64,000 nt of DNA. Origin: Escherichia coli (GTDB taxonomy: Bacteria; Pseudomonadota; Gammaproteobacteria; Enterobacterales; Enterobacteriaceae). Location of the stretch: NCBI GenBank assembly GCA_025336685.1, contig GCA_025336685.1_4717.1, one strand, 5' to 3'. The notes under the pieces were generated by a model. That model ran no database searches. It was given only the letters and a program-made list of their open reading frames with translations, and was not told the DNA's origin. The number at the start of each line of letters is the position of its first letter. Position 1 is the stretch's first letter. This document shows positions 1 through 64,000 of this stretch, piece after piece. A program made the translations under genes and the position numbers.

Positions 1-321
1 GACAGGTAATATCTCAGAGACCTTGGTTAGTGTATCTAAGGTTTCGATCTCGATGGGCCAGCGGTGCTGTCCGCCAGGCCAAATACCCAGTTTACCAAGA
101 TCGACGCGGTTATAATAGATGTCGACAGAGTTCACCAGCCCTGAACCCGGTTGGGGATGCACGGTTAACTTGCTGTTACGCTTGTACCCTGTGCTTTCAG
201 AAGCCTCACCGATAACCAGTTTATCCAGCGTTACGCCTCGAGCGTCGAAATCGCTATGCTTTCGAATCAGCCGAAAGAGGATTTCTTTCGATTCTAACCC
301 TAGGATTTCACTGTACTCCAT
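1..321 (-). CDS. hypothetical protein, 5' part only (ORF continues past window start)
   Basis: ATG at 321-319 preceded by GGGGTG SD; open frame with no stop down to position 1 (107 codons translated by hand); not in ORF track because no stop in window. Confidence 0.6.
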   Translation of the reverse strand, partial: MEYSEILGLESKEILFRLIRKHSDFDARGVTLDKLVIGEASESTGYKRNSKLTVHPQPGSGLVNSVDIYYNRVDLGKLGIWPGGQHRWPIEIETLDTLTKVSEILPV

Positions 322-336
322 TTAACACCCCTTAGG

Positions 337-546
337 TTACGGTAGGATTTCTGCGCCCGTCGGGCCTGCCTTACGAGCTTCCAACGCACCAAGGTCGTAT
401 TTCAACGTCAGCGTATCGTTGGTGGTAAATAGGTTGTGGTAAGTCGAAATCAGATCGGTAACCTGTGCGCCTACGATCTCGTTCATGTCGAAGGCAGAAC
501 CTTGACCATCATCAGCACGAACGATTTTGTCGCCAGCAGAGACCAT
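337..546 (-). CDS. small hypothetical protein (69 aa)
   Basis: ORF track; ATG start; stop abuts start of next minus gene; separate from 616-1221 (in-frame stops between them). Confidence 0.4.
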   Translation of the reverse strand: MVSAGDKIVRADDGQGSAFDMNEIVGAQVTDLISTYHNLFTTNDTLTLKYDLGALEARKAGPTGAEILP

Positions 547-615
547 CCCAATTTCAGAAATAACCGCGCAGTACTCTTCAATTACCCGGAGAGTTTAGCC
601 ACATTGAGATATTCG

Positions 616-1221
616 TTAATATCCTGATGGTGTCCAGACCAAAGAGACTCCAGCTATAATCGTAGTACTTCCGGTCGCTACCAGAATTCCTGTTGTTGGA
701 ATATCCGGTCGGGGCGGGTTGAGGTTCTTGTCGGTCGGATGCCATTCGATAGTCTGAGCAACACCATCGATGTACTTGGTATATCGCATGGAGCGGACAA
801 CGTTATCGAAATCGATGCGACGACCGTAATAACAGATGTACTTTTTACCGTTTTCCAGCGTCTCAATACGACGTAACCCAAATCTAGCACGTTCGTCCGT
901 GGTCAAATCGTTACCAACTTCACGCATCACGAAAGGTTTGATTTTCCATGGTGAAAGATCGCTTGCTTCGTGAGCGATCGGCATCGAGGAAGGGATGCCG
1001 TTAGCGTTGCGGATGAATTCGTGACCTTGGTTGCCGATACAGAAGTAACGTACAGCAGGATTACCCTCGGGGTAAATCTTTGATTGAATCTGAAGCTTTT
1101 CGTTCAAGGTGCTGTGTTCTTCCCACGCATGAGGAAGACCGAGCGTAAGGTTCGTTTGTACTTGACCGCCGATAATCGTACGGACGATACGATCGGTAGC
1201 ACGGATTTGTGTAGAAGCCAT
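616..1221 (-). CDS. hypothetical protein (201 aa)
   Basis: ORF track; ATG at 1221; tight spacing with upstream gene. Confidence 0.7.
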   Translation of the reverse strand: MASTQIRATDRIVRTIIGGQVQTNLTLGLPHAWEEHSTLNEKLQIQSKIYPEGNPAVRYFCIGNQGHEFIRNANGIPSSMPIAHEASDLSPWKIKPFVMREVGNDLTTDERARFGLRRIETLENGKKYICYYGRRIDFDNVVRSMRYTKYIDGVAQTIEWHPTDKNLNPPRPDIPTTGILVATGSTTIIAGVSLVWTPSGY

Positions 1222-1237
1222 GTCTTTTCCTATTTAA

Positions 1238-2089
1238 TCAGTTATATTGCATCAACAGGATACCGCCGTAGTTCGTGCAGTAATCTTGGCTAAGCGTAAC
1301 GATAACAGCGTTAGCGAACGCAGGGTTAACAGGATAACCCTGTGCGATAAGTTCTGTTGTTTTACCGGTTGCGAGTACGGTAGCCCCGTAAAGGTTGTTT
1401 TCGTCTTCACGACCGTTATAAACCCATGGGGTTGGCGCAACGTTGTTGAATAAGCTAACCATTGCGCTTAGGTTACCACCAACCTTTAACCCGGCAAGAT
1501 CGGAACGGATTGCTGTGCAGTCTATAGCGTAACTGTAGACCAACGCTTGGATACGATTTGCGGTGTAGTACGGGAAATTGAGACCGGCCATCACCGTGGT
1601 CTTCATCATCCCCGCAATATCGCGCGCGCTATCGAGGAGGTAGAATGTAACACTTCCCGTCCAAGCCAATCCGGTTGTTTTCAATTCTACGACATGAGGG
1701 AATGGGTATTCATTCCCTCGAACAATCGGAGAATCGACGCAGCTATCCCGATCGATAACGATTCCGTACGTCGATTGGATCAGAGGGATAAGATCGTGCG
1801 TTGTTTTAACCCCGGCGTCGATAGCAAGCTTCGGTTCCATTCCCAAGAAGAAGTCTTGGATAGGGATACGATCGTACCACACGTAGCTGCTTTCACGGTA
1901 TTGTGCTGGCGTTACTGTTGCCGAAGGCGATACCTTAGCGCGGGTGTTCCGTTTATACGCATGGTTTCCGTTTTCAGCAGCATCCGTGATCTCAAGCGCA
2001 TCGAAGTTAAAGTCGAAGTCAGGATTGGCAGCCTGAATAAGTTCGGCGACCAGTACTTTAGGACTTTTGTTTAACAATTTCTGACTCAT
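1238..2089 (-). CDS. hypothetical protein, tandem paralog family with LAWTGSV motif (283 aa)
   Basis: ATG with AGGAA SD; shares LAWTGSV and C-terminal Y..G.P.. segments with the adjacent 2100-3035 gene. Confidence 0.8.
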   Translation of the reverse strand: MSQKLLNKSPKVLVAELIQAANPDFDFNFDALEITDAAENGNHAYKRNTRAKVSPSATVTPAQYRESSYVWYDRIPIQDFFLGMEPKLAIDAGVKTTHDLIPLIQSTYGIVIDRDSCVDSPIVRGNEYPFPHVVELKTTGLAWTGSVTFYLLDSARDIAGMMKTTVMAGLNFPYYTANRIQALVYSYAIDCTAIRSDLAGLKVGGNLSAMVSLFNNVAPTPWVYNGREDENNLYGATVLATGKTTELIAQGYPVNPAFANAVIVTLSQDYCTNYGGILLMQYN

Positions 2090-2099
2090 TGTTTATTCC

Positions 2100-3035
2100 T
2101 TAGCCTTGTTCTTCTGGAGAACGACCCTGGAGGCTTGCGGTATGTCCGTCGACGTTGTAATAGAAAATCAATGGACCGCCGACAGCAGTACAGTAGTTTT
2201 CATCCAGACTGATCTCGATACCGTATTGGTAACCTGCTCGTGCTGGAATACGTCCGCCTAACTCGCCGTTGAAAGCCACTTTAGCGTTATACAGGTTATA
2301 CGGTGCGATGTTGTCGTCTAATACCCAACGATCGGCGGTCATTTCAGCCAGAAGATCGGCGACCACCACATCGCTAATGACCGTACCTGTTACCAGCGAA
2401 GCCAGCAACTCACCGTAATCGGAAGTATCACGACTGTAGCTGTAGATTTCACCGCTAGCGCGTACGCCTTGTCCGAAGAACTTAAGACCATCAAGCTCTT
2501 TGATTGCGATAATATCATCAAGATTCGGTACACGCGATTTCATCAAGATACGAACACTTCCCGTCCAAGCCAGGCAATCAGATACGACACGGAGCAATTG
2601 TCCGTTAACGGTATCCCAGTTAAGTTCGTCGTTGACAATTTCTTCTGCGGTAAGGCCGAGACCGAAACGTTCTTTGATGATAGGCCAGATATCACGCATC
2701 TTGGTGGCATCTGGTGCATCGATAAGAATAGGTGCTACGTTACGTAGATACGCACCGATGTTAATACGATCGTAATACAGCGTCGTCGAACCTTCGTAAT
2801 CGTCTAACTCGGTAAGCTTAGCGGTTGCCGTTGCCGTAATCTGGGTATCGCGCTCGTAGGCGCTTTGGTTGGTGGTTGGTGTCCCTAAAACCAATAATTC
2901 AGGGGTTAGAACATGTTCTCCGTTCTGAGGTGGGTTATCGTGGTTGATAAGACCATACACGAGATCGGATGAGGGTAAAGAGACGTCGACCGGGTAAAGT
3001 TCGGTGTCGTCAATAGTTGTTACCGTATCACTCAC
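2100..3035 (-). CDS. hypothetical protein, tandem paralog of 1238-2089 (about 311 aa)
   Basis: ORF track gives GTG at 3047 without SD; second GTG at 3035 is preceded by GGAGG at 5 nt, so start placed there. Confidence 0.75.
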   Translation of the reverse strand: MSDTVTTIDDTELYPVDVSLPSSDLVYGLINHDNPPQNGEHVLTPELLVLGTPTTNQSAYERDTQITATATAKLTELDDYEGSTTLYYDRINIGAYLRNVAPILIDAPDATKMRDIWPIIKERFGLGLTAEEIVNDELNWDTVNGQLLRVVSDCLAWTGSVRILMKSRVPNLDDIIAIKELDGLKFFGQGVRASGEIYSYSRDTSDYGELLASLVTGTVISDVVVADLLAEMTADRWVLDDNIAPYNLYNAKVAFNGELGGRIPARAGYQYGIEISLDENYCTAVGGPLIFYYNVDGHTASLQGRSPEEQG

Positions 3036-3094
3036 GGTGACCTCCACGCCAGGAATTAATTAAAAAAGACTTTACGATTTGCTGCGCTATCACG

Positions 3095-5506
3095 TTAAGC
3101 GTCCTCGATAGGCAAAGGTTTAACAATCAAACGATTGAGCGGATTCGATAGACGCATACTGACAGGCTTATACGCAACATGATTCGTCTCACTTAGAACC
3201 GCTGACCTGAAACGACCATTCACCTGTTTGTAGATTGGATCTATCCAAAGACCTTGAAGGTCGCGCTTACGGAAACGTTGTTCGAACGGTTTGATCGGGT
3301 TTATGGTCAGCCCATGCAGCGACTCCGACAGTAAACGCTCACGAAGGTCGCGTGGTGCCCGACCCGGGAACGGTGCAAGCCACAAACCATCGAGTGGGTT
3401 TTTACGGAAACGTAACGAGATGGGATCACTGATGACTTGTGCCCAATATTGCGTACTGAATCGAACCGTTTGGGTATTCTCGTAACCGCTACAGTCACAC
3501 CAGGTTGGTTTCGGAGGTGCTTCCAAACTTTCAACCACCGATTCGCGCCAGTTCGTCATCGGGTTGTTATCATGTACGAATTTGATAACTTCCGTAGCCT
3601 GGTTATCCGTATCATGAACGTTTGCCTGTGCCCAGTCTTCCCACAGTTCTTCACTACCACTTACTAAACTCGAACCAAGACGAACGGCGATTTTGTTTAG
3701 TGGTTTGATTGGATCACTGTTGATTGTCTGGATAAAATGGATGGTGTAACTACTCAATGTCTTAAGCAGCTGCAGCATTCCGTATTGAATATCCTTAAGA
3801 CTGGTGACATCTTCCAAATCTTGACCGGTGGCCTTTGTGAAGATATCGAGAGCCAGAATTCCCGCCTCTTCTTGACTGATTGCGTCAAGCTCCCAATCCA
3901 TCGCTAAGAACCATTCCTTGTAAAGCTGCCCAATACCGAAGTCGACACCAACATCCATGTAAAAGTTTTCAACGATGGCTTCAGCCATACCTCGAGCTTG
4001 ATAATGCTCTTGGAGCTGGTACATGAACTGATGACGACGCCAGCCCTGGTAGATCTCGGTAACGACGTTGAGAAACTCTTCAGTACTGACGACCGGACGC
4101 AATGTTACTTGCTTATCCAAACACCACCAGATCAGTTTATCGGGAATGATAGCGGGATCGGTAATGCTACGGAGATGGTCGAATGTCGGTAGCGTTAACA
4201 CCCTGACATGGTTAGCATGGATCTTAGGTACTTCAATCAGCGTCATGCCCATCGAATAGTTCAGCAAATACAAGAACAGCTTGTATGCATCTTTCATCGA
4301 CATCGTCATGGTATCACCCGTCACCGGGTTGGTTGTCGTTAACCGTGACTGGTACATGCCTATAGCGCTAAGATGAATCCATTCGTTCAGTAGGAAATCA
4401 TACTTAGGATACAATTCACTGTCTGTAAGGTCTTCCGCTTCACTTTCCAACACCTTGGTCGTTAAGGTGTTGTTGTCATGCATCGACATTTTCTCTATCG
4501 TGCGGTTAAGCTCGGTATAATACTCCGCTTCGTTATCCCGCGCTAAAGGGAACTGTTGCTGCATCACGGTGGTGACCTTACGCCTTACCGTGCCGTTGCC
4601 GACGATCTCTTGAAGGTTAAGTGGTTTACGCTCCATGTAAACGGTAGGTTTTAACGTCTGAGGTATCTCGGAAGCGTCTTGTTTGATCGAGAACGCACCG
4701 ATTGGAATTCCACGTTCGGTTAATACCTTTTGAATGAGCTTATCGTAGTTTTCCGTTCTGCCCATGTTTCTTTCAACGTAAGCAATGTTACGATAAAACC
4801 AGAGCATTTGAGATTCGGTCATGTATCGCTCGAATCGATCAAGACCTTGATGGCTTGCCAGATAACTCCAGATATGGAAGCTATGGGCATAATGGGTATG
4901 ACAGTTTTCCCAACGAATACCTTTTATCATCTCAGGTATTTGTGTGAATAGAATGGCGTATAACGCAGGCCAATGAAGCATATCGACGCTTTCATACGCC
5001 GGGTGTTCCCAACGTCTAAAGTAATCATCGATTTCTTGCTGTAAGCGTGGAATAAGATTGGCCTCGCGCGATTCAACCTCTCGTGTATCGTACCAGAGAA
5101 TCTCATGATTGCGTGCCGCAATTGCTTTCTCGATATCGATGGGGTTAAGGATACCCAAGATCAACATACGTTGTTCTGGATACCGCGCAATTAAACGATT
5201 GAAATAATCTCCGCCGTACGCGTATTCCCTTGCTGTCATGCGATGTCGTAACATGTTTTCCTTGGTGAACTCGATCTCTTCGAGCGTATCCAGGGAATTT
5301 ACGGTCATCATTGTCTGACAAGGATGATACTCGCCAGCGAGATTCATGTAGTATAACCACGTGCGTGGGTCGTCCCCGACGGCCATCTGGTAGACTTCGG
5401 AAACCTTGAGGTTTAACCGTTCTGCCGTGATGTCGCTTTTAATAATCAGGGTGTCCGTTAGACGCTGCACGCTTTCCGAATAAAGCTGATAGTCAGTGTT
5501 GGACAC
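3095..5506 (-). CDS. large hypothetical virion-associated protein with C-terminal tandem peptide repeats (about 803 aa)
   Basis: Long ORF; ORF-track start 5575 is TTG without SD; GTG at 5506 preceded by GGAGGA; C-terminus carries repeats RFRKNPLDGLW / RFRKRDLQGLW. Confidence 0.75.
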   Translation of the reverse strand: MSNTDYQLYSESVQRLTDTLIIKSDITAERLNLKVSEVYQMAVGDDPRTWLYYMNLAGEYHPCQTMMTVNSLDTLEEIEFTKENMLRHRMTAREYAYGGDYFNRLIARYPEQRMLILGILNPIDIEKAIAARNHEILWYDTREVESREANLIPRLQQEIDDYFRRWEHPAYESVDMLHWPALYAILFTQIPEMIKGIRWENCHTHYAHSFHIWSYLASHQGLDRFERYMTESQMLWFYRNIAYVERNMGRTENYDKLIQKVLTERGIPIGAFSIKQDASEIPQTLKPTVYMERKPLNLQEIVGNGTVRRKVTTVMQQQFPLARDNEAEYYTELNRTIEKMSMHDNNTLTTKVLESEAEDLTDSELYPKYDFLLNEWIHLSAIGMYQSRLTTTNPVTGDTMTMSMKDAYKLFLYLLNYSMGMTLIEVPKIHANHVRVLTLPTFDHLRSITDPAIIPDKLIWWCLDKQVTLRPVVSTEEFLNVVTEIYQGWRRHQFMYQLQEHYQARGMAEAIVENFYMDVGVDFGIGQLYKEWFLAMDWELDAISQEEAGILALDIFTKATGQDLEDVTSLKDIQYGMLQLLKTLSSYTIHFIQTINSDPIKPLNKIAVRLGSSLVSGSEELWEDWAQANVHDTDNQATEVIKFVHDNNPMTNWRESVVESLEAPPKPTWCDCSGYENTQTVRFSTQYWAQVISDPISLRFRKNPLDGLWLAPFPGRAPRDLRERLLSESLHGLTINPIKPFEQRFRKRDLQGLWIDPIYKQVNGRFRSAVLSETNHVAYKPVSMRLSNPLNRLIVKPLPIEDA

Positions 5507-5533
5507 GATCGGTCCTCCAAGGAGCCAGTGTAA

Positions 5534-8440
5534 ATGAACGATATAAATAAAGGGCGCGTCGCCCTCGAACGTCAAATGAGCAATAATGACGTTGCGAAGG
5601 CACTCATGAACAAATTTGTCGCTCCTGCTCCGCAGTCACGTCTTTATAATACACGTGATGCGGAAGGAGCGAGCGGTCGTTTCGGGTTAGTTGTTCCCGA
5701 CCAAATGACGATGAACACGGTTACGCGTGCGACCGCGACAAACATCGAGGATAATAAAAACATCCTCGAGTTGTTCCCTGAACTTAAACGCGTGATGCAG
5801 ATCTACGTTGCCGCGTTGACGAACCCTAACGATCTTAAGACGGTCGAGATGTTTATCGATAGCGAAGATTTCCCGGGTAGGGTCGCAGAAATCGTTCAGC
5901 CGATGATCGATACCATCGACACGCATTTTAAGAATATCTATAAAATAAAGACGCTTATCCCTCGTATCATCGAAGACGTCTTCTTTATCAAGGGCAGTTA
6001 TAACTTCGTTGTTCTGCCAGAAAGCACGCTCGACCGCGCTATTAATGGTAACGGTCAACTGAAACTTGAAGAATACGGGTTTAGAGACAACCATTTCGCA
6101 AGTTGGGGGCTTTTAGGTAACGACAGTCGCAAACGTCACGAAAATCAATTACCTTCGACGGTCTCGATGGAAGATTATTTCTCGGGCGTTAATGAAACCA
6201 TACCGTACGATCCCGTTGTCCGTATAGACAGCATTAAGTTTACCAATACCCTGCTTCGTGATAAGGACGGTAAATTCATTGAAGCGAAGATCGATATTCC
6301 GGATATGGTTACGGTTGTCGATAACCCAGATATTCTCCGCATGCCTATTTTGCATCAACGTCGAGCAGCGACAGCGGTGCAACGCGCGTTACGCACGAAC
6401 ACGTTAGGAGGTAGTGGTTTGGTAACACTGTCAGGTGATCCAACCCTAACCGCTAACCGACGTGAGCTGTCGCAAGAACAGGTTAACGAGATTTGGAATA
6501 AACTCAACATCCAACGTCACACCAAGGTATCTCCCGTTTACGCGCTGGCAACCCCAGATACGCTTGATCGTCAAAGCGTTGGCCATCCTGGTGTGATGCA
6601 CGTACCACCTGAGGCATTAGAACCCGTACATGCACCAGGTGATCCGGAGAACCATATCGGGTATTTAGTTCAGTTGGATGAGTTTGGTTATCCGGTGCGT
6701 TTGGTTGAGGATGCTGCGTATTACAAGCAGTTGGAAGGTCGGTTGTCGAAGATCACCGCGGATATCGCGGGTACGTCAAGCAACGGCATGGCGAGCGAGA
6801 TGATCGGTGCGGCCAAGAACATGATCCAAGGTACGTCGTGTAATCAAGTAGACATGTCGGCCTTCGTGTCATCGTACGAATCATTGATGCAACGCTACAT
6901 CGTTGAACGAATCGTCAACGGTTATCTTGGTAGTGCGGTGGAGATCGGTGCGACATCATCGTTTTACCTATCGATGCTTGCTCGCAGTCTCGCCCACAAG
7001 CAGACCCGTGTTTTGTTTATTCCTCGAGAGATGGTGACATACATCGCTTATGAATACAACAAATACGGTATTGGTCGTTCACTGCTTGAAAGTACGAAGA
7101 TGATCTCGTCGCAACGAGCCATGCTCATGGTTCAAGAACTGATGGCGAAAATCAAAAGTTCGTTGAACTATACGACGCTAAGTGTAATGCTTGAAGATAC
7201 CGACAGAAACCCGGTCGATACCGTCGAACAGGCACTACATAGTTTCGCTCGCGTCTACCAGTCTGGTTTCCCGTTGGGTGAAACTAACCCAATGGACATC
7301 ATCAACGCATACGAACGAAGCTCGATTCGATTGAAGGTTGAGGGGAATAACCCACGCTTCCCGAAATTGAATACGGACGTCAGCGTTGAGCAGCGTAACT
7401 ATCAGTCTCCTGATAATGAATTGATGGATCGTTACCGTCGTGACCACTTCATGGGTTTGGGAGTTTCTCCAGAGATTATCGATACTTCCTACCAATCTGA
7501 ATTCGCGGCTTCTGTGATTACCGCTAACGCGATGCAAGAGAAGCAGTTCACGGTTTGTCGTGAGGTTATCACGAACGGATTAACTGATCACATCAAGAAG
7601 TACACGGCTTACAGTCCTGTATTGTTGACGTCGCTACGAAACACGGTTCGTGCGAACATGTCTAAGCTCTCCCAAGCACAATTGAAACAGCTTTTTGGTA
7701 GCGATTTCGAAAACGGCGTTATTCGTAACGTTAATGCTTATCAGGAGATCGACGACCAGTCAGCAACAATGGACCTGGATTATTCTAAACCGGAAGTTCA
7801 GGAAGTTATTGCCGATGCTTATGTATCCATGTTCTTAAACAGTCTGCAGGTGCGTTTACCGAACAGCAATGCTCGCCGCCTTGAAGATCAGGTACGTGAA
7901 TATAATCAGTACAAGGAAGCGATTACAGCGCAACTTGATGATTATTTAACGCCTGATTACGTCATGGGTCTGGGTGGGGTTGATGAAACAACACTGCAGA
8001 TGATCCGTGCATGCATTATTGGTACCGCGATGCGTACATGGGCAAAAGAGAACAACTTCAATCAGGAGCTGGCTGATCTCTTCAGTCTCGACGATAAGAA
8101 GAATGCCGTGCAAGATTGGAAACGTGCATCCATGGAACATATTGAAATCATGGGTAAATGCATGGGTGATTTTGCATTGTATATTCAGAATCTGACGAAG
8201 AAGATTGAAGAGAAGATGGGAGATCAAGCACAGGACGGCAGCGTTTCATCTGATGGTTCTTGGTCGTCTGATTCAAGTAGTGATACCGGTTCTTCTGATG
8301 ACTTTGGCGGTGATGATTTCGGGGATACCGATTTCGATACCGAAACGATGGAGGAAACCTCAACAGAGGAGACAACCACGTCTGAGGATACGACTACCGA
8401 TACAACGTCAGAAGACGAGACTTCAGGTGATATTGTCTAA
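5534..8440 (+). CDS. large hypothetical protein with acidic S/T/D/E-rich C-terminal tail (968 aa)
   Basis: ATG at 5534 with GGAG SD 9 nt upstream; 2.9 kb ORF; last ~70 aa low-complexity acidic. Confidence 0.85.
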   Translation: MNDINKGRVALERQMSNNDVAKALMNKFVAPAPQSRLYNTRDAEGASGRFGLVVPDQMTMNTVTRATATNIEDNKNILELFPELKRVMQIYVAALTNPNDLKTVEMFIDSEDFPGRVAEIVQPMIDTIDTHFKNIYKIKTLIPRIIEDVFFIKGSYNFVVLPESTLDRAINGNGQLKLEEYGFRDNHFASWGLLGNDSRKRHENQLPSTVSMEDYFSGVNETIPYDPVVRIDSIKFTNTLLRDKDGKFIEAKIDIPDMVTVVDNPDILRMPILHQRRAATAVQRALRTNTLGGSGLVTLSGDPTLTANRRELSQEQVNEIWNKLNIQRHTKVSPVYALATPDTLDRQSVGHPGVMHVPPEALEPVHAPGDPENHIGYLVQLDEFGYPVRLVEDAAYYKQLEGRLSKITADIAGTSSNGMASEMIGAAKNMIQGTSCNQVDMSAFVSSYESLMQRYIVERIVNGYLGSAVEIGATSSFYLSMLARSLAHKQTRVLFIPREMVTYIAYEYNKYGIGRSLLESTKMISSQRAMLMVQELMAKIKSSLNYTTLSVMLEDTDRNPVDTVEQALHSFARVYQSGFPLGETNPMDIINAYERSSIRLKVEGNNPRFPKLNTDVSVEQRNYQSPDNELMDRYRRDHFMGLGVSPEIIDTSYQSEFAASVITANAMQEKQFTVCREVITNGLTDHIKKYTAYSPVLLTSLRNTVRANMSKLSQAQLKQLFGSDFENGVIRNVNAYQEIDDQSATMDLDYSKPEVQEVIADAYVSMFLNSLQVRLPNSNARRLEDQVREYNQYKEAITAQLDDYLTPDYVMGLGGVDETTLQMIRACIIGTAMRTWAKENNFNQELADLFSLDDKKNAVQDWKRASMEHIEIMGKCMGDFALYIQNLTKKIEEKMGDQAQDGSVSSDGSWSSDSSSDTGSSDDFGGDDFGDTDFDTETMEETSTEETTTSEDTTTDTTSEDETSGDIV

Positions 8441-8469
8441 ACGGACGTAAAAAAATAACACATAGTTAA

Positions 8470-8505
8470 CCTTCTCCCCAACCCGATGAGGGAAGGGGAG
8501 AAGGG
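8470..8505. terminator. GC-rich hairpin between convergent genes (CCTTCTCCCC...GGGGAGAAGG), member of the junction hairpin family
   Basis: Inverted repeat read directly; lies between stop of 5534-8440 (+) and stop of 8517-8798 (-); followed by CTATG. Confidence 0.5.
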
Positions 8506-8516
8506 CTATGCGCTAT

Positions 8517-8798
8517 TTAATTATTTCGAGAGGTTAACCACGATTCAATTGCGGTGAGGTTGCATTTCAGTTCACGCCAACTAGGGTGTGGTGGGATCAC
8601 AGCACCTTTGTCAATTACGGTTAGCTGAACCTGGTATTTCTGTTGCATACGTGCTACCGTATCGCTTACCGAGAGGAAAAGCTGGTAACGTTCGTACGCT
8701 GTCAGTTCGCGGTCCTGATAAACCGCGTAGGTGGCTAACGTAACTTCGCGTAAGTCCTTTGCGTCCACAGAGACGGTGATGAGTTTATATTGACTCAT
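8517..8798 (-). CDS. small hypothetical protein (93 aa)
   Basis: ATG at 8798 with AAGGAAA SD. Confidence 0.6.
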   Translation of the reverse strand: MSQYKLITVSVDAKDLREVTLATYAVYQDRELTAYERYQLFLSVSDTVARMQQKYQVQLTVIDKGAVIPPHPSWRELKCNLTAIESWLTSRNN

Positions 8799-8817
8799 AC
8801 GGTTTCCTTATCGACTA

Positions 8818-8840
8818 GGGTATTGCAAACTACAATACCC
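8818..8840 (-). promoter_or_regulatory. hairpin GGGTATTG-loop-CAATACCC immediately upstream of the SD of 8517-8798
   Basis: 8-bp inverted repeat between stop of 8861-11419 and start of 8517-8798; no U-tract. Confidence 0.3.
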
Positions 8841-8860
8841 GTCATCGGATGATAACTTAA

Positions 8861-11419
8861 TTACTGCTCTTCACGTTCCAACAGATACTCGGAAGCGGTA
8901 ATACCGTTTACCGTACGTACCGCTTTCAGACGAGTATCGTCACTCAGAATCACGGTAACAGACTGCAGACCTTTTACTTTGGTCTCGAAGGTCTTGAATA
9001 CCTGATCCAGCATACGAGCAATGCTTGGGTTGGTTGCAGCCGATGCGTGAGTGTAACCGTTCTGGTTCAGCTTCAGAATCTTGGCGTTGGTTGGTACACG
9101 AAGAACAACATGCGGACGCATTGCGAACACACTGTGGTTAAACCAGTAAGCATCGTTACTATCTTCGTCAGTGACGATGTCTGGATTAACACGCATGTCT
9201 TCGGTAGCCGCACCCGCCAAACGACGTTCGATTTCGTCAGCATCCAGAGAGCCGTCCTTCTCCAGTTCTGCACGATACTCACTCATGGCAACCAGATGAC
9301 GTTCACGATTCGCTGCAGATTTTTCGTGAGCGGCTTTCAGGTAGTCATGCATGTTGTACAGTTCTGCCATGGAAAGACGAATGTTCCACTGACCTTCGCC
9401 GTCACGATTGCAGTAGAGACACTTCAGCATGTTGACCCAGGTGTAGTAGCAATTGGAGAACTCATCTTCAATGAACTTCTGATCCATTTTAAGATCGTGA
9501 ATCAGCCAACCGGACAGTTCTCCGATATCATCAACGAAGCTAGAAATGGTGGTTTCAGAGAAGTTCTTCGGTACGATACGTTTGATCAGCTTGTTAACGT
9601 CTTTGGTCATGCTATCATTCAGGAAATGCCAGATACGCAGAGGAATGACATCACGATACTGTTGCATGATCTGACGATAAGCTTTGATATCGTCGCTACG
9701 ACCTTTATCAATAGACAACGCGTCCAGGAATTCATGGATAGCATCCAGCTCTTTGTCGGTATAGGTTCCCAGATAGGAATTGACCGTGGCAAGGAATGCT
9801 AATGCGTCGTTTTGGTTGACGTCGGTGTTGGTCTGCTGAATGATCGCTACTGCAGCTTTGGTTTCAGCATCCTCAACGCTTGACGCTGCGATTGCGTCGG
9901 TAACAGTAAACAGTTTCATTTCGCGCTGTTCGCCGACAACGATCGGTTCGCGTTGAACCGGTTTGTTAAGACTAACGCGAACAACTTCTGCTTGCGCGAT
10001 ACGATCCAGTTTTACCATTTCCTGCTCCGCCATACGACGAGCGGTCGGATCTGATTCAAGTTCGATGTATTCCACTTCTTCCTCCGTGAGGGATGTAATG
10101 TCAACAATGGTTTCATGAAGAATTCCGTTTTCGTCGATACGTGCTCGACGAGCGAAGTGTCTGAAGTCATACAACGTTGGCCAGCGACAATTAGGCGCAT
10201 AGTCTTTGGCCTTCAGACGCATCTGCATAAATTCTTCATGTTGAACAACACGACCGTAACGCTTAGCATCTTCGGTCGCATCAATTGGATTAACGGTCTT
10301 TGTTACCGTAGCAGAACGAGCCGTACGAATGGGTTCCGGTTTAGTCTGCACTGGTTCAGGTTGAACGGATTTCTGTTGTCCAGCCTTAACATGCCATTCG
10401 GGTTCTTCGTACCGTTCAGCAAATTGCTCGGCTGCTGCAAAGATATCATTGATACCACCAATATCTCCTTCTGGATTCGTCGAATATATCCGTGGTTGCG
10501 GTGCCTCGTAACGCGGCGCTGAGGTAGCAGATGCGTCGTTAACGACAGGATCGTCATCGCCAACATCATACAAACGGTTGAACGCACAATCCTTCGAATC
10601 GATGTACGATGGAGTTTGTGGTTGGATAACCGTCGGTCGAGGCTGTGCGCCGTATCCCGGCATTGTTGGAGCCATACCACGCATAACTGCTGGGTTAGGT
10701 TGGTATTGTGGTTGTGGGTAGGTTCCGCCATACGTGGGATATGCAGGCTGTTGCGGTTGACCGTACCCACCACCAACCATCGCATTTGCTTGCGGTCCAC
10801 GGTAAGTCATCCCCAGTTGCATCACCTGTTGCTTCAGACCGCGGGACTTCTGCGCTATTTGTGCTAGACTCCCACTTTTATTTAGCTGCGTGTACTTATT
10901 CGCGGCTTCCGGGTTAATGCGCGATAATTCAATCGCACGATAATACTCCGGGTATTGATTGGCTTCAAAGAGCCACGTTACAAGGTGATACAGCGCAACT
11001 GTGCTCACAGCAGCAGAGACGATCTGGTCGTTGGACGCATTCTGCGGCATCGGGTTGATGTAAGAGAATACGTTCCAGCAACAGTCTTCAACAAGCGATT
11101 CCATCATCATGTCGTTATTGGTGTAACGTGAGACGAACTCGGTTTGTATTTTATCCTGTTGGGCGAAGTCTTTCAGGACATTGAAGACAGCTTGACGGAT
11201 TTTGACGATCGTCGCTTCTTGGGTGATGAAGTTATAGTTCTGCTGATATGATGGTTGCTGGTACTGTGGTGGTTGATAGGTGTTATTCGGGTATGCGCTG
11301 TACTGCGGTTGCTGGTACTGTTGTTGGCGAACCTGTTCAGCCGCATAATTAATCGTACTCGCATAAGGGTTTTCGTTGTAGCCCATTTGCTGATACATGT
11401 TGTTACTGCCATTATACAT
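8861..11419 (-). CDS. large hypothetical protein with Q/Y/P/G-rich low-complexity regions (852 aa)
   Basis: ATG at 11419; N-terminal 60 aa and an internal segment are QQPQY/GYGQPQ-type low complexity. Confidence 0.85.
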   Translation of the reverse strand: MYNGSNNMYQQMGYNENPYASTINYAAEQVRQQQYQQPQYSAYPNNTYQPPQYQQPSYQQNYNFITQEATIVKIRQAVFNVLKDFAQQDKIQTEFVSRYTNNDMMMESLVEDCCWNVFSYINPMPQNASNDQIVSAAVSTVALYHLVTWLFEANQYPEYYRAIELSRINPEAANKYTQLNKSGSLAQIAQKSRGLKQQVMQLGMTYRGPQANAMVGGGYGQPQQPAYPTYGGTYPQPQYQPNPAVMRGMAPTMPGYGAQPRPTVIQPQTPSYIDSKDCAFNRLYDVGDDDPVVNDASATSAPRYEAPQPRIYSTNPEGDIGGINDIFAAAEQFAERYEEPEWHVKAGQQKSVQPEPVQTKPEPIRTARSATVTKTVNPIDATEDAKRYGRVVQHEEFMQMRLKAKDYAPNCRWPTLYDFRHFARRARIDENGILHETIVDITSLTEEEVEYIELESDPTARRMAEQEMVKLDRIAQAEVVRVSLNKPVQREPIVVGEQREMKLFTVTDAIAASSVEDAETKAAVAIIQQTNTDVNQNDALAFLATVNSYLGTYTDKELDAIHEFLDALSIDKGRSDDIKAYRQIMQQYRDVIPLRIWHFLNDSMTKDVNKLIKRIVPKNFSETTISSFVDDIGELSGWLIHDLKMDQKFIEDEFSNCYYTWVNMLKCLYCNRDGEGQWNIRLSMAELYNMHDYLKAAHEKSAANRERHLVAMSEYRAELEKDGSLDADEIERRLAGAATEDMRVNPDIVTDEDSNDAYWFNHSVFAMRPHVVLRVPTNAKILKLNQNGYTHASAATNPSIARMLDQVFKTFETKVKGLQSVTVILSDDTRLKAVRTVNGITASEYLLEREEQ

Positions 11420-11454
11420 TTCTTACGATCCTTTTTATTTTATTCGGTTATGTG

Positions 11455-13251
11455 TCAATCGATTATGTCACGATCGTTAATTTCTACAATTTCTTCATCG
11501 AATCGACCGACGTCTTTCTTCAAGCCTGCATTTGTTGCTGCAACGTCATTTGCGATTTGTGGGGTAACGATTAACCGACCACGCTCATCGATAGGTGCGT
11601 ACATACTGAACTTCTGACGTCCGGTTGGTTCGGAGTGTGGAAGATTCAGATAGCTTGCACAGAACGGGATGGAACCACTAACCAAACGACTCTCGTCAGC
11701 CAATGCAGCACCGCCTGCGTTTTGGCTCTGGAGAACAACATGCGTGCTCACTTTGAACAGCATGCAATCACCAGGTGACTGAATCGATGTTGCCACTTTC
11801 TCACGTTTATCACGATTGCTCTGGATATTGAGAATCGCTTCCGTTGCAACTTGATTTCGCAACGCCTTCTGTACATCGCGATTGGTCATCTCTTTACGGT
11901 TGTTCTGTCGTTTACCACGTTCCGTGGTTTTAAGATGGAACCCCAGTTTAAAGATGCTTTTACGCACATCCTCCATGACATATTCCAACACCATCAATTC
12001 CTTACCGAACATCGTCGTGGTATCAACACGACTCATTTCGATAGTAACATTGTCAATCAGATACGCCATAAATTCGTAGAAGTCGTCGCAAGGAATATTT
12101 TCCTGTTTGAACTTCTTCTGTTGAATTTCGTCAACGTAAAGATCGAGACTGTCGATGTGGTGGTTTACATCACGCAACAAACGCGCATCCGCATTGTTGT
12201 TATTAAAGATAATCAAACCGAGTAATGTACGCCAATGGTCTGGCGCATTCGCGAACTCTTCAACCGGATAGTCTTCCGGGAAACGATCGTAATAACGGTC
12301 GATGAGATATAAGAACGCACCGACAAGGCCAAGAACAATACGTTCCGTACCTCCACGTCTTACAGCGATTTGAATATCAGGATGTTTATAACGTACAGCG
12401 TTAGCGCTACGGCTTTTACCGCTTTTGCTGATACTAAAGCCTTTAGGAATAACCCCCATGGTGCGATAGATTACCCATTGGTCGCGCGGAAAATCACGTT
12501 CAGCAAGGTTCCGTCCGGTTACGGCTTCGACACCTGCAAAACGTCGGAAACATTCACCCACCCCATACTTCGCAAAGAGATAATGACCCAGTGTGGTTAC
12601 GCTGGTGTGGTTGATGTTGTCACCGTTCACTTTACTTTGTTTGGTAAGATGATAGATTTGCGACCAGGGTAACGACAGATAATGACGATAATCGATACCC
12701 GTTGGTGTATCATTGCTCAGGAACTGATACGGTGTACGTTTAACCGTGATTTTGTCACGCGGAAGCATGATGAACGCCATGTCTTTCGTGTAACTGATTA
12801 CAGGGTCAGCGAGCACCGCACTGAGAATGAAGTTCGCACCACGTAGACGCATTTTACCACCCTGACCTACTGCGGGCAATAGGAGAGGATGTCGGATAAT
12901 GCAGTAGTCCTTTCCCGGCTCACGGCGGTCACCTGATTCCATCGCACCGTACCAGCGGAATTCTAGCATCACCATAAACACGTCGGAAGGTGCAAGGTCG
13001 AAGGTCAGCTTACCGCTATCCTTCCCTTTGGTTTTCTTTCCTCCGCTTAAGTAGTGGAACTGTTCGCGGGCCATACAACGACGTAGGCCATGATACACCA
13101 GATCCTTAGGTAAACTATCTTTGCTGTTCCGCCAAAGACGATCAACATAGGACTCAACATCTTGCATCTTATCGACGACGATGTTGCGTGCTATCTTCTC
13201 GTTCATCTTCGGTGCAAGCTCAGCGACAGCTTTGCAGAATCTAGGATCCAT
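11455..13251 (-). CDS. hypothetical protein (598 aa)
   Basis: ATG at 13251 with AGGAG SD. Confidence 0.85.
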   Translation of the reverse strand: MDPRFCKAVAELAPKMNEKIARNIVVDKMQDVESYVDRLWRNSKDSLPKDLVYHGLRRCMAREQFHYLSGGKKTKGKDSGKLTFDLAPSDVFMVMLEFRWYGAMESGDRREPGKDYCIIRHPLLLPAVGQGGKMRLRGANFILSAVLADPVISYTKDMAFIMLPRDKITVKRTPYQFLSNDTPTGIDYRHYLSLPWSQIYHLTKQSKVNGDNINHTSVTTLGHYLFAKYGVGECFRRFAGVEAVTGRNLAERDFPRDQWVIYRTMGVIPKGFSISKSGKSRSANAVRYKHPDIQIAVRRGGTERIVLGLVGAFLYLIDRYYDRFPEDYPVEEFANAPDHWRTLLGLIIFNNNNADARLLRDVNHHIDSLDLYVDEIQQKKFKQENIPCDDFYEFMAYLIDNVTIEMSRVDTTTMFGKELMVLEYVMEDVRKSIFKLGFHLKTTERGKRQNNRKEMTNRDVQKALRNQVATEAILNIQSNRDKREKVATSIQSPGDCMLFKVSTHVVLQSQNAGGAALADESRLVSGSIPFCASYLNLPHSEPTGRQKFSMYAPIDERGRLIVTPQIANDVAATNAGLKKDVGRFDEEIVEINDRDIID

Positions 13252-13290
13252 TACTCACTCCTTTCAGAAAGTTGCTTAAGCAGATTAAAG

Positions 13291-14724
13291 TTACTTTTTC
13301 GATGACGCCTTCTCAAGAATCTTGAAAAAGGTCATACCTATACCGACAACAGCCGCGGTTATACTCGCAGCGGCTTTCCAAACATCGACGTTACGTTGAC
13401 GTCGTGCTTCTTCCGCTTCACGTTGTCTTTTTGCCTCTTCATCACGTCGACGTATCTCAGCAGCAAACTCGTCATGCTTACGTTTGGCTTCTTCGTCTCG
13501 ACGACGAAGTTCAGCGACGAATTCTTCATGTTTGCGTTTAGCCTCATCATCACGACGTTTTAAATCAGCTTGATAATCTTCGTGTATTTGTCTACGTAGA
13601 TCATCTTGACGTTTCATTTCGGCTTGGTGTTGTTCCATCCTACGTTTTTGTTCGTCTTTAAGCTGATCGAGTTCGGCTTTATGTTGTTCGTCGCGCAGCT
13701 TTGCGTCGGCGCGATGCGCTTCATGCATCTGTGCGATAACTGCCTTGTGTTCATCCGCCATACGTCGCATTTCAGCCATCACCCCTTTAAGGGTTTCTTC
13801 TGACGACTTACGTTCGTAGCTGCGTTGGTCGAAATCATTTTTGTAGGCTTCTTTTTGGATGGGATCGCGCCAATGCAATGCCGATTCACGCGTCGGAAAA
13901 ACATTGTACTTCCACATCTCTTTTTCCAAATCTTCGACCGGTACGAAGATGGAGTCATTATTCCCGAAGGTAACCAACATACCTGGCGCGCCTGCTCCAT
14001 TCGTTGGTTTTATTTCGAACGCTTTCCCCAGCACGTTAACCCATAGGCTATACGGATTATGAAAGTCGGGTGGCGTCCAGTGGATAGTGAGTTGCGTTCC
14101 GAGAATCCGGAAACCCTCTGTCTTTCCTGTTAAACTACGCGCACATGTTGCGATGTAGGGGTGATCAATCCCTTTCGTAACATGGTCTGCGCTTTTGTAT
14201 TCTCCTTTAACTTTTACGATTGCCACGTTGATTTGCGCGACATAAATAGGTTGATTAAAGTTCAACGTGTTGAGGTCAATTTGACATATCTCGTCCAGCG
14301 TATCGTACCAGTCTTGCTGGTCTAATAGACGCGGTATTTTCTCTGTGTTAACGATGCGACGGATATGCGGTTTCCTTATCGCGTAACCTGTACCATTTTT
14401 AACACGGAGTATATCCCGACGTCTACCCGCGTAGACGAAGTTTCTGAATGCACCATTCGCATTAGATACGTCATGGCTGTCAACTATTACAGGACTACGA
14501 AATTTTGAACGTCGTACGATCCTGAATGTATTACTGTCCTCAACTCTACCAGGAATGTACTGGAACATATTGTCGGAGGTGATAACCAACACGGTATGGC
14601 CGGATTCATTAATACATGCCCACCCTAATTCCAGGTCATACAACGGTTCAGCATAACCGTCAATGCGATATGCGTACCATCCCCACGGTTCGAACGCGGT
14701 ATCACATATTGGCATGGAGGGCAT
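13291..14724 (-). CDS. hypothetical protein with C-terminal charged coiled-coil repeats and a terminal hydrophobic helix (477 aa)
   Basis: ATG at 14724 with GGAGGTGA SD; three RRRDEEAKRKHxEFxAE repeats then WKAAASITAAVVGIGMTFFKIL. Confidence 0.85.
   Translation of the reverse strand: MPSMPICDTAFEPWGWYAYRIDGYAEPLYDLELGWACINESGHTVLVITSDNMFQYIPGRVEDSNTFRIVRRSKFRSPVIVDSHDVSNANGAFRNFVYAGRRRDILRVKNGTGYAIRKPHIRRIVNTEKIPRLLDQQDWYDTLDEICQIDLNTLNFNQPIYVAQINVAIVKVKGEYKSADHVTKGIDHPYIATCARSLTGKTEGFRILGTQLTIHWTPPDFHNPYSLWVNVLGKAFEIKPTNGAGAPGMLVTFGNNDSIFVPVEDLEKEMWKYNVFPTRESALHWRDPIQKEAYKNDFDQRSYERKSSEETLKGVMAEMRRMADEHKAVIAQMHEAHRADAKLRDEQHKAELDQLKDEQKRRMEQHQAEMKRQDDLRRQIHEDYQADLKRRDDEAKRKHEEFVAELRRRDEEAKRKHDEFAAEIRRRDEEAKRQREAEEARRQRNVDVWKAAASITAAVVGIGMTFFKILEKASSKK
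13407..13572 (-). repeat. imperfect tandem DNA repeats (about 45-48 bp unit) encoding the charged peptide repeats of 13291-14724
   Basis: Repeated cgtcgacg...ttcttcatg...gcgttt units visible; coordinates approximate. Confidence 0.4.
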
Positions 14725-14874
14725 CGCTCACCTCCATCAGATTGAAAATTATCATGCATAACGCATTTCCCTTTTCTTGTTCTTATCAAACTGACAGCCG
14801 ACGGTTTCCAGTATCGCCCCCAGCGCGAGAACGACCTTACGTGTTGTCTATGCCTTATTAATCGCAGGCTTCTG

Positions 14875-14894
14875 TCACCTAGGTAATGTAAGCG
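14875..14894 (-). promoter_or_regulatory. conserved motif TCACCTAGGTAATGTAAGCG (minus strand TACATTACCTAGGTGA), putative phage promoter
   Basis: One of 4-5 copies of the GGTAATATAG-type motif; about 150 nt upstream of the 13291-14724 start. Confidence 0.35.
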
Positions 14895-14932
14895 TCAAAT
14901 TTTTTCTATTCGCAACGATAAACGGCATAAAT

Positions 14933-14960
14933 CTCCCCCAACCCTTACGGGCTGAGGGAG
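14933..14960 (-). terminator. imperfect GC-rich hairpin (CTCCC..CCC-TTAC-GGG..GGGAG) flanked by CATA/TATG, downstream of the capsid-candidate gene
   Basis: Inverted repeat read directly; same architecture as the other junction hairpins. Confidence 0.4.
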
Positions 14961-15057
14961 GCTGACTTATGTATCACGGTGCCGGATGAATGTCCGCAAT
15001 GAAACCATCCGCAACGTTGTCGTCAAGAATATCATCCAACGAAGCAGCTACGGTAGT

Positions 15058-17280
15058 TCAGTTAGTCTGAACAGGCAGCTTGATGTTTTCGGTGTAGACC
15101 TTACGCAGGTTCACAACGTTAATCAGACCCAGCAGCGGGCAGTTGTTAACGAAGCGGCAGCGAGGCTGAACCATGGTTTCTTTAGAAACCTGACCGTTAC
15201 GGGTAACCTGAGCAACAGATACCAGTTCCGGTACGTACAGGAACATACCGAAGGTCAGCGGATCCGGAGAACCCTGGATACCACGAGACAGGGTCACGAA
15301 GATCTTATCACGCAGCAGAACGTTCGGGTTATCTACAACCACGAAGTTGAAGCTTACACCAACGGTACGGAAATCACCATCGGTCTGCAGGAACTGCGGG
15401 ATGTAGTTGTCAGTTGCTACCACGCAACGCGGTTTCTCATCAGCGTTGGAAGACAGCAGCTGCAGAGCTGGCTGATAACCAGACTCGGAGTACATGCGAT
15501 ATGCCATCTCACGAATCACGTTCATGATCGCAGCGGACACTTCAGCACGACGTTCTGCAGTGGTGGTGCCCTGAACAGATTTCGCCAGGTCCAGATTGAT
15601 TTCTTCGAACCACGGACGGATCAGGTAACGACCGAAACCTTCGATCTGGATGTCACCGAACTGACGGAAGCGAGAGGTCGCAACCGCTTTCAGTGCATCT
15701 TTGTAGCTGAACAGTTTCTCAACCATCAGGTTGTCGAAACGTGCGTTAGCAGCTTGGATCAGAACGTCCAGGTCAGCAGCGTTTTCTTCCCAATCCAGCG
15801 GACGAGGAATGGAGAACGGAGCCAGCAGGCCGATTGCATAACGCTCTTGCTTCATGTTGAAGTCAAGGTGTTTACCACGTTCACGACGGTTGCTGTTGTT
15901 ACGGCGAATACGCAGTTCGTAACCAACCAGTTTGAAGCTCAGGTCGTCAGCCAGGTCTTTAAATTCTTGGCTCTTACGCGGCTGTTCGATGTTGTCCTGA
16001 TCAACCAGGCGATACAGTTCAGCGTTAGCACCGTTAACACGCAGACCTGCTTTCTCTACGTTGGAAGAACCGTAAACTTCGATAGCCAGCTGAGCAGCAG
16101 ATTTCGCATCGATGATGTCCTGCAGCGCTTCGGCTTTCGCACCTTTAACGTCAACGGTGTTCTCATCAACGAAGATGGAGTGGGTGTCGAACGCCAGGGT
16201 CATTTTGCGGAAGTCGCCTTCCAGGGATTTCTGGAAACCGTTGGTAATCAGACCGGATACGTCGAACGGAACGTAAGAGGTCTTGCTGTGCTTGGCTGAT
16301 TTGATTTCCACCAGGATTTTGGTCAGCGTGATCTGAGCATCCAGCGCATCGGTGTTGTCGCTGTAACCGTTAGCCAGAATGCTATCGTCTTCAGCGATAC
16401 CGATCATGTCGATCAGTTTATCAACAGCCAGGTAAGACGTTTTGTAAGTTACGCCTTTAATCTCGATGTCGCGCGGAGCAACGATAGTTTTGTCAACGAA
16501 GTACTGCGCGTTAGCATCGTCGGCACGATAGATCGGATGCAGATCGGTCACGTCGTTGGACAGAACGTCGTTGTACATGAACGCATCCAGCAGCGGACGA
16601 CGTACCCAATCAGCCGGAGTACCGTCAGCGTTACGACGCAGGTGGTTGAACACCAGCGGACGACGGAAAGATACGTCGTAACCGATCTGGTTCGGAGCCA
16701 GAACGATGGTGTTGTACAGTTCGTTACCCATGCGGCTCAGACGAGAAGCCTTCACGTTGAACACAACGGAGTACGGCATCATGTCACGCAGTTCTTTCTG
16801 GTCGTAGGACAGCTGAACCAGTTCTTCAGATTCGCAACCGCAGGAATCAGCAGCCATCATGACGAAGTTAGAGCTGTCAACTTCACGGCCAGACGGAGTG
16901 GTGCTGATGTTCATGGAACGTGCTTGTTTAGCATATTCTACCGGGTTGCCATGAGCCAGCATGATCAGTGCTGCTGCACGAGCCTGCTGTGCGTTCATGG
17001 TGAACAGCTGTTCTTCAATACGCTGCTTCTCTTCCGGAGTGGTGGTTTCGAAGCCCAGCATGGACAGAACCGGTTCTTCTGCTTTACGGATGTCGCTGCT
17101 GAAGCTCTTAACATCCATATCGTTAACCAGTTTGTCCATGGATTTGAAATCAACCTTAGAAGCAGATTCCATAGACAGGAAGGTGTTCTCCAGACCTTTG
17201 TCTGCTGGTTTGCTACCATTAGCGGTCAGGAACTGGCGAGTGGCCGCGACCTGTTGGCTAAGAAGGGTTTTATCATTCAT
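15058..17280 (-). CDS. candidate major capsid protein (740 aa)
   Basis: ATG with AAGGA SD; codon usage sharply optimised (CTG, CGT, GGT, ACC, AAC) relative to neighbours; size fits jumbo-phage capsid proteins; N-terminus has SME|S-type motifs; function by inference only. Confidence 0.85.
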   Translation of the reverse strand: MNDKTLLSQQVAATRQFLTANGSKPADKGLENTFLSMESASKVDFKSMDKLVNDMDVKSFSSDIRKAEEPVLSMLGFETTTPEEKQRIEEQLFTMNAQQARAAALIMLAHGNPVEYAKQARSMNISTTPSGREVDSSNFVMMAADSCGCESEELVQLSYDQKELRDMMPYSVVFNVKASRLSRMGNELYNTIVLAPNQIGYDVSFRRPLVFNHLRRNADGTPADWVRRPLLDAFMYNDVLSNDVTDLHPIYRADDANAQYFVDKTIVAPRDIEIKGVTYKTSYLAVDKLIDMIGIAEDDSILANGYSDNTDALDAQITLTKILVEIKSAKHSKTSYVPFDVSGLITNGFQKSLEGDFRKMTLAFDTHSIFVDENTVDVKGAKAEALQDIIDAKSAAQLAIEVYGSSNVEKAGLRVNGANAELYRLVDQDNIEQPRKSQEFKDLADDLSFKLVGYELRIRRNNSNRRERGKHLDFNMKQERYAIGLLAPFSIPRPLDWEENAADLDVLIQAANARFDNLMVEKLFSYKDALKAVATSRFRQFGDIQIEGFGRYLIRPWFEEINLDLAKSVQGTTTAERRAEVSAAIMNVIREMAYRMYSESGYQPALQLLSSNADEKPRCVVATDNYIPQFLQTDGDFRTVGVSFNFVVVDNPNVLLRDKIFVTLSRGIQGSPDPLTFGMFLYVPELVSVAQVTRNGQVSKETMVQPRCRFVNNCPLLGLINVVNLRKVYTENIKLPVQTN

Positions 17281-17304
17281 TGAAAGTATCCTTTACAGAA
17301 TTAA

Positions 17305-17314
17305 CTTATATAAG
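17305..17314 (-). promoter_or_regulatory. palindromic CTTATATAAG box about 25 nt upstream of the capsid-candidate start, putative promoter element
   Basis: 10-bp AT-rich palindrome in the 150-nt leader of the most codon-optimised gene. Confidence 0.3.
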
Positions 17315-17429
17315 TCGGTCGATAGACCATAGCGTACACGCGTGCATGCGCCACTATAGTATCAGTAAACACTTACCGTTATTGAGGTCGTGATACAACA
17401 CTAAAAATGCCGCATAACTTTTCCCTACG

Positions 17430-17834
17430 TCACAAACGACGCAGGCGATAATGGATGGAACGATTGGTGCAATATGAACGGAACAGCGGCAATTGCGCAA
17501 CTTCCGCAAGACTCATATTAATTCGCAGGTGTTCAATAACGGCGCTGTAGTTATCAGCAATACGATCGCTCAATAACTCTTCTGCCAATAAAGGAAGACA
17601 ATCGACAACAATCGCGATCACATCCTCATTAACATAACGCACCCGAACACTCAACGGACGTTTGTCTGGGTTGTAAGTTGGATCCGCCAAACGACGTTCA
17701 ATATCACGCGGATAGCTCGTCAGTAAATGGTAATAACCATTGTCATAACGATTGATGTACTCACACAGCACACCAACGTTCTTCTCTGGCGGTAAACCTG
17801 TTTCGTCATAGTGGATACGCAAACATACCACCAA
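17430..17834 (-). CDS. hypothetical protein, C-terminal ORF of a possibly frameshifted gene (134 aa)
   Basis: ORF-track start is TTG; overlaps 17806-18051 in another frame; no in-frame ATG near the 5' end. Confidence 0.45.
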   Translation of the reverse strand: MVVCLRIHYDETGLPPEKNVGVLCEYINRYDNGYYHLLTSYPRDIERRLADPTYNPDKRPLSVRVRYVNEDVIAIVVDCLPLLAEELLSDRIADNYSAVIEHLRINMSLAEVAQLPLFRSYCTNRSIHYRLRRL

Positions 17835-18051
17835 GCAGGTTGTTAAGATGGACCGCAGGGTTCGCTTGTTCGTGTTCTTTCGTGATGAAGAAAGGCACGT
17901 TCTGGGCCGCGAAATAAAAACCTACATCATTGGGCGATAGTATGCCGAAAAGACTTTTAGGATCCAATAACACCTGTAAGTCATCACGCGCATTTCGAAT
18001 AATCGCGTGTTCTACCCAATTCGGAACGACGAGATATCGGAGTTCCTTCAT
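17806..18051 (-). CDS. hypothetical protein, N-terminal ORF of a possibly frameshifted gene (81 aa)
   Basis: ATG start; 3' end overlaps the 5' end of 17430-17834. Confidence 0.45.
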   Translation of the reverse strand: MKELRYLVVPNWVEHAIIRNARDDLQVLLDPKSLFGILSPNDVGFYFAAQNVPFFITKEHEQANPAVHLNNLLGGMFAYPL

Positions 18052-18090
18052 TATGATTACCTCTTTGCAAGTATCGAAAGGATTGAGTCG

Positions 18091-19701
18091 ATGGACCCAA
18101 AACAGATAGCCATTAAGATTATTACGTTACTGTTTCGTAACGCACAATTGAACCATCCCGATCCCAGTACGATCGACCATGTTAAATCCGTCTTAGATAA
18201 AGTCGAACCCCCGAAAAACCATCTCGCTACGGACATAGATAGAGAGGTTTTCAACAACCTGATGAATACCATTCATTGGATGTTGGAACAACCGTTATCG
18301 GAACCTTTCGACAAACAACAGTTGTTACAAAGGATACGTTTAGATTGCCTTGAGCAAAGCAATCTTTACGAGATTCTTGCCGACGGACTGTACGATATCG
18401 AAGACGATGCTCATATCAGTAAGGTCTGTTCGCTTTATTACAACGAATTGCGTAACCTGATTACCCGCCGTCGTGTTTTCGAAACCTTTAGAAACACGTA
18501 CATGGATATCAGTAACGGGCGACTTGGGGATAAAGAATTTTTCGACGCGATGGCGAATTTGAAATTATCGCTTGACAGTATCGAAATGGATACCGAAAAT
18601 CCCGAAGAGATGTCGTGTATGGTTGATGGCTTTATTGCTGACAGCGAAGACGATATCGAGAAAGTCGAACGTATGTTCGTTAAAGCGATGGAACGTAACA
18701 GTCCTGAAGGTGGGTTTGTAACCGGCTGGCAAGGTTTTAATAAAATGTTGGGGTCGGTCGGCGTTTTACGTCGCGGTACCTTAGGACTGATTGGTGCGAT
18801 GCAGCACCGAAATAAATCGGGTGTGTTGTTAAAACTGTTCACGCATCTGGCATTGTACAACAAACCTCATTTCTTTTTTCCGGAGCGAGCAAAGAAAGCG
18901 TTACTGATTCATTTGTCAACAGAAAACGAAGTAGAAGAAAACACGCTTCAGATATACAAGAACATGCGAGAACAGGAAACAGGCGAATATGTCGATATTC
19001 GTAAGATTGACCCTCGCGAGGCATCACGTTATGTGTTGAAGGTGTTCAACGATGCGGGTTTCTCTGTTTGTATGCGTCGTGTTGACGGGATGAGTTACAA
19101 ACAACTCGCTAATCTCATCGACCATTTCGAACGCATGGGTTATGAGGTCATGGCGTTGTTCATTGACTATCTGAAAATGTTCTCATCGGAAGGGCTGGAT
19201 AGAAATGGACCGACCGGCGCATGGCTCCAAGAACTCTTCAACAAAGTTCGTAACCTCTGCAGTGTTAAACGTATTTTAGGTATGACCGTACACCAGCTGT
19301 CATCCGACGCGAAGATGCGTGCACGTGACGGTAACGATGAAGAGTTTGTTGACCAAGTCGCAGGCTTAAGTTACTGGGATGGTTGTAAAGGGATTGACCG
19401 TGAGATCGATCTTGAAGTGATTGTTGATATCGTTAAGGAGCCAGGTAAACGTCAAAGCTGGCAGGTCTTTGCGTTAGGGAAAGACCGTCAACCGGATAAC
19501 GGTTCAACGAAACCTGAGGATAAACATTTCACAATGCCATTCCAAACCATCGGGATGCTTCCTGATGATTACGGTAAGAAAGCAGTATACTGTCGTAAGG
19601 TTGGTGGACAACCAGTCTCCGAGGGAGGTAAAGGTCCGTGGAACAAGTTCGATGAAAACGCAGCACCAAGTAATGAATTACAATTTGATTTAGAATTTTA
19701 A
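18091..19701 (+). CDS. DnaB-like helicase homologue with atypical P-loop (about 536 aa)
   Basis: ATG at 18091 with AGGA upstream; P-loop-like GAMQHRNKSG, Walker-B-like LFIDYLKMF, H3-like GMTVHQLS; assignment by motif only. Confidence 0.75.
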   Translation: MDPKQIAIKIITLLFRNAQLNHPDPSTIDHVKSVLDKVEPPKNHLATDIDREVFNNLMNTIHWMLEQPLSEPFDKQQLLQRIRLDCLEQSNLYEILADGLYDIEDDAHISKVCSLYYNELRNLITRRRVFETFRNTYMDISNGRLGDKEFFDAMANLKLSLDSIEMDTENPEEMSCMVDGFIADSEDDIEKVERMFVKAMERNSPEGGFVTGWQGFNKMLGSVGVLRRGTLGLIGAMQHRNKSGVLLKLFTHLALYNKPHFFFPERAKKALLIHLSTENEVEENTLQIYKNMREQETGEYVDIRKIDPREASRYVLKVFNDAGFSVCMRRVDGMSYKQLANLIDHFERMGYEVMALFIDYLKMFSSEGLDRNGPTGAWLQELFNKVRNLCSVKRILGMTVHQLSSDAKMRARDGNDEEFVDQVAGLSYWDGCKGIDREIDLEVIVDIVKEPGKRQSWQVFALGKDRQPDNGSTKPEDKHFTMPFQTIGMLPDDYGKKAVYCRKVGGQPVSEGGKGPWNKFDENAAPSNELQFDLEF

Positions 19702-19726
19702 ACGCAAAAAAAAAGATTGTACGGTT

Positions 19727-19758
19727 CCCTCCTCCAACCCGTAAGGGAAGGAGGAGGG
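19727..19758. terminator. junction hairpin CCCTCCTCC-AA-CCC-GTAA-GGG-AA-GGAGGAGGG between convergent genes
   Basis: Perfect 9+3 bp stem; A9 run 12 nt upstream gives a U-tract for the minus-strand transcript; followed by TTATG. Confidence 0.55.
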
Positions 19759-19773
19759 TTATGACCGCGGTGG

Positions 19774-20100
19774 TTAACTTATTGTCATAAATTCGCTTGG
19801 TGAGAATTTCCAACCATTCTCATTGAGAAGTGTGTTGAGTTTCGCTGCGACAATAAGCCATGCATGCATAGCCGTTATGTCGTATTGGCGATTCACTCGA
19901 CGTTGGTTTTCGATATTGATTTGCTCCTGTTCAGTGATGTTTGGATAGAGTGAGATAGCGCTGGGCTTACCCAGCGCGCTAGCCATCACCGCAGTACATT
20001 CACTGATAATGTTGTTTAAGTGGTAGTTGTATACCGTTCCGCGCATGACGCGATGACGGCATTCGATAATAGCGTCGTAAATGATTTCTCGAGTAATCAT
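19774..20100 (-). CDS. hypothetical protein (108 aa)
   Basis: ATG at 20100. Confidence 0.6.
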   Translation of the reverse strand: MITREIIYDAIIECRHRVMRGTVYNYHLNNIISECTAVMASALGKPSAISLYPNITEQEQINIENQRRVNRQYDITAMHAWLIVAAKLNTLLNENGWKFSPSEFMTIS

Positions 20101-20106
20101 GATAAC

Positions 20107-20508
20107 TTAAAACATGCGTTCGTTTTTAGCACGGGCAGCCATTACCAGATCGTAGATACCTGCGGTTCGTAAACATTCGTCGTAGTAACGATGTGCGCCT
20201 TCCTCAGCCATCCATGATAACCCACGGCTATCCGCAACGATAACCAATTTGTTATTGTTGAATGCACACACCACACGGTAAGTCGCGTTGTTATTCGGAT
20301 CGCGAGTGATCAGCTCATAGACACCGTTAACAGGTTTACTGAATTCGCCATTTAACGGGACGAGTTCGGTAGTACCTTCAGCAAACGTTACGTTGATCGG
20401 AGACGGATCTTTAGCGATAACAGTATATTCCACATTGTGTTCTTTACTGGTCATAATGCCGAAGTAAGAACTGATAGGGGAACGTGGTACACTAAGAATA
20501 TTAAACAT
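20107..20508 (-). CDS. hypothetical protein (133 aa)
   Basis: ATG at 20508 with AGAGGA SD. Confidence 0.7.
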   Translation of the reverse strand: MFNILSVPRSPISSYFGIMTSKEHNVEYTVIAKDPSPINVTFAEGTTELVPLNGEFSKPVNGVYELITRDPNNNATYRVVCAFNNNKLVIVADSRGLSWMAEEGAHRYYDECLRTAGIYDLVMAARAKNERMF

Positions 20509-20578
20509 GAGAGTTGTCCTCTTAATTGGATTTAGATTGTTGGATATGTAATCGGGAAATGAAAACGCTGTTTCGGTT

Positions 20579-21148
20579 TTAGACGATATGTGACCAGGTG
20601 GTAAGCACGCCGCTTGCGAATTCGAGCTTAAGACGTTTACCGATAAGTTGTTGTTGAATCATCTTTTCAGTGATACGTCGATCATGCTGAACAGCTTTAT
20701 CAAACGCTTCTTTCGCTTCGGCTTGGTAGAAGTTCGTTTCTTCGTTGTCGTCGATATCTTCGAGAGCGTCATCGTCAACATCAGCAAGCTTTACTCGACC
20801 GTTTTCATCAGGTTGTTCTGCAGGTTCGTTGTCATAAGGCGTGTCTTTTGTTGGTGCGACACGATGATGCAACTCGACCTGTGTTAACATGATCTCCATC
20901 TCACCATCGATAGGGATGATTTCATCGGCGCAGCCGTTTTCGGTCAGCTCTCGACTTTCTAGCAATGTCGTGGTAACAGAGAACACCTCTTCAACAGGAA
21001 CCTCATCATCGTCGATAGTGTTAACCGTATTGCTGGTAACTTCGGCAACGACCATCAAATCAAATGCGTGAGGATCGCCTGGCATTTTGATTCCTGGGAG
21101 TTTGTTGAGATACCAAGGATCGAGAATCATGATTTCTGGATTAAACAT
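20579..21148 (-). CDS. hypothetical acidic protein (189 aa)
   Basis: ATG at 21148; D/E-rich. Confidence 0.7.
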   Translation of the reverse strand: MFNPEIMILDPWYLNKLPGIKMPGDPHAFDLMVVAEVTSNTVNTIDDDEVPVEEVFSVTTTLLESRELTENGCADEIIPIDGEMEIMLTQVELHHRVAPTKDTPYDNEPAEQPDENGRVKLADVDDDALEDIDDNEETNFYQAEAKEAFDKAVQHDRRITEKMIQQQLIGKRLKLEFASGVLTTWSHIV

Positions 21149-21215
21149 CGTTTTACCTTTCTATGTTAGGTGGATTGCGGATAGAAGAATCAATGCATAG
21201 ATTGATCGTTCTTTG

Positions 21216-22118
21216 TTAGAAATTATTGCCGAACCGGTTATGGTTGTATGGTTGGTAGTGTCCGTAATTGCCTGGGAAGCCACCATACGTCGTAGGCTCC
21301 GGTTTAGGGACTTCCATAATCGGATTTTTAGAATTGATCGCCATCACGTAAAGGGTTACGGGTGATGCTGCGTGGCCCATTTCGACGACCACACGGCGGA
21401 TATAATCAATGTATGCTGTTATTGCAGGCGTCAGTTTGTCTCCTTCGGTAGTTATAACGGTGCCGTCGGAAAGAATCTCACGAACCGCGCACCATTTACC
21501 AAGATGAACTCCTTGCTGCGGCTTTACTCCAGCAGAGATAGAGAGATAGGTATCGTACGTCGTTTGATGATACGGATGACTATAAATAGATTCCGCTTTG
21601 TTTTCGTCTTTCCCTAAGTACTCGCCTTGCTTAGGAGTATGAGTTGATATCATATCGGTATTTTCCACGAATGTCTTTCCTTCGAGTTGTTTGATTAATC
21701 GTTTAACCGATTCAGTTATGTTGTTGTGTCTAGGGATCAGCTTTAAGTAAACAGTCGGTAACTGGATTGTTGACCCATCACTACTGCGCGGATAAGATAA
21801 TTTGTAAAACTGTTCAAAAATCCGCCGTAACGCTTCGTTGTCTGAAGTTGCCAATTTAACATAGGAGCATCGTCCTTTAGCATTGGGATTGTAGAGAAGG
21901 AGAATAACGTCTTCGTCAGTACGTGTATCCTGAGGATGACAAGCGATGTAGTGAATGGGAATAGCCGTATCTTTTTCGTCTCCCGGTTTGATAGACAATG
22001 AAAAATCATGAGTTTCTTTTAACGTTCGTAACGTGCAGGATGCGTCGTCACTATTAAGTAAGAACACACCGAAACGCACGCTTTCGTATGCTGACGGGTC
22101 GCGTATTAATAAGGTCAT
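21216..22118 (-). CDS. hypothetical protein, tandem paralog family with HP.H.TYD.YL motif (about 300 aa)
   Basis: ORF-track start 22196 is TTG; ATG at 22118 has AGGAG SD at 7 nt; shares HPYHQTTYDTYLSISAGV with 22204-22977. Confidence 0.8.
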   Translation of the reverse strand: MTLLIRDPSAYESVRFGVFLLNSDDASCTLRTLKETHDFSLSIKPGDEKDTAIPIHYIACHPQDTRTDEDVILLLYNPNAKGRCSYVKLATSDNEALRRIFEQFYKLSYPRSSDGSTIQLPTVYLKLIPRHNNITESVKRLIKQLEGKTFVENTDMISTHTPKQGEYLGKDENKAESIYSHPYHQTTYDTYLSISAGVKPQQGVHLGKWCAVREILSDGTVITTEGDKLTPAITAYIDYIRRVVVEMGHAASPVTLYVMAINSKNPIMEVPKPEPTTYGGFPGNYGHYQPYNHNRFGNNF

Positions 22119-22203
22119 GTTCGGCTCCTTGATTACGATAAGGATGATTGCGGTTTTGTGGTGCTGGTAGGGCCCTAAACAAAGGAACCCTACCAATATT
22201 AGG

Positions 22204-22977
22204 TTATTCAGGATCGGCGTAGAAATGGTGAGGATAGCCGGAGTACGATCCTGCGTTACCGGCTATGGATTCTTTCTGGGAATCGACGACGAGCGCATAG
22301 AACTGTCGGGAATTTGTTAGCGTTGAGAAATAAGCGGAAAGGACTTTTTCATTCAACGCATCGCAAGGTAGACAGGTGCGACCGCAAAACGTAACGATAC
22401 GGCCGTCAGGATAGATCTCACGAATCATTCTCCACTCACCGATATCCACTGGTGATGGTGCTGCTACACCACCTGTTATCGTTAAGTAACGATCGTACGT
22501 GGTATGGCATTCAGGATGAATATAGATCGGCTTGTTCGTTTCGACAGGTTCCGAAGTGTCTCGACGACTAAGGAGTTCAACGACTTCAAGATAAATCGTT
22601 GGTAGATCGCGGAGAATACCGGTGTTACGACGTTTCTTTGTGATTCGCGGACGAATCTCGTTAAGAGCGTATTCGAGCTTACGTTCAGCTTCGTACGCAT
22701 CGAGTTTTATTAGGTGGCCCGGTTCATCGGAATGATCCTGAGTTATGTAAACGAAATACGTGTTGTCTTTTGCAGCGCGAAAGATTCGAGCGACCTTAAA
22801 TGTTTCTACAGTGCGATAACCAAGGCGCGATTGATTTTCCACAGGAGAAAATATCCAATGTCGTCCTTCGTCCGCCCCAACAATTTCGTTGAAACTATCC
22901 GTTTGTTCTGGGACCTGGTAGTCAGCCATTAATGTATCAAGAGCGTCATCGGCCAGTTTGGTGTAAATATCTGTCAT
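22204..22977 (-). CDS. hypothetical protein, tandem paralog of 21216-22118 (257 aa)
   Basis: ATG at 22977 with GAGGA SD; HPECHTTYDRYLTITGGV motif. Confidence 0.8.
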   Translation of the reverse strand: MTDIYTKLADDALDTLMADYQVPEQTDSFNEIVGADEGRHWIFSPVENQSRLGYRTVETFKVARIFRAAKDNTYFVYITQDHSDEPGHLIKLDAYEAERKLEYALNEIRPRITKKRRNTGILRDLPTIYLEVVELLSRRDTSEPVETNKPIYIHPECHTTYDRYLTITGGVAAPSPVDIGEWRMIREIYPDGRIVTFCGRTCLPCDALNEKVLSAYFSTLTNSRQFYALVVDSQKESIAGNAGSYSGYPHHFYADPE

Positions 22978-23032
22978 GTTTGTATCCTCGGTTGTTAAGA
23001 GAAATTTACAATGATAACAGTAACCGTTGCTA

Positions 23033-23054
23033 TCACCTAGGTAATATAGTCGCG
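23033..23054 (-). promoter_or_regulatory. conserved motif TCACCTAGGTAATATAGTCGCG (minus strand CTATATTACCTAGGTGA), putative phage early-type promoter
   Basis: Exact TATATTAC on the minus strand about 60 nt upstream of the 22204-22977 start; motif recurs at 14875, 58090, 58255. Confidence 0.4.
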
Positions 23055-23091
23055 AAATAAACTGGAGTAATACGCTTAAGACAGTATAGAA

Positions 23092-23123
23092 CCCTCTCCC
23101 TTCCCTTACGGGTTGGGAGAGGG
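23092..23123 (-). terminator. junction hairpin CCCTCTCCC-TT-CCC-TTAC-GGG-TTG-GGAGAGGG
   Basis: Perfect inverted repeat immediately after the stop of 23128-24495; inverse orientation of the 37018 copy. Confidence 0.5.
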
Positions 23124-23127
23124 AATA

Positions 23128-24495
23128 TTAAACGGTTGGGCGAACGGTATTGTCTTTTTCTGGTGCGATCCATAACGTGACCGTACCATGACATGTCCAT
23201 TGTGGTTCACGTACAGAAGAACCTGCCATCGTCACAGCGCAATCGGTACGCATAATGACCCCGTATGCTTCGCAGAGATTGTTATCCTGCATCCACACAA
23301 CTTTAGCAGGCATGCCGGGATACAACAAGTCCATGTTTGCGTATTCCCACACCAACTGCATCGTTCTACCACGTAATCCGGCAGTATTGCTTAATTCACG
23401 CCATCGGTTATCGGTTACGCGTCCCATCCCTTTCGCCACCTTCACGTTATCGCTACGCTCTTCAGTTACGTACTCGCTAACGTTTACAGTACGGCTGATT
23501 ATTGTATCGCCCCCTTTTGATAATGTCATCCCCTGACTCATCTGACTTGCCGAAACAAAACGCCCACCCGCATTACCTAACAACGAAGCCGCGTTATTGA
23601 CGTCGCTTACCGACGCCCCTCTCGTACATGCAATTTCCACGTATTTGTCACGATTGATCCAGGTCTTGTCCATGCCTGGAAACATATCGGCAGGATAGTT
23701 GTAAAAGATCGCCGTGCGTCGACCGTCAGAGAAACGGGTTTCGTCGTAGAGAGGATAAATATACAGATACGGGGATTGATAATAACAACCGACATCTGCT
23801 GAATAAATACCGACCTGGTTCTGGATTTTATCTACAAGATCCATTGCGTTGGTACCGTGCGGAAGAATAAGCAACTTGAATGGGTTGTCGTTATTCGGTG
23901 CAACAATATCCACACCCTGCATTTTGAATCCGGTGTCAGCTTCAACCGCAGAAAGTATCTTGCTGAATTCAAGGCGCAACACATCCAGCACTTTCGATCC
24001 GGTATAGTTCTCACCGGTTTCCGATTGCATGAAGCTTTCAAGAACAGGATCGAACAGTTGAAATTGAAGGTCGACCATTTGTTCGTAGTCTTTCTTCGAA
24101 GAATCGGTTGCGGTACGTTCGTCGGTAGCAGACATACGACTGTCTACGGTTGTTAAACAGACCGCCCGGTAGACATAAGCCTGTGCGGCATCGTCTACGG
24201 TTTGGCGTTGTCCGCGCATCAGGCTGTACGCCTGCACGATGATGCGCATTTTAAGTTGTTGTTGGTACGGTAGAATGTATTTTCCGTAACTGCCTGGTGG
24301 GAACTTTACAGAGATATAAAGTTCATCCCCTGCGTTACGTTCATAGTCTCGATACGTGTGGACTTGAGTCACTAAAGGAACAGACACCGTCATTGACGGC
24401 GTGATTAGTTCCGCGGTGACTTTATACGCAACAGCAACAGCTTCCTGCGCAAACGTACCGATATACCGTCCTAACGGCGTCTGTTTGTAATCCAT
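23128..24495 (-). CDS. hypothetical protein (455 aa)
   Basis: ATG at 24495; 2-nt gap to upstream gene. Confidence 0.85.
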   Translation of the reverse strand: MDYKQTPLGRYIGTFAQEAVAVAYKVTAELITPSMTVSVPLVTQVHTYRDYERNAGDELYISVKFPPGSYGKYILPYQQQLKMRIIVQAYSLMRGQRQTVDDAAQAYVYRAVCLTTVDSRMSATDERTATDSSKKDYEQMVDLQFQLFDPVLESFMQSETGENYTGSKVLDVLRLEFSKILSAVEADTGFKMQGVDIVAPNNDNPFKLLILPHGTNAMDLVDKIQNQVGIYSADVGCYYQSPYLYIYPLYDETRFSDGRRTAIFYNYPADMFPGMDKTWINRDKYVEIACTRGASVSDVNNAASLLGNAGGRFVSASQMSQGMTLSKGGDTIISRTVNVSEYVTEERSDNVKVAKGMGRVTDNRWRELSNTAGLRGRTMQLVWEYANMDLLYPGMPAKVVWMQDNNLCEAYGVIMRTDCAVTMAGSSVREPQWTCHGTVTLWIAPEKDNTVRPTV

Positions 24496-24497
24496 GT

Positions 24498-25103
24498 TTA
24501 ACGACCCCGTTGCTGTTGTTGAATGATGAATTCTTCGATCTTCGTGCCACGGAATTCGCTGTGACGAACTGCTTGCAGCTGTTCTTCAACGGTTGGACCA
24601 GCGTGGAGACCACCACGACGTGCGCGATTGATGCCAATACGACGACGTTGACCGATTTCACGCAAACGTGAAGATAATCCGCTCATTTCGGTTGGGTCTT
24701 TAATACGACCGCGTGCAACGTTCCACAGACCACCCATGAACTCTTCGAGAATACGGCTGGCTTCGAGAGACGGTACGCGTGCGTTAGGGTCGTTTTCGAG
24801 ATTGTATTTAACGTATTCCGTGTGTTCCAGAAGTAACATGAACATCTTCATGGCGTTCACGTCGGGATTTGCAATACGCATAGGGACACCACGAGAATGT
24901 TTTTCAGCAGCCTGCGGTACCGTGAGTTGTGCGGGCACCTCTTCGTTCATGGTCATATCGTCGATTTCTGCAACCCCTGAAGAGTAGACACCGCTGACCT
25001 CATTGGTGTAGTTATCCACCATGAATTTACGGGGAATCCAGAATTCGAATTTACGTTCAAATAGACGTTTGGTTGGAGTATCTTTAACGTGTTGTAGACT
25101 CAT
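24498..25103 (-). CDS. hypothetical protein (201 aa)
   Basis: ATG at 25103 in ATGA overlap with upstream stop. Confidence 0.8.
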   Translation of the reverse strand: MSLQHVKDTPTKRLFERKFEFWIPRKFMVDNYTNEVSGVYSSGVAEIDDMTMNEEVPAQLTVPQAAEKHSRGVPMRIANPDVNAMKMFMLLLEHTEYVKYNLENDPNARVPSLEASRILEEFMGGLWNVARGRIKDPTEMSGLSSRLREIGQRRRIGINRARRGGLHAGPTVEEQLQAVRHSEFRGTKIEEFIIQQQQRGR

Positions 25104-26416
25104 GGTTCAATAGCTCCTGCTCGTAACAGCATAATAACGAACGGTGTGAAATAATAACGATCTAGCGGAGAAAGCAACGGTAACGCGTCAACCATCTGTT
25201 TCAATGCTGGATGACTGATCGCTTTCTCGTCGACCATATCACGCACCATACTCTCAATGATTGTCATTGGGGCTTGGTTGCGATAGAAAGCCTCTGTGAA
25301 AACGTAGTACGGATCGTCTGCTACCGATGGAAATAGCGGAACGTCATCGTATTCCATCGATGTATGATTGGTCACCAACGGGTTCGTCGGTGGTGTGTTT
25401 TCAGGCACAGCCAACTCTTTACCTACGTCTTCACCGAGCGATGTGGCCGCAGGCCACATACAGAATCGCGCCCCGCTAAAACGAATCCCACCTGCAGCCG
25501 GGTACTGATAGAAACGCTTTGTTGACAACAGTGTGAATTTCACCGTCAGTCGCGCCTCGTCTTCCCGACGTCCGTCCATGACCCATTCAAAGACAGAAAT
25601 CGCATTCGCTTCCTGGCTATCATCTACATTAAGACGTCCGAAGTTCCATGAGGGCTTTCCTTCAAGCGACGACCATAATTTCGTAAACGCGTTAACACAC
25701 CAGGGATCGTAGGTTGCAGCATCCTGACCAGGAACAAGCAGTGTGTTTAATTCACGGCTGTAAAATTCGTGGTAATACGCATGACAAAGTCCCAGCGCAC
25801 GACGGAGATAATCATACTTGCGATTGTATTTCTCCGTTGCCATTACGGGGTGTTTTCCGTGCTTTAACTGGTCTTGGTCGTATAGTGTATCCTCAACGAT
25901 TTTCGCTTCCAGTTCGATAAGCTGTTTTTCGTCAAGAATACGCTGGAAGGAAATGTCGCATTCGTAAGCCGGTGCTAAGCTGATGTTCTTCGGCGTGATT
26001 CTGGTGATAGTGTACACTGCGATACGATGATCGAGACCGGAGATTAACAGCATGTTACCTAAAAGCGGAACGGATACTGCCGGAAGTATACACGTACCCT
26101 CGGATTGAAAACGTGCGGTGCCGCTGTCGTACGAGGGTGTCAATGACGACATTAACTTGATAGGGTAATGTCTGATACGACGATACTGTTGTTCGGCAAT
26201 ATCACGGTTAGCTTGAAAACTACTTTGTTCATCATCACGACCGAGAATCTGTTCGTAATAATCACATTCTACGGAATAACCGGATGCGTAATTCACCAGT
26301 CCGATTTGACTATTATATTGCTCATCCACCACCGCAGAACGATAAACATCGTCGCGAGCCTTCGCGGGCTGTTGGGGGTTGATGATGGGTTTCGCGGGCT
26401 TCTTAGCGAGCGCCAT
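25100..26416 (-). CDS. hypothetical protein (438 aa)
   Basis: ATG at 26416 with AGGAG SD. Confidence 0.85.
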   Translation of the reverse strand: MALAKKPAKPIINPQQPAKARDDVYRSAVVDEQYNSQIGLVNYASGYSVECDYYEQILGRDDEQSSFQANRDIAEQQYRRIRHYPIKLMSSLTPSYDSGTARFQSEGTCILPAVSVPLLGNMLLISGLDHRIAVYTITRITPKNISLAPAYECDISFQRILDEKQLIELEAKIVEDTLYDQDQLKHGKHPVMATEKYNRKYDYLRRALGLCHAYYHEFYSRELNTLLVPGQDAATYDPWCVNAFTKLWSSLEGKPSWNFGRLNVDDSQEANAISVFEWVMDGRREDEARLTVKFTLLSTKRFYQYPAAGGIRFSGARFCMWPAATSLGEDVGKELAVPENTPPTNPLVTNHTSMEYDDVPLFPSVADDPYYVFTEAFYRNQAPMTIIESMVRDMVDEKAISHPALKQMVDALPLLSPLDRYYFTPFVIMLLRAGAIEP

Positions 26417-27968
26417 AGCGTTTCACTCCTACGATGGTACCGACAAGAATTCTCGGTACGAATAAACTACGATGTTTGAACCATGAAGCGGTTGTTGGGA
26501 TACGTTTGATGGCTTCGATAAGCCCGATTAGCGTATAACATCCCCGGCTGTTCTTCTTAGGCCAGTACTTTTTATCTAAACCTAATACTGCAAACAGTTC
26601 ATCCACCAGATTGGGATAACAACACAACGCTTCAAGCGTCTCAACCTGTAACTGACTTAAATCTAACAGTATCGCCAGACGAACGTGGTAATCACTCCGT
26701 AAGTCTAACGGATCTTTCGCTTCAAGATCACCAACATCGGTTAATGTCCATGCGTCTCTTGCGTAGCGGTATTTACCCTTCCAAACCTCAAGGAAAAAAG
26801 GAGATTGGTAATGACATTTTGACCATTCTGGGTACTCGCGGAACCACCGAACAAGATCGGGATGGAATTCACCTTCTTCAGCTAACGCGTCCAACGTCAC
26901 CAACAGGTTAGGTTGTTCAGGATCGATAGCGAGCAGCGCGGTGAAAAGCGTGCTTGATGGAAGCTCGGTCTCCACGCTCGATGGAGGCAGCCATTCATCC
27001 AAATCGGGATACCGATACGCTTGAATCGATGCACCCTGTTCCGGCAAGAACGAATCACGAAGAATGTCCTGATACTGCACCACCATACCACCACGACGTG
27101 CACGGGATTTATCGCGCACCGAGAGGCTCGGTTTGTAAAGGTACTCTTCGGGGAGTATCTGCTGGTGTACTTGAACCGGATACCGCGCTACGATGTGTGT
27201 TGGTGTGTCGTACGTGTAACGGTAAGAGAATGTAGCGTTGTACGAAGAACTGTTCTCATTCTTCTCTGGCTTCGGAGCGTCAGTGAAATCAAATTGACCA
27301 GAGATCTCTTCTTGCATTTCCCTGATAACCAATTTAACGCTCTTACCGTCACCTGCGACTGTCGTCATGGTGGTTGCACGGTTGTCGAACCCGTCTCTAA
27401 GGTATTCGCTGAACTTATCCTTGTAACCCGCTATTGCTTCTCGGTGTGTGTGAATAACTTTTAACAACATGAGAAACTGTGTTGGGATCGCATAGCTGTA
27501 TTCGGCGCTAAGAAAGGCGGCAACATGCTGACTTGTGAGCAACCGTTTCATGTCGTACCACCAACGTTCGGCGGTGACCTGATCCTCGAACCGTTTGGTG
27601 ATCTGCATGGTCGCAACCATCGTACTGTAGACAGGTACTAACGATACGCCAAGGTTACGGTCTTCAAATACTGGAAGACTGTTTCGTTTGTAAACGGTAT
27701 CGTACATGGACGCCTGTTCTTCAGGAACAACGTTAAGCTCAATTTGGATAAACCCGTCAGCAGGCCCCTTTACATCCTGATCAACAACTTGCGGTGGTTG
27801 CTCGTTCGCAGCACTCATTTTAGCGTGAAGAGCTTCCCCTCGAAAAAGAATGTTCTCCCGATTATAATCCCACCCGCAAAGCTCGCTGATCTGCCGTAAC
27901 ACCGCGATTGCAACTGGACGTGTTACCGTCGCGTATACGTCATTGATTTTTCGATCAAGTTTAGGCAT
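26403..27968 (-). CDS. hypothetical protein (about 521 aa)
   Basis: ATG at 27995 has SD too close; ATG at 27968 has GAGGA at 8 nt and reduces overlap with upstream gene. Confidence 0.8.
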   Translation of the reverse strand: MPKLDRKINDVYATVTRPVAIAVLRQISELCGWDYNRENILFRGEALHAKMSAANEQPPQVVDQDVKGPADGFIQIELNVVPEEQASMYDTVYKRNSLPVFEDRNLGVSLVPVYSTMVATMQITKRFEDQVTAERWWYDMKRLLTSQHVAAFLSAEYSYAIPTQFLMLLKVIHTHREAIAGYKDKFSEYLRDGFDNRATTMTTVAGDGKSVKLVIREMQEEISGQFDFTDAPKPEKNENSSSYNATFSYRYTYDTPTHIVARYPVQVHQQILPEEYLYKPSLSVRDKSRARRGGMVVQYQDILRDSFLPEQGASIQAYRYPDLDEWLPPSSVETELPSSTLFTALLAIDPEQPNLLVTLDALAEEGEFHPDLVRWFREYPEWSKCHYQSPFFLEVWKGKYRYARDAWTLTDVGDLEAKDPLDLRSDYHVRLAILLDLSQLQVETLEALCCYPNLVDELFAVLGLDKKYWPKKNSRGCYTLIGLIEAIKRIPTTASWFKHRSLFVPRILVGTIVGVKRYGAR

Positions 27969-28344
27969 CGGTGTCGTCCTCGCTAATTTCACCATATCCT
28001 TGTTGTCGATATCCGGTATAATGAATCAGACTGCTCTGTAGAAGCTCTTTAACGAGCCCTAGACGCGTTTTATCTGCTTCATTGGACGTTTCCATTAATG
28101 TTTCTATTTCGTTGTTTAAAACAGCGTATAGCGCTTCTAACGGCAATCCTTGGATGATTGGTTTGCTGGTGCCTTCTGGCAATGCCGCAACAGGAATCTG
28201 CACGACGGTTTCACGCGCGGTATGCGGGTTAATACGACAAATGTACATACCTGGTACTGAATGTCGCGGACATACCGCTACCAAGCATGTCTGTTGTTGC
28301 GCACCGTTAAGTGCGAGGGGTAGAAATTTTGCTTCACGTGTCAT
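27961..28344 (-). CDS. hypothetical protein (127 aa)
   Basis: ATG at 28344 with AGGAA SD. Confidence 0.7.
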   Translation of the reverse strand: MTREAKFLPLALNGAQQQTCLVAVCPRHSVPGMYICRINPHTARETVVQIPVAALPEGTSKPIIQGLPLEALYAVLNNEIETLMETSNEADKTRLGLVKELLQSSLIHYTGYRQQGYGEISEDDTDA

Positions 28345-28395
28345 CGCAGATTCCTGTTTGAAAGATAAGATATCACATGATGGTCGACAGCATAA

Positions 28396-28417
28396 AGCCC
28401 ACCCCGAAGGGCGGGCT
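28396..28417 (-). terminator. intrinsic-terminator-like hairpin (GCCCACCC-CGAA-GGGCGGGC) followed on the minus strand by UUUAUGCUG
   Basis: Stem-loop directly after stop of 28433-31798; U-rich tract after stem on the coding strand. Confidence 0.55.
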
Positions 28418-28432
28418 GTTTATGCGTACGGG

Positions 28433-31400
28433 TTACTTGTAGGCACCACAATGTGCTTTGATGAGGAAAAGCACCGCTTGCATCGGTTTATTGAACTGTT
28501 GCCATAACGTCAATGCCGGATGGAACAACCAATCTTCCAGGCCAAGAACAATACCGTAGTTAACGACATTATTAACATCGTTCTCAACGTTGAGTTCGCT
28601 ATCCAGGAATTTATCGATTGAACGCAGGGCCTGCATGGCGTTGTCGGCAATAAGCCACGCTTCATGCGCTTCACGAGCCGCACGCAGCAATGCTTCCAGT
28701 TCGCCGGTGCTGGCTACCGGTAACTCCTCACTGGTGAGGTCGTCAGAAACCGTAAACTGACGGTTGATACCAGTGTAGATCCACTGCATCAGTTTCGCTG
28801 CTTCCTCGTTCGGGTTGTTACGCGTTGTCGCATAGGTCGCGCTCATTTTCACGATATGCGTTTCACCAAGATACGCTTTGGACCCAACGCCTTTACGATC
28901 GCTGTCTTTCCACGGTTGTACGGTAGCGACCATGAGCTTATCCCATTTCTGAATAGGAATACGCTTCAGACCAACAACCGATCCGGCGGATGTTTCGGAC
29001 TGGTTGCTCTTCCGCACTTCGCTGAGCTCACGATCGATAGCAACGATTAATTCACGCGTCATGTTACCAAGCATTTTGATTTCACCCAACGCAGCGATGA
29101 GCTTCTTCACATCGGTAATAGGTTCACCACCGATGGTAAGATGACGGATGAAACGTTTCAGAATAATCCGTTCTGCTGCTGGGTTACCACGACGCGCTTT
29201 AGCCAACGCTTGCTGTGTTTCGGCGAACAGCTTATCCCATGGAGCCGTAGCGGCGGTATAGTAACGGTGGTTGGTTTCAATCCAGTTACCGATACGGTTG
29301 ACCGCACTCTTAACGGTATCCATGAACCCTTCCATCGCAATTTCGGTGGCTTCGACGTTACCCTGGAAGTTATCAGGACCGATCTCGCGTGCCGCTACCA
29401 GAATACCTTCCACTGCACTCACCGCGTGACGACCGATAGCCAGATTTCGCTGCGCTTCTTCAGCACGCTCAACGAATTCCACTACCGCAGGATCGTCAAC
29501 GATTTCCGCCTCGGCAACAACACGTGTACCTGCATCGCCTTCCAGTGTCTCGATAGTGACAACCGGATCGTTTTCACCAGCAACATCCTGGTACTCTTCC
29601 TGTTTGAGTTCGCCGTTATCGGCCGCTGCGACAGCGGTGAGTATACGGACGGTAACATCACCGAGTTCTTTCGCAGCGAATCCGTAGACGGTACATGCTG
29701 TTGTCGCAAAGTTCATCAGTGTGCGTGTGCGTTTAACGATGTAGCCAACGCCGTAGTCACTACCGTTCTTATCGATGTCGCGGATTAACCGTTCAGCTGT
29801 CTCCTGAAGTTGTGTAGCTGCTTTCAGAAGGTCTTCGTCAAACAGTTTCGTTGACGCATCGATCAGCATATCGACGCTAACGTTAGACGGTACGGCATCA
29901 TCCTGCTGTTTCATGGCGCTAAGTTCATCACGGAACTTACGAATACCGTCTAAAGCGGCGTCGGCGCTATGTCCGAACGCGGCCACGCCAGACATTGTTG
30001 TTGCTGTCAGCATGTCCGTATCAGCGTTTGGACTTTCGCCTTCTTTAAGATCCTTCAGCTGGTCGAAGAACTTACGGGATGCTTCAGCGATACGTTTGCT
30101 GTCTTTTACCGCGTTTACGATTTTATCAACCGATTTAGCGTCGTTCGCAAGCAGCGTGTCGAGTTTGTTCCATTCGATGTCGACTTTCTTTTCATCCGAA
30201 GTATTACTCGGTGGAGGAAGCAGTTTCATCACTGGTGCTGTGCGTTGTTCTTTGGTGAGCTTACCAGCCTTCTCTTCGATTTTCTTTTTATTAACACCGA
30301 AAAGTTTTCTTAGGCGTGCCACGATTGCTTTTAAGAACTTCACAACCGCTTCGTAAACCGATTTCAGAATCTGTTTAAAGCGACCTGGCTGCTTTTCCCC
30401 GTCTTCCAGATTGAGATCGCTATTTAGTGCGATATCAAGCTGTTTGTACGATTCCATGATGTATTCGTCTTTGATTTCAGGACGAATCTCGAAGCTTTCC
30501 ATCGGACCCTCAGCCGGACGGAATTCCATTTTCAGTTCGCCTTGCAGAGTAGGGTCGACAATGGCGATAGCTTCACCCTGACCATCAGCGTTAAAGCGCT
30601 CAGCGTAACGAGTACGACGAACAATAACACTCTTATCCCCATCAAGACGACGTACCACCATGGTGCCAGGAATGTACGGTTGTTCTGTTTCAATGACGGT
30701 TACATCTGTTTCACCTTCACCGAGAATAACAGAAGTGCGCTGTTCAACAACAGGAACATCTAATACACCGCGGGCTTCCAGCTCTTGATGAATTTCGAAC
30801 GACTCTTGTTTCAGATCTTCATCTTCTTCGTTTTCGTCGTCTTCATCGTCACCTTTGGTGGTTTTGGTGTCGGTAGCATCAGCATCCGTGTCTGCGTTGG
30901 TAGCTTCTTCGGACGCAGGTTCGGTGGTGCCGTCCTCGGTAGGCGTTTCATCAGCGTTATCGACGTCAACATCACCTTGCAGTTCTGTTTCCTGAGCAAC
31001 TGCTTCGGCTTTCTGCTCACCGGTGTTACCGTCATTAGCGTCGACAGCAGGTTGTTCGTCAGCGACGGTATCTTCAACCTTTTCTACTTTCTCCACGACA
31101 CGTTTAATCACGGTGACTTTGATGGGTTCTTCCGTTGTTTTGGTTTCTGGTGTTGCGTCGGCTACCGCAGGTGCTGTTTCAACAACAGGTTCTGCTTTTT
31201 CCGGTTCGACGACACTACCTTTAACACCTTCGGTGGTTTCTGCAGGTTGCGCTGCCTGTTCGATTTGTGCCGGATTGGTCGGATCGATGGCATTAGCCGC
31301 ATCCTGAATCTTGTTCTTCAGGTTGTCACGGTCAGCGCTAACGGTCGGGTCATTGGTCACTTTCGGTGCCGGTGTTTCGGTCGGCGCGTTTGCCGGATAC

Positions 31401-31798
31401 GGGTTCTTCGGCTCTTCACCAGGTGCGGTTGGTACCGCGATCAGAACGAACGGTTGAACATCGTTACCGTCTTCCATGGTCACGCCACCGTTGCTCGGCG
31501 TGAAACGGATTCGCAAGCTACCATCAATAGGACGGGTAACAATAACAGCACGTACGACATCCTCACCGTTTTCATCCGTGCTACGAATCACACGAACGGC
31601 GTCATCAACAGTAGCCCCTTCCTCGAGCGTATCTGATTCGATCGTCGCTTCGATGCTGTCTGGTCGTGCCGCTGTAGGTAATGCGATCACTTGCTCTTCT
31701 TTATCGGTAGAAAGCGTTGCTTTGACTTCGATAGGTGTATCGCCGCTTTCCAGGTTAAGATGCGACTTACGCATCAGATCAGCTAACGATTTTTTCAT
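28433..31798 (-). CDS. very large hypothetical virion-associated protein with internal duplication and acidic T/D/E-rich linker (1121 aa)
   Basis: ATG at 31798 with GAGGAA SD; repeated RxxIVxRxxDG..R(I/M)xFxP segments; contains MESFE/IMESY motifs shared with the head-internal paralogs. Confidence 0.9.
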   Translation of the reverse strand: MKKSLADLMRKSHLNLESGDTPIEVKATLSTDKEEQVIALPTAARPDSIEATIESDTLEEGATVDDAVRVIRSTDENGEDVVRAVIVTRPIDGSLRIRFTPSNGGVTMEDGNDVQPFVLIAVPTAPGEEPKNPYPANAPTETPAPKVTNDPTVSADRDNLKNKIQDAANAIDPTNPAQIEQAAQPAETTEGVKGSVVEPEKAEPVVETAPAVADATPETKTTEEPIKVTVIKRVVEKVEKVEDTVADEQPAVDANDGNTGEQKAEAVAQETELQGDVDVDNADETPTEDGTTEPASEEATNADTDADATDTKTTKGDDEDDENEEDEDLKQESFEIHQELEARGVLDVPVVEQRTSVILGEGETDVTVIETEQPYIPGTMVVRRLDGDKSVIVRRTRYAERFNADGQGEAIAIVDPTLQGELKMEFRPAEGPMESFEIRPEIKDEYIMESYKQLDIALNSDLNLEDGEKQPGRFKQILKSVYEAVVKFLKAIVARLRKLFGVNKKKIEEKAGKLTKEQRTAPVMKLLPPPSNTSDEKKVDIEWNKLDTLLANDAKSVDKIVNAVKDSKRIAEASRKFFDQLKDLKEGESPNADTDMLTATTMSGVAAFGHSADAALDGIRKFRDELSAMKQQDDAVPSNVSVDMLIDASTKLFDEDLLKAATQLQETAERLIRDIDKNGSDYGVGYIVKRTRTLMNFATTACTVYGFAAKELGDVTVRILTAVAAADNGELKQEEYQDVAGENDPVVTIETLEGDAGTRVVAEAEIVDDPAVVEFVERAEEAQRNLAIGRHAVSAVEGILVAAREIGPDNFQGNVEATEIAMEGFMDTVKSAVNRIGNWIETNHRYYTAATAPWDKLFAETQQALAKARRGNPAAERIILKRFIRHLTIGGEPITDVKKLIAALGEIKMLGNMTRELIVAIDRELSEVRKSNQSETSAGSVVGLKRIPIQKWDKLMVATVQPWKDSDRKGVGSKAYLGETHIVKMSATYATTRNNPNEEAAKLMQWIYTGINRQFTVSDDLTSEELPVASTGELEALLRAAREAHEAWLIADNAMQALRSIDKFLDSELNVENDVNNVVNYGIVLGLEDWLFHPALTLWQQFNKPMQAVLFLIKAHCGAYK

Positions 31799-31813
31799 AA
31801 AGCGTTATTCCTC

Positions 31814-32920
31814 TTAAAAGTAATATTTCAGCGCCTCGCGAGAGACATCAAGCATAGCCGCCGTTGAATTCGTAAAGAACTCGGCATAGCCCACAAGCGG
31901 CACCTTGATCCACGCGGTATACGCTGTAAGGTATCGAGAAAGGGCTACCATAGCATCATCAGAAGCAGTAGTAACTGACAACTGACCTTGTTGACGATAA
32001 ACGTCGTTAAGTTTCGCTTGTAGATTCCCTGCAATTTCGAGTAACTCGTTGGCGTACTTTTTACGATGGTAACTAACCAGCAAATCAACGCCCGTATTCA
32101 CAGACTCGAGCAACACACCAACTTGTTCTAATGTTGGCATTGTAACCACCATATCCCGTTCAATGGACGGCACATCCTGGACTTCAAACCGTGCGGATTG
32201 AATAGCGAGGGATTGTTGAATTGAACCAGAACCTGAGGTGGTAACCTGATCGAGTCGTAGCGTACGGTTGCCCAGTAACGTTACGTTGACAAGTCTCGAT
32301 TCGTTCAGCGTACTGTAGACTTTATGCAATAACGTATACGCATCACGATTAATCACATCGATTAATGCGGTATCCGTCTGTTTTAAGATAATGTCGAGTG
32401 CTCTATCTAACGTATTAGCGAACTGCTTGAAATCATCACGGAATGACGAAGACAAGAGATATTCGGCGATTGCCAAATTCTGTTTGTATAGCGTATTCCC
32501 GGTTGTGAAATCGAACCCAAAACTGTTCCCATACCGTAGGTGCGGAGCCAACGTCGACGTAGCTTCGAAGCTTTGCGCGATAGGTTTACGACCAACGGCT
32601 TTTGTGTAGTGACGGCGGATGTTACTGAGTTCGAGTTGTAGTGCGCGACTACGATCGATAAACCGTGCGATAAACGCAGTAATGTTCCGCAACGTTGTCC
32701 AGATTGCATCGATGATAGCTTTGATGATTTTCATCGCAAGCTGATTGTACGATTCCATCGTGAGGAGATCAGCACTTTCTGTGGTATAACCGGTCGTCGG
32801 AATACCGCCCGCTTGCTGATAAATAAGCTGATGAATTTGTCGTTGCGTTGCTGTCTCTGGCACAGGTAATGTCTTTAACAAGCTTAACGCTTGAATCTGT
32901 CCGTCATAGGTCTGCGGCAT
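31814..32920 (-). CDS. hypothetical protein with LTMESY motif (about 368 aa)
   Basis: ORF-track start 32971 overlaps upstream gene by 68 nt; ATG at 32920 has GAGGAA SD at 8 nt. Confidence 0.8.
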   Translation of the reverse strand: MPQTYDGQIQALSLLKTLPVPETATQRQIHQLIYQQAGGIPTTGYTTESADLLTMESYNQLAMKIIKAIIDAIWTTLRNITAFIARFIDRSRALQLELSNIRRHYTKAVGRKPIAQSFEATSTLAPHLRYGNSFGFDFTTGNTLYKQNLAIAEYLLSSSFRDDFKQFANTLDRALDIILKQTDTALIDVINRDAYTLLHKVYSTLNESRLVNVTLLGNRTLRLDQVTTSGSGSIQQSLAIQSARFEVQDVPSIERDMVVTMPTLEQVGVLLESVNTGVDLLVSYHRKKYANELLEIAGNLQAKLNDVYRQQGQLSVTTASDDAMVALSRYLTAYTAWIKVPLVGYAEFFTNSTAAMLDVSREALKYYF

Positions 32921-34205
32921 TGCTGGTTTCCTCAAGTTCGAGATGCGCATCAAGATAATCATTAAGACCATCGATGACGTCGCAGACAGTTAACAGGAAT
33001 CGGGCAAAAGCGACCGCCTGGAAGCCGACGACGTTACGCGCGATACCTACACGTTGAACGATAGCGGATGATGCGGTATCGTTGTTATCCATCTGTTGTA
33101 GTAAACGCTCGTAAGGTTGAATCCATTCGTCCTGGTCGGCAAGGCTTGCTTCAAGACAACGTTTAAATTCCAACTGTCGTAGCGTAGACCATAATGTACT
33201 TAATGCGTTGATGATCGCGTTGGTTCCGTCGATAACATCGTTTAACGGTAAGAAACGGAATCCGTCTTTTGCTGATTGGAAAGGTACAGCTTCCCACACA
33301 ACGCTGAACTGCGTTCCTGATGTGTCTTCGATGTTGTGTAATTTAAGGTAGGAAGCACCAACAGGAACGTCAACGACCAGATCGTCTGTTCCGGTAGGTG
33401 TTAACGGCTTCTCGCATAACGCATCGTTGATGACCTCGAGAATATTCTCCCAACAGGCTTCGTTTTCTGCAGCGATACCTTCTTTGTTATCCACTGATGG
33501 TGCTTTTAGTAGCTGCATTAATAACGGATCGAGTTGACGATGCCATGTTGCGAGTATCCCTGTGTTCGTTACGATGTTTTCTGCGGTTTGTTGTAAATCA
33601 GCAATACTGCTTACCGCACCGCCTTTCGGATGAAGATATCGCCAATTGTAAGGAAAGTTCTCCCAGAATGCGTTATCTTCATTAACATCGTATTCAGAAA
33701 TAGTTTTCAACGCAGCCGCTTTCTTTAATAACGGCTTCACCTGACGAACGAATCGACGATAACAGCGATTGCAGATATCGATCGCGTAGCGGTATAACTC
33801 GTTCATGTAAAGCCATAATGCACGGGTTGCTTCTTTTGCGGTCTTGTCAAAACTTTCCATGTTCAAGCTCATCCCGCTGGAAGTTTCCTCTTCCATACCT
33901 TCGATGATGTGGTTTGGATCCATCCCCATCCCGGCTGCTGCGGTCGATGCGATATGTTTGATCGTGCTGATATCGCGTTCTTCAGCCTCAGTCATATCTG
34001 GGATAATATCCAACCTGAGTTTATTTAATGTTTGAAGGTGTTGTTCACCTTCTTTCATCACCATGTTTGTTTCGTCGATTGAGTGAAACTGGTTCTCAAT
34101 ATTACTGGCATCGAGAATATTGCCAGCGATACCGAACGATTCTACAGGTTCATCATCAATCCCTTGAAACAACGATGTCATGGGTTGTTGCAACACGTTT
34201 TCCAT
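32904..34205 (-). CDS. head-internal (inner-body-like) protein paralog (433 aa)
   Basis: ATG with AGGAG SD; acidic N-terminus, conserved ISTIKHIASTAAAGMG and NMESFDK segments shared with the three genes upstream. Confidence 0.85.
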   Translation of the reverse strand: MENVLQQPMTSLFQGIDDEPVESFGIAGNILDASNIENQFHSIDETNMVMKEGEQHLQTLNKLRLDIIPDMTEAEERDISTIKHIASTAAAGMGMDPNHIIEGMEEETSSGMSLNMESFDKTAKEATRALWLYMNELYRYAIDICNRCYRRFVRQVKPLLKKAAALKTISEYDVNEDNAFWENFPYNWRYLHPKGGAVSSIADLQQTAENIVTNTGILATWHRQLDPLLMQLLKAPSVDNKEGIAAENEACWENILEVINDALCEKPLTPTGTDDLVVDVPVGASYLKLHNIEDTSGTQFSVVWEAVPFQSAKDGFRFLPLNDVIDGTNAIINALSTLWSTLRQLEFKRCLEASLADQDEWIQPYERLLQQMDNNDTASSAIVQRVGIARNVVGFQAVAFARFLLTVCDVIDGLNDYLDAHLELEETSNAADL

Positions 34206-34311
34206 TTGGGACTCCTACGTAGGGAAATCTTGGCGGGTGATCATGTCCGCCATTTACCTTCTGAACCGTTGATTCAGAAGTCAAAAGATAACCGGATACC
34301 GGCGTCATAAA

Positions 34312-34343
34312 CCTTCCTCCTTCCCTTACGGGTTGGAGGAAGG
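34312..34343 (-). terminator. junction hairpin CCTTCCTCC-TT-CCC-TTAC-GGG-TTG-GGAGGAAGG
   Basis: Perfect inverted repeat after the stop of 34354-35643; flanked by CATAAA and TTATG. Confidence 0.5.
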
Positions 34344-34353
34344 GATAGGGTGA

Positions 34354-35643
34354 TTATGCTTTTTCGGTCGCTGCGTTGAAGTATTTCGCAGCAGCAAATA
34401 CAGCATCCGCATACTGACGTACAGAGGCACGGAGGATCTTAGTTCCTAATACAGAGCTTAAACGAGCCATTTCTGTTACAGCTGTGATATAAGGACGTAC
34501 GGTTTCACGATCAGCCTCAGGTAACTTGTCGAGCATTTCGCCCCACTTCGTTTTGATCTGCATTCCGTTGAGTTTAGCGTCTCGTCCTACAGAGCGCGCC
34601 AAACTTTCAACTTTATGCAAATACGTCGGTTCCACCATACGGAATGCCTTCAGATATGCAGTCAATGCGCTTTTCAGCTCATTCCCATCGTGGAAAATAT
34701 TCGCATTTTCGATTTTATCTGTTACGGTGTCAACAACTTCAATATGAACATCCTTCACCAAAGCACATGCTTTAACGACATCCTTCTCTTTTTCTAGCGC
34801 ATCCAACCCTTTAACGACATATTGTTTTCCACCACTTTCTGGAAGTCTGAACGCCCTCAGTGCGGCTTTAGTGGCCTGAAGATACTCGTCTAGGACACGA
34901 TCAAGCGTTGTTAAATCAGTTAGGACATTAATGTCGTAGTTGATATCGCCGATCTTAGTAAATAAGAAATCTGATATCGTCGCACTTGCAGCCAGTTGTT
35001 CGATATGTTTGCTAACGGATGCCGCATCAACAGATTTTGCGTTCGGGAACATATTAACCATATTCCCGGTAGGCTTCTCTAGTTGTTTGATCTGACGTTC
35101 CCCTTTATTGACTTCGGATGCAATTTTGGTGATCTCAGCATAAGCCAGAACGAGATTCTTGAACAACATCTGGAACAGTTTGAACAGTTGCTCAGCAATA
35201 TTTGCAATGATTACCCAAACTGCGTATAACGCTTGTGCTGCGCGTTCTTTAAAGCCTTCCAGTACGATAGCCTGTCCTTCCACTAATTTATCATTAGCCT
35301 GGAACATGTCTTCATCAGACATCCCCAGGTTTGCTGCTGATGTCGAAGCGATCTGACGGATAAGTGCGACGTCGCTCACACGTGCTTCCGAGATCGTTGG
35401 TGCGATCATGTACGCTGTATCTTCCAGCGTTGCTGAGGTACGCACTGCAATTTCAGCCAGTTCGCTGGATTCATCGATTGTCTCGTCGGTATGTCGAATC
35501 ACCAACTCAACTTCACCCTCTTCAATTTCTGCGTTAGGATCGTGTTGCTCCGTCGGAATCGTCGCGAGAAGATCTTCGGCGCTGAGCAATGCGAGTTCGA
35601 ATGCGTTTTTATTGACGTTGTCAAAAAGAGAAATACGTGCCAT
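34354..35643 (-). CDS. head-internal (inner-body-like) protein paralog (429 aa)
   Basis: ATG with AGGAA SD; VSDVALIRQIASTSAANLG and IVLEGFK segments. Confidence 0.85.
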   Translation of the reverse strand: MARISLFDNVNKNAFELALLSAEDLLATIPTEQHDPNAEIEEGEVELVIRHTDETIDESSELAEIAVRTSATLEDTAYMIAPTISEARVSDVALIRQIASTSAANLGMSDEDMFQANDKLVEGQAIVLEGFKERAAQALYAVWVIIANIAEQLFKLFQMLFKNLVLAYAEITKIASEVNKGERQIKQLEKPTGNMVNMFPNAKSVDAASVSKHIEQLAASATISDFLFTKIGDINYDINVLTDLTTLDRVLDEYLQATKAALRAFRLPESGGKQYVVKGLDALEKEKDVVKACALVKDVHIEVVDTVTDKIENANIFHDGNELKSALTAYLKAFRMVEPTYLHKVESLARSVGRDAKLNGMQIKTKWGEMLDKLPEADRETVRPYITAVTEMARLSSVLGTKILRASVRQYADAVFAAAKYFNAATEKA

Positions 35644-35652
35644 GTTAGTTCC

Positions 35653-36969
35653 TTAACCTTTGGTATAGGCTTTAACGAGAGTGTTGATAAATGAAGTCAG
35701 TGCGCGAAGATACTGGTACGCGAACTGGTTTTCAATACGGTTCTCTTTACCGCAAAGCAGAATCGCGCGCTTAACGAGCTTAGGATAGATCTCGATGTAC
35801 GGTTGGTAGCTTGCATCAAAATTCTGCTCGTTGAAGCGTTTCATGGTGATTTCCTGGATACGCTCCATGGTGCGAATTTTATTGCGAGAGAATATCTCAG
35901 AGAAAGCACGTCCGCGTTTTGTTACCATCAACAGATCTTTCGCGAACGTCAGTTGTCGAACGCTACGCAAATCGTCAGGTGTTGGTAGGACGTACGTTTC
36001 TGGATCGTTATCCCATTCAACATCTTCAACGACAATATCCAAGTCGAGGTAACGTTTAACAGCATCGATGATATTGTCTTTTGACGCATCGAATTCTTTC
36101 AAGAAGACTGCGCCGTTGATGTAGCGGATACGTTTTCCGGAAACCGTTGGGGTGATAACGTCAGCACCTTCCACAGAACCACGATTTTCCAGCGTCGATT
36201 TGACAGCGTTCAAGAAAGTCAGATAATCAACGGGAAGTTTTTCAACCTTATCTAAATGGAAGTCGATGATGTTTAATCCTAACCCATCAATAACTGAATA
36301 ACCGTCCGATTTAAGGAACATCTGATTGAAGGTATCGATGTTGCTTTTCAGCGTGTCTACACCACCAACGTTGTTACGGTTAGGGAAAAGTGTTCGCCAC
36401 TCTGCTTTAAACGCGACCTCTTTATTTTCCGTGTATTTGCCTTTGGGCATTTGTTCGAGGGCTGCAATAGCTTTCTGAAAATTGCGTGTCTCGTCATAAA
36501 CAAGATGGGTAAGCTTCTCGAAGGCTGCTGCCAGAGTCAGGGCAATATCAACGATGATATCCCAGATCTTTTTCATGGCTTTTACAACGGTGTCTTTAAA
36601 CCCTTCAACAACCAAAGCTTCTCCAATCTCAACACGGTCGGTTGGAGTCAGCAATGCTTCGGAGGGCAAGCCCAAAGCAATCGATGCGGATTCTTGAATG
36701 TTACGAACCAACGCAACATCACTGTAGTTAGCCGATTCGATAGTCGGGGCAACATCAAAACTGATTTCCCGCAGTGCTTCAACAGCAGGGAAAGCACGAT
36801 CAAGTGCATCTTCATGTTCGTCGATTGTCGCCAAACGTAACTCAACACCATCAGCATCGATGACTTCAGCGGTAGGCTCCACAGCAAGCGCTTCAGCAAC
36901 AATAGGATCTTTTTCAAACGCTTCGAGGCTGATATCGCCTTGGGTCGCAAATAGCGGTATGTGTACCAT
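35653..36969 (-). CDS. head-internal (inner-body-like) protein paralog (about 438 aa)
   Basis: ORF-track start 36993 is TTG; ATG at 36969 has GGAGA SD at 7 nt; YSDVALVRNIQESASIALG and LVVEGFK segments. Confidence 0.85.
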   Translation of the reverse strand: MVHIPLFATQGDISLEAFEKDPIVAEALAVEPTAEVIDADGVELRLATIDEHEDALDRAFPAVEALREISFDVAPTIESANYSDVALVRNIQESASIALGLPSEALLTPTDRVEIGEALVVEGFKDTVVKAMKKIWDIIVDIALTLAAAFEKLTHLVYDETRNFQKAIAALEQMPKGKYTENKEVAFKAEWRTLFPNRNNVGGVDTLKSNIDTFNQMFLKSDGYSVIDGLGLNIIDFHLDKVEKLPVDYLTFLNAVKSTLENRGSVEGADVITPTVSGKRIRYINGAVFLKEFDASKDNIIDAVKRYLDLDIVVEDVEWDNDPETYVLPTPDDLRSVRQLTFAKDLLMVTKRGRAFSEIFSRNKIRTMERIQEITMKRFNEQNFDASYQPYIEIYPKLVKRAILLCGKENRIENQFAYQYLRALTSFINTLVKAYTKG

Positions 36970-37017
36970 GTGTTGTCTCCAGTAATGATTCAAAAGATAA
37001 ACCTGAGCGGCATAGAA

Positions 37018-37049
37018 CCCTCTCCCAACCCGTAAGGGAAGGGAGAGGG
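37018..37049 (-). terminator. junction hairpin CCCTCTCCC-AA-CCC-GTAA-GGG-AA-GGGAGAGGG
   Basis: Perfect inverted repeat after the stop of the codon-optimised 441-aa gene; flanked by CATAGAA and AATATG. Confidence 0.55.
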
Positions 37050-37071
37050 AATATGTCAGTTTATTAACTGA

Positions 37072-38397
37072 TTACTGCTGTGCTGCGTCAGCCGGTTTCT
37101 CGGCCGCCTGGCCGCCGTACTCTTTCAGCATTTTAGCAGCGCCATCCAGGACAGCGTTACCTGCCTGAACACCGTATTTCATCAGACCAGTCTGTGGGTT
37201 CACGTAGCAGGAACGTGCGTCTTTCAGTGCAGACAGTACAGCTTGAACACGCTGTTTTTCCTGAGCGGAAACTTCGCCTTTCTTAGACAGATCAGCTTCC
37301 ATTGCGTCGCCGAATTTAACAGCGTCTTTGAAGCCCTGGGATTTCTTACCGATGTTGCCTTTCAGCGCCAGCAGTTTGTCAGCCAGTACTTCAACACCGC
37401 TAACCGCAGCGGCCAGCTGATTCAGGGACAGGACGGTAGCTTCAACTTCTTTTGCTTCACCGGAGCGTTCCCAGGTTACTTTACCATCGTTGGCTTTGAA
37501 ACCCCAGCCCGCAGGACCAGCAACGTCAGCAATCGCCGGAGCGTTCAGTTTATCGGCGTACTCGGTGTGAGATTTAGCAACAACAGTGTTGACGAATTTA
37601 TCAGCACGATCGTCAGCAGCCTTCATTGCTTTCTCGAAGGTGTCGGCGATTTTGGTCGCACCGGTAACCAGATCGTCGCCACCGATGTAACCTGAAATGC
37701 CACTACCCAGGGTAACTTTGGCATTTTTAGCAGCGCCTTTACGCTTGGCGATCATTTCTTTCAGTTTAGCAGCGCGTGCTTTCAGTTTGGTCGCGCCGTC
37801 GAAGATGCGATCCATGAACTTCACGAAGGTTTCCCAGGAAGTTTTCAGGAAGTTCTTGATGGTTGCCCACAGTTTCTGCCACCATTTTTGTTCTTCCAGG
37901 AAGATCATGTTGGTTGCATCGTAACGGGAAGCAGAACCACCGAAGCTTTCGAAGGACGGCATGGTTTCCGGCAGTTTGAAACCGATAGTACCACACAGGC
38001 GTTTCAGGTTACGCATGTGTTCCTGAGCGGTTTGTGCAGACATACCACCGTCTTTCAGGTAGCTTTCGGTTGCAACAACGGTTTCCGTCAGTTCATCCAT
38101 GGCTTCATCCATGGCTTCTGCGGTTTCGTCGTCTTTTGCAATTTCGATAACAACAGCGTCAACCTGCTCGATATCGCCACGAACTTCGATAGCCAGTTCG
38201 GTTTCAGCTGCAGTATCTTCAGCGATTTCAGCGCGTTCGGTCAGTTCAGCTACAACGGTTTCATCTGCTGCTGCTGCGGCATCAGCTGCCGGTTCTGCTT
38301 CAACGGTTGCCGCTGCATCCGGATCGATCTCAGCAGCCAGTTGAACCAGCTGTGCGTTAGATGGATTTGCGACAAGACGATCAAAAATAGAAGGCAT
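37072..38397 (-). CDS. abundant head-internal protein paralog, codon-optimised (441 aa)
   Basis: ATG at 38397 with AAAGGAAA SD; strongly optimised codon usage like the capsid candidate; Ala/Glu-rich acidic N-terminus; SFESFGG motif. Confidence 0.9.
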   Translation of the reverse strand: MPSIFDRLVANPSNAQLVQLAAEIDPDAAATVEAEPAADAAAAADETVVAELTERAEIAEDTAAETELAIEVRGDIEQVDAVVIEIAKDDETAEAMDEAMDELTETVVATESYLKDGGMSAQTAQEHMRNLKRLCGTIGFKLPETMPSFESFGGSASRYDATNMIFLEEQKWWQKLWATIKNFLKTSWETFVKFMDRIFDGATKLKARAAKLKEMIAKRKGAAKNAKVTLGSGISGYIGGDDLVTGATKIADTFEKAMKAADDRADKFVNTVVAKSHTEYADKLNAPAIADVAGPAGWGFKANDGKVTWERSGEAKEVEATVLSLNQLAAAVSGVEVLADKLLALKGNIGKKSQGFKDAVKFGDAMEADLSKKGEVSAQEKQRVQAVLSALKDARSCYVNPQTGLMKYGVQAGNAVLDGAAKMLKEYGGQAAEKPADAAQQ

Positions 38398-38422
38398 AAT
38401 TTGTTTCCTTTACAATAAATTG

Positions 38423-38438
38423 CACATTAGCTAATGTG
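38423..38438. promoter_or_regulatory. perfect 16-bp palindrome CACATTAGCTAATGTG about 25 nt upstream of the 441-aa gene start
   Basis: Exact palindrome read directly; adjacent second imperfect inverted repeat (TTAAGTG...CACTTAA). Confidence 0.35.
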
Positions 38439-38461
38439 GCTTAAGTGAGCCATTAGCCCAC

Positions 38462-38992
38462 TTAAAAGCCCTTAAAACCCGGTGCCATAGGTTGCCCAAA
38501 CACCGCATTCAAAGTACATATGATGTCCTGGATGCCATTGTCCCAATGGAGCCAAGTACGCACCATCTCTTCGTCTGACAACGTGATATAACTCATAAGT
38601 TTACCGCTGCTTTCCAGACGTTGGTGCGAACTTAGCGACTGACGATCTGACCAGTTATCAATCAGTTGACCAGCGATCTGAACGTTCGTGTCTCGTCTAC
38701 CTGTGTGAATGAACCGCAGTGTATCACGGATAAACTCCAGACTGGTGAAGTTCAGATTTGGGTTATGGCTGTTCATTTCCACCCAGTCGGTAATGGGGTA
38801 CATCAAACGATAAAGGGTAGAAAGAACCTGACGCTCGTATTTCCAGTCATCGAGAGGAGTACCGTCGACCAGACGCTGATACAAACTAACAACGTCGCGA
38901 TCGTAGTTCTCCTGACGTTTTACGCCGTTAACCGGAAATCCGAAGAATCCGGTACCGTATAACGTTAAAGGGACGTCACGAAGTGCACTCAT
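38462..38992 (-). CDS. hypothetical protein (about 176 aa)
   Basis: ORF-track start 39124 overlaps upstream ORF by 135 nt; internal ATG at 38992 forms an ATGA overlap with the upstream stop. Confidence 0.7.
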   Translation of the reverse strand: MSALRDVPLTLYGTGFFGFPVNGVKRQENYDRDVVSLYQRLVDGTPLDDWKYERQVLSTLYRLMYPITDWVEMNSHNPNLNFTSLEFIRDTLRFIHTGRRDTNVQIAGQLIDNWSDRQSLSSHQRLESSGKLMSYITLSDEEMVRTWLHWDNGIQDIICTLNAVFGQPMAPGFKGF

Positions 38993-39465
38993 ACAGCCGC
39001 CTCTTCTTTTCGTTTGATGTCGTAACGAAGTTTCTTCAGTCGCTCTTCGTGATATTCGATCTGCTGCTGGATTTTTGGATCGTTGCCCGCATTCTGTTGC
39101 TTTTGCTTCAGTGACAAAATCCAATACTCCAACGCTTGGGCTTCTTCTTTGGCTGCTTGTAACGACGCTTCTTCACGTTCGCTGCGCCAGATGCGATAAC
39201 GGTAAATAAGCGTGTTGGTCATTTGAGTGTCGGACCATGAACCCATGCGCATCGGGTCAGTATTACCCGCGTTGTACAACCCATTACCAACACCGTCTTC
39301 ATCAGAAACCACAACATCCGGGATTTTATCCAACCCAGCAAGGATCTGTTGTTTCTGTCCACACAGCACCTCGGTGGCAATGGCGAAACCGTACATGTTG
39401 GCGGTCAGGTAAGCAATCTCGTTTTTGGTGAAGAACTCACCAAGTGCTTTATCACCACCTGGCAT
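38989..39465 (-). CDS. hypothetical coiled-coil protein, intact 3' ORF of a frame-disrupted gene (158 aa)
   Basis: First ATG at 39465; frame stays open without a start for 66 further codons upstream to 39663; codon usage optimised. Confidence 0.6.
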   Translation of the reverse strand: MPGGDKALGEFFTKNEIAYLTANMYGFAIATEVLCGQKQQILAGLDKIPDVVVSDEDGVGNGLYNAGNTDPMRMGSWSDTQMTNTLIYRYRIWRSEREEASLQAAKEEAQALEYWILSLKQKQQNAGNDPKIQQQIEYHEERLKKLRYDIKRKEEAAV

Positions 39466-40121
39466 GCTTTCGCAGATGACTGTCGCACGAAGCAGCGTAC
39501 GAGCGTAGCTAACGTAGAAGCCCAGGGACTCAACAAGACGTACCAGAGCGGCTTCTTTGAAACTCAGACCGTCGGCAGCAACATCGATTTCCAGGTTTTT
39601 GTTAACACGTTTAACAATTTCTGGAATCAGATCAACAGCATTACGTAGCGCTATGAACGTTTTCTACCCAGCTTCCAGAGCGAACGCGGGTTAAACGCTG
39701 ATGCAGATCCTTGTCAGCGAGTTTCCATAAGGCGCTTTCCCTTTTGGAGAAGCGGAGCGGATGTCTCGTAGGCGGAATCGCGGTGTTGTTGATTTCGTCA
39801 CGGATCGATTCAAGTGCGTCAGCAACACCGGCAGGTTTAAAAGCGGCTTCAAACTGCGAATGAATTCTTTAAAATCAATTGCCATGAGTGAGCAATTCCG
39901 CGCTATTTCGAACAGGTTACGTGTGTTAACGAATCTGTGGGACGTTTCCGGTACGGAGGCCTGGAGGATCGTCAGAAGATCAACCCGAGGTTGACGAACT
40001 GTTGATTTTTCCAGCTGTTTGAAGCTTACTGTGGTCCCTTGATCCAAGCTGTGGAAATAGAAGGTCACCATCTCTTCAGCTTGTCGATGATGATCAACTG
40101 CATTGCAAGGGCTTCAGCCAT
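39466..40121 (-). pseudogene. frame-disrupted 5' region of the gene ending at 38989 (at least two frame changes)
   Basis: Three minus-strand frames each carry protein-like open stretches (40121-40065, 40071-39691, about 39880-39664) separated by frame switches; ATG at 40121 lies 13 nt after the upstream stop. Confidence 0.4.
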
Positions 40122-40133
40122 GACTTTCACGTG

Positions 40134-41021
40134 TTATAGCCGACAAACGACGTCCGATTCATGCCTGATGGCTTCCTGGTTAGCCTTAGAGATGATATAG
40201 GTGGAGGCGATTGCTCCAGAAGAAGGGATCTTTGTGCTCGCTGCAGCTTTTGCGGCATTGATGCGCGCAGCATTAACAGCCTTGCGGATACCCTCTTTAT
40301 CCATACGTGAGATTCGTTTGTGTTCACGAACCAGGTCACTAAGCAGGATCATGTCGCTCCAGAAAGACAGCTCACCCGCCATCATGCGATGCCAACGTGC
40401 TCGCCAGGTGTTCTGTGGGCCGCCGATCGCTAAAATCGACGCAAGCACTTCCGCTGGTGAACTTGCAATACGCATGCTGATGTTCAATGGCATTTTCATC
40501 GTTGCCTGACCATCGGTCAGCGTCACGGTTAAGAACTTGCCGGTGACCGCGTTTGCATCTTTGTTCAGCAATTCGATCGCTGCGTCGCTGGCCCCAACAT
40601 CGAGGCTATTTTTTTGTTTCCCCAGCAGGTTGAATCCTTTGTCATCAAGGAAAACAAGGCTTTTGCTATCCGCACTTTCCAGTGCTAATTTAACAGCCTT
40701 ATCCATCATGTTAGCGTTACGGTTTGGATTCACACGACCCAGCGTTTTATCGACACTGATATTACCCACCTGCATGATGGTGTTCAACGCCAGTAAATAG
40801 AACCCGGTATACATATTTTCAGCGGTGCGCATGCAGTTGCCTAACGCATTGCGTGCGTCGCTATAATACAACTCACGTTCAAAGATCAACGGCGCGATAA
40901 CGCGTGAAGGTTGTGAGAGTTCAACCAGCGAACCTGGCTGGATAAGTTTATTAACTTCGTAGACTTTAGCGATACCGGACGCAACAACGTTAACAGCGTC
41001 GGCAATTTCTGATGCTACCAT
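40134..41021 (-). CDS. hypothetical protein (295 aa)
   Basis: ATG at 41021 with AAGGA SD. Confidence 0.8.
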   Translation of the reverse strand: MVASEIADAVNVVASGIAKVYEVNKLIQPGSLVELSQPSRVIAPLIFERELYYSDARNALGNCMRTAENMYTGFYLLALNTIMQVGNISVDKTLGRVNPNRNANMMDKAVKLALESADSKSLVFLDDKGFNLLGKQKNSLDVGASDAAIELLNKDANAVTGKFLTVTLTDGQATMKMPLNISMRIASSPAEVLASILAIGGPQNTWRARWHRMMAGELSFWSDMILLSDLVREHKRISRMDKEGIRKAVNAARINAAKAAASTKIPSSGAIASTYIISKANQEAIRHESDVVCRL

Positions 41022-41055
41022 ATTGAAATCCTTATTTACAAATAAAGGAAAGAAA

Positions 41056-41265
41056 ATGTCTAATTACTACGACCAAGCTATTCAAACCATTCAGGAAGAT
41101 AATGCGTCGTTAACACCCGAAGCTGTGGAGGCAGCGGGCAATGCGGTGTTATTCACTGATTCAGATTGGGCAATGGCGCGGAAGAATATTCGTACCAGTG
41201 TCGGTCAAGGGACATACGGACAGTATCGCCAGACGGTATCGGAATGTGTCACCTATTCCGGGTAA
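41056..41265 (+). CDS. small ORF (69 aa), possibly the 5' part of the downstream gene joined by a +1 frameshift
   Basis: ATG with AAAGGAAAG SD only 34 nt from the divergent start at 41021; overlaps 41141-42259 by 125 nt in another frame. Confidence 0.35.
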   Translation: MSNYYDQAIQTIQEDNASLTPEAVEAAGNAVLFTDSDWAMARKNIRTSVGQGTYGQYRQTVSECVTYSG

Positions 41266-42259
41266 CAGTCCGATTCCGATTAACCGCGATCATGCCGGTA
41301 TTACCTTCTTCACACGACCTAATTTACATCTTACCGACGCGAACTTAAAACGAGATCGACGTTTGTGGTCGTTACGTACGGATAACCCTAACAGTATTCA
41401 GGCTGTTGTCCGTGACTACTTGGACCCTGTGGGTGCCAGAAAGCGGAACCATCGAGGACGTGCCATCGTCGATGAGCGCAATCCATTCATAAGTATACTG
41501 ACGGACAACCTGACGGATATCAGCGGTTTCAATGACATGGAAATGCAGGTCTATCAGGGTAAACCGGGATTACGCCAAGAAACCGTTGTGATGGCTGACG
41601 GTTCAGTGGATATGTTTCAACCCTATAACCTGAACGCGACGTTCAAGAACATCATGGGTAACCCCATCATGTTCCTTCATTATATTTGGTTGATTTACAT
41701 CGCTGGTGTGCATAATGGTGAACTGACGCCAAGCCCTCAGGCCATCATCGACAATGAAATGGATTACTGGACAAGATGTTATCGTATCATCCTGGATCCG
41801 ACTGGGATGTATGTTCGTTATATCTTCGCACCGACCGCGATGTTTCCTGTCGGGTTACCGACTGGTAATATGGCTAACTACAGCATCGATAAACCCTTCA
41901 CGCAAGATAACGAACGTATCACTATTCCATACCAAGCGGTTGGTAACAACGCATTCGATGAAATTCTGAAGGATGAATTCAATCGACTTGTCCTGATGTT
42001 CTATTACGGTGAGAACGATACCCGTACGTTCCTTGAAGATGAGGAGTTGGTACCTATTTCACCCTACGAGCGTCGAATCATGTCGTATCGTGTCGATATG
42101 TATCCATTTATTCATCCGTTGACCTCAGAGCTTCTTTGGTTCGTACCCGCTGATGCTTACAACGAATTCTATCTGGATCTTGAGCCATCGGCGTTACCAC
42201 CGGATACGTTCAGTCGCGATCTTGTCCGTACCACCATTCCGCAAAATTACGAGGGATAA
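41141..42259 (+). CDS. hypothetical protein (372 aa)
   Basis: ATG at 41141 with GGAGG 9 nt upstream; first gene of a plus-strand cluster. Confidence 0.7.
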   Translation: MRCYSLIQIGQWRGRIFVPVSVKGHTDSIARRYRNVSPIPGNSPIPINRDHAGITFFTRPNLHLTDANLKRDRRLWSLRTDNPNSIQAVVRDYLDPVGARKRNHRGRAIVDERNPFISILTDNLTDISGFNDMEMQVYQGKPGLRQETVVMADGSVDMFQPYNLNATFKNIMGNPIMFLHYIWLIYIAGVHNGELTPSPQAIIDNEMDYWTRCYRIILDPTGMYVRYIFAPTAMFPVGLPTGNMANYSIDKPFTQDNERITIPYQAVGNNAFDEILKDEFNRLVLMFYYGENDTRTFLEDEELVPISPYERRIMSYRVDMYPFIHPLTSELLWFVPADAYNEFYLDLEPSALPPDTFSRDLVRTTIPQNYEG

Positions 42260-42262
42260 TAA

Positions 42263-43378
42263 ATGAGCGTAACCAACAAAGATCTTGCTGAACAGCTCAA
42301 TCGCTATATGCTTTCACCCATTGAAATGCAGGCTGTTGCAAGCGATATGATCCGTTTGGCTTCCGATGGTGAGTTAACCCTGGTTGACCCCAGCTGTCCG
42401 TTTGTTTATCTGCTGGAGGTTGCAACGGCGACGGCTGCGAACCAGAACGCGCGGGATGAATCCCGTGTTCGCGAACTGTATCCGAAACTTGCAACCAACT
42501 GGAGCCAGCTCTATCGTTGGATGTATGACGAGTCGTACGTCGGACGTTTCGCAATGCCGGGTAAAACGGAAATCATTTATTCGTTAGGGTATCAGGAAAT
42601 CCTCGATCGTGCTGTAGAGATTCCAAACACCGCCGCATCCGATGATTTAAGCCGTTCTTACAGCCGTAAGTTAGTGATACCACGTACGACGGTGTTTACG
42701 GTAGCCGGAATGGATTTCGGGCTGCATTATCCCATCGAAATCCAAGTGCAGGCGCACGACCAGATACGCGTTGTTTATAACACTGATAACATCAGCCCGC
42801 TGCAAACCTTGGAGAGTAACCAAGTTGAGTATGGTGTTGTTCGTGTAAAAGCGGGTAAAGTGTTGGTGATGCGTATCCCACTGTTCCAGTTTAAAACGCT
42901 GGTAAAAGATGTGCCGTTTAACAGCGTTCACGGGATGAACAGCAGCATTACCTTCGAAGATCAGTTTTACCATTGTCGTGCGTACATGTCGTCGGATAAC
43001 GATACCTGGACGGAGATAGCGACAACCCACAGCCAGCAGATCTACGATCCGTTAACACCGACCATCGCGTTACAAGTAGAAGGGAACAAACTTAACTGGC
43101 GTGTTCCTGAAATTTATTTGTCTCAAGGTACGATGGATAAAAGCACCATTCGACTCGAGGTGTTGACGACGAAAGGGAAAATCAGCGTCGACCCGTCTGA
43201 TTACGACGTGACTGATTGGAAAGATAATTACATCGATCTGTCACCAAAAGCCGAACAGAAATACAGTGCGCCGCTAAGTGCGTTCAACATTAAAGGGATT
43301 TATAGTGAAGGGGCGTTGTCGGGTGGACGATCTGCGTTAACATTCGAGGAACAACGTGAACGCGTTATGGCGAAGTGA
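42263..43378 (+). CDS. hypothetical protein (371 aa)
   Basis: ATG with GAGGGA SD; 3-nt gap to upstream gene. Confidence 0.85.
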   Translation: MSVTNKDLAEQLNRYMLSPIEMQAVASDMIRLASDGELTLVDPSCPFVYLLEVATATAANQNARDESRVRELYPKLATNWSQLYRWMYDESYVGRFAMPGKTEIIYSLGYQEILDRAVEIPNTAASDDLSRSYSRKLVIPRTTVFTVAGMDFGLHYPIEIQVQAHDQIRVVYNTDNISPLQTLESNQVEYGVVRVKAGKVLVMRIPLFQFKTLVKDVPFNSVHGMNSSITFEDQFYHCRAYMSSDNDTWTEIATTHSQQIYDPLTPTIALQVEGNKLNWRVPEIYLSQGTMDKSTIRLEVLTTKGKISVDPSDYDVTDWKDNYIDLSPKAEQKYSAPLSAFNIKGIYSEGALSGGRSALTFEEQRERVMAK

Positions 43379-44712
43379 ACAAAACCGGAGTACCGATCAC
43401 GGGAACACAGGTAGAGCTGGTGCTTCAAGATGCGGGTTATGGGATGGTAACCACTATCGACAACGTAACCAATCGTTCGTTCCTGGCAACCCGAGATTTA
43501 CCGCAATTGAGCGACAGCGTGCCGCAAGCCGGTTCGTTGATGGGGTCTTTCTATACTTCAGCCGCAGCGTTGGTGAAAAGTAAGTTTGTCGCCGATAACG
43601 GCGATCGTATCACGATTAAACCGGACTGTCTGTATCGCGACAGTAACGGAAGTATCGCACTGTTGTCGGACGATGAAATTGACCGTATTAATGCAGGTAA
43701 CTCTGATGCGAAGTTGAACGCGGTAAACAACGCCATGTTGTTTTACAGCCCGTTTCATTACGTGTTGGATGCGACAAGCGATTTCGACATTCATGCTTAT
43801 TACCTGGATGCTCCTAAGATCGGCACACAAGCATTCCTCGACGCGAACGAGACAATCCCGTTAACCGCTATGGTGACCGGATACCGTCTGGATCGTATCG
43901 CTGAAGGATATCGTCTAAGCCTCATTGTAGAAGGTAACGACGCATGGAAGGCGCTCGACGATAAAAACGTGCACGTGCAGCTGGGGTTCAATCCGCGGGG
44001 TGAGGGTGATTATGCGACGATGTTAGCATCACCGACAACCGATGAACAAGGTCGTCGTTTGTTCACCTTCGATATCACCACGAATTATGATTTCACGCGA
44101 ATCCTGGCCGATGATTCCACGGCGTATGAACCATATATCGCATTGACCTCTTTCTCGATGTATGAATCGACACCGCGGGATTACTGGGCATCACTGCAGC
44201 AGTATTTGGAAATCTTCCATGTGGTGACGGATTATGCGCCGGAAGATGTCGACGGTATTTTACACAGTGCTTCCGATAATTACCTGGTTAAGAAACTTAC
44301 GCTTCAAAATGGGTATTGTTTCTACCGTGAACGTCTCACCGCAACCTTTGGTTATGATCTGGATGGTCTTTGGATGCGCTCTCGTACGGTAGCCTCGGAG
44401 ATTACGTATAAACGTTACACCGAGAACATTCCGTGGGTGTATGAAGAAGATATTCCAGCGACGGATGAGACCGGTTCGGTTATCATTGAACAAGGTGATG
44501 ACGGTACGCTGTCAGTTAAATACCTGCATCGTAAAGGTGACCCGAAATTAAACAGTGATGGAAGCCAAGCCTATCGTTATCTGAAAGGCGACATCATGAA
44601 AGATAATTACGGTAATCCGATCCTGTCGATGAACGTGAAGTTCTGCGTAGCCTGGACATGTTCTTTATTGATGCGTCGTATCTGCTTTAGCGAACGATAC
44701 GGACGTGATTGA
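43375..44712 (+). CDS. hypothetical protein (445 aa)
   Basis: GTG start overlapping upstream stop (GTGA); start uncertain. Confidence 0.8.
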   Translation: MNKTGVPITGTQVELVLQDAGYGMVTTIDNVTNRSFLATRDLPQLSDSVPQAGSLMGSFYTSAAALVKSKFVADNGDRITIKPDCLYRDSNGSIALLSDDEIDRINAGNSDAKLNAVNNAMLFYSPFHYVLDATSDFDIHAYYLDAPKIGTQAFLDANETIPLTAMVTGYRLDRIAEGYRLSLIVEGNDAWKALDDKNVHVQLGFNPRGEGDYATMLASPTTDEQGRRLFTFDITTNYDFTRILADDSTAYEPYIALTSFSMYESTPRDYWASLQQYLEIFHVVTDYAPEDVDGILHSASDNYLVKKLTLQNGYCFYRERLTATFGYDLDGLWMRSRTVASEITYKRYTENIPWVYEEDIPATDETGSVIIEQGDDGTLSVKYLHRKGDPKLNSDGSQAYRYLKGDIMKDNYGNPILSMNVKFCVAWTCSLLMRRICFSERYGRD

Positions 44713-45257
44713 GTATCGTAACACGATTCCTACGCAGCTTATCGGAGTGGATCAAGAACGATATCATCACATTCAGGAATTTCTGTTATGAGGAAACAGA
44801 GATTTCACTGTATCCTAAACAATCGTTGGGGTATGTGGATGTTATTGTCGAAAACGGATTGGAAACAACGCTTCCTGCCGCTCTATCGTTCAACGTGACG
44901 CTTTACTTACCAGCTAAGCAATACGCGGATTTGGATCTCCGTCAAGTCCTTCAAGCGATGGTATCGAAAGTCATCAACGAATGCTTAACGTCCCGTACGG
45001 TGGCTAAAGCAGAAATGATCGCGATGATTCGTGAGGAGGGTGGTGACGACATCCTTAACGTTGAAATCGATGATTTTGGACCAGGTAAGAACCTCAGTGT
45101 TTATACTGCGAAGAACGATGGTGTTCGCTGCGCGGTGAAGAAAGAGCTTTATGTGAAAGCGGATGGTATCTTGTCCGTACGTGAAGCGATCGATGTAAGT
45201 TTTGTGAAACATGCACAAAGCAACAGTTCGGCATTAGCGCAAGGCCTTCGTGTCTAA
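44709..45257 (+). CDS. hypothetical protein (182 aa)
   Basis: TTG start overlapping upstream stop (TTGA); no in-frame ATG until aa 88; start uncertain. Confidence 0.65.
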   Translation: MSIVTRFLRSLSEWIKNDIITFRNFCYEETEISLYPKQSLGYVDVIVENGLETTLPAALSFNVTLYLPAKQYADLDLRQVLQAMVSKVINECLTSRTVAKAEMIAMIREEGGDDILNVEIDDFGPGKNLSVYTAKNDGVRCAVKKELYVKADGILSVREAIDVSFVKHAQSNSSALAQGLRV

Positions 45258-45278
45258 AACAAAATAGCATGAGCATAA

Positions 45279-45310
45279 CCCTCCTCCAACCCGTAAGGGA
45301 AGGAGGAGGG
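45279..45310. terminator. junction hairpin CCCTCCTCC-AA-CCC-GTAA-GGG-AA-GGAGGAGGG between convergent genes
   Basis: Identical to the 19727 copy; flanked by CATAA and AATATG. Confidence 0.55.
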
Positions 45311-45319
45311 AATATGTTG

Positions 45320-48112
45320 TTATCTTACGTTGCTGCTATTCTGCTGTTCGCTGAACCAACAGTACACCTTGAGATCGGTACCGTATTTCAATGCGATATA
45401 CGCATTCAGTGCGGCACAGAACAAAGACGCGAATGCCCATATCAGTGAAGGATCAACATCTTCCGTTACCACCCGGGGAGTATTATCCGGTTCCCATGAT
45501 GGAGAACTGTCCATGAACGTCGTGTACCATTCCCGCCGTTGTTCTTCAGTGGTAAAGTCACTATGAGGCTCCAGCGCTTCTTTTGCCAGACGTCGATATT
45601 CGAACACATACGTTGCGAAAGCCGATGAGTTACCAGATTCGCCTTCATAGTTCGGATCCACCGCACAACAGAGTTCTGTGGAATTTAACAAAGCAATCGC
45701 TTGTATGATGCTGTCGGCAGTGCCTGCACTATAGAGCTCGATAGACCGCGAAAGCTTTTCACAGAACGTATTTAACGCGGTAGGATTGGACACCTGAAGG
45801 TCGAGGCCTAATGTCCACGGATAGTTACTGAACACACCCGTAAACCGCGGCATAACACCCAACAGATGTTGTCCGATTACGGCACGGTTATAAACAGCCC
45901 GGTTATAGACTTGAAACGCAGCCTCCAAGGCTTGGTTATAATGACGACGAAGTTCATCACGCGAGTTGCGGAATCTGTTTGCCGCAAGACTTGTGGCTGC
46001 GACGCTACAAACATCGTAATCGGTGGACGAGAGCACGGTTTCGTTAAGATCGAACGCTTCCTGTTTCAATGTTCCGCTAACCGCTGTCGCTTCGCTGTTT
46101 GCTTTATCGACAACAGTACTCAAAGCGTTGATGTAACGTTTAGCTCGGACCTCCAACCATTGTGCGATGCCGAGAATATCCACCGCAGCTTTAGCAAGAT
46201 CGCGGGCGTTCACGATTTCGTTCTTCAACGCACCTAAACCTTTATTCTCAGGCGAAGAGGCTTGTTGACGAATCATGCTGTTCAACATGGTAAGCAGATT
46301 ATCCAACTCATGCCCACTGACCTTGTTACGCGCATCGGTAACTGGTCCTTGCAGGAATTTACGGCAACCGTCGTTGTATCGAATCAGTTTATCCACATCG
46401 ATAGATTCGTTCGTGGATTCCTTGAACTGATCCTTCAATTCTTCACGGTAGTCATGGATTTCACTTGCGAGATTATCGATAGTGATGCCGTTATGTCCAA
46501 GAAGAACTTTATTGAAGTTACCTTTCTCGAATGCAAGAGCAAGACCTTCACGAATCTTAGCGAGTTTATCCTGATCGAGTTCGCGACCGTTCGATAGCTC
46601 TTTCACTTCCGAGCTGATTAGTGCCGCAACGTTACCCAGATTGTCGGTAACCCCTTTGAACGCTCCCGACCAGATCGTTCCTGCTCCAGCGTATTTCGCA
46701 ATGGTCTGAATACCGACGGTGTGCAACGACGCTAAACGTTTCTTTGTGCCTTCGGTAAGCAGAGCGTCTTTAGCTCGCGTAAGTTGACTGTTATTCGCTT
46801 CCGCCTGCTGAATCGCTGCTTTCGCACTTCCATTACGCCAGCTCTTAACCAGCCAATCAACCAAACGTTTTAGGATATTGACGGTGTATTCCATTGTCCG
46901 CCGTAACGTTTCCCACGCGCTTTCTGCGGTATAGATGCCGTACCCTTCCATCTTCGTTGGGTCAAAGAAACCTTCCTGCACGAGATCAGTACGTGTGTAG
47001 CCATCAGCAGCTTCTACTTCCGCCTGGGTTTTATCCCAGAAGTCGTCGCTCTTTGCAGCAACCGCTGTATCTTTAACGTCCAGGATGATCTGACCAACCG
47101 TTTGTGCAAACAGCAAGGCCGCACGTACCGATTGTGCGAACATCCGCTGATATTTGATTCGAACGCATTGCATCTGGGTTAGCAGATTCAGTTGTGCGAT
47201 CCCATCCAAGGTGCTATCCTGAGCAAGCCCTTCGGCTTTAGCGATAACCTGTTTTACACGTTCAGCGACATCACCGTACTGCTGGCAAACATCCCGCAGA
47301 ATACGTGCCGCGAAGACCCCGGTACCGATATAGTTCAATAGGTCTTTTAACGACCATTCGGTCGGGCAATCGGTCGGCGCAATAGGGAGTAAGCAACCAT
47401 CACCGTCCATGAATCTCTCTAATGCGCTAATATCCTGATTTTCTACGCTCATGGGGATATCGACATCAGCCGCTTGCGGATCCAGCATCTGTTGTAGGAT
47501 GTTGGTATCGGCTTGTACAAGCGTCACAAGCGCTTGGCTGTGTGCGATTATTGGTAACGCAGGTGACCATACTGCAGCAAGCTTGTCGGCGTGACGTTGA
47601 ATGGCGTACCCCATATCCTCGATCACATCGGGATGCTCGATAACCCCCTGAAGCGTTTGATGTAGCTCACTGAGTTGCTGAGACAGATCGACCATCATGG
47701 TGTTGAAGGTTTCGCCATCCTCTTTATGGTTGTCCAGACGCTCGAGTTCATGTCGAAGCAATGTGACGAGCTGTCCGCTGCCTTCTTGCTTCAGCTTGCT
47801 TTCCATTAACGTAATGGCTTTATCGACGATCCGACACGCTTCATGAAAACCGGTTGTGGAAGGAAGCTCTGTCCATAACGCCAGCGGTTTACCGTCAAGG
47901 GCTTCCGACATCGATAACGAAAGCATAGACAGTTGTTGACGTGATACTTGCTGTTCACGGTGTAATGTTTCTTTTAACGCCAGGAGATCGTCAAGAAACG
48001 CGCCGTTAAGGGTGGTCGTACGTGGTGTTGAATTAATACCGTCAGTTAACGATTCAAGCACCAGGAGACCGTTATCAGCTGAAGAGAGTCCCGCGGCAAG
48101 ATATTTGTTCAT
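45320..48112 (-). CDS. large hypothetical virion-associated protein (about 930 aa)
   Basis: ORF-track start 48169 is GTG inside the hairpin region; ATG at 48112 has GGAG SD; N-terminal LLVLES motif. Confidence 0.85.
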   Translation of the reverse strand: MNKYLAAGLSSADNGLLVLESLTDGINSTPRTTTLNGAFLDDLLALKETLHREQQVSRQQLSMLSLSMSEALDGKPLALWTELPSTTGFHEACRIVDKAITLMESKLKQEGSGQLVTLLRHELERLDNHKEDGETFNTMMVDLSQQLSELHQTLQGVIEHPDVIEDMGYAIQRHADKLAAVWSPALPIIAHSQALVTLVQADTNILQQMLDPQAADVDIPMSVENQDISALERFMDGDGCLLPIAPTDCPTEWSLKDLLNYIGTGVFAARILRDVCQQYGDVAERVKQVIAKAEGLAQDSTLDGIAQLNLLTQMQCVRIKYQRMFAQSVRAALLFAQTVGQIILDVKDTAVAAKSDDFWDKTQAEVEAADGYTRTDLVQEGFFDPTKMEGYGIYTAESAWETLRRTMEYTVNILKRLVDWLVKSWRNGSAKAAIQQAEANNSQLTRAKDALLTEGTKKRLASLHTVGIQTIAKYAGAGTIWSGAFKGVTDNLGNVAALISSEVKELSNGRELDQDKLAKIREGLALAFEKGNFNKVLLGHNGITIDNLASEIHDYREELKDQFKESTNESIDVDKLIRYNDGCRKFLQGPVTDARNKVSGHELDNLLTMLNSMIRQQASSPENKGLGALKNEIVNARDLAKAAVDILGIAQWLEVRAKRYINALSTVVDKANSEATAVSGTLKQEAFDLNETVLSSTDYDVCSVAATSLAANRFRNSRDELRRHYNQALEAAFQVYNRAVYNRAVIGQHLLGVMPRFTGVFSNYPWTLGLDLQVSNPTALNTFCEKLSRSIELYSAGTADSIIQAIALLNSTELCCAVDPNYEGESGNSSAFATYVFEYRRLAKEALEPHSDFTTEEQRREWYTTFMDSSPSWEPDNTPRVVTEDVDPSLIWAFASLFCAALNAYIALKYGTDLKVYCWFSEQQNSSNVR

Positions 48113-48127
48113 AAAACACTCCGTTGG

Positions 48128-48158
48128 CCTAGGGGAAGGCTGAAAACCTTCCCCTAGG
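48128..48158 (-). terminator. hairpin with perfect 12-bp stem CCTAGGGGAAGG / CCTTCCCCTAGG
   Basis: Between stop of 48172-50967 and start of 45320-48112; divergent member of the hairpin family. Confidence 0.45.
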
Positions 48159-48171
48159 GTTATAAACACAA

Positions 48172-50967
48172 TTAAGCTAATTTACCGAAACCGGCTTTCT
48201 GCAGTTTCTCGTTGATGATTTTCGCTTCAGCGAAGACGTAATCACGATACGCAGTGACTAACCCATCCACCCGTGAACGCAAGGCTTCTTCGAAGCTATA
48301 CCACGCAGCGATTTCACGAATCTGTGCGTTGATATAATCAACGGTTGAGCGAAGCTCGGTTGCATTTTCTTGCGGAATGGCTTTCACCTGGCGAGCAACG
48401 TCATTTAAACGACGGAACTGTGTTTCGATTTCTTTAAACTTACTGTCGGCAAGTTTGCTGAATTCGTCACCGGAACGGGTGAATAACAGATAGCTGTTGC
48501 CGTCAAGCGCTGTCGCTAACTGCTGAAGAACGTTGGTATCCGGATACACAGGAGTACCGCTTTGCAGTACTTTCTCACCGAATTCCGCGAAGTCCTTCGG
48601 CGGTAAGTGCGCAGACGTTGTTAACTCGTTGAAACGGAAAGTCAGCGAATTATCATACAGCATCCGGTACGCTTCCATACCCTGTTGCATGGTACCGGCC
48701 AGGTTAGCCAGACGCGGAGCAATCTCACCCTCTTTAGCGCGTTTCTGGTCTTCTAACGCCCCTTCGAGTTCTTTACACTGGTCGTTCAGATACACGATAC
48801 GATCGGGACGCAGACGACGCATCTCACGAAGAATAGTATCCAGCTTACCTTCCTGGAAATAACCCAACGTTAAAGACGTACACGCTTGCTGAAGACGATC
48901 GAACACCGGCAAGGTCACCATCTCTTTACGGATACCATCAACAATCGCAGAAACAGCCGAAAGTTTCTGTTCGGTGGTTAATGGGGCGTCAGAGACCGAC
49001 TTGCTGGGCGCGCCAACAACGTTACGCATTGCGTCGGTATCCTCGGTTTTATCAACCTCTTTACGAACATTCTCATCAGGAACATAAACGTTCGCGTTAC
49101 GTTTCGCCTGCTTGATGGCGTCGTTGGCTGCTTTTTCGGTGGCCGCTACGCTATCGGCACGTTTCTTCAAGAGTTCGATAATCCAGAGCAACAGACGACG
49201 AATCGCGGTATAGGCCGTCGTGATGATGACACCGATAACAGCCATCTTCATGATACCGAACGATTCCATGGTCGGCTCTAACGCCTGGTCTGGCATATAC
49301 CGTTCACGCAGTTCCAGATAGATCTGCTCATCTGGTTTGCTGATCTCACCACGATGCGAAGTCCGATAGATGGCTTCGTCAATCTCAACAAGATCTTTGC
49401 GTGCCTGACGGTCTGTTTCGGTCAGATAAGCGCAGCCGGATACATCGTCTTCAAAACTTTCGAACTTGAAAAAGTCATTGACATCGATCTTGATCTTCTT
49501 CGCTTCATTATCGACATCAATAAAATCTTTTTTCTGTGCTTGATATTCCGCTTTGATGTCGTTCACCGGCTTCAACGCACGTTCTTTTAATGCCTGTACG
49601 ATCTGTTTCCAGTCAGCGTCGCGCTCAAGAACAAGGAAGTAATTCTTGAGTTCAAAAGCACGGTAACGCGCAACGAGTTGTTCTACCTGAACATGAGCGA
49701 GTTGCACGTCCATCAGCCAACGCGACATTGCCGAGATCAAACGACTATAAGCAAGTAATGTTTGATACGTCAGCTTCATGTGCTTTTCGTACAGCTCAAT
49801 ATCGCCGTCTTGAATATCAGCCGTCGGGTTCATTTCCTTCGTTGCTTTGAAGATTTGTTCGGCTTCATTTAAAGTCTGTTCGAATTTGACTTCATTAAAC
49901 GCGTCGAACGGCTCAGCCAACACCGCCATTCGATCGCGAAGTTCACGAACCCAGGCGTCTTTATTGTTGCGAATAGCTGCGTCATCGTGAAGTTCGGTTT
50001 GATGTTTCTGTACCCATTCTTCGACGATATCAGCGGCGGCAACAATTCCGGTACCATCGGAAACTAACGGAACAACTCCAGCAAGTACGCCTACACATGC
50101 CGGAGTTTTCCAGTAATCGTTCAAAGCGTTTCTGAATTCAACGATGGATTGTACGTTTGGTACCATATCCAAAAACGTACTGCCGTTACGGCTCATTGTC
50201 GTTACGATATCAGCGAATTCCTTCTGCTTGGCGGTAACAAAAGGAACCAGGACCATAAGCCATTCAGCAACCGATTTCGCTTTTTCTTTCAGGTTCTTGT
50301 CTGCGATTTCTTTAAGACTAATCGCACCACCATAACCTGCAAGCTCTTTATATACGTCGCTAAGTGTCATCTGTTTATCCAACATTTCTTTGAAACGTGG
50401 ATAATCAGCACCTAACGCATCGATAATATCGTTGATTACGTCGTCGGTTGTCGCGATAAACTTCTTCGTATCGACGTTTGAATATTTCCAGACGTACCGT
50501 ACGGCTTTCTTGATTCCTGCAAAGATAAACGCCCAAATACGCTTGATGAGTTCCCAGACTTTCTTCGCGCCATCGACAAACAGTTTAGAGACCTTGGCAA
50601 CGAATCCTTCCTGTACCAACTCAACGCCGTTACGTGATGGGATTTCGGTGAAGAAAGCATCCGGTAGTTGTTTCGGGAACGCGTCGCCAAGACGCATACG
50701 CAGTTCGGGTACATCAGCACGAGAAATACCCCGTGTTACTAACTGTTCGTGAAGACGAACGTTTTCTTCGCCAGAGGTCACGAATTGGTTAACATCGAAG
50801 GAAACCATCGCTTCCTGATCTTCGGTGGTGACGACGCTTGAACCATCGCTGGTTTGGATGTCTTCGTCAGGGAACGCCATGAGCATACCGTGACGCATTT
50901 CAACCACTCCGTAATCGGTTGCTAAACCGAATTCGTTGTGGTCAGGGGTAATAACTGGGATACTCAT
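48172..50967 (-). CDS. large hypothetical virion-associated protein (931 aa)
   Basis: ATG at 50967 in ATGA overlap; N-terminal VELVQEGFVAK...KKVWELIKRIW segment resembles the head-internal paralog motif. Confidence 0.9.
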   Translation of the reverse strand: MSIPVITPDHNEFGLATDYGVVEMRHGMLMAFPDEDIQTSDGSSVVTTEDQEAMVSFDVNQFVTSGEENVRLHEQLVTRGISRADVPELRMRLGDAFPKQLPDAFFTEIPSRNGVELVQEGFVAKVSKLFVDGAKKVWELIKRIWAFIFAGIKKAVRYVWKYSNVDTKKFIATTDDVINDIIDALGADYPRFKEMLDKQMTLSDVYKELAGYGGAISLKEIADKNLKEKAKSVAEWLMVLVPFVTAKQKEFADIVTTMSRNGSTFLDMVPNVQSIVEFRNALNDYWKTPACVGVLAGVVPLVSDGTGIVAAADIVEEWVQKHQTELHDDAAIRNNKDAWVRELRDRMAVLAEPFDAFNEVKFEQTLNEAEQIFKATKEMNPTADIQDGDIELYEKHMKLTYQTLLAYSRLISAMSRWLMDVQLAHVQVEQLVARYRAFELKNYFLVLERDADWKQIVQALKERALKPVNDIKAEYQAQKKDFIDVDNEAKKIKIDVNDFFKFESFEDDVSGCAYLTETDRQARKDLVEIDEAIYRTSHRGEISKPDEQIYLELRERYMPDQALEPTMESFGIMKMAVIGVIITTAYTAIRRLLLWIIELLKKRADSVAATEKAANDAIKQAKRNANVYVPDENVRKEVDKTEDTDAMRNVVGAPSKSVSDAPLTTEQKLSAVSAIVDGIRKEMVTLPVFDRLQQACTSLTLGYFQEGKLDTILREMRRLRPDRIVYLNDQCKELEGALEDQKRAKEGEIAPRLANLAGTMQQGMEAYRMLYDNSLTFRFNELTTSAHLPPKDFAEFGEKVLQSGTPVYPDTNVLQQLATALDGNSYLLFTRSGDEFSKLADSKFKEIETQFRRLNDVARQVKAIPQENATELRSTVDYINAQIREIAAWYSFEEALRSRVDGLVTAYRDYVFAEAKIINEKLQKAGFGKLA

Positions 50968-51404
50968 GCATTCTCTCCTTGCAGTGCGTTAGCGAAAGCT
51001 GTTGCAAGTTGCGCAACCAGTTTCGGATCAACGCCTTCGATAACGTCAGGAAGCCCTGCGGTTTCTTGGTCACGAACAGCGGAGGCTAATAACAACATAG
51101 TTTCGGGTGCGGTCGGCTCATGTACCATGCGGTAACGCAGACACCAGAAGTAGCGAGCAACGTCTAACGCATCAGCCAGCCCAATAACCAGTACCTTGTT
51201 CAGCTTATCCAACCCTTCACGGATTTTAGGGAGATGTTCACGAACGAAAATGCTGTCTGCAGTCAGATCTTCTTTTTCAGCGAATACTGGCATGCTGTAA
51301 CCAGCAATGTAACCTGCGGCAATACTTAATGCACGGGTCTGTTGTTCGGCCGGGAAATCACGAACCAGGTCTTTCAGCTGAACGGCGAAATCAGAAATAT
51401 TCAT
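50964..51404 (-). CDS. hypothetical protein (146 aa)
   Basis: ATG with AGGAA SD. Confidence 0.75.
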   Translation of the reverse strand: MNISDFAVQLKDLVRDFPAEQQTRALSIAAGYIAGYSMPVFAEKEDLTADSIFVREHLPKIREGLDKLNKVLVIGLADALDVARYFWCLRYRMVHEPTAPETMLLLASAVRDQETAGLPDVIEGVDPKLVAQLATAFANALQGENA

Positions 51405-51436
51405 GTTAAATTCCTTTACAGTAAAAATAGAAGAGA

Positions 51437-52747
51437 TTAGGCGATAATGGAATCAAGAGTCGCTGCTGTTTTGAACAGATCGCTGTTCATTGTAGAAGAA
51501 AGGACTTGCTGAATTTCTTCCTGTTTAACTGCTTTACGAACCCCTGGACGAAGGATAAGCGTAACCATCTGTGAAAAGGTACGATTATTGTTCATCACAC
51601 TCAGCGTTTCATCGATTGTTTTGATGGTATCCAACGTCATGGAACGAACATCGCTTGGAACATCACGATCTTTCAGACGTATGATTAAATCTTGTTTGAT
51701 TTTACGGAATCGTTCCATGTCGTTATCGTAAATGCTGTATGTCGGATCCAACCAAACAGAAAGCGCGGTTACAGCGATAACAACCAACACGCCGATAGCA
51801 CCAACAGAAGCTAAACCTAACGCCATCATAGAAGCTATAGTAGCATCCATGATGAAGGAGAGCCAGAACATCGTTTTGGACTTCATGGAATTGGTGCCAT
51901 AAAGCCGATACATTTTAGCAAGCCCGCTAACGAGATACTCCCCACTACCGTGACGCGTAGCGAACTGATCAGCCATGAATTCGGAAGCAACGTCGGTATA
52001 TCGTCCAGCGTTGTTTACATTTCGTAATTGCATCGCTTTGTTAGACACGTAAACCGTGTACCAGACACTACCATCGTCCGAATCGCCGATTTTGTTTACG
52101 TCGACGTTAGTATCCAGCGTTTTGTTTAACGCTTTAGCCAGTTCGATACGTTTTACCTTATCGGTTGTCCCCAACAGTTCGCGCTGCACGGTCATGATTG
52201 AGGCTTCGACACGAACCGTTTCCGACAATGTTTCAAGGAAAGTAAATGCATGACCGATTTCATGCAGCATTATGGCTGCTTTTTCTTCCGGAAGAAAGGG
52301 TTCTGTCGCTGTTAGCAGTTCATACGTGATGGCAGAACGAATCTTCAACTCCTCAAAGATACCGTAAGCGCGACCTTTTTCTAAATCGACGTAACCGACA
52401 GGTGCATCTTTAATCTTCTTAAGAAGTGCGACACCATCGACACCACGCATCCATAACCGATGATAGTCTGCCAGGATCGTGTTGTTTGTCGAAATATCCG
52501 GCGGGTACACGTAGGCATTCATCTGGCCCATTTTCACGTCGACCGAGAATTCGATGTTCAACCCAGTATAGCGTTTAACCATCTCGGTTAAATGACCGTC
52601 CTTGAAAACGTTTAAAACATCTTTTTTATCCAGTCCCTGTTTGCTTCTGAAGAACTCGGTCATTTCCTTGAACAAGGAACCATCCTGAAACTTGATGGCC
52701 TCCATCGTTAATTCGTCATGACCATACACGCGTTGTAGTAATGACAT
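51437..52747 (-). CDS. putative membrane-associated zinc metallopeptidase with HExxH motif (436 aa)
   Basis: AAIMLHEIGHAFTF (HExxH) about aa 160; two hydrophobic helices near aa 290-330; family not assignable by eye. Confidence 0.8.
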   Translation of the reverse strand: MSLLQRVYGHDELTMEAIKFQDGSLFKEMTEFFRSKQGLDKKDVLNVFKDGHLTEMVKRYTGLNIEFSVDVKMGQMNAYVYPPDISTNNTILADYHRLWMRGVDGVALLKKIKDAPVGYVDLEKGRAYGIFEELKIRSAITYELLTATEPFLPEEKAAIMLHEIGHAFTFLETLSETVRVEASIMTVQRELLGTTDKVKRIELAKALNKTLDTNVDVNKIGDSDDGSVWYTVYVSNKAMQLRNVNNAGRYTDVASEFMADQFATRHGSGEYLVSGLAKMYRLYGTNSMKSKTMFWLSFIMDATIASMMALGLASVGAIGVLVVIAVTALSVWLDPTYSIYDNDMERFRKIKQDLIIRLKDRDVPSDVRSMTLDTIKTIDETLSVMNNNRTFSQMVTLILRPGVRKAVKQEEIQQVLSSTMNSDLFKTAATLDSIIA

Positions 52748-52759
52748 TATACACTCTCT

Positions 52760-52775
52760 AAATTTACGTAAATTT
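52760..52775. promoter_or_regulatory. perfect 16-bp palindrome AAATTTACGTAAATTT just upstream of the metallopeptidase RBS
   Basis: Exact palindrome within the 220-nt divergent intergenic region; operator-like. Confidence 0.35.
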
Positions 52776-52968
52776 AAGGGCTAATGGATCGGCTGGCCGC
52801 ACCAATCACAATGTGTTCGTTGCTATGCAACGGCATTCATAGAAATACCTTTTGAGTGTAGCATTACCATTCACACCCCAAGCAATAAGAGCGGTCGGTT
52901 AAAAACAACAGAACGTGAGGATGATATAGAAAATCACCTTTTAACACTTATTACGAGTTTATCAAGCC

Positions 52969-54138
52969 ATGAGCGAACAAGAACGAAAACCTAAGAAGAA
53001 ACTGCTCGGTATTCAATGTCGACACATCAGCTATAACGAAGCGAACGATGGTAGTAAGAACGACCTCATGATCGCAAAAGAGATCATGTTCTTCGATGAT
53101 AATACGCAAGCGACGAACCTTCGCTTCTTTGAGAATTACAAACGTCCGTTTTGGGTGACGGTAGAGAGTAAACGTAAGAACAAATATAAAAAGGAAAGCG
53201 AGAAGCTCTCGCATGTGCGTCGCTACGATGTCCGCCAAAGCGAACTGGTTGAAAAGATCAGCTCGGTACTTTATAAAAGACGTGCTGACGATAACACCCG
53301 TTTACAGCAGCTCGCACGGAGTCCCTACCTCTATGGCACGGACGTTAGCGCCAGCTGTTATTTAAAAACCCAATATAATACAAAATGGCCGGAATACGTC
53401 GATAAATTACCCGCTTCTATCGCCTGTTTCGATATCGAAACCGACGTTGTCCATGGACACGGTAAGATCGTCTGTATGTCTATTACAATGGGATACAATG
53501 CGATACTTTGCTATACCAAGGACTTCGTTGGTCATATTCCGAATGCGATTGAGAAAACCCATGAGAAGATCCGATATTACCTGGCCGAACGTCTGAACAC
53601 CAAAGAAGATCCTCACGCGTTCGAAAAATATCAGTACGATGTTCGAATCGTAGAAAGTCCGGCGCAAGCGGTCATCCAATGCATGCAGAAGGTTCACGAA
53701 TGGCAACCGGATTATCTCCTTGGCTGGAATATCGCGTTCGATATTCCGCGCATGCTCCAGGCACTGAACGAGGAAGGGTATCGTCCCGAGGATGTTTTCT
53801 CCGATCCTCGCGTACCCCCTAAGTATCGTATTGCTCGCTGGGTACCACCGAAAACCGACAAGGTATCTGCTTCGGGTCGTAAAACCAACCTTACCCTCGA
53901 GCAGACCTGGCCGATGTTTTATACGATGGCTACGTATCAGGTTATGGATGCGATGTGTGGTTATAAGTTCGTTCGTTTAGGAAGACCGGATGAGGGACGT
54001 TACTCACTCGATGCGGTATTAGAGCGAAATAAATGCCATACGAAATTAAAAGCAATTCCTGGTACAGAAGGGTTCACAGAGCTCGCCTGGCACGAAAGAG
54101 ATGCAAACGAACCATCAAATCGACTACGGCGTATATAA
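52969..54138 (+). CDS. family-B DNA polymerase fragment: N-terminal 3'-5' exonuclease domain (389 aa)
   Basis: Exo I CFDIETD, Exo II YLLGWNIAFD, Exo III-like YQVMDA; weak SD. Confidence 0.8.
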   Translation: MSEQERKPKKKLLGIQCRHISYNEANDGSKNDLMIAKEIMFFDDNTQATNLRFFENYKRPFWVTVESKRKNKYKKESEKLSHVRRYDVRQSELVEKISSVLYKRRADDNTRLQQLARSPYLYGTDVSASCYLKTQYNTKWPEYVDKLPASIACFDIETDVVHGHGKIVCMSITMGYNAILCYTKDFVGHIPNAIEKTHEKIRYYLAERLNTKEDPHAFEKYQYDVRIVESPAQAVIQCMQKVHEWQPDYLLGWNIAFDIPRMLQALNEEGYRPEDVFSDPRVPPKYRIARWVPPKTDKVSASGRKTNLTLEQTWPMFYTMATYQVMDAMCGYKFVRLGRPDEGRYSLDAVLERNKCHTKLKAIPGTEGFTELAWHERDANEPSNRLRRI

Positions 54139-54292
54139 CCTTTGGGATAACCAGGGTATCGAGGCGTTGGACCAGAAAACGAACTATTCTGACATCCCTA
54201 TTCGTTTGGCGGCGTCAGTTTGAAGATTTCAGTTCTAACCCTAAACGTATCTGCGACAAACTTTCTTCGTTTATCTTAACCGTGGGGAAGTC

Positions 54293-54712
54293 ATGGGATG
54301 CACTGCCGACGACATGACCCAGGAAGAAGATAAGTGGGTTATCTCACGAACCGGACATATCGTCACATTACCGTGCGATCTCATGGCAGACAACGGCATT
54401 CATCTCTTCTGGGATATGCCTAATCTGAGAAGTTATATCCGTCTATTCGTTGCAGACCTCGACATAAGCAGTTCATATCCAAATGGGCAGATCCTGCTCA
54501 ATCTATCCAGAGCCTGTGTTTTCCGTGAGCTATCACGCATTGAGGGCGTCTCTGACTATCAATTCAGGAAGTTAGGTATCAACTTTATTACCGGAGGTAA
54601 AACGAACGCTGTAGACTTCTGTAGAATCGTTTATAAAGCACCATCGATGTTTGAACTCTTAGAGCATTTCGATGCGACGCGTCCGAAAGAGGAAGCGCGG
54701 ACCATCGAATGA
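54293..54712 (+). CDS. family-B DNA polymerase fragment carrying motif A (139 aa), separated from the exonuclease ORF by frame changes
   Basis: VADLDISSSYPNG matches pol B motif A (DxxSLYPS); no motif B or C before the stop at 54712. Confidence 0.55.
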   Translation: MGCTADDMTQEEDKWVISRTGHIVTLPCDLMADNGIHLFWDMPNLRSYIRLFVADLDISSSYPNGQILLNLSRACVFRELSRIEGVSDYQFRKLGINFITGGKTNAVDFCRIVYKAPSMFELLEHFDATRPKEEARTIE

Positions 54713-54777
54713 TTCAAGTGATACGATAAGGGTCATCCCGTTGATCCTCGCCTAACAAAAAGAAAACGCATGCGAAG

Positions 54778-54809
54778 CCCCTCCCCCTGGCGGAAGCCGG
54801 AGGGAGGGG
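54778..54809. terminator. GC-rich hairpin with GGAA loop followed by TTTTATGTGTTTTTAATT; bidirectional terminator
   Basis: Between stop of the polymerase fragment and stop of 54828-55277; T-rich tracts on both sides. Confidence 0.55.
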
Positions 54810-54827
54810 TGGAGGTTTTATGTGTTT

Positions 54828-55277
54828 TTAATTATTGTTGATGGGGTTATCGTCCGGCTTATATTCGATGCCGTAGGCGACGTAACGGTCTGTCGTATGG
54901 ACGACAAGCGAGATGGGGAAATCATAATGCGTGGTTTTGTCTCGGACGAGCTGAGTAAAGAGATCCATATAACGTATTAAGTCTTCACTGGTGTAATCAG
55001 AAGGGAAGAAGACGTCGATGGTTATTGAATCTTCATAGAGGCGTATAACCAACTTATCCAGAAGGTCGGCATATTGGTTAGCCGGGGTGACGTCCAGCTC
55101 ACAGATATCACGATCTCCTTCGTCTCGTGATACCCACATCATGGTATCCTGTAATGAGGTTTCAAGGATCTCGAAAATGCATTTTGCTGTAAGTTTTAGT
55201 TTATTTGTTACGTCATGGTTAGGTGAATAATGGTCACGGATGTTTTTCACTGCGTCTTTGATAGAGAAAGTCATCAT
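54828..55277 (-). CDS. small hypothetical protein, paralog of 55288-55797 (149 aa)
   Basis: ATG with AGGAG SD; shares ILETSLQD / LLESSLQD segment with next gene. Confidence 0.75.
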   Translation of the reverse strand: MMTFSIKDAVKNIRDHYSPNHDVTNKLKLTAKCIFEILETSLQDTMMWVSRDEGDRDICELDVTPANQYADLLDKLVIRLYEDSITIDVFFPSDYTSEDLIRYMDLFTQLVRDKTTHYDFPISLVVHTTDRYVAYGIEYKPDDNPINNN

Positions 55278-55287
55278 TGATGCTCCT

Positions 55288-55797
55288 TCAAATGAAATTA
55301 ATACGTGCGGCTGTCGAAACGAGTTCGCTTGTAAAGCAATGCTTACCGTCGGTATTTACCGTGTGAGTAAGTTTACAAGCCTTAGTGGTTGGGTTAGCGC
55401 CAATGACCAGGACGGTCGTCATATCGAACAGTTCCACACGTTGGAGAAATGCCGTATCGGCTACCTTCTGTAAACCGGTTGCTTCAAAATCGATGTGGTC
55501 GTTAAGCGATACCAATTGGATTTCAATACGTTCTTTGAAAAGTTTAAACGTTACTGAAAACCGATGAGGTTCGGTATTAAACCATAAAGGTCCGCGTTGG
55601 AAGTGCTGATATGCTTCATTCGTGTTGTTCTCGAAAACCCAGTAGTCGTGGACAAGAGAAGCGTCTTGTAACGAGGATTCCAGGAGATCAAACGTCTTAT
55701 TTATTGCTTTCTCAAGCATAGGTGCTAGTGAACCCGGGTATCCAGCAAATGCTGTTTCGGCAATCGATTTTATTGATACGATGTTATTCTGGTTCAT
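55288..55797 (-). CDS. small hypothetical protein, paralog of 54828-55277 (about 169 aa)
   Basis: ORF-track start is TTG; ATG at 55797 has AAGGAA SD at 8 nt. Confidence 0.75.
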   Translation of the reverse strand: MNQNNIVSIKSIAETAFAGYPGSLAPMLEKAINKTFDLLESSLQDASLVHDYWVFENNTNEAYQHFQRGPLWFNTEPHRFSVTFKLFKERIEIQLVSLNDHIDFEATGLQKVADTAFLQRVELFDMTTVLVIGANPTTKACKLTHTVNTDGKHCFTSELVSTAARINFI

Positions 55798-55801
55798 TTC
55801 T

Positions 55802-56281
55802 TTATTCCTTGTTGGATTCTTCAATGTGCTTGGTGTCGTAGGACAGATGCTGAATTAATTTTCGAGGTTCGATGAATATACGACATGTGATAAACACATC
55901 AGGATCGTATTGTTCCACGCAACGTCCGAAGGCTCGTTTTGCGGACTGACGCATCAAGGCTAATTCCTGATCGTTCATCTCATCATCAAATTCGATGTGT
56001 ATCGTGATTTTATCGGGAAATAAATAGATAGAGTAATCGCTACCGATATCACCGTCGTCAAAACGATAATCGTTGTGGTAATGGTGGAGTTTACCTTCGT
56101 GTATCGTCTGGTACCACCCGACGACACTATCAAGACCCATACCCAGGCGTCCGAATGCTTGGTTAATAATATCCTCGACGACGGATGCGGGCGTGGGACC
56201 ATGGAATAAACGATCTAAGCGCTTTTTCATTGATTTGTCGGTTTTCACATTCATTGTTTCTTTTCCTGTTATAATCGGCAT
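55802..56281 (-). CDS. small hypothetical protein (159 aa)
   Basis: ATG at 56281 lies 4 nt after the hairpin whose 3' arm (GGGGAAGGG) would be its SD; alternative ATG 27 nt downstream. Confidence 0.7.
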   Translation of the reverse strand: MPIITGKETMNVKTDKSMKKRLDRLFHGPTPASVVEDIINQAFGRLGMGLDSVVGWYQTIHEGKLHHYHNDYRFDDGDIGSDYSIYLFPDKITIHIEFDDEMNDQELALMRQSAKRAFGRCVEQYDPDVFITCRIFIEPRKLIQHLSYDTKHIEESNKE

Positions 56282-56284
56282 ATA

Positions 56285-56317
56285 GCCCTTCCCCGGCCTT
56301 GATGGCTAGGGAAGGGT
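56285..56317 (-). terminator. junction hairpin (CCCTTCCCC...GGGGAAGGG) abutting the start of 55802-56281
   Basis: Inverted repeat; flanked by CATATAG and GTATG; may occlude the RBS of the downstream gene. Confidence 0.4.
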
Positions 56318-56474
56318 ATGTTTACGTGTAATTACTCTGACGTAAGCGTCTTTATGCGTGTCGAAAAGTCTGTTGACGTTAGATTTGAATGAGTATTCTG
56401 CCGTCATTATTCTACCTTAATGGTTTAACCGACACGTGTCCCCACTTAACAAGGGACACGATATCGTTGATTAA

Positions 56475-56969
56475 TTATTCTTCTGTGTTTTCATTGTCAG
56501 GATCGTAGTGGAATTCGAACAACCCTGAACCGTCATGTCCGTTGATTGTGAGTATAACAGGCATATCGAATCCTCGGACGCGAGAATGAAAACACTGGGC
56601 TAATTTTAGTTTGGCATATGCCGCTATTTCATTGACGGCAATACACGACTCACCTGTTATACTGAGTATAACGTCGATACTAACAATGTTGTCGTGCAAC
56701 GCAAAACGCCAACGATCGATACGAGTATTATCTTTAGCGGGTGTCTCGTTGACGAGATAGACTTTATCGTCAACTGACAAAGCAGGGCTCCAGCAACGTT
56801 CGTTTATTAAATTCGCCTGGAGTTTTAGTACCGTCTGATCGATAATATCCCAACACGCAACCAGTGTGGTGTCGGGCACTGAACAGAGAAGGGCGAGCAC
56901 TTTATCCTTTATTTTAAGTGCTTCCGCTGAGCGTCCGCAAATACCATGCATTTCAACCTTCTTATCCAT
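56475..56969 (-). CDS. small hypothetical protein (about 164 aa)
   Basis: ORF-track start is GTG; ATG at 56969 preceded by AGAGGTGA. Confidence 0.75.
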   Translation of the reverse strand: MDKKVEMHGICGRSAEALKIKDKVLALLCSVPDTTLVACWDIIDQTVLKLQANLINERCWSPALSVDDKVYLVNETPAKDNTRIDRWRFALHDNIVSIDVILSITGESCIAVNEIAAYAKLKLAQCFHSRVRGFDMPVILTINGHDGSGLFEFHYDPDNENTEE

Positions 56970-57012
56970 ATTCACCTCTTTCTTAATCTAAATGTTAGTT
57001 GGGGTGGGATGC

Positions 57013-57615
57013 TTACATGCTTTCTAGCATATTGACGATCATGGAACCCATACCGAAACTCGGTCTCTCGCCAATGTACTCAGCAAGCTGACGATGAACG
57101 TCTTTTGGATTCCCTTCTTCACCGTCGGCGTCGATGTAAACCGAAAAAGAAAATGACTCGCAATCCACGCTGATAACCAGACGACGCTCATTGCGTTCCT
57201 TGAGTGTGTCGACAATAGCTGCTTTCAGTACTGCGATCGCGTTCATCGCGTGCAAGATATCCCCATCGGGTTTCGGCAGATCGATCTTTTCTTTCAGATC
57301 GATATTGATGTTGGTTACAATTGGATTGAGGTCGACCTTGACATAATCGTTAGGGTACATGCGAATAATCGCACGATCGATATCTGAACCGTAAAAGTCA
57401 ACACGTGGCTTTAACACTTCTTTGTTTGGATCCATGTTTTCATCCATACCCGCCTGTAGAAAGCGTTCTACGTTATCCAATTCACGATAGATTGCTGCTT
57501 CGATTTCTTTCAGATAGTTGGCTGCGGTTTCATGTTCTTTACGCAGCTCGTCTTTAAGGAGCTGTACGGTGGTTTCACTGGAACGAATACTGTTTGCGAA
57601 TTGGGTAATTGACAT
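57013..57615 (-). CDS. hypothetical protein (about 200 aa)
   Basis: ORF-track start is TTG; ATG at 57615 has AAGGAA SD at 7 nt. Confidence 0.75.
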   Translation of the reverse strand: MSITQFANSIRSSETTVQLLKDELRKEHETAANYLKEIEAAIYRELDNVERFLQAGMDENMDPNKEVLKPRVDFYGSDIDRAIIRMYPNDYVKVDLNPIVTNINIDLKEKIDLPKPDGDILHAMNAIAVLKAAIVDTLKERNERRLVISVDCESFSFSVYIDADGEEGNPKDVHRQLAEYIGERPSFGMGSMIVNMLESM

Positions 57616-57668
57616 ATCGAATTCCTTAAATTCTCTTGAGTTCAATTAATGATGAAAAGCTGTAAAAA

Positions 57669-57686
57669 GGTGGGGCGAACCCCACC
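57669..57686 (-). terminator. rho-independent terminator: GGTGGGG-CGAA-CCCCACC followed by U5 on the minus strand
   Basis: Perfect 7-bp GC stem with tetraloop, flanked by A5 on the plus strand; sits 25 nt after the stop of 57712-58134. Confidence 0.7.
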
Positions 57687-57711
57687 AAAACGTCAGACAC
57701 ACGCAGGAAAA

Positions 57712-58134
57712 TTAATTCAGTGACGTGTACAACGCATAACGACTGTAGATCTCAACCGCCGGTCCGTTATGCGTTAACAGACCATCTCGGTTGTAGTATT
57801 GGAAAAATGAATAACGTTTGTCGAAGTGATAAACGAAAGCAATGTCTTTGTCAAGACCTGTGATGCGCGGTCTGTTTTTATCTAGCAATGCTTTGACTTT
57901 TAACAGTGTTGCCGCACGTGCTTTAACATTAGGGATTAATCCATCACAGTCGATATAAACCGTGTAACCTGTTTCAGATGTTGCGACGGTTGTATTGCGA
58001 TTGACGCGGAAGATTTTTGTTTTGTATGTATCATCTTCAAGAATTGGGTTTTGTTTTTCGTATTTTCGTTTACGCAGAAATTCTACAACGGTAATATAGT
58101 TAGCGGTGATATGTCCGGTTATAGCTTGTAACAT
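57712..58134 (-). CDS. small hypothetical protein (140 aa)
   Basis: ATG with AGAGGA SD; no internal Met; contains a coding-embedded copy of the GGTAATATAG motif at 58090-58105. Confidence 0.75.
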   Translation of the reverse strand: MLQAITGHITANYITVVEFLRKRKYEKQNPILEDDTYKTKIFRVNRNTTVATSETGYTVYIDCDGLIPNVKARAATLLKVKALLDKNRPRITGLDKDIAFVYHFDKRYSFFQYYNRDGLLTHNGPAVEIYSRYALYTSLN

Positions 58135-58201
58135 CTTGACATCCTCTTATATTGGATTGATTGCAGTTATCTTAAATAGGCGATAAGATATCTTGCTCTT
58201 A

Positions 58202-58274
58202 TCACCTAGGTTGCGTTTTGTTAATAACAAAACGCATCGCCTTAGTGACCTATGTCACTAAGGTAATATAGCCG
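58202..58274 (-). promoter_or_regulatory. composite regulatory region: TCACCTAGGT half-motif, perfect 25-bp palindrome, 10-bp hairpin, then full GTCACTAAGGTAATATAGCCG motif
   Basis: Palindrome TGCGTTTTGTTAA-T-AACAAAACGCA at 58212-58236 and inverted repeat CCTTAGTGAC/GTCACTAAGG at 58240-58263, both read directly; TATATTAC on the minus strand. Confidence 0.4.
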
Positions 58275-58314
58275 TGAAATAGACTGCGTTAACAAGAAAT
58301 AAAACAGCATAAAA

Positions 58315-58358
58315 CCTCCTCCCCCATCCTACAAGAGGACGGTGGGAAGAGGGAGAGA
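58315..58358 (-). terminator. imperfect GC-rich junction hairpin after the stop of 58361-58762
   Basis: CCTCCTCCCCC...GGTGGGAAGAGGGAG with mismatches; flanked by CATAAAA; weakest family member. Confidence 0.3.
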
Positions 58359-58360
58359 GA

Positions 58361-58762
58361 TTAAATGTCGTGGACGGCATTGCCGTTTAACCAGCAATAC
58401 AGCTTAACGCGACACGGATACCGCTTCGTTGCAGCAGCCATTTCACCGCGTAAACGCTGGTAGATTTCATCCTGGTGTTCACGTTCGATGGGGTAATCAG
58501 CCCAGCATTCGATCATGACGTCACCATTAGTCAGAATCGTCGTACGCATCCTGTCCTGGACTCGACGATCTTTCCCAGCATTAGGGAAATACATCCCTTC
58601 AGTACGAATAAGGTCACCACAGGGCATGACTAACCATTCGTTCGTTTTGCCGGTATTCTTATAATCCGTTACAGCTTGCATTGCGGTGTCAACGCTAAAA
58701 GAAACATAATTCCAAACGGGGGTCCAACGATAGATTGCGGGTTGTTCAAGTGTTTCGTTCAT
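58361..58762 (-). CDS. small hypothetical protein (133 aa)
   Basis: ATG at 58762. Confidence 0.75.
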   Translation of the reverse strand: MNETLEQPAIYRWTPVWNYVSFSVDTAMQAVTDYKNTGKTNEWLVMPCGDLIRTEGMYFPNAGKDRRVQDRMRTTILTNGDVMIECWADYPIEREHQDEIYQRLRGEMAAATKRYPCRVKLYCWLNGNAVHDI

Positions 58763-58816
58763 GAGGTGCTTTTCCTATTTTTTATTTTCTGCACAGGATA
58801 AATTCAACGGCATAAA

Positions 58817-58848
58817 GCCCTTCCCTGCCCTTATATGGGGCGGGAAGA
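58817..58848 (-). terminator. junction hairpin (CCCTTCCCTGCCC-TTATAT-GGGGCGGGAAG) flanked by CATAAAG and TTTATG
   Basis: Imperfect inverted repeat; same flank pattern as the 28396 and 56285 copies. Confidence 0.45.
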
Positions 58849-58977
58849 GTTTATGACCGTAATGAGAATCTCTCACGACAAGCTCACGACGATTATCGCA
58901 TCACCCCGCGAGTGAGGGAGATCAGGATCACCTCCTACGTCGTAACGACAGTAATCCCGTTAACGCCACCTTAGGCA

Positions 58978-59616
58978 TTATGCAAAGCGACGCATGTAAC
59001 CCGCCAGATAGTTACGCGTATCGAAGTAGGCGATTTCAGGAATTGCGATATTAAGGTCGATAGCGCGGATTTCAACTTGGCGACGGCTTTCATCATAGAT
59101 CGCATCCATCAGACGCAGTACTGTCAGGAAAGCCATGCGGGTATGGTAGTCCAGCGGCATGTTATCGATACCGCGATACAGATAACGGTTTGCGTTGAAC
59201 GCCCCTTCGCGGTTATCTTTCCAGATCTTCAGAATATCAGCAAAGGCGGTGCGGAAAACCTCAGGATTATCCACATCCAGTAACGCACGGAAAGCAGACA
59301 TTAAAGATCGCTGATGACGGATCAAGGACTGCGGCGTTTGCGGCATGGTCGGACCCATTTCTTCCGCATATTTCTGGAACGGGGCAACCAGGGTTGCGGC
59401 ACGAGAAGCAACGATAGTGTTAGCCGGGGATTCACTCACCGCTGGTTTTGCAGGCTTTTCTTCAACGGTGGTTTCCTTCTTCTCAACAGCAACCGTTTCC
59501 GGTTGTGCTACAACGTTGTTGATTGGAGCAGCAGCCACACCATTTTCCGCGGTGGTCTCTACTGCTGTAATCTTTTCTTCCATTTGTGCGGAACGTTGGT
59601 CTTTATTCTTGCTCAT
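58978..59616 (-). CDS. hypothetical protein (212 aa)
   Basis: ATG with AGGAAA SD. Confidence 0.8.
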   Translation of the reverse strand: MSKNKDQRSAQMEEKITAVETTAENGVAAAPINNVVAQPETVAVEKKETTVEEKPAKPAVSESPANTIVASRAATLVAPFQKYAEEMGPTMPQTPQSLIRHQRSLMSAFRALLDVDNPEVFRTAFADILKIWKDNREGAFNANRYLYRGIDNMPLDYHTRMAFLTVLRLMDAIYDESRRQVEIRAIDLNIAIPEIAYFDTRNYLAGYMRRFA

Positions 59617-59641
59617 GTCTATTTCCTTTCATTTAACAAGG

Positions 59642-60943
59642 TTAACTAATGTAAAGTTCAGGATCGTAAGGCGCTAACGATACACTGGCGTTATGCATTG
59701 CTTTCATCATAGTGTTCATGAAAACGTTGTTTACACCAGTGATCTCTGCCCCGATCGCGTCTGGGGTTGGAGCCATCGCGTTACCGCAACAGGTAGCACA
59801 GTATTCCAACGGACCCGCCTTACAGCGTTGAGGATCGCGTAACTTGATGGTTTGTCCTTCCAAGGAAGCGAATAATTCAGCATCAATAAGTTTAAGCGCT
59901 GCGCCGTCGATCATGTAACGGCCGACAAGTAGCTTATCTTTGATGTGGTCGCGGTTTACCGTGAACAGAATATGTTCTTGGGTGCCGCAGTCGTCCATCG
60001 TGATTTTAAGGTTCTGTGTTGCACGTTGCGATTCTTTAGCCGTTTGTCCAGCTAAAGCGGTCAACGCACCACGTGAGAACGAACCAGCACGTGCACTGTT
60101 GTTGTACTCCGCCCAATGGTCGACGCGCATCCCTTCGGCCAGGCTGTGTGTGATAACGTTACGTTTACCAGGGTCAACGAAGTCGGCTTCAACCCCCATC
60201 ATGATGTGCGTTTTCTTTCGAGTATTACCGAAACTCTTACCTGGGTTAATATAGAACCCTTCCGATTCATCACCCTTAAAGGATTCCTTATCCATTTTGG
60301 TTAGCGTGGCTTCGAGTTTAATCAGTTCTTCAGGGGTGAACTTACCTTCCTCTTGTAAGCGTGCCAACTCTTTATCACGATAGGCAATAATATCATCATC
60401 AACCGTTAACGCTTTATCGCTCATCGATGGCACAATCAAACGGTTGATAGCGGTTAATGCGCTGATATTGTTGGTGAATTTCTTCACTTCGCTTGCGTAC
60501 AGCGGACCAATCGGACGCTCGTTAGGATCGGGTATTCCCTCTTCAGGGTCGTCTGCTACGCGTGGCGCAATCAGCGATTCTAGTGTGCCGCTGGTTAACC
60601 GTCCTGCCTGATATTCAATCTGAATACCGAAAGCGTCATAAAGGACGTACATATTGAACAACGCTTCACCGAAGGTTGTGGTGGTTGTGTTCTTAACCGA
60701 CGGTAGATCACCAGGTGCAAGCTCCAGCGGCTCCCAGAAATTCAACAAGGGTTTTGTTGGTTCTGTTTCCCATTGGTGTTCTTCACCGTCGATGGTAACC
60801 GTAACGATGTTACCTTGACGACGTAATTTAGGCTGATATTTCTCAGCGCCGCCTTCCGTAAAAGCAAATGCGTCGTTAATCCACTCAAGATAACGGTAGT
60901 GCCCTTCACGCAACGCGTAAAGGAAATAATCACGAGGTGTCAT
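59642..60943 (-). CDS. hypothetical protein (433 aa)
   Basis: ATG with AGGAG SD; C-terminal CATCCG...AIGAEITG...NTMMKAMH segment. Confidence 0.85.
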   Translation of the reverse strand: MTPRDYFLYALREGHYRYLEWINDAFAFTEGGAEKYQPKLRRQGNIVTVTIDGEEHQWETEPTKPLLNFWEPLELAPGDLPSVKNTTTTTFGEALFNMYVLYDAFGIQIEYQAGRLTSGTLESLIAPRVADDPEEGIPDPNERPIGPLYASEVKKFTNNISALTAINRLIVPSMSDKALTVDDDIIAYRDKELARLQEEGKFTPEELIKLEATLTKMDKESFKGDESEGFYINPGKSFGNTRKKTHIMMGVEADFVDPGKRNVITHSLAEGMRVDHWAEYNNSARAGSFSRGALTALAGQTAKESQRATQNLKITMDDCGTQEHILFTVNRDHIKDKLLVGRYMIDGAALKLIDAELFASLEGQTIKLRDPQRCKAGPLEYCATCCGNAMAPTPDAIGAEITGVNNVFMNTMMKAMHNASVSLAPYDPELYIS

Positions 60944-60956
60944 GTAACAACTCCTT

Positions 60957-61829
60957 TTAAACGTGGGTCAGGTCACCGTGACGTGAAACGAACTCTGATA
61001 ACGCTCGGGTTGCTTCTTTGGATTCTTCAGCCATCGGGAAGTTTGTGGTAACAAGCTCTCGTAGGACAGGAATGATTTCATTATCTTCGAGATCGGAAGC
61101 TAACGCGAATGCGATCAGTTCTTGGGCGTACGCATACGGCTGCTGACGTAATGCGGTAAGCTGATTCCGACACTGCGACATGAGCAGGTCCAGTGGAACC
61201 GCTATTGTACCCCCTTCATCAATATACTGACCGAATACCGGTGGGAACGCATCGCTGATTACACGAATTCGTCGACGGATGCGATCAGGAACCTGGACGT
61301 TTTCTTCGTCGGCGATATTTTCGCTGTCTTTCTCCAGCTTCTTGGTTAACACCTGCTGGATACGTGGGAGCAAGCTTGAATGCACGAAACTGATTAATGA
61401 TGCTACGTCCACAGCATCGACACCGTAAATATAATGCGCGCATTCCGCTAGCGCTTCAGCTGCGGTGTAGTCTTCATCTTCAACGATGGCGAGTAGAAAA
61501 GCGGTATCGTCATGTGTTTCCAGGTCTAATAACGTAGACGCCAGTGCATGAAGATATTTCAGACTATTCAGAGATAGTTGCCCTTCGTTAATTCGGATCC
61601 CGAAGGCGAGCAATTGTTGTTTATAAAGTTCGATACATCCGTTTGTTAAGATAGTATCTAATTCGTTTAAATCGTATTGTTCCCCAGCACCTGACAACAT
61701 CGTACTACAAAACGTTTCCAGTTGCTCGCATTTAAAATCTTGGTATAAACGATACATGCAGTGCTGTAACAGCGTACGCCTTGTTTCAGGGATCTTACCT
61801 TCTAACAAAGCCAAGACGGAATCAATCAT
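60957..61829 (-). CDS. hypothetical protein (about 290 aa)
   Basis: ORF-track start is GTG; ATG at 61829 has GGAG SD at 6 nt. Confidence 0.8.
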   Translation of the reverse strand: MIDSVLALLEGKIPETRRTLLQHCMYRLYQDFKCEQLETFCSTMLSGAGEQYDLNELDTILTNGCIELYKQQLLAFGIRINEGQLSLNSLKYLHALASTLLDLETHDDTAFLLAIVEDEDYTAAEALAECAHYIYGVDAVDVASLISFVHSSLLPRIQQVLTKKLEKDSENIADEENVQVPDRIRRRIRVISDAFPPVFGQYIDEGGTIAVPLDLLMSQCRNQLTALRQQPYAYAQELIAFALASDLEDNEIIPVLRELVTTNFPMAEESKEATRALSEFVSRHGDLTHV

Positions 61830-61925
61830 ATCCACTCCGATGCGGTAAATGTCTACTAGCTCTCATAATCTATTGAAGAAACTACCAGCTTACGCCAACT
61901 TAGATTAATCAGGAGTAACCATCCC

Positions 61926-62399
61926 ATGCCAGTTTCATCCAAACCAAGAAAAAAATCAGTAGGAAAACCTAAAGCTCAGGAAACAACAGCAATTCGTTGG
62001 GACGAGTTACGTGAACCTATCGAAAACTGCGAATTGTTATTAGGCACCCTGGGTGCGGCTATTTACCAGGCAACACAACCTTGCCGTTTACGATTAACCC
62101 AAAACAAGCGTGATGAGTTCGTTGCGTTATCAACAAGTACGAATAAAGATCTGACCGAACTTCAAACCGAGTTGACGACGATCAAGAACTCCATTACGCC
62201 GATGTATGGTAAAGAAGTCGATGAACAAAGTATTCTGTTACAGTACAACTACGGGATGTCGTTAATGAATATCCTGGAACGTGCATCCGATATTCTGCGT
62301 CCTGACGTTGCACGCCTGAGCCAACTGCGTGTTGAAGGGATGGAGAACCAGATCCGATTCGCTAACAGTGTTAAATCTCAAGGAGCCACCGAAGCATGA
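61926..62399 (+). CDS. hypothetical protein (157 aa)
   Basis: ATG with AGGAG SD; divergent from 60957-61829. Confidence 0.75.
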   Translation: MPVSSKPRKKSVGKPKAQETTAIRWDELREPIENCELLLGTLGAAIYQATQPCRLRLTQNKRDEFVALSTSTNKDLTELQTELTTIKNSITPMYGKEVDEQSILLQYNYGMSLMNILERASDILRPDVARLSQLRVEGMENQIRFANSVKSQGATEA

Positions 62400-64000
62400 G
62401 CGAACAAGAAAAAGAAGTCGTGACGAATCAGGAAGCCACCGAGCGTTCAGAGCCGTCCGTTGAAACTACGATTCCGGCAAGTGAGGGTAAAGACGAAGCC
62501 GTCGCTACCGAAGGGGATGTAGCGGCTCCAGAAGCAACCCATGAAGAAGAACCATCACATCCGCCGCTGGTCGATTTCTCGAAGGCGACGATACGTTTCC
62601 AATGCGAAGACATTCGTCCTAAGAGTCCGAAGAAAACAAAACGTCAACCGTTGGTGTTACCGCTGTATTCTCCGCGTGTACAGACAGCGTATTACAAGGA
62701 ATACATCAACGAAGCAATGGATACCGTGCAAGCCATTGTCGCTCAACGCGGTAAACCTTCGGACGAGCAATTTGATAAATTCAGTAAAGCGGTAGTGCAA
62801 TCGGTTGCTGATGGGCAATACCAACCGCGCGGGCCAGCTCATGATCGTGCGTTGGAGCGTAAGGGCAGTCAGTGGACTAACGTACCTGTAGACTCATCGG
62901 GTGTTGGTCGCGTTATTCCCGGCATCCCACAACCGAACCATATTCCTGATGATGTCGAAGCGCCGCTGACAGGAACCGACGCAATCTATTTTGCAATCCG
63001 CAATACGAAATCGGGCGCACCTGCGGTAATGCCGTTATGGCATAGCGGTATTAAGCTGCAGTTCAATCCACCGTCAAATGAACGTGTCGCAATTATGCAT
63101 GAACGTATAGCACGCGATAAAATCCTGGGTGGGCGTGATAGTACCGGTTTCCTGTTTTCGGCAACCTCGATTATCACCATGAAGCACGCAATCGAATTAG
63201 CGTTAGAATGCTGTTACATGGCCAACGTACCGAACCTGGATATCCAGCGTTTGAAAGACATTATCCCGGTTACCGATGTTCCGGCACTGTTGTTGAACGT
63301 GCTGGTAACCATGTACCCGTACGGGTATCCTTACGTGCAGACCTGCTATCAGAATCCAGAAACCTGCGACTATCGTGTTGAAGATACCGTAAGCTTTGCG
63401 AAGCTCTATCAAGTTGACAACAGCGCAATTACCAAACGTATGCGACAGATCATGACCGAAGGTCCGGTCATGACCGATGAACTTTTGCGTGAGTATGCGA
63501 ACGAGCTGGGCGAAACAAACTCCCGTACGCTGGATCTGTCCGACAACGGTTCTGTTATCATTGAGCTTGAAGTACCGAAGATTTCACGTCAGATCGCCAT
63601 GGGCGAACGCTGGTTAAGCGATACGCTGGAAGATCTGCGTGATATTCTATCGCGTCCGTCAATGACCGAAGAAGAGCGTGATCGTGTTATTCGTGAGCGT
63701 CAGTTCTATAGCTGGATGCGTCAGTATGATGCATGGATCAAATCGATGCATGTGTCGGTAAACGGCACCATGCGTCGTGTAAGCGATGCAGATACGGCAA
63801 CGGTATTAGCACAGCTGTCTCGTGACAGCGACCTTCGTGAACGCTATATCGATGGGTTGATGCAATTCATCGGCGATTCGACGATTGCGCTCGCAGCGAT
63901 GCCTGCCTGGAAATGTCCGAAATGTAATACCGATATTGCTGACAATCTGCGTGACCAGAAATACTACGATCTGATTGCTTTGGATGTACCCCAGCTTTTT
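62396..64000 (+). CDS. hypothetical protein, 3'-partial (more than 535 aa; continues past window end)
   Basis: ATG at 62396 in ATGA overlap with upstream stop; frame checked by hand open to the window end; optimised codon usage; absent from ORF track because no stop in window. Confidence 0.85.
   Translation, partial: MSEQEKEVVTNQEATERSEPSVETTIPASEGKDEAVATEGDVAAPEATHEEEPSHPPLVDFSKATIRFQCEDIRPKSPKKTKRQPLVLPLYSPRVQTAYYKEYINEAMDTVQAIVAQRGKPSDEQFDKFSKAVVQSVADGQYQPRGPAHDRALERKGSQWTNVPVDSSGVGRVIPGIPQPNHIPDDVEAPLTGTDAIYFAIRNTKSGAPAVMPLWHSGIKLQFNPPSNERVAIMHERIARDKILGGRDSTGFLFSATSIITMKHAIELALECCYMANVPNLDIQRLKDIIPVTDVPALLLNVLVTMYPYGYPYVQTCYQNPETCDYRVEDTVSFAKLYQVDNSAITKRMRQIMTEGPVMTDELLREYANELGETNSRTLDLSDNGSVIIELEVPKISRQIAMGERWLSDTLEDLRDILSRPSMTEEERDRVIRERQFYSWMRQYDAWIKSMHVSVNGTMRRVSDADTATVLAQLSRDSDLRERYIDGLMQFIGDSTIALAAMPAWKCPKCNTDIADNLRDQKYYDLIALDVPQLF

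What the first reader, a model, noticed from the sequence alone, without database searches (positions are those of the whole stretch)
13291..14724. Charged-repeat coiled-coil protein ending in a single hydrophobic helix
The C-terminal 90 aa consist of three RRRDEEAKRKH(D/E)EF(V/A)AE(L/I) repeats followed by WKAAASITAAVVGIGMTFFKIL and a short basic tail, resembling a tail-anchored membrane protein. It sits directly downstream of the capsid-candidate gene, behind its own hairpin and promoter-like motif.
Basis: seen in the sequence. Interest (0 to 1): 0.45.

Follow-up and report, generated by a model that had tools for sequence, protein, structure and literature searches.

The report
Tail-anchored core protein of nucleus-forming phages
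This gene encodes the counterpart of Goslar gp40 / phiKZ gp122, an uncharacterised protein found only in phages that build a 'nucleus' inside bacteria: a globular head on a roughly 20 nm rigid charged helix ending in a membrane-anchor-like helix, a layout conserved across the family and apparently not described before.

Summary
The ORF is real (13291..14724, minus strand, 477 aa) and 98% identical to hypothetical protein gp40 of Escherichia phage Goslar. It is the Goslar-clade ortholog of Chimalliviridae core gene cg35 (phiKZ gp122, RAY gp001). That gene is restricted to nucleus-forming phages, has no assigned function, and scores as fitness-conferring in phiKZ TnSeq.

The described C-terminus is present, with corrections. 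There are two full 18-residue repeats plus a half copy, and these form the best-preserved end of a roughly 136-residue helix with 18-residue periodicity. The helix is not a heptad coiled coil. Its charges are patterned like a single alpha-helix (SAH) domain, and its hydrophobic residues form a straight stripe with 3.6-residue spacing. Close relatives differ by 11- and 18-residue indels, which are whole helical turns.

The terminal helix is the only hydrophobic segment, scores borderline-to-positive as transmembrane, and recurs at the extreme C-terminus in 19 family members checked. It is degenerate in the phiKZ clade.

The upstream hairpin is the phiKZ-type terminator of the capsid gene. The promoter-like box matches the phiKZ early-promoter consensus and heads a conserved cg35–RNA polymerase subunit unit.

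Best reading: an early-made, tail-anchored tether with a ruler-like stalk. Membrane insertion and binding partner are untested.

The parts
13291..14724 (-). CDS, 477 aa. Ortholog of Goslar gp40 (Goslar_00040, QBO63833.1) and of Chimalliviridae core gene cg35 (phiKZ gp122, RAY gp001).
   Evidence: ORF list and sequence. tblastn gives 98.3% identity to Goslar over the full length. Annotation. Prichard 2023 Table S3.
13825..14724 (-). N-terminal family-specific domain (about aa 1-300), beta-rich, with no match to any known fold or Pfam family.
   Evidence: hhalign against the phiKZ gp122 group gives 96.3% probability, E=1.6e-9. Against the Xoo-sp14/PCH45/RSF1 group it gives 97.7%, E=1.9e-12. No Pfam match. 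PHROGs 7727, 15024 and 7286, all of unknown function. AF2 pLDDT is only 52-62. No PDB match by sequence or fold. BFVD hits are all uncharacterised chimallivirus proteins.
13384..13791 (-). Charged helical stalk, aa 312-447 (about 136 residues, about 20 nm if fully helical). It has SAH-like charge patterning and a straight hydrophobic stripe with 3.6-residue spacing.
   Evidence: AF2 predicts one continuous helix over 312-475, with pLDDT 75-92 across about 320-420. 54% of residues are D/E/K/R. There are 78 stabilising and 9 destabilising i+3/i+4 charge pairs, z=7.7. Periodicity is 3.6 (p<0.0002), not 3.5 (p=0.27). Indels of 11 and 18 aa occur here in close relatives.
13399..13560 (-).
   Evidence: Register printout. 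Amino-acid identity 72% and 56%, DNA identity 56-67%. Tandem Repeats Finder negative.
13315..13380 (-). C-terminal hydrophobic helix WKAAASITAAVVGIGMTFFKIL (aa 449-470). It contains 17 uncharged residues bracketed by Lys and is rich in small residues (59% G/A/S/T).
   Evidence: Kyte-Doolittle and Hessa scores. Eisenberg <H>=0.69, hydrophobic moment 0.19. Conserved in position and composition across the 19 family members checked. Invariant among Goslar-like variants.
13294..13314 (-). Short basic tail EKASSKK (aa 471-477). The stop codon is at 13291-13293.
   Evidence: Translation. Family members have tails of 0-10 residues that are neutral to basic.
14728..14735 (-). Shine-Dalgarno sequence GGAGGTGA, 4 nt before the ATG.
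   Evidence: Sequence and coordinates.
14875..14910 (-). Early-promoter-like box AATAGAAAAAATTTGACGCTTACATTACCTAGGTGA.
   Evidence: It resembles the phiKZ consensus early promoter tatattaaaaaaaatttaagatgtatattacaaatgtg (TnSeq preprint Table S1). The equivalent box lies upstream of cg35, or of the small gene preceding it, in most of the 16 intergenic regions compared. TAYATTACCTAGGTGA recurs behind terminators at 23033 and 58255 in the window. No sigma-70-type promoter was found.
14922..14964 (-). Terminator of the capsid gene: a 12-bp hairpin followed by TTTATGCCGT.
   Evidence: Fold energy -24.7 kcal/mol. It fits the phiKZ terminator motif BCCYCCCCHWWDGGGRRGGBYTTATKYYGT reported by Putzeys 2024. 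The same element follows the capsid gene in most of the other phages compared.
15058..17280 (-). Upstream neighbour: major capsid protein (Goslar gp41).
   Evidence: PF25620, E=1.6e-217. phrog_3231.
11455..13251 (-). Downstream neighbour, 39 nt after the stop codon: non-virion RNA polymerase beta-type subunit (Goslar gp39, phiKZ gp123, cg36). Probably co-transcribed.
   Evidence: phrog_2943 'polymerase', E=5.5e-120. Table S3. The order capsid gene, cg35, polymerase subunit holds in all loci examined. No terminator lies in the 39-nt gap.

Best explanation
The gene is the Goslar-clade ortholog of Chimalliviridae core gene cg35.

Proposed mechanism:
1. It is transcribed early, from a phiKZ-type early (virion RNA polymerase) promoter placed just after the capsid gene's terminator. 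It is transcribed together with the non-virion RNA polymerase subunit gene that follows.
2. The protein has no signal peptide. It is inserted post-translationally by its single C-terminal Gly/Ala-rich hydrophobic helix into a lipid bilayer. That bilayer would be the host inner membrane and/or the early-infection (EPI) vesicle derived from it. The N-terminus stays in the cytoplasm.
3. A stalk of about 136 residues, stabilised by intrahelical salt bridges, acts as a stiff spacer of about 20 nm. This is 18-25 nm in natural variants and an estimated 7-11 nm in other genera.
4. The family-specific beta-rich head at the end of the stalk engages phage assemblies that form next to membranes. The only available lead is the ChmA/ChmB shell and capsid-docking network. 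The protein would therefore be a membrane-to-phage-assembly tether or ruler.

Shown here: the ORF, its orthology, synteny, architecture, charge and periodicity statistics, conservation of the terminal helix, the length polymorphism, and the promoter and terminator motifs.

Inferred: membrane insertion, topology, a monomeric rigid stalk, early timing in Goslar, and the binding partner.
For: Orthology and family restriction:
- 98% identity to Goslar gp40.
- cg35 = Goslar gp040 / phiKZ gp122 / RAY gp001, marked as unique to chimallin-encoding phages.
- hhalign probabilities of 96-98%.
- HMMER against 1.84 billion representative proteins finds only two distant relatives, both in capsid-cg35-polymerase synteny.
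- All 28 significant BFVD hits are chimallivirus proteins.

Anchor:
- It is the only hydrophobic segment.
- Eisenberg <H> is 0.69-0.77 with a moment of 0.19-0.25 in the Goslar clade.
- Most non-Pseudomonas genera checked have 12-17 uncharged residues at the extreme C-terminus, preceded by (W/L)K, with composition conserved rather than sequence.

Stalk:
- AF2 predicts a continuous helix.
- SAH-like charge pattern, z=7.7.
- Indels of 11, 18 and 18 aa keep the 3.6-residue phase in all variants (R 0.51-0.61).

Early unit:
- The promoter box matches the phiKZ early consensus, and the phiKZ gp121-122 upstream region matches it almost exactly.
- The gap to the polymerase subunit is 39 nt here, with no terminator, and short in every locus examined.

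Importance:
- 19 of the 20 chimallivirus-specific core genes, the only exception being orf93/162/163, lack or nearly lack transposon insertions in phiKZ.
- phiKZ122 knockdown gives a weak plaque and ChmA phenotype and a strong change in phage transcription at 30 min.

Partner lead:
- The PhiPA3 ortholog YP_009217217.1 is in the ChmA-miniTurboID list but not in the part of the RecA (nuclear lumen) list where it would fall (the end of that table was cut between the two file parts read).
- It is recovered in ChmA-GFP (1 peptide), GFP-ChmB (1 peptide) and ChmB-GFP (5 peptides, 24% coverage) pulldowns.

Not a virion protein, as far as checked:
- It is absent from the Goslar virion paper and its held supplements.
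- 201phi2-1 gp202 is not flagged as a virion protein.
Against: - Hydrophobicity is only borderline for a monomeric transmembrane helix: 17 uncharged residues and a Hessa sum of +1.35 kcal/mol.
- The C-terminal tail is net basic, which is unfavourable for translocation across an energised inner membrane.
- In phiKZ, PhiPA3 and 201phi2-1 the terminal helix contains D and K residues and is amphipathic rather than transmembrane-grade (<H> 0.51-0.59). Either the anchor is not essential to the family's function or it works peripherally there.
- The proteomic link to ChmA and ChmB is weak. The TurboID list holds about 95 proteins, and two of the three pulldowns rest on a single peptide.
- The TnSeq and antisense phenotypes could be polar effects on the essential polymerase subunit gene just downstream.
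- No localisation data exist for any ortholog (Table S3 omits it).
- The rotating phage nucleus cannot be permanently tied to the envelope, so any tether must be transient or act on other cargo.
Confidence: 0.45

Rival explanations
1. The protein is not a membrane protein. The C-terminal hydrophobic helix is a protein-protein docking or self-association element, for example packing into the ChmA lattice, into ChmB, or into a small-xxx-small helix bundle. The protein would then be a soluble, shell-associated adaptor whose head projects from the nuclear shell into the cytoplasm. Its function would be tied to the RNA polymerase genes it is transcribed with.
For: - The phiKZ-clade orthologs have charged residues inside the terminal helix.
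- The helix is rich in small residues, with an S454/A458/G461/T465 face, as expected for tight helix-helix packing (and direct reading of the sequence).
- The ortholog is found in ChmA proximity labelling and in ChmA and ChmB pulldowns.
- Adjacency to the nvRNAP beta subunit gene is conserved, and knockdown of phiKZ122 and phiKZ124 changes transcription.
- The straight 3.6-residue hydrophobic stripe could be a contact surface.
Against: - Outside the phiKZ clade the segment excludes charges over 12-17 residues in most genera checked and conserves composition rather than sequence. That is the signature of a lipid-facing helix, not of a specific protein interface.
- It is bracketed by Lys/Arg and preceded by an interfacial Trp-Lys, as membrane anchors are.
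- Such a helix exposed on a soluble protein would be prone to aggregation.
Confidence: 0.3
2. It is a membrane-anchored nucleator or chaperone of procapsid assembly. This is the role that membrane-associated gp40 and gp20 play in T4 (from general knowledge). The head would bind portal or capsid protein at the inner membrane and be left behind when the procapsid leaves for the nucleus.
For: - The gene always sits next to the major capsid protein gene.
- Chimallivirus capsids are reported to assemble on the inner membrane (reviews read).
- The ChmB-GFP pulldown that gives the best recovery of the ortholog is dominated by capsid, portal and tail proteins.
- The protein is absent from virions as far as checked.
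Against: - A terminator separates it from the late capsid gene, and it sits behind an early-type promoter in a unit with an early RNA polymerase subunit.
- Its knockdown alters transcription, which is not expected of a head-assembly factor unless the effect is polar.
- The family is absent from related non-nucleus jumbo phages, although membrane-initiated head assembly is not specific to chimalliviruses.
Confidence: 0.15
3. It is a lysis or envelope-disrupting protein (holin-like, antiholin-like or spanin-like) that uses its hydrophobic helix to act on the inner membrane.
For: It has a single Gly/Ala-rich hydrophobic helix with basic flanks next to a long helical region, which superficially resembles i-spanins and some holins.
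Against: - The anchor is C-terminal with a cytoplasmic N-terminus, whereas i-spanins are N-terminally anchored with a periplasmic coiled coil (general knowledge).
- The protein has a 300-residue globular domain.
- No lysin gene is adjacent. The gene sits in an early-type promoter unit with an RNA polymerase subunit.
- It belongs to the chimallivirus-specific core set.
Confidence: 0.04

Closest known systems
Chimalliviridae core gene cg35: phiKZ gp122, PhiPA3 gene-138 product (YP_009217217.1), 201phi2-1 gp202, RAY gp001 (Prichard et al. 2023). PHROGs 7727, 15024 and 7286.
   Same: Homologous N-terminal domain (hhalign, 96-98% probability). Same position between the major capsid gene and the nvRNAP beta subunit gene. 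Same three-part layout of head, charged helix and terminal hydrophobic helix. Same early-promoter-like box upstream.
   Different: The Goslar clade has a much longer stalk (117-164 residues, against an estimated 45-75 or fewer elsewhere) with an 18-residue repeat. The phiKZ clade has a degenerate, amphipathic terminal helix and an extra small gene (gp121) in the slot. No member has an assigned function.
Tail-anchored membrane tethers with a helical stalk: eukaryotic VAP-A/B and golgins, and E. coli ElaB/YqjD/YgaM (recalled from general knowledge, not tested)
   Same: [quoted passage not shown] The head is held at a set distance from the bilayer.
   Different: No detectable sequence or fold similarity. 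VAP MSP-domain hits in Foldseek had E of 2-4 and are noise. The protein is phage-encoded. The stalk is SAH-like rather than a dimeric coiled coil. Membrane insertion is unproven.
ER/K single alpha-helix (SAH) domains, e.g. in myosin VI and X and in caldesmon
   Different: It carries about 17% hydrophobic residues aligned in a straight stripe of 3.6-residue spacing, and several His residues. It could therefore also pair with a partner or a surface. Its monomeric state is untested.
T4 gp40/gp20 membrane-initiated prohead assembly
   Same: Possible functional analogy: a membrane-bound, non-virion factor close to head genes, in a phage whose capsids start on the inner membrane.
   Different: No homology was tested or is expected. 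The gene here sits behind an early-type promoter and is specific to nucleus-forming phages.
Phage i-spanins and class II/III holins
   Same: One hydrophobic helix plus a charged helical region.
   Different: The topology is opposite (C-terminal anchor, cytoplasmic bulk). There is a large globular domain, no lysis-cassette context, and an early promoter.

Membership tests
Chimalliviridae core gene cg35 (phiKZ gp122 / Goslar gp40 family) | Sequence homology of the N-terminal domain to family members | tested here: met
   98.3% identity to Goslar gp40. hhalign gives 96.3% (E=1.6e-9) against the phiKZ group and 97.7% (E=1.9e-12) against the Xoo-sp14/PCH45/RSF1 group. phrog_7727, E=2.3e-5.
Chimalliviridae core gene cg35 (phiKZ gp122 / Goslar gp40 family) | Position between the major capsid protein gene and the nvRNAP beta subunit gene (cg34-cg35-cg36) | tested here: met
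   Window gene order. The same order is found in 2 metagenomic contig types and 13 phage genomes. Table S3.
Chimalliviridae core gene cg35 (phiKZ gp122 / Goslar gp40 family) | Restricted to chimallin-encoding (nucleus-forming) phages | tested here: met
   Marked with an asterisk in Prichard Table S3. Significant BFVD hits are all chimallivirus or uncultured myovirus proteins. HMMER against 1.84 billion representatives finds no relatives outside this synteny.
Tail-anchored membrane protein | A single hydrophobic helix within about 30 residues of the C-terminus, with no signal peptide or other transmembrane segment | tested here: met
   The best Kyte-Doolittle windows all fall in 446-470, and the maximum elsewhere is 0.85. 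The tail after the helix is 7-10 residues.
Tail-anchored membrane protein | Hydrophobicity and length sufficient to span a bilayer | tested here: inconclusive
   Kyte-Doolittle 1.76-1.82 and Eisenberg <H> 0.69 with moment 0.19 favour a transmembrane helix. Only 17 uncharged residues and a Hessa sum of +1.35 kcal/mol make it borderline. TMHMM and DeepTMHMM were not available.
Tail-anchored membrane protein | Demonstrated integral membrane association with the N-terminus in the cytoplasm | not testable with these tools
   This needs fractionation or imaging. No localisation is published for any ortholog.
Canonical (heptad) coiled coil | 3.5-residue periodicity of hydrophobic residues, with a/d core positions mostly L/I/V/M | tested here: not met
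   R=0.22, p=0.27 at period 3.5, against R=0.57, p<0.0002 at period 3.6. Best-register a/d occupancy, counting Ala as hydrophobic, is only 0.38-0.62 across 320-440. Only 17% of residues are hydrophobic.
Single alpha-helix (ER/K, SAH) domain | High charge content with opposite charges at i/i+3 and i/i+4 far above random expectation | tested here: met
   54% D/E/K/R overall and 68% in 389-447. 78 stabilising against 9 destabilising pairs, z=7.7. AF2 predicts a continuous high-confidence helix.
Single alpha-helix (ER/K, SAH) domain | Monomeric, with no hydrophobic seam | tested here: inconclusive
   A narrow in-phase hydrophobic stripe is present. The oligomeric state cannot be tested here.
Holin / spanin lysis proteins | Small transmembrane protein or N-terminally anchored periplasmic coiled coil, encoded in a lysis cassette | tested here: not met
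   The protein is 477 aa with a C-terminal anchor and a 300-aa cytoplasmic domain. Its neighbours are the capsid, RNA polymerase subunit and helicase genes.

The most novel reading that the evidence does not exclude
cg35 is the missing lipid-to-protein coupling factor of nucleus-forming phages. It would be an early-made, tail-anchored tether that inserts into the EPI vesicle or inner membrane. Through its head, it would recruit or position the nascent ChmA/ChmB shell, or membrane-born procapsids. Its salt-bridged helix would work as a molecular ruler whose length is tuned in whole helical turns (11 and 18 residues) between strains.
Probability: 0.15. Interest if true: 0.8.

Novelty: new variant of a known kind. 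Interest (0 to 1): 0.5.

Why it matters
Only about twenty genes are both universal in and specific to nucleus-forming phages. [quoted passage not shown]

Two steps of this life cycle involve lipid membranes and have no known phage-encoded membrane factor. One is the hand-over of the genome from the lipid EPI vesicle to the protein shell. The other is the start of capsid assembly on the inner membrane.

A family-specific core protein with a conserved C-terminal anchor and a ruler-like stalk is an obvious candidate. I found no paper that describes this architecture. The natural stalk-length variants (460, 478, 489 and 507 aa) supply a ready-made 'ruler' experiment.

If the anchor proves not to be a membrane anchor, the protein is still a conserved shell-proximal factor encoded with the phage RNA polymerase, and worth localising.

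Tried and rejected
- Pfam, NCBI-style family and PDB sequence searches of the protein and of a 15-member N-domain alignment found nothing.
- Two profile searches of the 5.8-billion-protein index added few members. Charged-repeat words swamped the candidate list in one. The other returned mostly close relatives.
- Tandem Repeats Finder found no DNA-level repeat, so recent slippage is rejected as the origin of the 18-residue units.
- The sigma-70 promoter scan found none upstream. Its two terminator-like hits lie on the opposite strand inside the CDS and are irrelevant.
- The first motif search, with GCTTACATTACCT, was not above chance. The refined degenerate motif was informative.
- Rfam and folding of the 5' leader showed nothing.
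- Literature searches for Goslar gp40, for tail-anchored or transmembrane proteins in chimalliviruses, and for 201phi2-1 gp202 found no characterisation.
- SPN3US 'gp122' and PhiPA3 'gp122' in the papers found are unrelated proteins.
- The phiKZ EPI-vesicle interactome paper does not mention gp122.
- A lysis role was considered and rejected on topology and context.
Full report
**What is there**

The window is a close relative of Escherichia phage vB_EcoM_Goslar, a nucleus-forming jumbo phage: 97% nucleotide identity over 7 kb. The flagged ORF (13291..14724, minus strand, 477 aa) starts 4 nt after a GGAGGTGA ribosome-binding site. It is 98.3% identical to Goslar_00040, annotated 'hypothetical protein'.

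Its neighbours on the same strand are:
- upstream, the major capsid protein (PF25620, E=1.6e-217);
- downstream, a phiKZ gp123-type non-virion RNA polymerase subunit (phrog_2943);
- then an 852-aa gp124-like protein.

**Checking the observation**

The C-terminus is as described, but there are two full 18-residue units and one half unit rather than three. Amino-acid identity is 72% and 56%, DNA identity is 56-67%, and there is no DNA tandem repeat. Printed in lines of 18, the periodicity extends back to about residue 317.

The terminal segment WKAAASITAAVVGIGMTFFKIL is the only hydrophobic stretch in the protein. Its Kyte-Doolittle 19-mer score is 1.76, against a maximum of 0.85 elsewhere. Eisenberg mean hydrophobicity is 0.69 with a low moment of 0.19, which is transmembrane-type. 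A position-independent Hessa sum is +1.35 kcal/mol, which is borderline. Among about 50 crude genes in the window it ranks second for C-terminal hydrophobicity.

**Family**

The protein has no Pfam family. An exhaustive HMMER search of 1.84 billion representative proteins found only two distant relatives of 406 and 413 aa. Both lie on metagenomic contigs with the same order of helicase, capsid gene, this gene and polymerase subunit. Both end in a hydrophobic helix.

In 13 other chimallivirus genomes, the gene in the same slot is 311-406 aa long. These genomes are phiKZ, 201phi2-1, PhiPA3, Noxifer, Xoo-sp14, PCH45, RSF1, pVa-21, SEGD1 (SPN3US type), PhiEaH1, 2050HW and Ea35-70.

Profile-profile comparison confirms homology of the N-terminal domains. 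The probability is 96.3% (E=1.6e-9) against the phiKZ group and 97.7% (E=1.9e-12) against the others. This agrees with Prichard et al. 2023. Their Table S3 lists cg35 = Goslar gp040 / phiKZ gp122 / RAY gp001 as 'hypothetical' and marks it as unique to chimallin-encoding phages. Foldseek of the (poor) model against BFVD returned 28 significant hits, all uncharacterised proteins of chimalliviruses or uncultured myoviruses.

**The anchor is a family trait**

In all 19 sequences examined, the protein ends in a helix at the extreme C-terminus. In most genera outside the phiKZ clade the helix has these features:
- 12-17 uncharged residues (9-11 in 2050HW and Ea35-70), rich in Gly, Ala, Ser and Thr;
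- a preceding (W/L)K, often as ...RKDSSE(F/W)(W/L)K;
- a following tail of 0-10 residues that is neutral to basic.

Composition is conserved rather than sequence, which is what a lipid-facing helix looks like. In phiKZ, PhiPA3 and 201phi2-1 the segment contains Asp and Lys and is amphipathic (<H> 0.51-0.59). This weakens the claim that a true transmembrane span is required everywhere.

**The stalk**

AlphaFold2 predicts one continuous helix from 312 to 475, with pLDDT 75-92 over about 320-420.

The stalk is not a heptad coiled coil:
- Hydrophobic residues make up 17% of the stalk. They are out of phase at 3.5 residues (R=0.22, p=0.27) but in phase at 3.6 (R=0.57, p<0.0002).
- Best-register a/d occupancy is low.
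- Charges are arranged for intrahelical salt bridges, with 78 stabilising and 9 destabilising i+3/i+4 pairs, z=7.7 against shuffles. This is the hallmark of ER/K single alpha-helix domains.

Close relatives are 460, 478, 489 and 507 aa long. The differences are one 11-residue and two 18-residue indels, all inside the stalk. Head and anchor stay nearly invariant. Eleven and eighteen residues are three and five helical turns, and every variant keeps the 3.6-residue phase (R 0.51-0.61). As a helix, the stalk would span 18-25 nm.

**Transcription context**

The hairpin upstream (14933..14961, -24.7 kcal/mol) followed by TTTATGCCGT fits the conserved phiKZ terminator motif published by Putzeys et al. 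2024. It ends the capsid gene.

About 35 nt further lies AAAAAATTTGACGCTTACATTACCTAGGTGA. This resembles the phiKZ 'consensus early promoter' tatattaaaaaaaatttaagatgtatattacaaatgtg given in the phiKZ TnSeq preprint. The phiKZ region upstream of gp121-gp122 matches that consensus almost exactly. A terminator-promoter module of this kind precedes cg35, or the small gene before it, in most of the 16 intergenic regions compared.

In the window the core TAYATTACCTAGGTGA recurs twice more, each time behind a terminator hairpin. No sigma-70 promoter is present. Only 39 nt and no terminator separate the gene from the polymerase subunit gene.

I infer early transcription by the virion RNA polymerase, as one unit with gp39 and probably gp38.

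**Functional data from orthologs (literature)**

- phiKZ TnSeq: 19 of the 20 chimallivirus-specific core genes have no insertions or only 1-3. The sole exception is orf93/162/163, so orf122 is included. Polar effects on orf123 are possible, and the authors document such cases.
- Antisense knockdown of phiKZ122 gave weak plaque and ChmA effects. It was listed among the few knockdowns with strong effects on phage transcription at 30 min. A polar effect on gp123 is again a caveat.
- In PhiPA3 the ortholog YP_009217217.1 is the gene-138 product, which the tools print masked as 'xxxxx'.
  - It appears in the ChmA-miniTurboID list but not in the part of the RecA-miniTurboID list where it would fall (the end of that table was cut between the two file parts read).
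  - It appears in ChmA-GFP (1 peptide), GFP-ChmB (1 peptide) and ChmB-GFP (5 peptides, 24% coverage) pulldowns.
  - The authors note it as conserved and of unknown role, and it was not localised.
- It is not mentioned in the Goslar virion structure paper or its held supplements.

**Interpretation**

The best-supported picture is an early-made, non-virion protein with three parts. A hydrophobic C-terminal helix anchors it. A stiff, salt-bridged stalk of adjustable length acts as a spacer. A family-specific head does the binding.

I favour a lipid anchor, making it a tail-anchored protein in the inner membrane or the EPI vesicle, because of the charge-free, compositionally conserved helix with basic flanks. 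I rate this at about 0.45 because:
- the hydrophobicity is borderline;
- the phiKZ clade is degenerate;
- nothing has been localised.

The main rival (0.3) is that the helix docks into a protein, such as the shell or ChmB, or into a self-bundle. What the head binds is unknown. The shell and capsid-docking network is the only experimental lead, and it is weak. Procapsid nucleation at the membrane (0.15) and EPI-vesicle-to-nucleus hand-over are the two specific processes a membrane tether could serve. A lysis role is unlikely on topology and context.

**Novelty**

The gene and its core-genome status are already catalogued, so this is not a new gene. What I could not find in the literature is the conserved tail-anchor-like helix, the SAH-like stalk and its turn-quantised length polymorphism. 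It is best described as a new, phage-specific variant of the known 'tail-anchored tether with a helical spacer' design, with membrane insertion still to be shown.

Noticed in passing
window 8861..11419 (-): The 852-aa gp124-like protein, third gene of the same unit, has prion-like or FG-like low-complexity regions. Residues 1-64 are 70% Q/Y/P/N/G and residues 200-300 are 50%. Knockdown of its phiKZ counterpart (phiKZ124) was also listed as strongly altering phage transcription.
   Followed up: partly
window 14875..14964 (-), about 23033..23120 (-), about 58255..58345 (-): A recurrent intergenic module consists of a GC-rich terminator hairpin, TTATRCYGT, about 35 nt of spacer, and TAYATTACCTAGGTGA. 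The terminator part (YTTATKYYGT) and the TATATTAC-type promoter core are recognisable across several very divergent chimallivirus genera, including phiKZ, PhiPA3, Noxifer and Xoo-sp14.
   Followed up: partly
window 13384..13791 (-), and proteins P0001, P0003, P0011: Stalk length differs among strains that are 89-98% identical in the N-terminal domain, by indels of exactly 11 and 18 residues (3 and 5 helical turns). The three C-terminal repeat units and the anchor stay constant.
   Followed up: yes
proteins P0009, P0012-P0014, P0023, P0025: Goslar-like and SPN3US-like copies of this protein are deposited within Salmonella enterica and E. coli (including O157) genome assemblies. This is consistent with reports of virulent jumbo-phage sequences inside bacterial isolate assemblies.
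   Followed up: no
loci L006 (7952-8404), L008 (8405-8923), L010 (7288-7821), L014 (6711-7157): Pseudomonas chimalliviruses carry an extra small gene (phiKZ gp121, 201phi2-1 gp201, PhiPA3 gp137, Noxifer gp123) between the capsid gene and cg35, overlapping the cg35 start in three of the four. The same clade has the degenerate C-terminal helix. PhiPA3 gp137 is also in the ChmA-miniTurboID list.
   Followed up: no
tool outputs: The text 'gp138' is printed as 'xxxxx' in every tool output: paper text, locus tags and my own script output. I identified the protein through its accession, YP_009217217.1.
   Followed up: yes
window 18007..19701 (+): A divergent DnaB-like helicase (PF20307, E=2.5e-120) is transcribed divergently from the capsid block, as in all the other chimalliviruses examined. 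This is ordinary for the family.
   Followed up: no

Follow-up and report, generated by a model that had tools for sequence, protein, structure and literature searches.

We have identified three ~40-bp minus-strand elements, P1, P2 and P3, within a 64,000-nucleotide stretch of DNA (hereafter the window) that are very probably early promoters of a Goslar-like jumbo phage, of the same class as the early promoters of phiKZ and read by the virion polymerase. Sequence comparison gives 89-95% identity to Escherichia phage Goslar (Chimalliviridae) along the whole window, and on this basis the DNA is that of a Goslar-like, nucleus-forming jumbo phage of the Chimalliviridae. The type of signal is already known from the phiKZ family; what is new is its mapping in the Goslar lineage. 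A search of the accessible literature found no published account of a Goslar promoter, and the word ‘promoter’ is absent from the Goslar RNA-seq paper.

An extended element underlies three of five motif copies

The sequence-only reading of this DNA had listed five motif strings, all of which stand at the positions it gave: long copies TCACCTAGGTAATGTAAGCG from 14875, TCACCTAGGTAATATAGTCGCG from 23033 and TCACTAAGGTAATATAGCCG from 58255, and shorter copies GGTAATATAG at 58090-58099 and TCACCTAGG at 58202. That the five are equivalent holds for the long copies alone. The copy at 58090 is a chance match, for which Goslar reads TATATCAC, one base different, and we reject it as an intragenic promoter. 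The ‘half copy’ CCTAGGTGA (58202-58210) is likewise rejected, being a displaced ancestral start region that forms the downstream flank of a 53-nt insertion (Table 1).

Within the window, the 10-mer GGTAATATAG occurs seven times with at most one mismatch against 2.2 expected, a count reached in 0/100 shuffles, and the 17-mer CTATATTACCTAGGTGA occurs three times with at most three mismatches against 0.04 expected, always on the minus strand. By itself, the 8-mer TATATTAC shows no enrichment (three observed, 1.9 expected; 31 of 100 shuffles reach three), and the signal therefore resides in the extended motif; indeed, the core at site 14875 is TACATTAC instead of TATATTAC. A chance recurrence, or a functionless remnant of duplicated DNA, could draw on this lack of enrichment and on the one exact intragenic 10-mer copy that is indeed fortuitous. 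However, the extended motif lies far beyond chance, the sequences flanking it are unrelated from site to site and the sites fall at early block boundaries, so that this reading is already refuted and retains next to no credibility.

Around each long copy, the element takes the minus-strand form tAat..A......tTTCACGgC-TAYATTAC-CTnnGT-GA. A matrix derived from these ~40 bp detects three window sites; in the Goslar genome (237 kb) it detects 14, against ~0 expected by chance in random sequences. All 17 lie on the minus strand, each ahead of a minus-strand gene, the Goslar sites being 25-152 nt upstream of a start codon. The genome-wide search for strand bias and upstream placement that the sequence-only reading had put forward, run here in Goslar, thus returned 14 sites co-oriented with the downstream gene and none elsewhere. 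Its placing of the long copies ‘60-160 nt’ upstream of minus-strand ORFs is borne out by 152, 57 and 122 nt from predicted start site to ATG.

The 14-site matrix is over-fitted and weaker promoters could therefore escape it. No score between 8 and 30 bits was obtained in the window or Goslar, and for this reason the regions upstream of Goslar genes with small early-signal rises were inspected by eye; no motif was seen upstream of gp183, gp156, gp169 or Goslar_00199, where terminator hairpins are present. An IMG/VR scan with the exact 19-mer gave 18 matches, of which three Goslar-like contigs account for 16. The remaining two, identical single matches in contigs without the GTGA flank, were taken as chance.

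The TAYATTAC core is found at 3/3 window sites and 13/14 Goslar sites, the remaining Goslar site reading TACATAAC. Six bases past the core, the predicted +1 is a G at 17/17 sites, as it is ahead of the chimallin gene in five genera; this agrees with the published rule for phiKZ and phiR1-37, in which the start site lies 6 nt beyond the consensus (PMC5312081). The exact start nucleotides at 14876, 23034 and 58256 are accordingly predictions by homology.

Table 1 Predicted promoters, terminators and early units, and associated features of the window
Feature	Position	Strand	Description	Goslar counterpart
Early promoter P1 (-38..+2)	14875-14914	minus	core TACATTAC at 14883-14890; predicted +1, G at 14876; matrix 44 bits	43249-43290, identical sequence
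Early promoter P2	23033-23072	minus	core TATATTAC at 23041-23048; predicted +1, G at 23034	49715-49756
Early promoter P3	58255-58294	minus	core TATATTAC at 58263-58270; predicted +1, G at 58256	86688-86729
phiKZ-type terminator T1	14922-14960	minus	G+C hairpin, -24.7 kcal/mol, then TTTATGCCGT / TATGCCGT; ends 7 nt upstream of P1	
phiKZ-type terminator T2	23081-23123	minus	hairpin, -24.9 kcal/mol, then TATACTGT; ends 8 nt upstream of P2	
phiKZ-type terminator T3	58304-58352	minus	hairpin, -28.2 kcal/mol, then TATGCTGT; ends 9 nt upstream of P3	
Predicted early unit 1	8517-14876	minus	begins at P1; ORFs 13291-14724, 11455-13251, 8861-11419, 8517-8798	gp040-gp037
Predicted early unit 2	19774-23034	minus	begins at P2 with ORF 22204-22977, then 21216-22118, then gp046-gp044 homologues	gp047-gp044
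Predicted early unit 3	54828-58256	minus	begins at P3 with ORF 57712-58134, then small ORFs; homologues partly diverged	gp075-gp070
Intragenic TATATTAC copy	58088-58105	minus	no TTTCAC or GTGA flank; <6 bits in matrix scan	
53-nt insertion relative to Goslar	58206-58258	minus	directly after +2 of P3; two perfect palindromes (alignment, inverted repeats)	
RNA polymerase beta-like subunit gene	59642-60943	minus	phrog_2962, E = 6e-106	gp078

Early gene blocks of Goslar open at the element

Our strongest evidence is the published, gene-level RNA-seq of Goslar, a relative 89-95% identical to the window phage. In it, ChmA knockdown halts infection at the vesicle stage, whose transcription the authors ascribe to the injected virion polymerase. 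All ten early gene blocks in Goslar open at one of the 14 motif sites (P = 4.8e-15 for random placement covering all 10 block starts), and the remaining four sites coincide with a signal rise within a block. At every one of the 14, the log2FC of the downstream gene exceeds that of its upstream neighbour. The Goslar counterparts of P1, P2 and P3 each have a late gene directly upstream and an early gene downstream: gp040 (log2FC ~+0.9) follows the major capsid gene gp041 (~-4.0) at P1, gp047/gp046 (+0.8/+1.1) follow gp048 (-3.2) at P2 and gp075 (+1.1) follows gp076 (-4.5 to -6.1) at P3. The same knockdown data extend across the units, with gp040-gp037 all at +0.7 to +1.2, gp047-gp044 early and gp075-gp070 all at ~+1.0 to +1.3.

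Within the units, ORF 11455-13251 is polymerase-like and matches phrog_2943. ORFs 22204-22977 and 21216-22118 form a paralogous pair without known relatives; for the 300-aa gene behind P2, no relative was found in 50,697 phage genomes and no match in Pfam or PHROG.

The match of ORF 59642-60943 to phrog_2962, an RNA polymerase beta subunit family, shows that a multisubunit polymerase is encoded by the phage itself. The Goslar orthologue of this ORF is a late gene (log2FC -4.3 to -5.6 in the ChmA-knockdown RNA-seq), which fits an enzyme packaged in the virion, and in the Goslar study a GFP-tagged virion polymerase subunit moves along with the injected DNA. P1-P3 are most likely read by the phage RNA polymerase injected with the DNA. 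Gene-level RNA-seq alone does not discriminate between the two phage polymerases, and the subunits of the second, non-virion enzyme are themselves early products; the sites might then be middle-class promoters of that polymerase. We consider this highly improbable, as the blocks behind the sites are fully expressed in an infection arrested before the nucleus forms, a stage that the authors credit to the virion polymerase. Moreover, published phiKZ middle and late motifs differ, having a weak AT-rich or TACT element at ~-22 to -24 and TATG at the start, and the core at the window sites fits the early class.

Under the virion-polymerase model, the multisubunit enzyme, co-injected with the DNA, would recognize the ~40-bp minus-strand element, in which A's at -34 and -29, TTTCAC at -23 to -18, TAYATTAC at -14 to -7 and the T at -5 are conserved, and would initiate six bases past the core, where the G is invariant. 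A terminator comprising a hairpin and TTATGCYGT, 7-9 nt upstream of each promoter, would stop late transcription arriving from the structural genes; each site would therefore constitute a late-to-early boundary that opens an early block. These companion elements share with the phiKZ intrinsic terminator motif, BCCYCCCCHWWDGGGRRGGBYTTATKYYGT (PMC10914365), a C-rich/G-rich stem and the TTATGCYGT tail, and their function in Goslar-like phages is suggested by sequence together with the late-to-early switch across the hairpin. T1 was missed by a canonical T-run terminator scan.

Relationship to known early promoters

The early promoters of phiKZ were reportedly described by Ceyssens et al. in 2014. 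Later refinements are those of Wicke et al. 2021 (PMC8244752) and Putzeys et al. 2024 (PMC10914365). The core TATATTAC, which the sequence-only reading had named for phiKZ, does appear in print (PMC7058600 Table 2), alongside the early consensuses of N1M2, TTTCARRYAKATATTATYWAAGTGWA, and 201phi2-1, ..TATATTACDWHDGTG. With the core in print, flanks that match relatives and Goslar early blocks that begin at the sites, its interpretation as a phiKZ-like early promoter is supported.

The likeness to phiKZ comprises the identical core near -10, a T/A-rich element upstream, a predicted start 6 nt past the core and a location ahead of early operons, that of the chimallin gene included; alignment of the window sites with the promoter of phiKZ gp54 extends over 40 bp. 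In contrast, the Goslar lineage has its own flanks, TTTCACGGC upstream and CYTnnGTGA downstream, 14 sites per 237 kb in Goslar compared with 28-32 in phiKZ, and E. coli as host. The leaders behind P1 and P3 are also long (152 and 122 nt) relative to the 31-40 nt typical of phiKZ, which counts against a phiKZ-type reading.

The layout of a TTAWT/A-run, TTTCA plus 4 nt, (T)ATATTA(C/T) plus 4 nt and GTG is common to the element described here and to the predicted early promoters of 201phi2-1, OBP, EL and N1M2 (PMC7058600 Table 2). In 201phi2-1, OBP, N1M2 and the window motif, TTTCA stands four bases before the core and GTG four bases after it, the TTTCA-to-core spacing in the window being that of N1M2 and OBP. 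The motifs of 201phi2-1, OBP, EL and N1M2 differ at degenerate positions and were found by over-representation alone, whereas the element described here has gene-level RNA-seq support in Goslar. The early promoter of the Bacillus jumbo phage AR9, ATATTAT-(6N)-G+1, printed as AAATATATATTAT-(6N)-G+1 and assigned to a virion-packaged multisubunit polymerase (PMC5312081), shares ATATTA(T/C), six bases and a G, which in the window is at the predicted +1; AR9, however, has no phage nucleus, its DNA contains uracil and the upstream part of its promoter is a plain AT run instead of TTTCAC.

In five genera, represented by Goslar, phiKZ, Eowyn, RAY and PhiPA3, the chimallin gene is likewise preceded by the element, and an alignment of eight sequences contains ten invariant positions. 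That these positions, including the A's at -34 and -29, are shared from Pseudomonas to E. coli phages points to an ancient mode of promoter recognition by the virion polymerase, held under tight constraint.

This conservation also bears on whether host sigma-70 drives early transcription from the sites, as it does in phage T4, with TATATT serving as the -10 and, 16 nt before it, a TTAAT-like box acting as a weak -35. Such promoters would start at roughly the same position; P3 passes a lenient sigma-70 scan (TTAACG-16-TATATT, 9/12) and TTAATC or TTAATA occurs at that distance in several Goslar sites. Yet P1 and P2 give no match to TTGACA and TATAAT hexamers with a 16-18 nt spacer, the lone P3 match is at shuffle frequency and the strongest conservation lies outside the sigma-70 hexamers, at A-29, TTTCAC in the would-be spacer, C-7, T-5 and G+1. 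The element is also kept in phages of Pseudomonas, Erwinia and Klebsiella, and early transcription in phiKZ and AR9 is published to proceed without host polymerase. Use of the host enzyme is therefore very unlikely.

An operator for a DNA-binding regulator might be supposed from the near-perfect palindrome TCACCTAGGTGA, the palindromes CCTAGG and TCACCTAGGTaA at P1 and P2, and a 10-bp inverted repeat overlapping -8 to +2 at P3. Nevertheless, the palindrome is not kept among the 14 Goslar sites (e.g. TTAAGTGA, TTACGTGA and CTTTGTGG), conservation extends asymmetrically over 40 bp and every site has a single orientation relative to its gene, leaving the operator with scarcely any likelihood. A plus-strand SP6/T7-like promoter (TAGGT..ATATAG) was rejected because the flanking genes and early blocks have minus-strand orientation and there is no sign of a single-subunit polymerase.

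Implications of the early-promoter map

A sequence-level early-promoter map is thereby available for the Goslar lineage, which serves as the E. coli model of nucleus formation by phages. Consisting of a ~40-bp consensus with 14 sites in Goslar and three in the window, this map accounts for every early gene block in the published Goslar RNA-seq. The map can be used for early-expression cassettes, as already made with the phiKZ consensus promoter, for the correction of annotation, e.g. Goslar_00047, and for the choice of templates in virion polymerase work. It leaves the current understanding of Chimalliviridae unchanged.

Leader hairpins and the insertion at P3

An Rfam scan of the whole window gave no match. 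A hairpin anchored at +1 is present in 8/14 Goslar leaders compared with ~16% of controls (P = 7e-4). Such +1 hairpins also occur in the chimallin leaders of phiKZ, RAY and Goslar, with unrelated sequences, and at one site in a third Goslar-like genome the hairpin is kept despite a wholly different leader sequence. We tentatively raise the possibility, itself rather doubtful, that a stem-loop exactly at +1 is a selected feature of early-vesicle messages, for instance as protection of the 5' end or an aid to export.

The 53-nt insertion is common to a third Goslar-like genome, and no second copy was found in the window or Goslar. With its double palindrome it shifts the ancestral +1 hairpin of P3 ~50 nt downstream, which could alter the behaviour of the promoter or the message; the 86-nt leader carrying the insertion folds with z = -7.1.

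Early promoters of the phiKZ type

The three minus-strand motif sites P1–P3 are supported as early promoters of the phiKZ type, a kind already known, in a Goslar-like jumbo phage; as to the exact start nucleotide and the polymerase that reads them, we infer both. Matrix specificity, published consensuses and the starts of early gene blocks in Escherichia phage vB_EcoM_Goslar all agree with the early-promoter interpretation put forward by the sequence-only reading, whose quoted strings were each found in place. Goslar is a nucleus-forming jumbo phage of the Chimalliviridae, genus Goslarvirus. The whole window runs collinear to 28.4-92.4 kb of Goslar, with an identity of 89-95% (95% over 22000-30000 and 92% over 57000-59000), and its minus strand carries most of the ORFs. 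The Goslar chimallin (ChmA) shares only ~23% identity with its closest counterpart among the other phages searched, and Goslar is thus an isolated lineage. IMG/VR holds at least two more Goslar-like genomes, IMGVR_UViG_3300011560_000001 (237,533 bp) and IMGVR_UViG_3300045988_173921 (182,865 bp), which we examined at promoter sites only; the former, a different phage, is 95-97% identical to the window across the overlap.

Features of the window, with expression of the Goslar orthologues (log2FC, chimallin knockdown versus control)
Feature	Position	Strand	Remarks
P1	14875-14914	minus	downstream gp040 +0.9; upstream gp041 (major capsid) -4.0
P2	23033-23072	minus	downstream gp047 / gp046 +0.8 / +1.1; upstream gp048 -3.2
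P3	58255-58294	minus	downstream gp075 +1.1; upstream gp076 -4.5 to -6.1
ORF behind P1	13291-14724	minus
ORF behind P3	57712-58134	minus
Gene A, behind P2	22204-22977	minus	257 aa
Gene B, behind P2	21216-22118		300 aa
Major head protein gene	15058-17280
RNA polymerase beta-like subunit gene	59642-60943		phrog_2962 match
Hairpin + TATRCYGT	14922-14960	minus
Hairpin + TATRCYGT	23081-23123	minus
Hairpin + TATRCYGT	28387-28420	minus
Hairpin + TATRCYGT	58304-58352	minus
Hairpin + TATRCYGT	58807-58850	minus
Insertion relative to Goslar	58206-58258

Anatomy and occurrence of the element

With up to one mismatch, GGTAATATAG occurs seven times in the window against 2.2 expected, and the 17-mer CTATATTACCTAGGTGA, with up to three mismatches, three times against 0.04, always on the minus strand. 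Since the 17-mer is enriched while the bare 8-mer core TATATTAC is not (3 versus 1.9 expected in the window), the signal is a longer element and not the core. Aligning the three window sites with Goslar sites sharing the core yielded an element of ~40 bp, read on the minus strand as tAat (-35 to -32), A-29, tTTcAcG (-23 to -17), cTAYATTAC (-15 to -7), cTa.gT (-6 to -1), G+1 and A+2. The 14 Goslar sites agree without exception at ten positions (A-34, A-29, T-14, A-13, A-11, T-10, A-8, C-7, T-5 and G+1).

The resulting matrix is over-fitted, defining a sharp class from which weak variants may escape; it finds 14 matches in Goslar (237 kb) and exactly three in the window. The range from 8 to 30 bits is empty of scores, and random sequences yield ~0 matches. 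All 17 matches lie on the minus strand. The sequence-only reading had proposed a genome-wide look at strand bias and position, and both were borne out, each of the 14 Goslar sites standing 25-152 nt ahead of the start codon of a minus-strand gene. A host sigma-70 promoter is a poorly supported alternative: P3 passes a lenient scan, but it is the sole site to do so, at the frequency seen in shuffled sequence, and the most strongly conserved bases fall outside the sigma-70 hexamers. An operator was also considered and rejected, as the CCTAGG symmetry varies among sites.

Two further copies had been listed among five by the sequence-only reading, of which the three long ones stand. The copy at 58090 was rejected as a promoter: it lacks the TTTCAC and GTGA flanks, Goslar has TATATCAC there, and its presence within coding sequence is due to chance. 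An indel accounts for the "half copy" at 58202, which is the ancestral start region of P3, pushed downstream. Here the window carries 53 nt that Goslar lacks, immediately after +2 of P3 and bounded by an imperfect repeat (CCTTAGTGA / CCTAGGTGA); the insertion recurs, with one substitution, in IMG/VR contig UViG_3300011560_000001, and no further copies were found in the window or Goslar. Within the insertion lie two perfect palindromes, CCTTAGTGAC/GTCACTAAGG, overlapping -8 to +2 of P3, and TGCGTTTTGTTA/TAACAAAACGCA, and the resulting 86-nt leader has a folding z of -7.1.

Comparison with published promoters

The printed phiKZ early consensus is TATATTAC (PMC7058600, Table 2), the same core that the sequence-only reading had named. 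The consensuses of 201phi2-1, TTAWTAVAA_HYWTTTRARR_BTATATTACDWHDGTG, and of OBP and N1M2, ..TTTCARRYAKATATTATYWAAGTGWA (PMC7058600, Table 2), comprise the same parts as the window element, with equal TTTCA-core-GTG spacing. A review of jumbo-phage polymerases ascribes to every such phage a conserved AT-rich motif centred near -10 ahead of its early operons, and notes that wherever tested this turned out to be the early promoter (PMC7598289). The AR9 early promoter reads AAATATATATTAT-(6N)-G+1, and transcription of phiKZ and phiR1-37 starts 6 nt past the consensus (PMC5312081); applying this 6-nt rule places +1 at the last G of GTG (14876, 23034 and 58256), and a G occupies the predicted +1 at all 17 window and Goslar sites. 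In a direct check, the chimallin genes of phiKZ, Klebsiella phage Eowyn, Erwinia phage RAY and PhiPA3 were each found to be preceded by an A-run and a TTTNA-like box, then by TATATTAC (TATATCAC in PhiPA3) with a G six bases on. Aligned with the window sites and the Goslar chimallin upstream region, these four leave 10 invariant columns, both far-upstream A's among them.

Early expression in Goslar

Goslar RNA has been sequenced from control cells and from cells in which knockdown of chimallin translation holds infection at the early vesicle stage, and the authors regard the injected virion polymerase as the source of the transcripts of that stage (Armbruster et al., bioRxiv 10.1101/2023.09.20.558163). 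In the gene-level log2FC values of their Supplementary Table 2, early genes range from ~0 to +1.3 and late genes fall below -3. By our own reading of block boundaries in that table, early genes form ten blocks, each opening with one of the 14 predicted sites (P = 4.8e-15 for 14 random sites among 249 gene junctions covering all ten block starts); at the other four the signal rises within a block. The log2FC is higher downstream than in the upstream neighbour gene at 14 of 14 sites. Chance recurrence is excluded by the agreement with block starts together with the 17-mer enrichment and matrix specificity.

Gene-level data leave some room for P1–P3 being read by the phage's non-virion polymerase instead of the virion one, the multisubunit enzyme injected with phage DNA; against this, the core is of the early class, unlike published middle and late motifs, and the blocks are already expressed before a nucleus exists. 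The word "promoter" is absent from the RNA-seq paper (bioRxiv 10.1101/2023.09.20.558163), the literature library searched yielded no description of any Goslar promoter, and the Goslar GenBank record annotates terminators and no promoters. A few plus-strand Goslar genes set within minus-strand early blocks, at 134413-134640 (gp145), 155797-156150 (gp172) and 181901-182743, score as early with no upstream motif, which could reflect unstranded read counting or another type of promoter.

Terminators ahead of the promoters

A strong hairpin lies 7-9 nt upstream of each of P1–P3, followed by TATGCCGT, TATACTGT or TATGCTGT; hairpins and tails resemble the phiKZ terminator motif ..GGGRRGGBYTTATKYYGT (PMC10914365). 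A scan for canonical T-run terminators (14700-15000, 22950-23150 and 58100-58400) did not call the three hairpins there. P1–P3 are the three Goslar-type sites set within runs of late structural genes, and the terminator placed immediately before every one of them would suit a role in halting late read-through. Goslar has ~25 such terminator-like hairpins, distributed over both strands; some of those between convergent genes show hairpin and TTATG whichever way they are read and may thus terminate bidirectionally.

Leaders and variable early genes

Of the 14 predicted Goslar early leaders, 8 open with a hairpin anchored at the start (+1 or +2), compared with ~16% of controls, whether genomic or shuffled (P = 7e-4), and phiKZ, RAY and Goslar show a start-anchored hairpin in their chimallin leaders too. 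One orthologous leader from a third Goslar-like genome is unrelated in sequence and still forms a +1 hairpin.

This phage and Goslar do not carry the same set of genes behind P2: Goslar lacks ~1.7 kb just behind the promoter (window 21249-22972). Genes A and B are paralogous (28% identity, E = 5e-12) and are a variable accessory pair in the early operon; neither matches Pfam or PHROG, and tblastn with gene B against 50,697 phage genomes found nothing. In Goslar, this promoter and ribosome-binding site are followed by just a 25-aa fusion of the gene B N- and C-termini. The annotation of Goslar_00047 (49584-49772) is probably wrong, since its start at 49772 lies within the TTATGC tail of a terminator and the ORF runs across the early promoter; the real start is likely an in-frame ATG at 49661, which has GAGGA ahead of it and gives a 25-codon remnant ORF. 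In the early unit behind P3, window 54823-55786 has no megablast match in Goslar; the small early genes there are diverged or replaced, as is common among early accessory genes.

Follow-up and report, generated by a model that had tools for sequence, protein, structure and literature searches.

Codon usage of highly expressed Escherichia coli genes in two head protein genes of a Goslar-type jumbo phage

The DNA analyzed here, a single stretch of 64,000 nucleotides that we refer to as the window, is 92–97.5% identical to Escherichia phage Goslar (vB_EcoM_Goslar), a nucleus-forming jumbo phage. Goslar is the closest relative of the window phage and infects E. coli. At 92–95% nucleotide identity over the window, the window phage represents a separate isolate or species. 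It has a 1.7-kb insertion relative to Goslar, and several genes that are whole in Goslar are split. The frameshift sites, which include 39654–40160 and 54183–54262, may be errors of assembly. Collinearity with Goslar holds across the window at the cluster of PF12699 genes described below. The features on which our analysis centers are listed here, with the codon adaptation index (CAI) and related measures where they apply.

15058–17280, minus strand: major capsid protein (MCP) gene, 740 aa, homolog of Goslar gp41 (Pfam, PDB, CAI)
37072–38397, minus strand: internal head protein (IP) gene, PF12699 (phiKZ_IP), 441 aa, homolog of Goslar gp58 (Pfam, CAI)
28433–31798, minus strand: gp53 homolog, 1121 aa, assigned to PF12699 by Basu et al., intermediate bias (CAI 0.531, z = 5.9)
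58978–59616, minus strand: gp77 homolog, capsid decorator protein, intermediate bias (CAI 0.597, Nc 39.9, z = 4.5)
38989–39465, minus strand: C-terminal fragment of a disrupted gp60 homolog (CAI 0.482, Nc 52.3)
62396–64000, plus strand: partial gp81 homolog (PHROG 4585; CAI 0.480, Nc 45.3, z = 2.6)
17289–17297, minus strand: TGTAAAGGA, ribosome-binding motif 8 nt upstream of the MCP ATG (sequence motif)
38406–38414, minus strand: the same motif, 8 nt upstream of the IP gene ATG (sequence motif)
14935–14962, minus strand: stable terminator-like hairpin, some 95 nt past the MCP stop codon (−27.9 kcal/mol, z = −5.7)
37010–37045, minus strand: stable terminator-like hairpin just downstream of the IP stop codon (−35.6 kcal/mol for a 91-nt stretch, z = −5.8)
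14986–16299, plus strand: mirror open reading frame (ORF) of 437 aa, a by-product antisense to the MCP gene (codon-aligned antisense frame)
16537–17283, plus strand: second mirror ORF antisense to the MCP gene, 248 aa, a by-product in the same frame as 14986–16299
37243–37695, plus strand: mirror ORF of 150 aa, a by-product antisense to the IP gene (codon-aligned frame)
37888–38418, plus strand: mirror ORF of 176 aa, a by-product antisense to the IP gene (antisense analysis)

The 740-aa protein matches Pfam family PF25620 PhiKZ_MCP (1.6e-217; 724.1 bits, cutoff 27; profile positions 2–635 of 635) and PHROG 3231, 'major head protein' (6.5e-165). It is 98.5% identical in amino acid sequence to Goslar gp041 (97.5% in nucleotides), near-identical over residues 1–740 to PDB 11bt, and aligns with PDB 36za from residue 158 on; PDB 8y6v (PhiKZ gp120) is matched at 3e-55. 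The capsid proteins in 11bt and 8y6v are described as canonical HK97 folds, and the mature Goslar MCP chain (36za) begins at residue 158, residues 1–157 having no density (Basu et al. 2026, bioRxiv 10.64898/2026.04.21.720040). These matches to solved structures bear out the HK97-like fold proposed for the protein in a first-pass annotation of the window, and identify 15058–17280 as the gene for a PhiKZ-type HK97-fold MCP.

The 441-aa protein belongs to PF12699 (71.1 bits, cutoff 27; profile positions 6–385 of 387), matches PHROGs 5750 and 2497, 'internal head protein', and shares 97.5% amino acid identity with Goslar gp058. A search of solved structures with this protein gave no meaningful match (best E = 0.84). 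The adjoining gene at 35653–36993 also passes the family threshold (27.7 bits, cutoff 27), and 31814–32971 scores under it (16.8 bits). The gp53–gp58 cluster of Goslar is syntenic with PhiKZ (Basu et al. 2026), and the 441-aa gene accordingly lies in a tandem PF12699 cluster that is syntenic with PhiKZ gp92–97. Pfam searches with other raised-CAI or inserted ORFs of the window returned nothing above threshold.

Codon adaptation was computed against 31 E. coli K-12 ribosomal-protein and elongation-factor genes. The MCP gene reaches a CAI of 0.805 (Nc 30.5) and the IP gene 0.770 (Nc 31.7), against a window median of 0.40 (MAD 0.042; 54 genes of at least 100 codons) and values of 0.36–0.46 for same-strand flanking genes. 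The comparison with neighbors suggested in the first-pass annotation thus upholds its view that these two genes are set apart. When codons were redrawn from pooled window usage with the protein sequence of each gene held fixed, their excess corresponded to z = 21.7 (MCP gene) and 14.1 (IP gene), with 5.9 for the next-best gene in the window; with GC3 fixed as well, z was 14.7 and 10.6, respectively. GC3 is 0.587 in the MCP gene versus about 0.48, and in the IP gene it equals the window average (0.484). An earlier description of both genes as using a short list of codons almost exclusively holds in the MCP gene for CTG (96%); the other listed codons are genuinely preferred but predominate rather than exclude (AAC 93%, CCG 82%, GGT 79%, ATC 79%, CGT 78%, GAA 77%, ACC 70%), and 16 of the 61 sense codons are unused. 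The bias is even along both genes, including the presumably cleaved N-terminal region of the MCP, with less optimized first 60 codons (0.65 in the MCP gene, 0.67 in the IP gene). Sharp bias of this kind is confined to two of 57 genes in the window and five of 232 in Goslar.

The same extreme bias had also been attributed to the partial gene at 62396–64000 and to 38989–39465. This does not hold, as both lie slightly over the window median. Nor is 38989–39465 an intact gene: it encodes the C-terminal 158 aa (residues 143–300) of a homolog of the 300-aa gp060 and matches PHROG 3187 at profile positions 156–298 of 301. By tblastn, the whole gp60 homolog spans 38989–39882, its upstream half broken by small deletions.

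The codon choice of the two genes is that of highly expressed enterobacterial genes. Correlating RSCU with that of E. coli ribosomal-protein genes gives r = 0.97 for the MCP gene and r = 0.94 for the IP gene; the remainder of the window gives 0.67. The CAI of the MCP gene equals those of E. coli fusA (0.80) and tufA (0.84), with other E. coli genes at 0.29–0.54. Across 77 species, the fit was best for Enterobacteriaceae (r = 0.95–0.976) and dropped for Morganellaceae, Pasteurellales and Orbales, with values of 0.18–0.58 for Pasteurellales, Orbales and reduced-genome endosymbionts. The preferences therefore best fit core Enterobacterales without singling out a genus. The earlier suggestion that codon usage hints at an enterobacterial host agrees with this, and with the host of Goslar.

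Near-total avoidance of three codons also accounts for the long mirror ORFs. TTA, CTA and TCA are together represented by a single codon in the MCP gene, and likewise in the IP gene, which clears the antisense frame of stops. ORF 14986–16299 terminates at the reverse complement of the sole TCA in the MCP gene (codon 328, 16297–16299), and 16537–17283 opens at the first start codon past this single antisense stop; 37243–37695 terminates at the reverse complement of the sole TCA in the IP gene (codon 235, 37693–37695). Recoding the MCP gene with its own codon usage yields a mean of 1.0 antisense stops, where 1 is observed; recoding with rest-of-window usage yields 24.9 for the MCP gene and 10.8 for the IP gene. 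Open antisense stretches of 413 and 234 codons are observed versus recoded means of 600 and 349, and 81–86% of recodings produce a stretch of equal or greater length. The bias is thus sufficient to produce the mirror ORFs, as the first-pass annotation had proposed for the pair opposite the MCP gene.

Information on protein abundance comes from published virion mass spectrometry of Goslar rather than of the window phage, with an LFQ error of about ±50%: the MCP is present at 1,615 modeled copies per virion, gp58, which is injected into the host, at about 2,150, gp23 at about 2,144, gp214 at about 865, and gp81 at about 22 (Basu et al. 2026). The MCP, gp58 and gp23 are the top three Goslar virion proteins by copy, and, counted in residues per virion, gp41 comes first and gp58 second, making them the largest translation loads; gp23 is encoded outside the window. 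The genes gp41 and gp58 are orthologs of the two window genes, with equal length, synteny and near-equal CAI (0.804/0.792 in Goslar versus 0.805/0.770). The claim that the two genes mark the most abundant virion proteins is consequently supported through Goslar, and the 441-aa window protein, being 97.5% identical to gp58, would likewise be packaged in high copy and injected.

In the Goslar genome, the MCP and gp58 orthologs rank first and second in CAI among 232 ORFs. Values over 0.70 are found for gp41, gp58, gp23, gp214 and chimallin, the next ORF being at 0.586 and the median at 0.377. CAI correlates with log LFQ abundance across 105 Goslar virion proteins (r = 0.68, p = 2e-15), and its relation with copies and with copies × length is similar (r = 0.66–0.68). 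Because chimallin, a nuclear shell protein that is not part of the virion, reaches 0.70, high CAI appears to track translation demand and not virion membership. Most structural genes are mildly raised at most, the tail sheath and tail tube having CAIs of 0.55–0.56. The capsid decorator gp77 is estimated at about 430 copies by LFQ and was modeled at 60 (Basu et al. 2026). Exceptions to the trend are gp158 (about 926 copies, CAI 0.44) and the gp38 homolog (8861–11419; CAI 0.52, about 25 virion copies). The best Pfam match of the latter, to Cas9_C_2, is sub-threshold (17.8 bits, cutoff 27), and we regard it as noise.

A graded relationship is also evident within one family. Goslar gp53 is present at about 330 copies and gp54–57 at about 46–70 (Basu et al. 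2026). Set against these numbers, the CAI of the PF12699 paralogs in the window is 0.32–0.46 for those at 46–70 copies, 0.53 at 330 and 0.77 at 2,150, such that the tandem paralogs behave as an internal dose series.

The two genes share features at their ends. The 9-mer TGTAAAGGA occurs three times in the window (chance expectation 0.49), each time 7–8 nt before an ATG, and is conserved in Goslar ahead of gp041 and gp058. The hairpin at 14935–14962 has the 3′ arm GGGTTGGGGGAG, part of a motif seen five times at gene ends, and that at 37010–37045 has the 3′ arm GGGTTGGGAGAG. A further hairpin, at 38437–38470, flanks the IP gene on its other side. Scans for sigma-70 promoters and intrinsic terminators around both genes found nothing over shuffled expectation. 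These scans carry little weight either way, since chimalliviruses have their own RNA polymerases.

We consider it very likely that translational selection on the genes in highest demand explains both the bias and the mirror ORFs. Per particle, the largest amounts would be needed of the MCP (740 aa, 1,615 copies) and of the dominant PF12699 protein (441 aa, about 2,150 copies), if, as we infer, abundances in the window phage equal those in Goslar. A tRNA scan of the window found no tRNA genes, so the bias is not explained by tRNAs encoded there, and the host presumably supplies the tRNAs that read its genes. Selection for rapid, economical translation would then favor the synonymous codons used by E. 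coli ribosomal-protein and elongation-factor genes, and lower-copy genes would remain near the mutational baseline of the phage. Direct evidence for purifying selection on synonymous sites is weak: dS versus Goslar is low in the MCP gene (0.085) and the IP gene (0.133), the median being 0.195, yet CAI and dS are uncorrelated over 46 genes (rho = 0.00). Values of dS range from 0.05 to 0.96 across genes, probably as a result of mosaicism.

Other origins of the bias deserve consideration. Codon usage unlike that of flanking genes, together with the elevated GC3 of the MCP gene, could indicate that both genes arrived recently, whether from an enterobacterial genome or from a different phage, and retain the usage of their donor. 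Both, however, are members of families specific to chimalliviruses (PF25620 PhiKZ_MCP and PF12699 phiKZ_IP) and lie inside a conserved syntenic block of head genes common to PhiKZ, and the GC3 of the IP gene is that of the window. Average E. coli genes, moreover, have CAIs well short of 0.8, so that only highly expressed donors would fit, and the bias is common to other high-copy Goslar genes scattered around the genome. We therefore reject horizontal transfer, to which we give almost no credence. Causality might instead run from the opposite strand, with the antisense ORFs (437 and 248 aa over the MCP gene, 150 and 176 aa over the IP gene) being real overlapping genes whose maintenance constrains sense codons. 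Their openness nevertheless equals what sense codon usage alone predicts, and their translations are of low complexity, enriched in V, F, Q, N and T. Such a constraint would demand avoidance of TTA, CTA and TCA only, leaving unexplained the preferences for CGT over CGC, GGT over GGC, AAC over AAT and TTC over TTT (r = 0.97). This possibility is effectively refuted, its probability being negligible.

Selection need not act mainly through elongation speed or ribosome economy. The bias could serve mainly mRNA stability (codon optimality), translational accuracy or co-translational folding of proteins prone to assemble, or avoidance of A/U-rich targets of host RNases or RNA-targeting defenses. Both genes look like discrete units, and their common ribosome-binding motif and strong 3′ hairpins fit selection on whole mRNAs; their first 60 codons are also less optimized. 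The sequence pattern expected under these explanations is the same, and they are compatible with translational efficiency; the graded link to copies and to copies × length is, however, what demand-driven selection predicts, and we think it unlikely that they are the main cause.

We speculate, with considerable doubt, that codon optimization in Goslar-type chimalliviruses acts as a quantitative dosage code. In combination with the shared TGTAAAGGA-N8-ATG initiation region and the 3′ hairpins, it might help set the roughly 40-fold range in PF12699 paralog stoichiometry (about 50 versus about 2,150 copies), via translation or mRNA stability. If this were true, the stoichiometry of virions and nuclear shells in uncultured jumbo phages could be predicted with nothing more than CAI, which could also flag proteins in very high demand (gp214) or abundant outside the virion (the gp38 homolog). 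As it stands, the window offers a worked example in which per-gene CAI recovers the most abundant proteins of a jumbo phage from sequence alone and points to the order of its host. Applied to the annotation of uncultured jumbo phages, this could single out the major capsid protein and the dominant internal proteins and reduce the range of likely hosts. Nothing new emerges in the way of mechanism, gene or system; annotations existed for both genes, and the structure of one product has been solved.

Host-codon bias in heavily translated phage genes is already known and ordinary, with T4 gene 23 and T7 gene 10 as classic examples. It has been documented since at least 2008, when an excess of host-preferred codons was reported for phage head proteins (Lucks et al. 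2008, PLoS Comput Biol, PMC2266997). A literature search on codon adaptation in jumbo phages found no directly relevant paper, and the word 'codon' occurs 0 times in the Goslar structure paper. PhiKZ gp120 belongs to the same family as the window MCP, with an HK97 fold and a cleaved N-terminal region, and the PhiKZ inner-body proteins gp93–gp97 share the PF12699 family and the syntenic block. In PhiKZ, several PF12699 paralogs each reach about 100–200 copies; in Goslar-type phages a single paralog dominates, and it is on this paralog that the strong codon bias in the window sits. The window genes pass the same tests as the phage structural genes of Lucks et al. 2008, but their contrast with the surrounding genes is unusually sharp and limited to a handful of genes.

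Two head-protein genes in the window stand apart from the rest in their codon usage.

15058-17280, minus strand: major capsid protein (MCP) gene, 740 aa, homolog of Goslar gp41
37072-38397, minus strand: internal head protein (IP) gene, 441 aa, homolog of Goslar gp58

Using weights from 31 E. coli K-12 ribosomal-protein, EF-Tu, EF-G and RpoA genes (5,222 codons), we scored the codon adaptation index (CAI) of 57 window ORFs. The MCP gene reached 0.805 (Nc 30.5) and the IP gene 0.770 (Nc 31.7), against a window median of 0.40 (MAD 0.042; 54 genes of at least 100 codons) and values of 0.36, 0.43, 0.46 and 0.40 for their immediate same-strand neighbors. When synonymous codons were redrawn from pooled window usage with the protein sequence fixed, the two genes gave z = 21.7 and 14.1, respectively, and the next-highest gene 5.9; when each third position also had to keep its G/C class, z was still 14.7 and 10.6. 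The bias spans the whole length of both genes, including the later-removed part of the MCP, and is somewhat weaker in their first 60 codons. The MCP codon table bears out the preferences listed in the first-pass annotation (CTG 96%, AAC 93%, CCG 82%, GGT 79%, ATC 79%, CGT 78%, GAA 77%, ACC 70%), and 16 sense codons are never used. That annotation had named four host-optimized genes, an observation confirmed only in part, since the MCP and IP genes share the strong bias and the other two do not: the partial gene at 62396-64000 (gp81 homolog) scores 0.480 (z = 2.6) and the ORF at 38989-39465 scores 0.482. Nor is the latter intact, as had been supposed; it covers residues 143-300 of Goslar gp60, and the gp60 homolog here, which small deletions interrupt, runs on to 39882.

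The 740-aa protein matches Pfam PF25620 (PhiKZ_MCP, 724 bits), PHROG 3231 ("major head protein") and PhiKZ gp120 (8y6v, 3e-55), and differs hardly at all from the Goslar major capsid protein, whose structure is solved (PDB 11bt; PDB 36za, which begins at residue 158). Given the account of that structure by Basu et al. (bioRxiv 10.64898/2026.04.21.720040), this match upholds the HK97-like fold anticipated for it. The 441-aa protein matches PF12699 (phiKZ-like internal head proteins; 71 bits, cutoff 27) and is 97.5% identical to Goslar gp58; its gene is the last in a tandem series of PF12699-type paralogs (gp53-gp58 homologs, 28433-38397).

Copies per virion in Goslar are about 2,150 for gp58, about 2,144 for gp23, 1,615 (modelled) for the MCP, about 926 for gp158, about 865 for gp214, about 330 for gp53, about 141 for gp60, about 46-70 for gp54-57 and about 22 for gp81 (Basu et al., 10.64898/2026.04.21.720040). 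The proposal that the two genes encode the most abundant virion proteins is supported, and their Goslar orthologs rank first and second by residues translated per virion (gp41, 1.20 million; gp58, 0.95 million; gp23, 0.39 million). In a Goslar genome reassembled from annotated pieces, 5 of 232 ORFs exceeded a CAI of 0.70 (gp41, 0.804; gp58, 0.792; gp23, 0.727; gp214, 0.726; chimallin, 0.702); the sixth-ranked value was 0.586 and the median 0.377, and the tail sheath and tail tube reached only 0.55-0.56. Three of the five lie outside the window:

Goslar 16862-17404: gp023, DUF7941, about 2,144 copies
Goslar 201334-201813: gp214, unknown function, about 865 copies
Goslar 171003-172898: gp246, chimallin, nuclear shell protein

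Across 105 quantified Goslar virion proteins, paired with ORFs by mass, CAI correlated with log abundance (r = 0.68, p = 2e-15; Spearman 0.58). PF12699 paralogs in the window follow Goslar copy number likewise, with CAI of 0.32-0.46 at about 46-70 copies, 0.53 (gp53) at about 330 and 0.77 (gp58) at about 2,150. Because chimallin, which is non-structural, falls in the same CAI class, these data support a refinement, namely that strong bias signals how much of a protein must be synthesized and not whether it is part of the virion. By codon usage, gp214 ranks as a very-high-demand protein. Separately, the gp38 homolog (8861-11419, 852 aa) has a raised CAI (0.517, z = 4.2), although the copy estimate for Goslar gp38 is low, about 25 per virion; this protein may be made in quantity in the cell and little packaged. 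A family search with it returned only a sub-threshold Cas9_C_2 match.

Set against E. coli ribosomal-protein genes, RSCU gave correlations of r = 0.97 for the MCP gene and 0.94 for the IP gene, versus 0.67 for the remainder of the window. S10/spc ribosomal-protein operons fetched for 80 species yielded codon tables for the 77 with enough codons:

Enterobacteriaceae: r = 0.95-0.976 (E. coli 0.969)
Erwiniaceae, Pectobacteriaceae, Yersiniaceae: r about 0.90-0.97
Morganellaceae: r = 0.71-0.85
Pasteurellales, Orbales, reduced endosymbionts: r = 0.18-0.58

The enterobacterial host hinted at from raw sequence is therefore the best fit among these 77 species; the codon signal is right for core Enterobacterales, without the power to resolve genus.

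Plus-strand ORFs mirror both genes (14986-16299 and 16537-17283 over the MCP gene; 37243-37695 and 37888-38418 over the IP gene) and might be taken for overlapping antisense genes. Both ORFs over the MCP gene occupy the antisense frame in register with the gene, where each codon is the exact reverse complement of a sense codon and a stop needs a sense TTA, CTA or TCA. One of 740 MCP codons is of this type (TCA, codon 328, 16297-16299), as is one of 441 IP codons (TCA, codon 235, 37693-37695); the remaining antisense and off-frames contain 11-64 stops. Recoding with rest-of-window usage gave 24.9 (MCP) and 10.8 (IP) antisense stops, with the longest stop-free runs at about 106 and 120 codons. 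Because recoding with each gene's own usage alone predicts a mean of 1.0 antisense stop for each protein, we reject overlapping antisense genes; as first suggested, the bias explains the mirror ORFs, which, including those over the IP gene, are its passive by-products.

The flanks of the two genes also share elements. The 9-mer TGTAAAGGA lies 8 nt before both ATGs and has three copies in the window (0.49 expected), each sitting 7-8 nt ahead of the ATG for a very abundant head protein:

17289-17297, minus strand: upstream of the MCP ATG
38406-38414, minus strand: upstream of the IP ATG
51412-51420, minus strand: 7 nt ahead of the gp66 homolog ATG; protein very abundant by LFQ

It is conserved before Goslar gp41 and gp58 and may mark a strong region of translation initiation that these genes have in common. 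Strong hairpins follow both genes, and the 3' arm GGGTTGGGRGAG has five matches in the window (0.22 expected), all at gene ends:

14933-14944, minus strand: just downstream of the MCP gene
19729-19740, minus strand: gene end
23110-23121, plus strand: gene end
37020-37031, minus strand: just downstream of the IP gene
45281-45292, minus strand: gene end

Two folded hairpins of this family are very stable (z about -5.7 to -5.8). These recurring intergenic hairpins are probably phage terminators or 3'-stabilizing elements; the Goslar annotation marks no hairpin elements at the matching sites. An additional hairpin lies between the gp59 homolog and the RBS of the IP gene. Together, motif and hairpins suggest that the MCP and IP genes are discrete expression units.

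Translational selection on the highest-demand phage genes is the best supported mechanism. A tRNA scan found no tRNA genes in the window, whose genes therefore presumably depend on the host tRNA pool; translational selection for host-preferred codons is documented in phage head genes (Lucks et al. 2008, PMC2266997). Horizontal acquisition of the two genes is rejected because both families are chimallivirus-specific, both genes sit inside a conserved syntenic block and the GC3 of the IP gene is average. Selection via mRNA stability, accuracy or folding is inseparable from elongation efficiency by sequence alone. Synonymous divergence (dS) from Goslar is low in both genes, at 0.085 (MCP) and 0.133 (IP) against a median of 0.195, but a genome-wide CAI-dS relation is absent.

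Nucleotide identity to Escherichia phage vB_EcoM_Goslar is 97.5% for the MCP gene and 92-95% across the whole window, which is collinear with Goslar 28.4-92.4 kb. The window therefore represents a close relative of this jumbo phage, a nucleus-forming member of the Chimalliviridae that infects E. coli. A 1.7-kb insertion (21249-22972) without Goslar counterpart holds two ORFs of low CAI (0.348), neither with a match in a Pfam search:

21216-22196: 326 aa
22204-22977: 257 aa

In place of the Goslar gp069 NUMOD1/HNH endonuclease region (81.2-83.9 kb), the window has 54456-55779. Indels of 1-2 nt relative to Goslar are numerous, with about 15 small deletions inside 500 bp at 39654-40160 and further sites at 54183-54262, 584-670, 17814, 43375 and 44625-44748; the homologs of gp60, gp61, gp63 (now three ORFs), gp42, gp32 and the gp68 DNA polymerase are fragmented by them. 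Since several of these genes encode essential structural proteins, the clustering of deletions has the look of poor assembly rather than of true pseudogenes. Three genes diverge from Goslar as outliers: the gp56 homolog (34354-35643, PF12699-type; 75.5% aa, dS 0.96; neighboring paralogs 95-97% aa, dS 0.13-0.20), the vertex-binding-complex gp65 homolog (48172-50967; 85% aa, dS 0.51) and the ORF at 56475-56975 (81% aa). Such divergence points to mosaic recombination or to rapid evolution of certain internal head proteins.

That codon usage in phage head genes is adapted to the host is textbook knowledge, and the MCP and IP genes are already annotated, one with a solved structure and both with measured copy numbers; the first-pass annotation drew a good inference from sequence alone, and its finding, though correct, is an ordinary one. 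As codon usage is not a topic of the Goslar structure paper (Basu et al., 10.64898/2026.04.21.720040) and we found no codon-adaptation study of jumbo phages in the literature, the quantitative CAI-stoichiometry relation is a small, useful add-on rather than a discovery. On this scale the MCP gene is on par with E. coli fusA (CAI 0.80) and tufA (0.84), whereas ordinary E. coli genes at that locus score 0.29-0.54.

Follow-up and report, generated by a model that had tools for sequence, protein, structure and literature searches.

A one-base insertion splits the gp42 capsid gene of a Goslar-like jumbo phage in an Escherichia coli assembly and is probably a consensus error

The window analysed here, a 64,000-nucleotide stretch of DNA from the Escherichia coli assembly GCA_025336685.1, carries two small overlapping open reading frames (ORFs) that are the two parts of one phage gene (Table 1). 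By alignment and gene position, the locus is the orthologue of gp42 of Escherichia phage vB_EcoM_Goslar, a protein of the inner vertex-binding complex of the capsid. Its reading frame is interrupted by a single extra C, which we regard as probably a consensus or base-calling error in this one assembly. The two ORFs correspond to residues 1-79 (100% identity) and residues 80-206 (about 98% identity) of the protein. Because both pieces match consecutive parts of one protein at such identity, the two-ORF pattern is, on the alignments, not due to chance.

Table 1. Positions in the window of the gp42 locus, its neighbours and the other genes with broken frames
Feature	Position	Strand	Basis or remark
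Whole locus: Goslar gp42 orthologue by alignment, 206 aa once repaired, broken by a 1-nt insertion	17430..18051	-	98% nt identity to Goslar 45811-46431, one gap
Upstream ORF: gp42 residues 1-79, then out-of-frame P, L and TGA at 17808-17806	17806..18051	-	tblastn, 100% identity to 18051-17815
Downstream ORF, +1 frame: genuine gp42 residues 80-206 from CAC 17813-17811	17430..17834	-	ORF list, tblastn
Lesion: plus strand GG (coding CC) vs a single G/C in relatives	17813..17814	.	pairwise and 13-sequence alignments
Major capsid protein, Goslar gp41 orthologue, 740 aa, intact; downstream, same strand	15058..17280	-	98.5% aa identity over 740 aa
DnaB-like helicase, Goslar gp43 orthologue, 536 aa, intact; divergent neighbour	18091..19701	+	98.9% aa identity, aligned to 18091-19698
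gp32 orthologue	340-1221		small indels 569-670
gp60 orthologue	38992-39885		frame-broken
gp61 orthologue	about 39918-41021		frame-broken
gp62 orthologue	41056-42256		frame-broken
gp63 orthologue	42263-45254		three frames: ORFs 42263-43378, 43375-44712, 44709-45257
DNA polymerase gp68 orthologue	52969-54457		indels 54095-54262

The upstream ORF (18051 to 17806) starts with ATG and encodes 81 amino acids with the C-terminus ...AYPL*, the DNA ending in ...GCG TAT CCA CTA TGA. The downstream ORF encodes 134 amino acids when read from TTG 17834 and stops at 17432-17430. Whether it is taken to start at TTG 17834, GTG 17831 or TTG 17822, its codons ahead of CAC 17813-17811 are those of gp42 residues 73-79 read out of frame. 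The tblastn alignment of the downstream fragment accordingly covers gp42 residues 69-206 at 92%, with the residues before 80 out of frame.

An earlier note on this DNA had described these two ORFs as one gene split by a -1 frame change, leaving the strand unstated. Both ORFs are present at the coordinates it gave and both lie on the minus strand. The overlap, put at 28 nt, is 29 nt (17806-17834), and the direction of the frame change has to be reversed: (18051-17834) mod 3 = 1, which puts the second ORF in the +1 frame relative to the first. The extra base being in the DNA, a ribosome would need a +1 (or -2) shift to read through it, not -1. The TTG at the 5' end had also been named as the sole start; GTG 17831 and TTG 17822 are in frame as well, and the NCBI annotation took TTG 17822. 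The note was right that the downstream ORF has no in-frame ATG for about 100 codons, the first standing at codon 107, and its joined protein of roughly 210 amino acids comes to 206 when the pieces are joined at the true break.

Pairwise alignment of the locus to Goslar contains exactly one gap, the window reading ...GCGTATCCACTATGAC... vs ...GCGTAT-CACTATGAC... in Goslar. On the coding strand, the window has ...GCG TAT CCA CTA TGA where its relatives have ...GCG TAT CAC TAT GAC..., placing the extra C at 17814/17813 and breaking the reading frame after codon 79. A pairwise alignment with the Salmonella-derived contig L007 also finds a single C at the lesion site. Deleting one C from the window restores a 206-aa ORF in which 204 of 206 residues are identical to Goslar gp42, the only differences being D93G, which recurs in a protein of a Salmonella contig (P0003), and S127N, which is found in no other sequence examined. 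Apart from the insertion, only two substitutions in the 622 nt of the gp42 copy are private in the 13-sequence alignment described below, and the copy contains no other stops; as far as this alignment goes, the rest of the gene is without secondary decay.

In Goslar, gp42 is a single 621-nt CDS (Goslar_00042 / HOV27_gp042; YP_009820727.1) encoding 206 amino acids. The window copy is longer by the one C only, which bears out the earlier view that one gene has been split by a frame change. The Goslar gene lies between the divergent gene for the DnaB-like helicase gp43 and the gene for the major capsid protein gp41, on the strand of the latter, and the gp41-gp42-gp43 arrangement is shared by the window, Goslar and 11 other contigs. 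The relatives' major capsid protein contains PF25620 (PhiKZ_MCP) and their helicase PF20307 (divDNAB).

We aligned the window copy with 12 relatives: Goslar, two Salmonella-derived contigs and nine contigs from isolates or metagenomes. In all 12 the 621-nt gene is uninterrupted, and only the window has the extra base that makes the gap column. Searching among 5.8 billion proteins yielded one cluster at 90% identity, with 127 members. Of the 15 members listed, 13 are 206 amino acids long; the other two are the fragment from the window itself and a 109-aa fragment on a 2-kb contig. Searching the same set with a profile added neither members nor names. Six distant homologues (27-48% identity) emerged when 1.84 billion representatives were searched exhaustively with HMMER, each of them one protein of 167-222 amino acids that spans both halves. 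An uninterrupted ORF of about 170-220 amino acids is present in all relatives examined and absent in the window copy. We also looked for homologues existing as two genes with a conserved TTG or GTG start and found none among the relatives; because the homologues are single genes, not two, the reading of one split gene stands. The broken ORF is a matter of the integrity of the window copy, not of its ancestry.

gp42 is an already known, structurally solved capsid protein. Goslar gp42 is represented in the PDB by entries 11fg, 11mk and 36za ('PVC Protein gp42', 206 aa), and a near-identical relative of the window copy, the representative of the cluster, matches 11fg_E, 'PVC Protein gp42', with E = 5.7e-139. 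In the cryoEM study of Goslar, gp42 together with gp59, gp65, gp66 and gp192 forms a five-fold 'vertex binding complex' docked to the inside of the penton at every non-portal vertex, and PhiKZ gp119 is reported as the gp42 homologue in the same complex (bioRxiv 10.64898/2026.04.21.720040).

Predicted with a 7-sequence alignment, the AlphaFold model of gp42 has a pLDDT of 68 and a pTM of 0.60; the single-sequence prediction (pLDDT 32) is of no use. The model has two better-predicted halves joined by a low-confidence linker at residues 76-89, and the break falls in this linker. In a Foldseek search of the PDB with the model (pLDDT 68), the second-best match is the PhiKZ capsid chain 8y6v_J (probability 0.69, 17% identity), a weak similarity with a TM of about 0.3 that is weakly consistent with the published homology to PhiKZ gp119. 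G-alpha proteins, also among the Foldseek matches, have a TM below 0.2 and are noise, leaving 8y6v_J as the only plausible match. Pfam has no family for gp42, and PHROGs gave weak matches to families of unknown function: phrog_11665 (E = 0.0016 for the 81-aa fragment and 0.012 for the full-length protein) and phrog_32896 (E = 0.15).

The whole window is collinear with Goslar at 92-98% nucleotide identity, window base 1 corresponding to about Goslar 28372. By this collinearity, we assign the window to a Goslar-like nucleus-forming jumbo phage (Goslarvirus, Chimalliviridae). The phage collection searched holds no matching record besides Goslar, and the locus matched nothing when it was searched against complete E. 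coli genomes and against plasmids. A preprint on 'persistent virulent phages' reports that 59 Goslar-like genomes occur inside bacterial isolate assemblies, where the phages would persist without lysing the host, while Goslar is the sole phage isolate; for E. coli assembly GCA_025336685.1 it tabulates a contig of the Goslar cluster, 240,999 bp long, with an empty field for relative coverage (10.1101/2024.12.31.630880).

Some parts of the window differ from Goslar in other ways. At 21248-22973, a 1.7-kb segment without a Goslar counterpart stands in place of the small gp47 and carries the minus-strand ORFs 21216-22196 (326 aa) and 22204-22977 (257 aa), neither of which matches a Pfam family. 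In the Salmonella relative L007 this spot is occupied by another gene, of 210 amino acids, so the locus is variable. Downstream of the polymerase, window 54457-55780 compared with Goslar 81186-83861 has no counterpart of gp69 (NUMOD1/HNH homing-endonuclease-like) or gp70, a difference that suggests presence and absence of a mobile endonuclease. The gp56 orthologue (34354-35643) is 75% identical to Goslar vs 95-97% for its neighbours, and the 34-35 kb bin in which it lies contains 96 private substitutions; gp56 varies fast and belongs to the paralogous cluster gp54-gp58, in which the internal-protein domain PF12699 is found in gp58 and weakly in gp54.

Broken frames are not confined to gp42. 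The earlier note had counted three other frame-disrupted loci in the window, which is true but too few: comparison of Goslar proteins with the 64-kb window shows that at least six other genes have a disrupted frame or internal stops (Table 1). The structural study assigns gp32 and gp63 to the baseplate, as wedge and spoke proteins, identifies gp62 as the initiator of the tail tube, and describes gp60 and gp61 as proteins that are packaged and injected (bioRxiv 10.64898/2026.04.21.720040). We compared the region from 39.6 to 44.8 kb with nine relatives (Goslar and eight isolate or metagenome contigs). None of these nine has any of the about 20 small indels, most of them deletions of 1-2 nt, that the window shows between 39654 and 44747. 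Fourteen deletions or insertions of 1-2 nt fall within about 500 bp (39654-40159), and isolated indels are found at 41219 (-2), 43375 (-1), 44625 (-1), 44685 (+2) and 44747 (+1). In the gp60-gp63 region, intact genes of 300, 368, 401 and 997 amino acids are called in the eight contigs, and Goslar is annotated with the same four. From these comparisons, the indels at 39654-44747 look like consensus errors, and they presumably underlie the other loci that the earlier note had counted.

The patches in gp68 and gp32 were compared with Goslar alone. The gp68 orthologue switches frame at 54095 and has six more small deletions within about 170 bp (seven indels in 54095-54262) and three internal stops. 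In the gp32 orthologue there are six small indels, whose net length is zero, together with two internal stops; what is left is an ORF of 201 amino acids (616-1221) vs 294 in Goslar. Private substitutions in the indel patches are only slightly above background density. A by-eye check of the private indels for Dam and Dcm motifs found that a few adjoin GATC or CCTGG, in numbers too small for any claim.

We favour a consensus error as the source of the extra C because a replicating phage could not carry all the lesions in the window; a phage whose DNA polymerase, tube initiator and baseplate wedge are all broken could not multiply and so leave behind a full-length 241-kb contig. Because dense patches of 1-2-nt indels sit on a near-background density of substitutions, they point to a noisy consensus rather than to divergence. 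Likewise, with so many private frame-breaks in indispensable genes, any one private indel in this contig has a high prior of being an error. The extra base itself is missing from the 12 related sequences, which are of phage, isolate and metagenome origin. The probable origin of the error would be the draft E. coli isolate assembly with its Goslar-like 'persistent phage' contig. The real phage would then make a normal full-length gp42, and the 81-aa and 130/134-aa 'proteins' would be annotation artefacts. Against an error, the insertion at 17813 stands alone, some 22 kb away from the main noisy region, and the stretch around it is otherwise clean (3 private substitutions per kb); it could be the one real change among artefacts.

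The extra C may instead be a real, recent and strain-specific frameshift mutation, defining a phage lineage with a gp42 pseudogene, although we consider this, the main rival explanation, unlikely. Such a lineage would make a 79-residue N-terminal piece followed by two junk residues, perhaps with a C-terminal piece produced by reinitiation at TTG or GTG, and its capsids would be without the normal subunit of the vertex-binding complex. The base is in the deposited sequence, the C-terminal fragment has been annotated as a protein by NCBI, and the sequence around the insertion looks clean. GGTGG lies 5 nt upstream of TTG 17822 and could be a chance ribosome-binding site, and with the break located in the low-confidence linker of the AlphaFold model, the two fragments might still assemble. 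Non-lytic carriage has been reported for Goslar-like phages (10.1101/2024.12.31.630880), and a phage persisting in this way might for some time do without a virion protein. However, the insertion is private to one assembly among the 13 sequences compared, the out-of-frame part has no secondary decay, and a phage that replicates could not truly have all of the contig's other private frame-breaking indels, which hit indispensable genes.

It is improbable, though conceivable, that the private indels as a group are real and that the contig represents a degenerating Goslar-like jumbo phage persisting in the E. coli isolate and losing its virion genes. Those lost would include the vertex complex, the baseplate and the tube initiator, and the contig would capture a 'virulent' nucleus-forming phage in the course of its decay to a resident element that is no longer productive.

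With a consensus error as the preferred explanation, the biological weight of the split is small: gp42 is known and solved, and its interruption here is most likely a sequencing artefact. The practical value is that of a quality flag, since patches of indel errors break at least seven genes in 64 kb, and the other frame-disrupted loci in the window are to be read likewise as errors. The fragment has already entered RefSeq, which serves as a warning. MCT7382368.1 / WP_260974220.1 (130 aa, locus tag N5V64_19165) is identical to the downstream ORF read from TTG 17822, including S127N. Under the name 'hypothetical protein [Escherichia coli]', WP_260974220.1 (window 17430-17822, minus strand) is the C-terminal fragment of a broken phage gene, a database artefact mislabelled as bacterial. 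If the change were real, the gp42 subunit of the vertex complex would be dispensable or workable as two pieces, a result of modest interest to capsid structural biologists.

Transcriptional slippage was rejected, there being no homopolymer run at the site and no conservation of the break. A functional split, in the form either of a programmed +1 ribosomal frameshift yielding full-length gp42 or of a fission into two separately translated subunits, is very improbable, and we rejected both forms for want of conservation and of a suitable motif. The overlap does end at UGA (CUA UGA C), loosely resembling the stop-stimulated +1 shift of prfB, and an SD-like GGUGGU lies upstream. However, the break is conserved in none of the 12 close relatives and none of the six distant homologues, all of which have one ORF, and the downstream piece, with its first ATG at codon 107, has no such start near its 5' end.

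In prfB, the SD lies about 3 nt upstream of the codon at which the stop-stimulated +1 shift occurs. The window would likewise need a +1 shift just before an in-frame UGA, but it has neither a slippery codon, nor a correctly spaced SD, nor conservation of the arrangement in homologues. The sequence UAU CCA CUA UGA C is not slippery, since P-site CCA and CUA cannot re-pair as CAC and UAU in the +1 frame, and some 14 nt separate the SD-like element from the CUA codon downstream of it, against the 3 nt or so of prfB.

Among capsid proteins, PhiKZ gp119, a component of the capsid vertex-binding complex (PDB 8Y6V), resembles gp42 in sequence below the level of detection, and an HMM search of the PDB with gp42 gave no match to the 8Y6V chains. 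Goslar gp42, conversely, occupies the same gene position as the window copy at 98% nucleotide identity, and the window differs from it by the extra C after codon 79, D93G and S127N.
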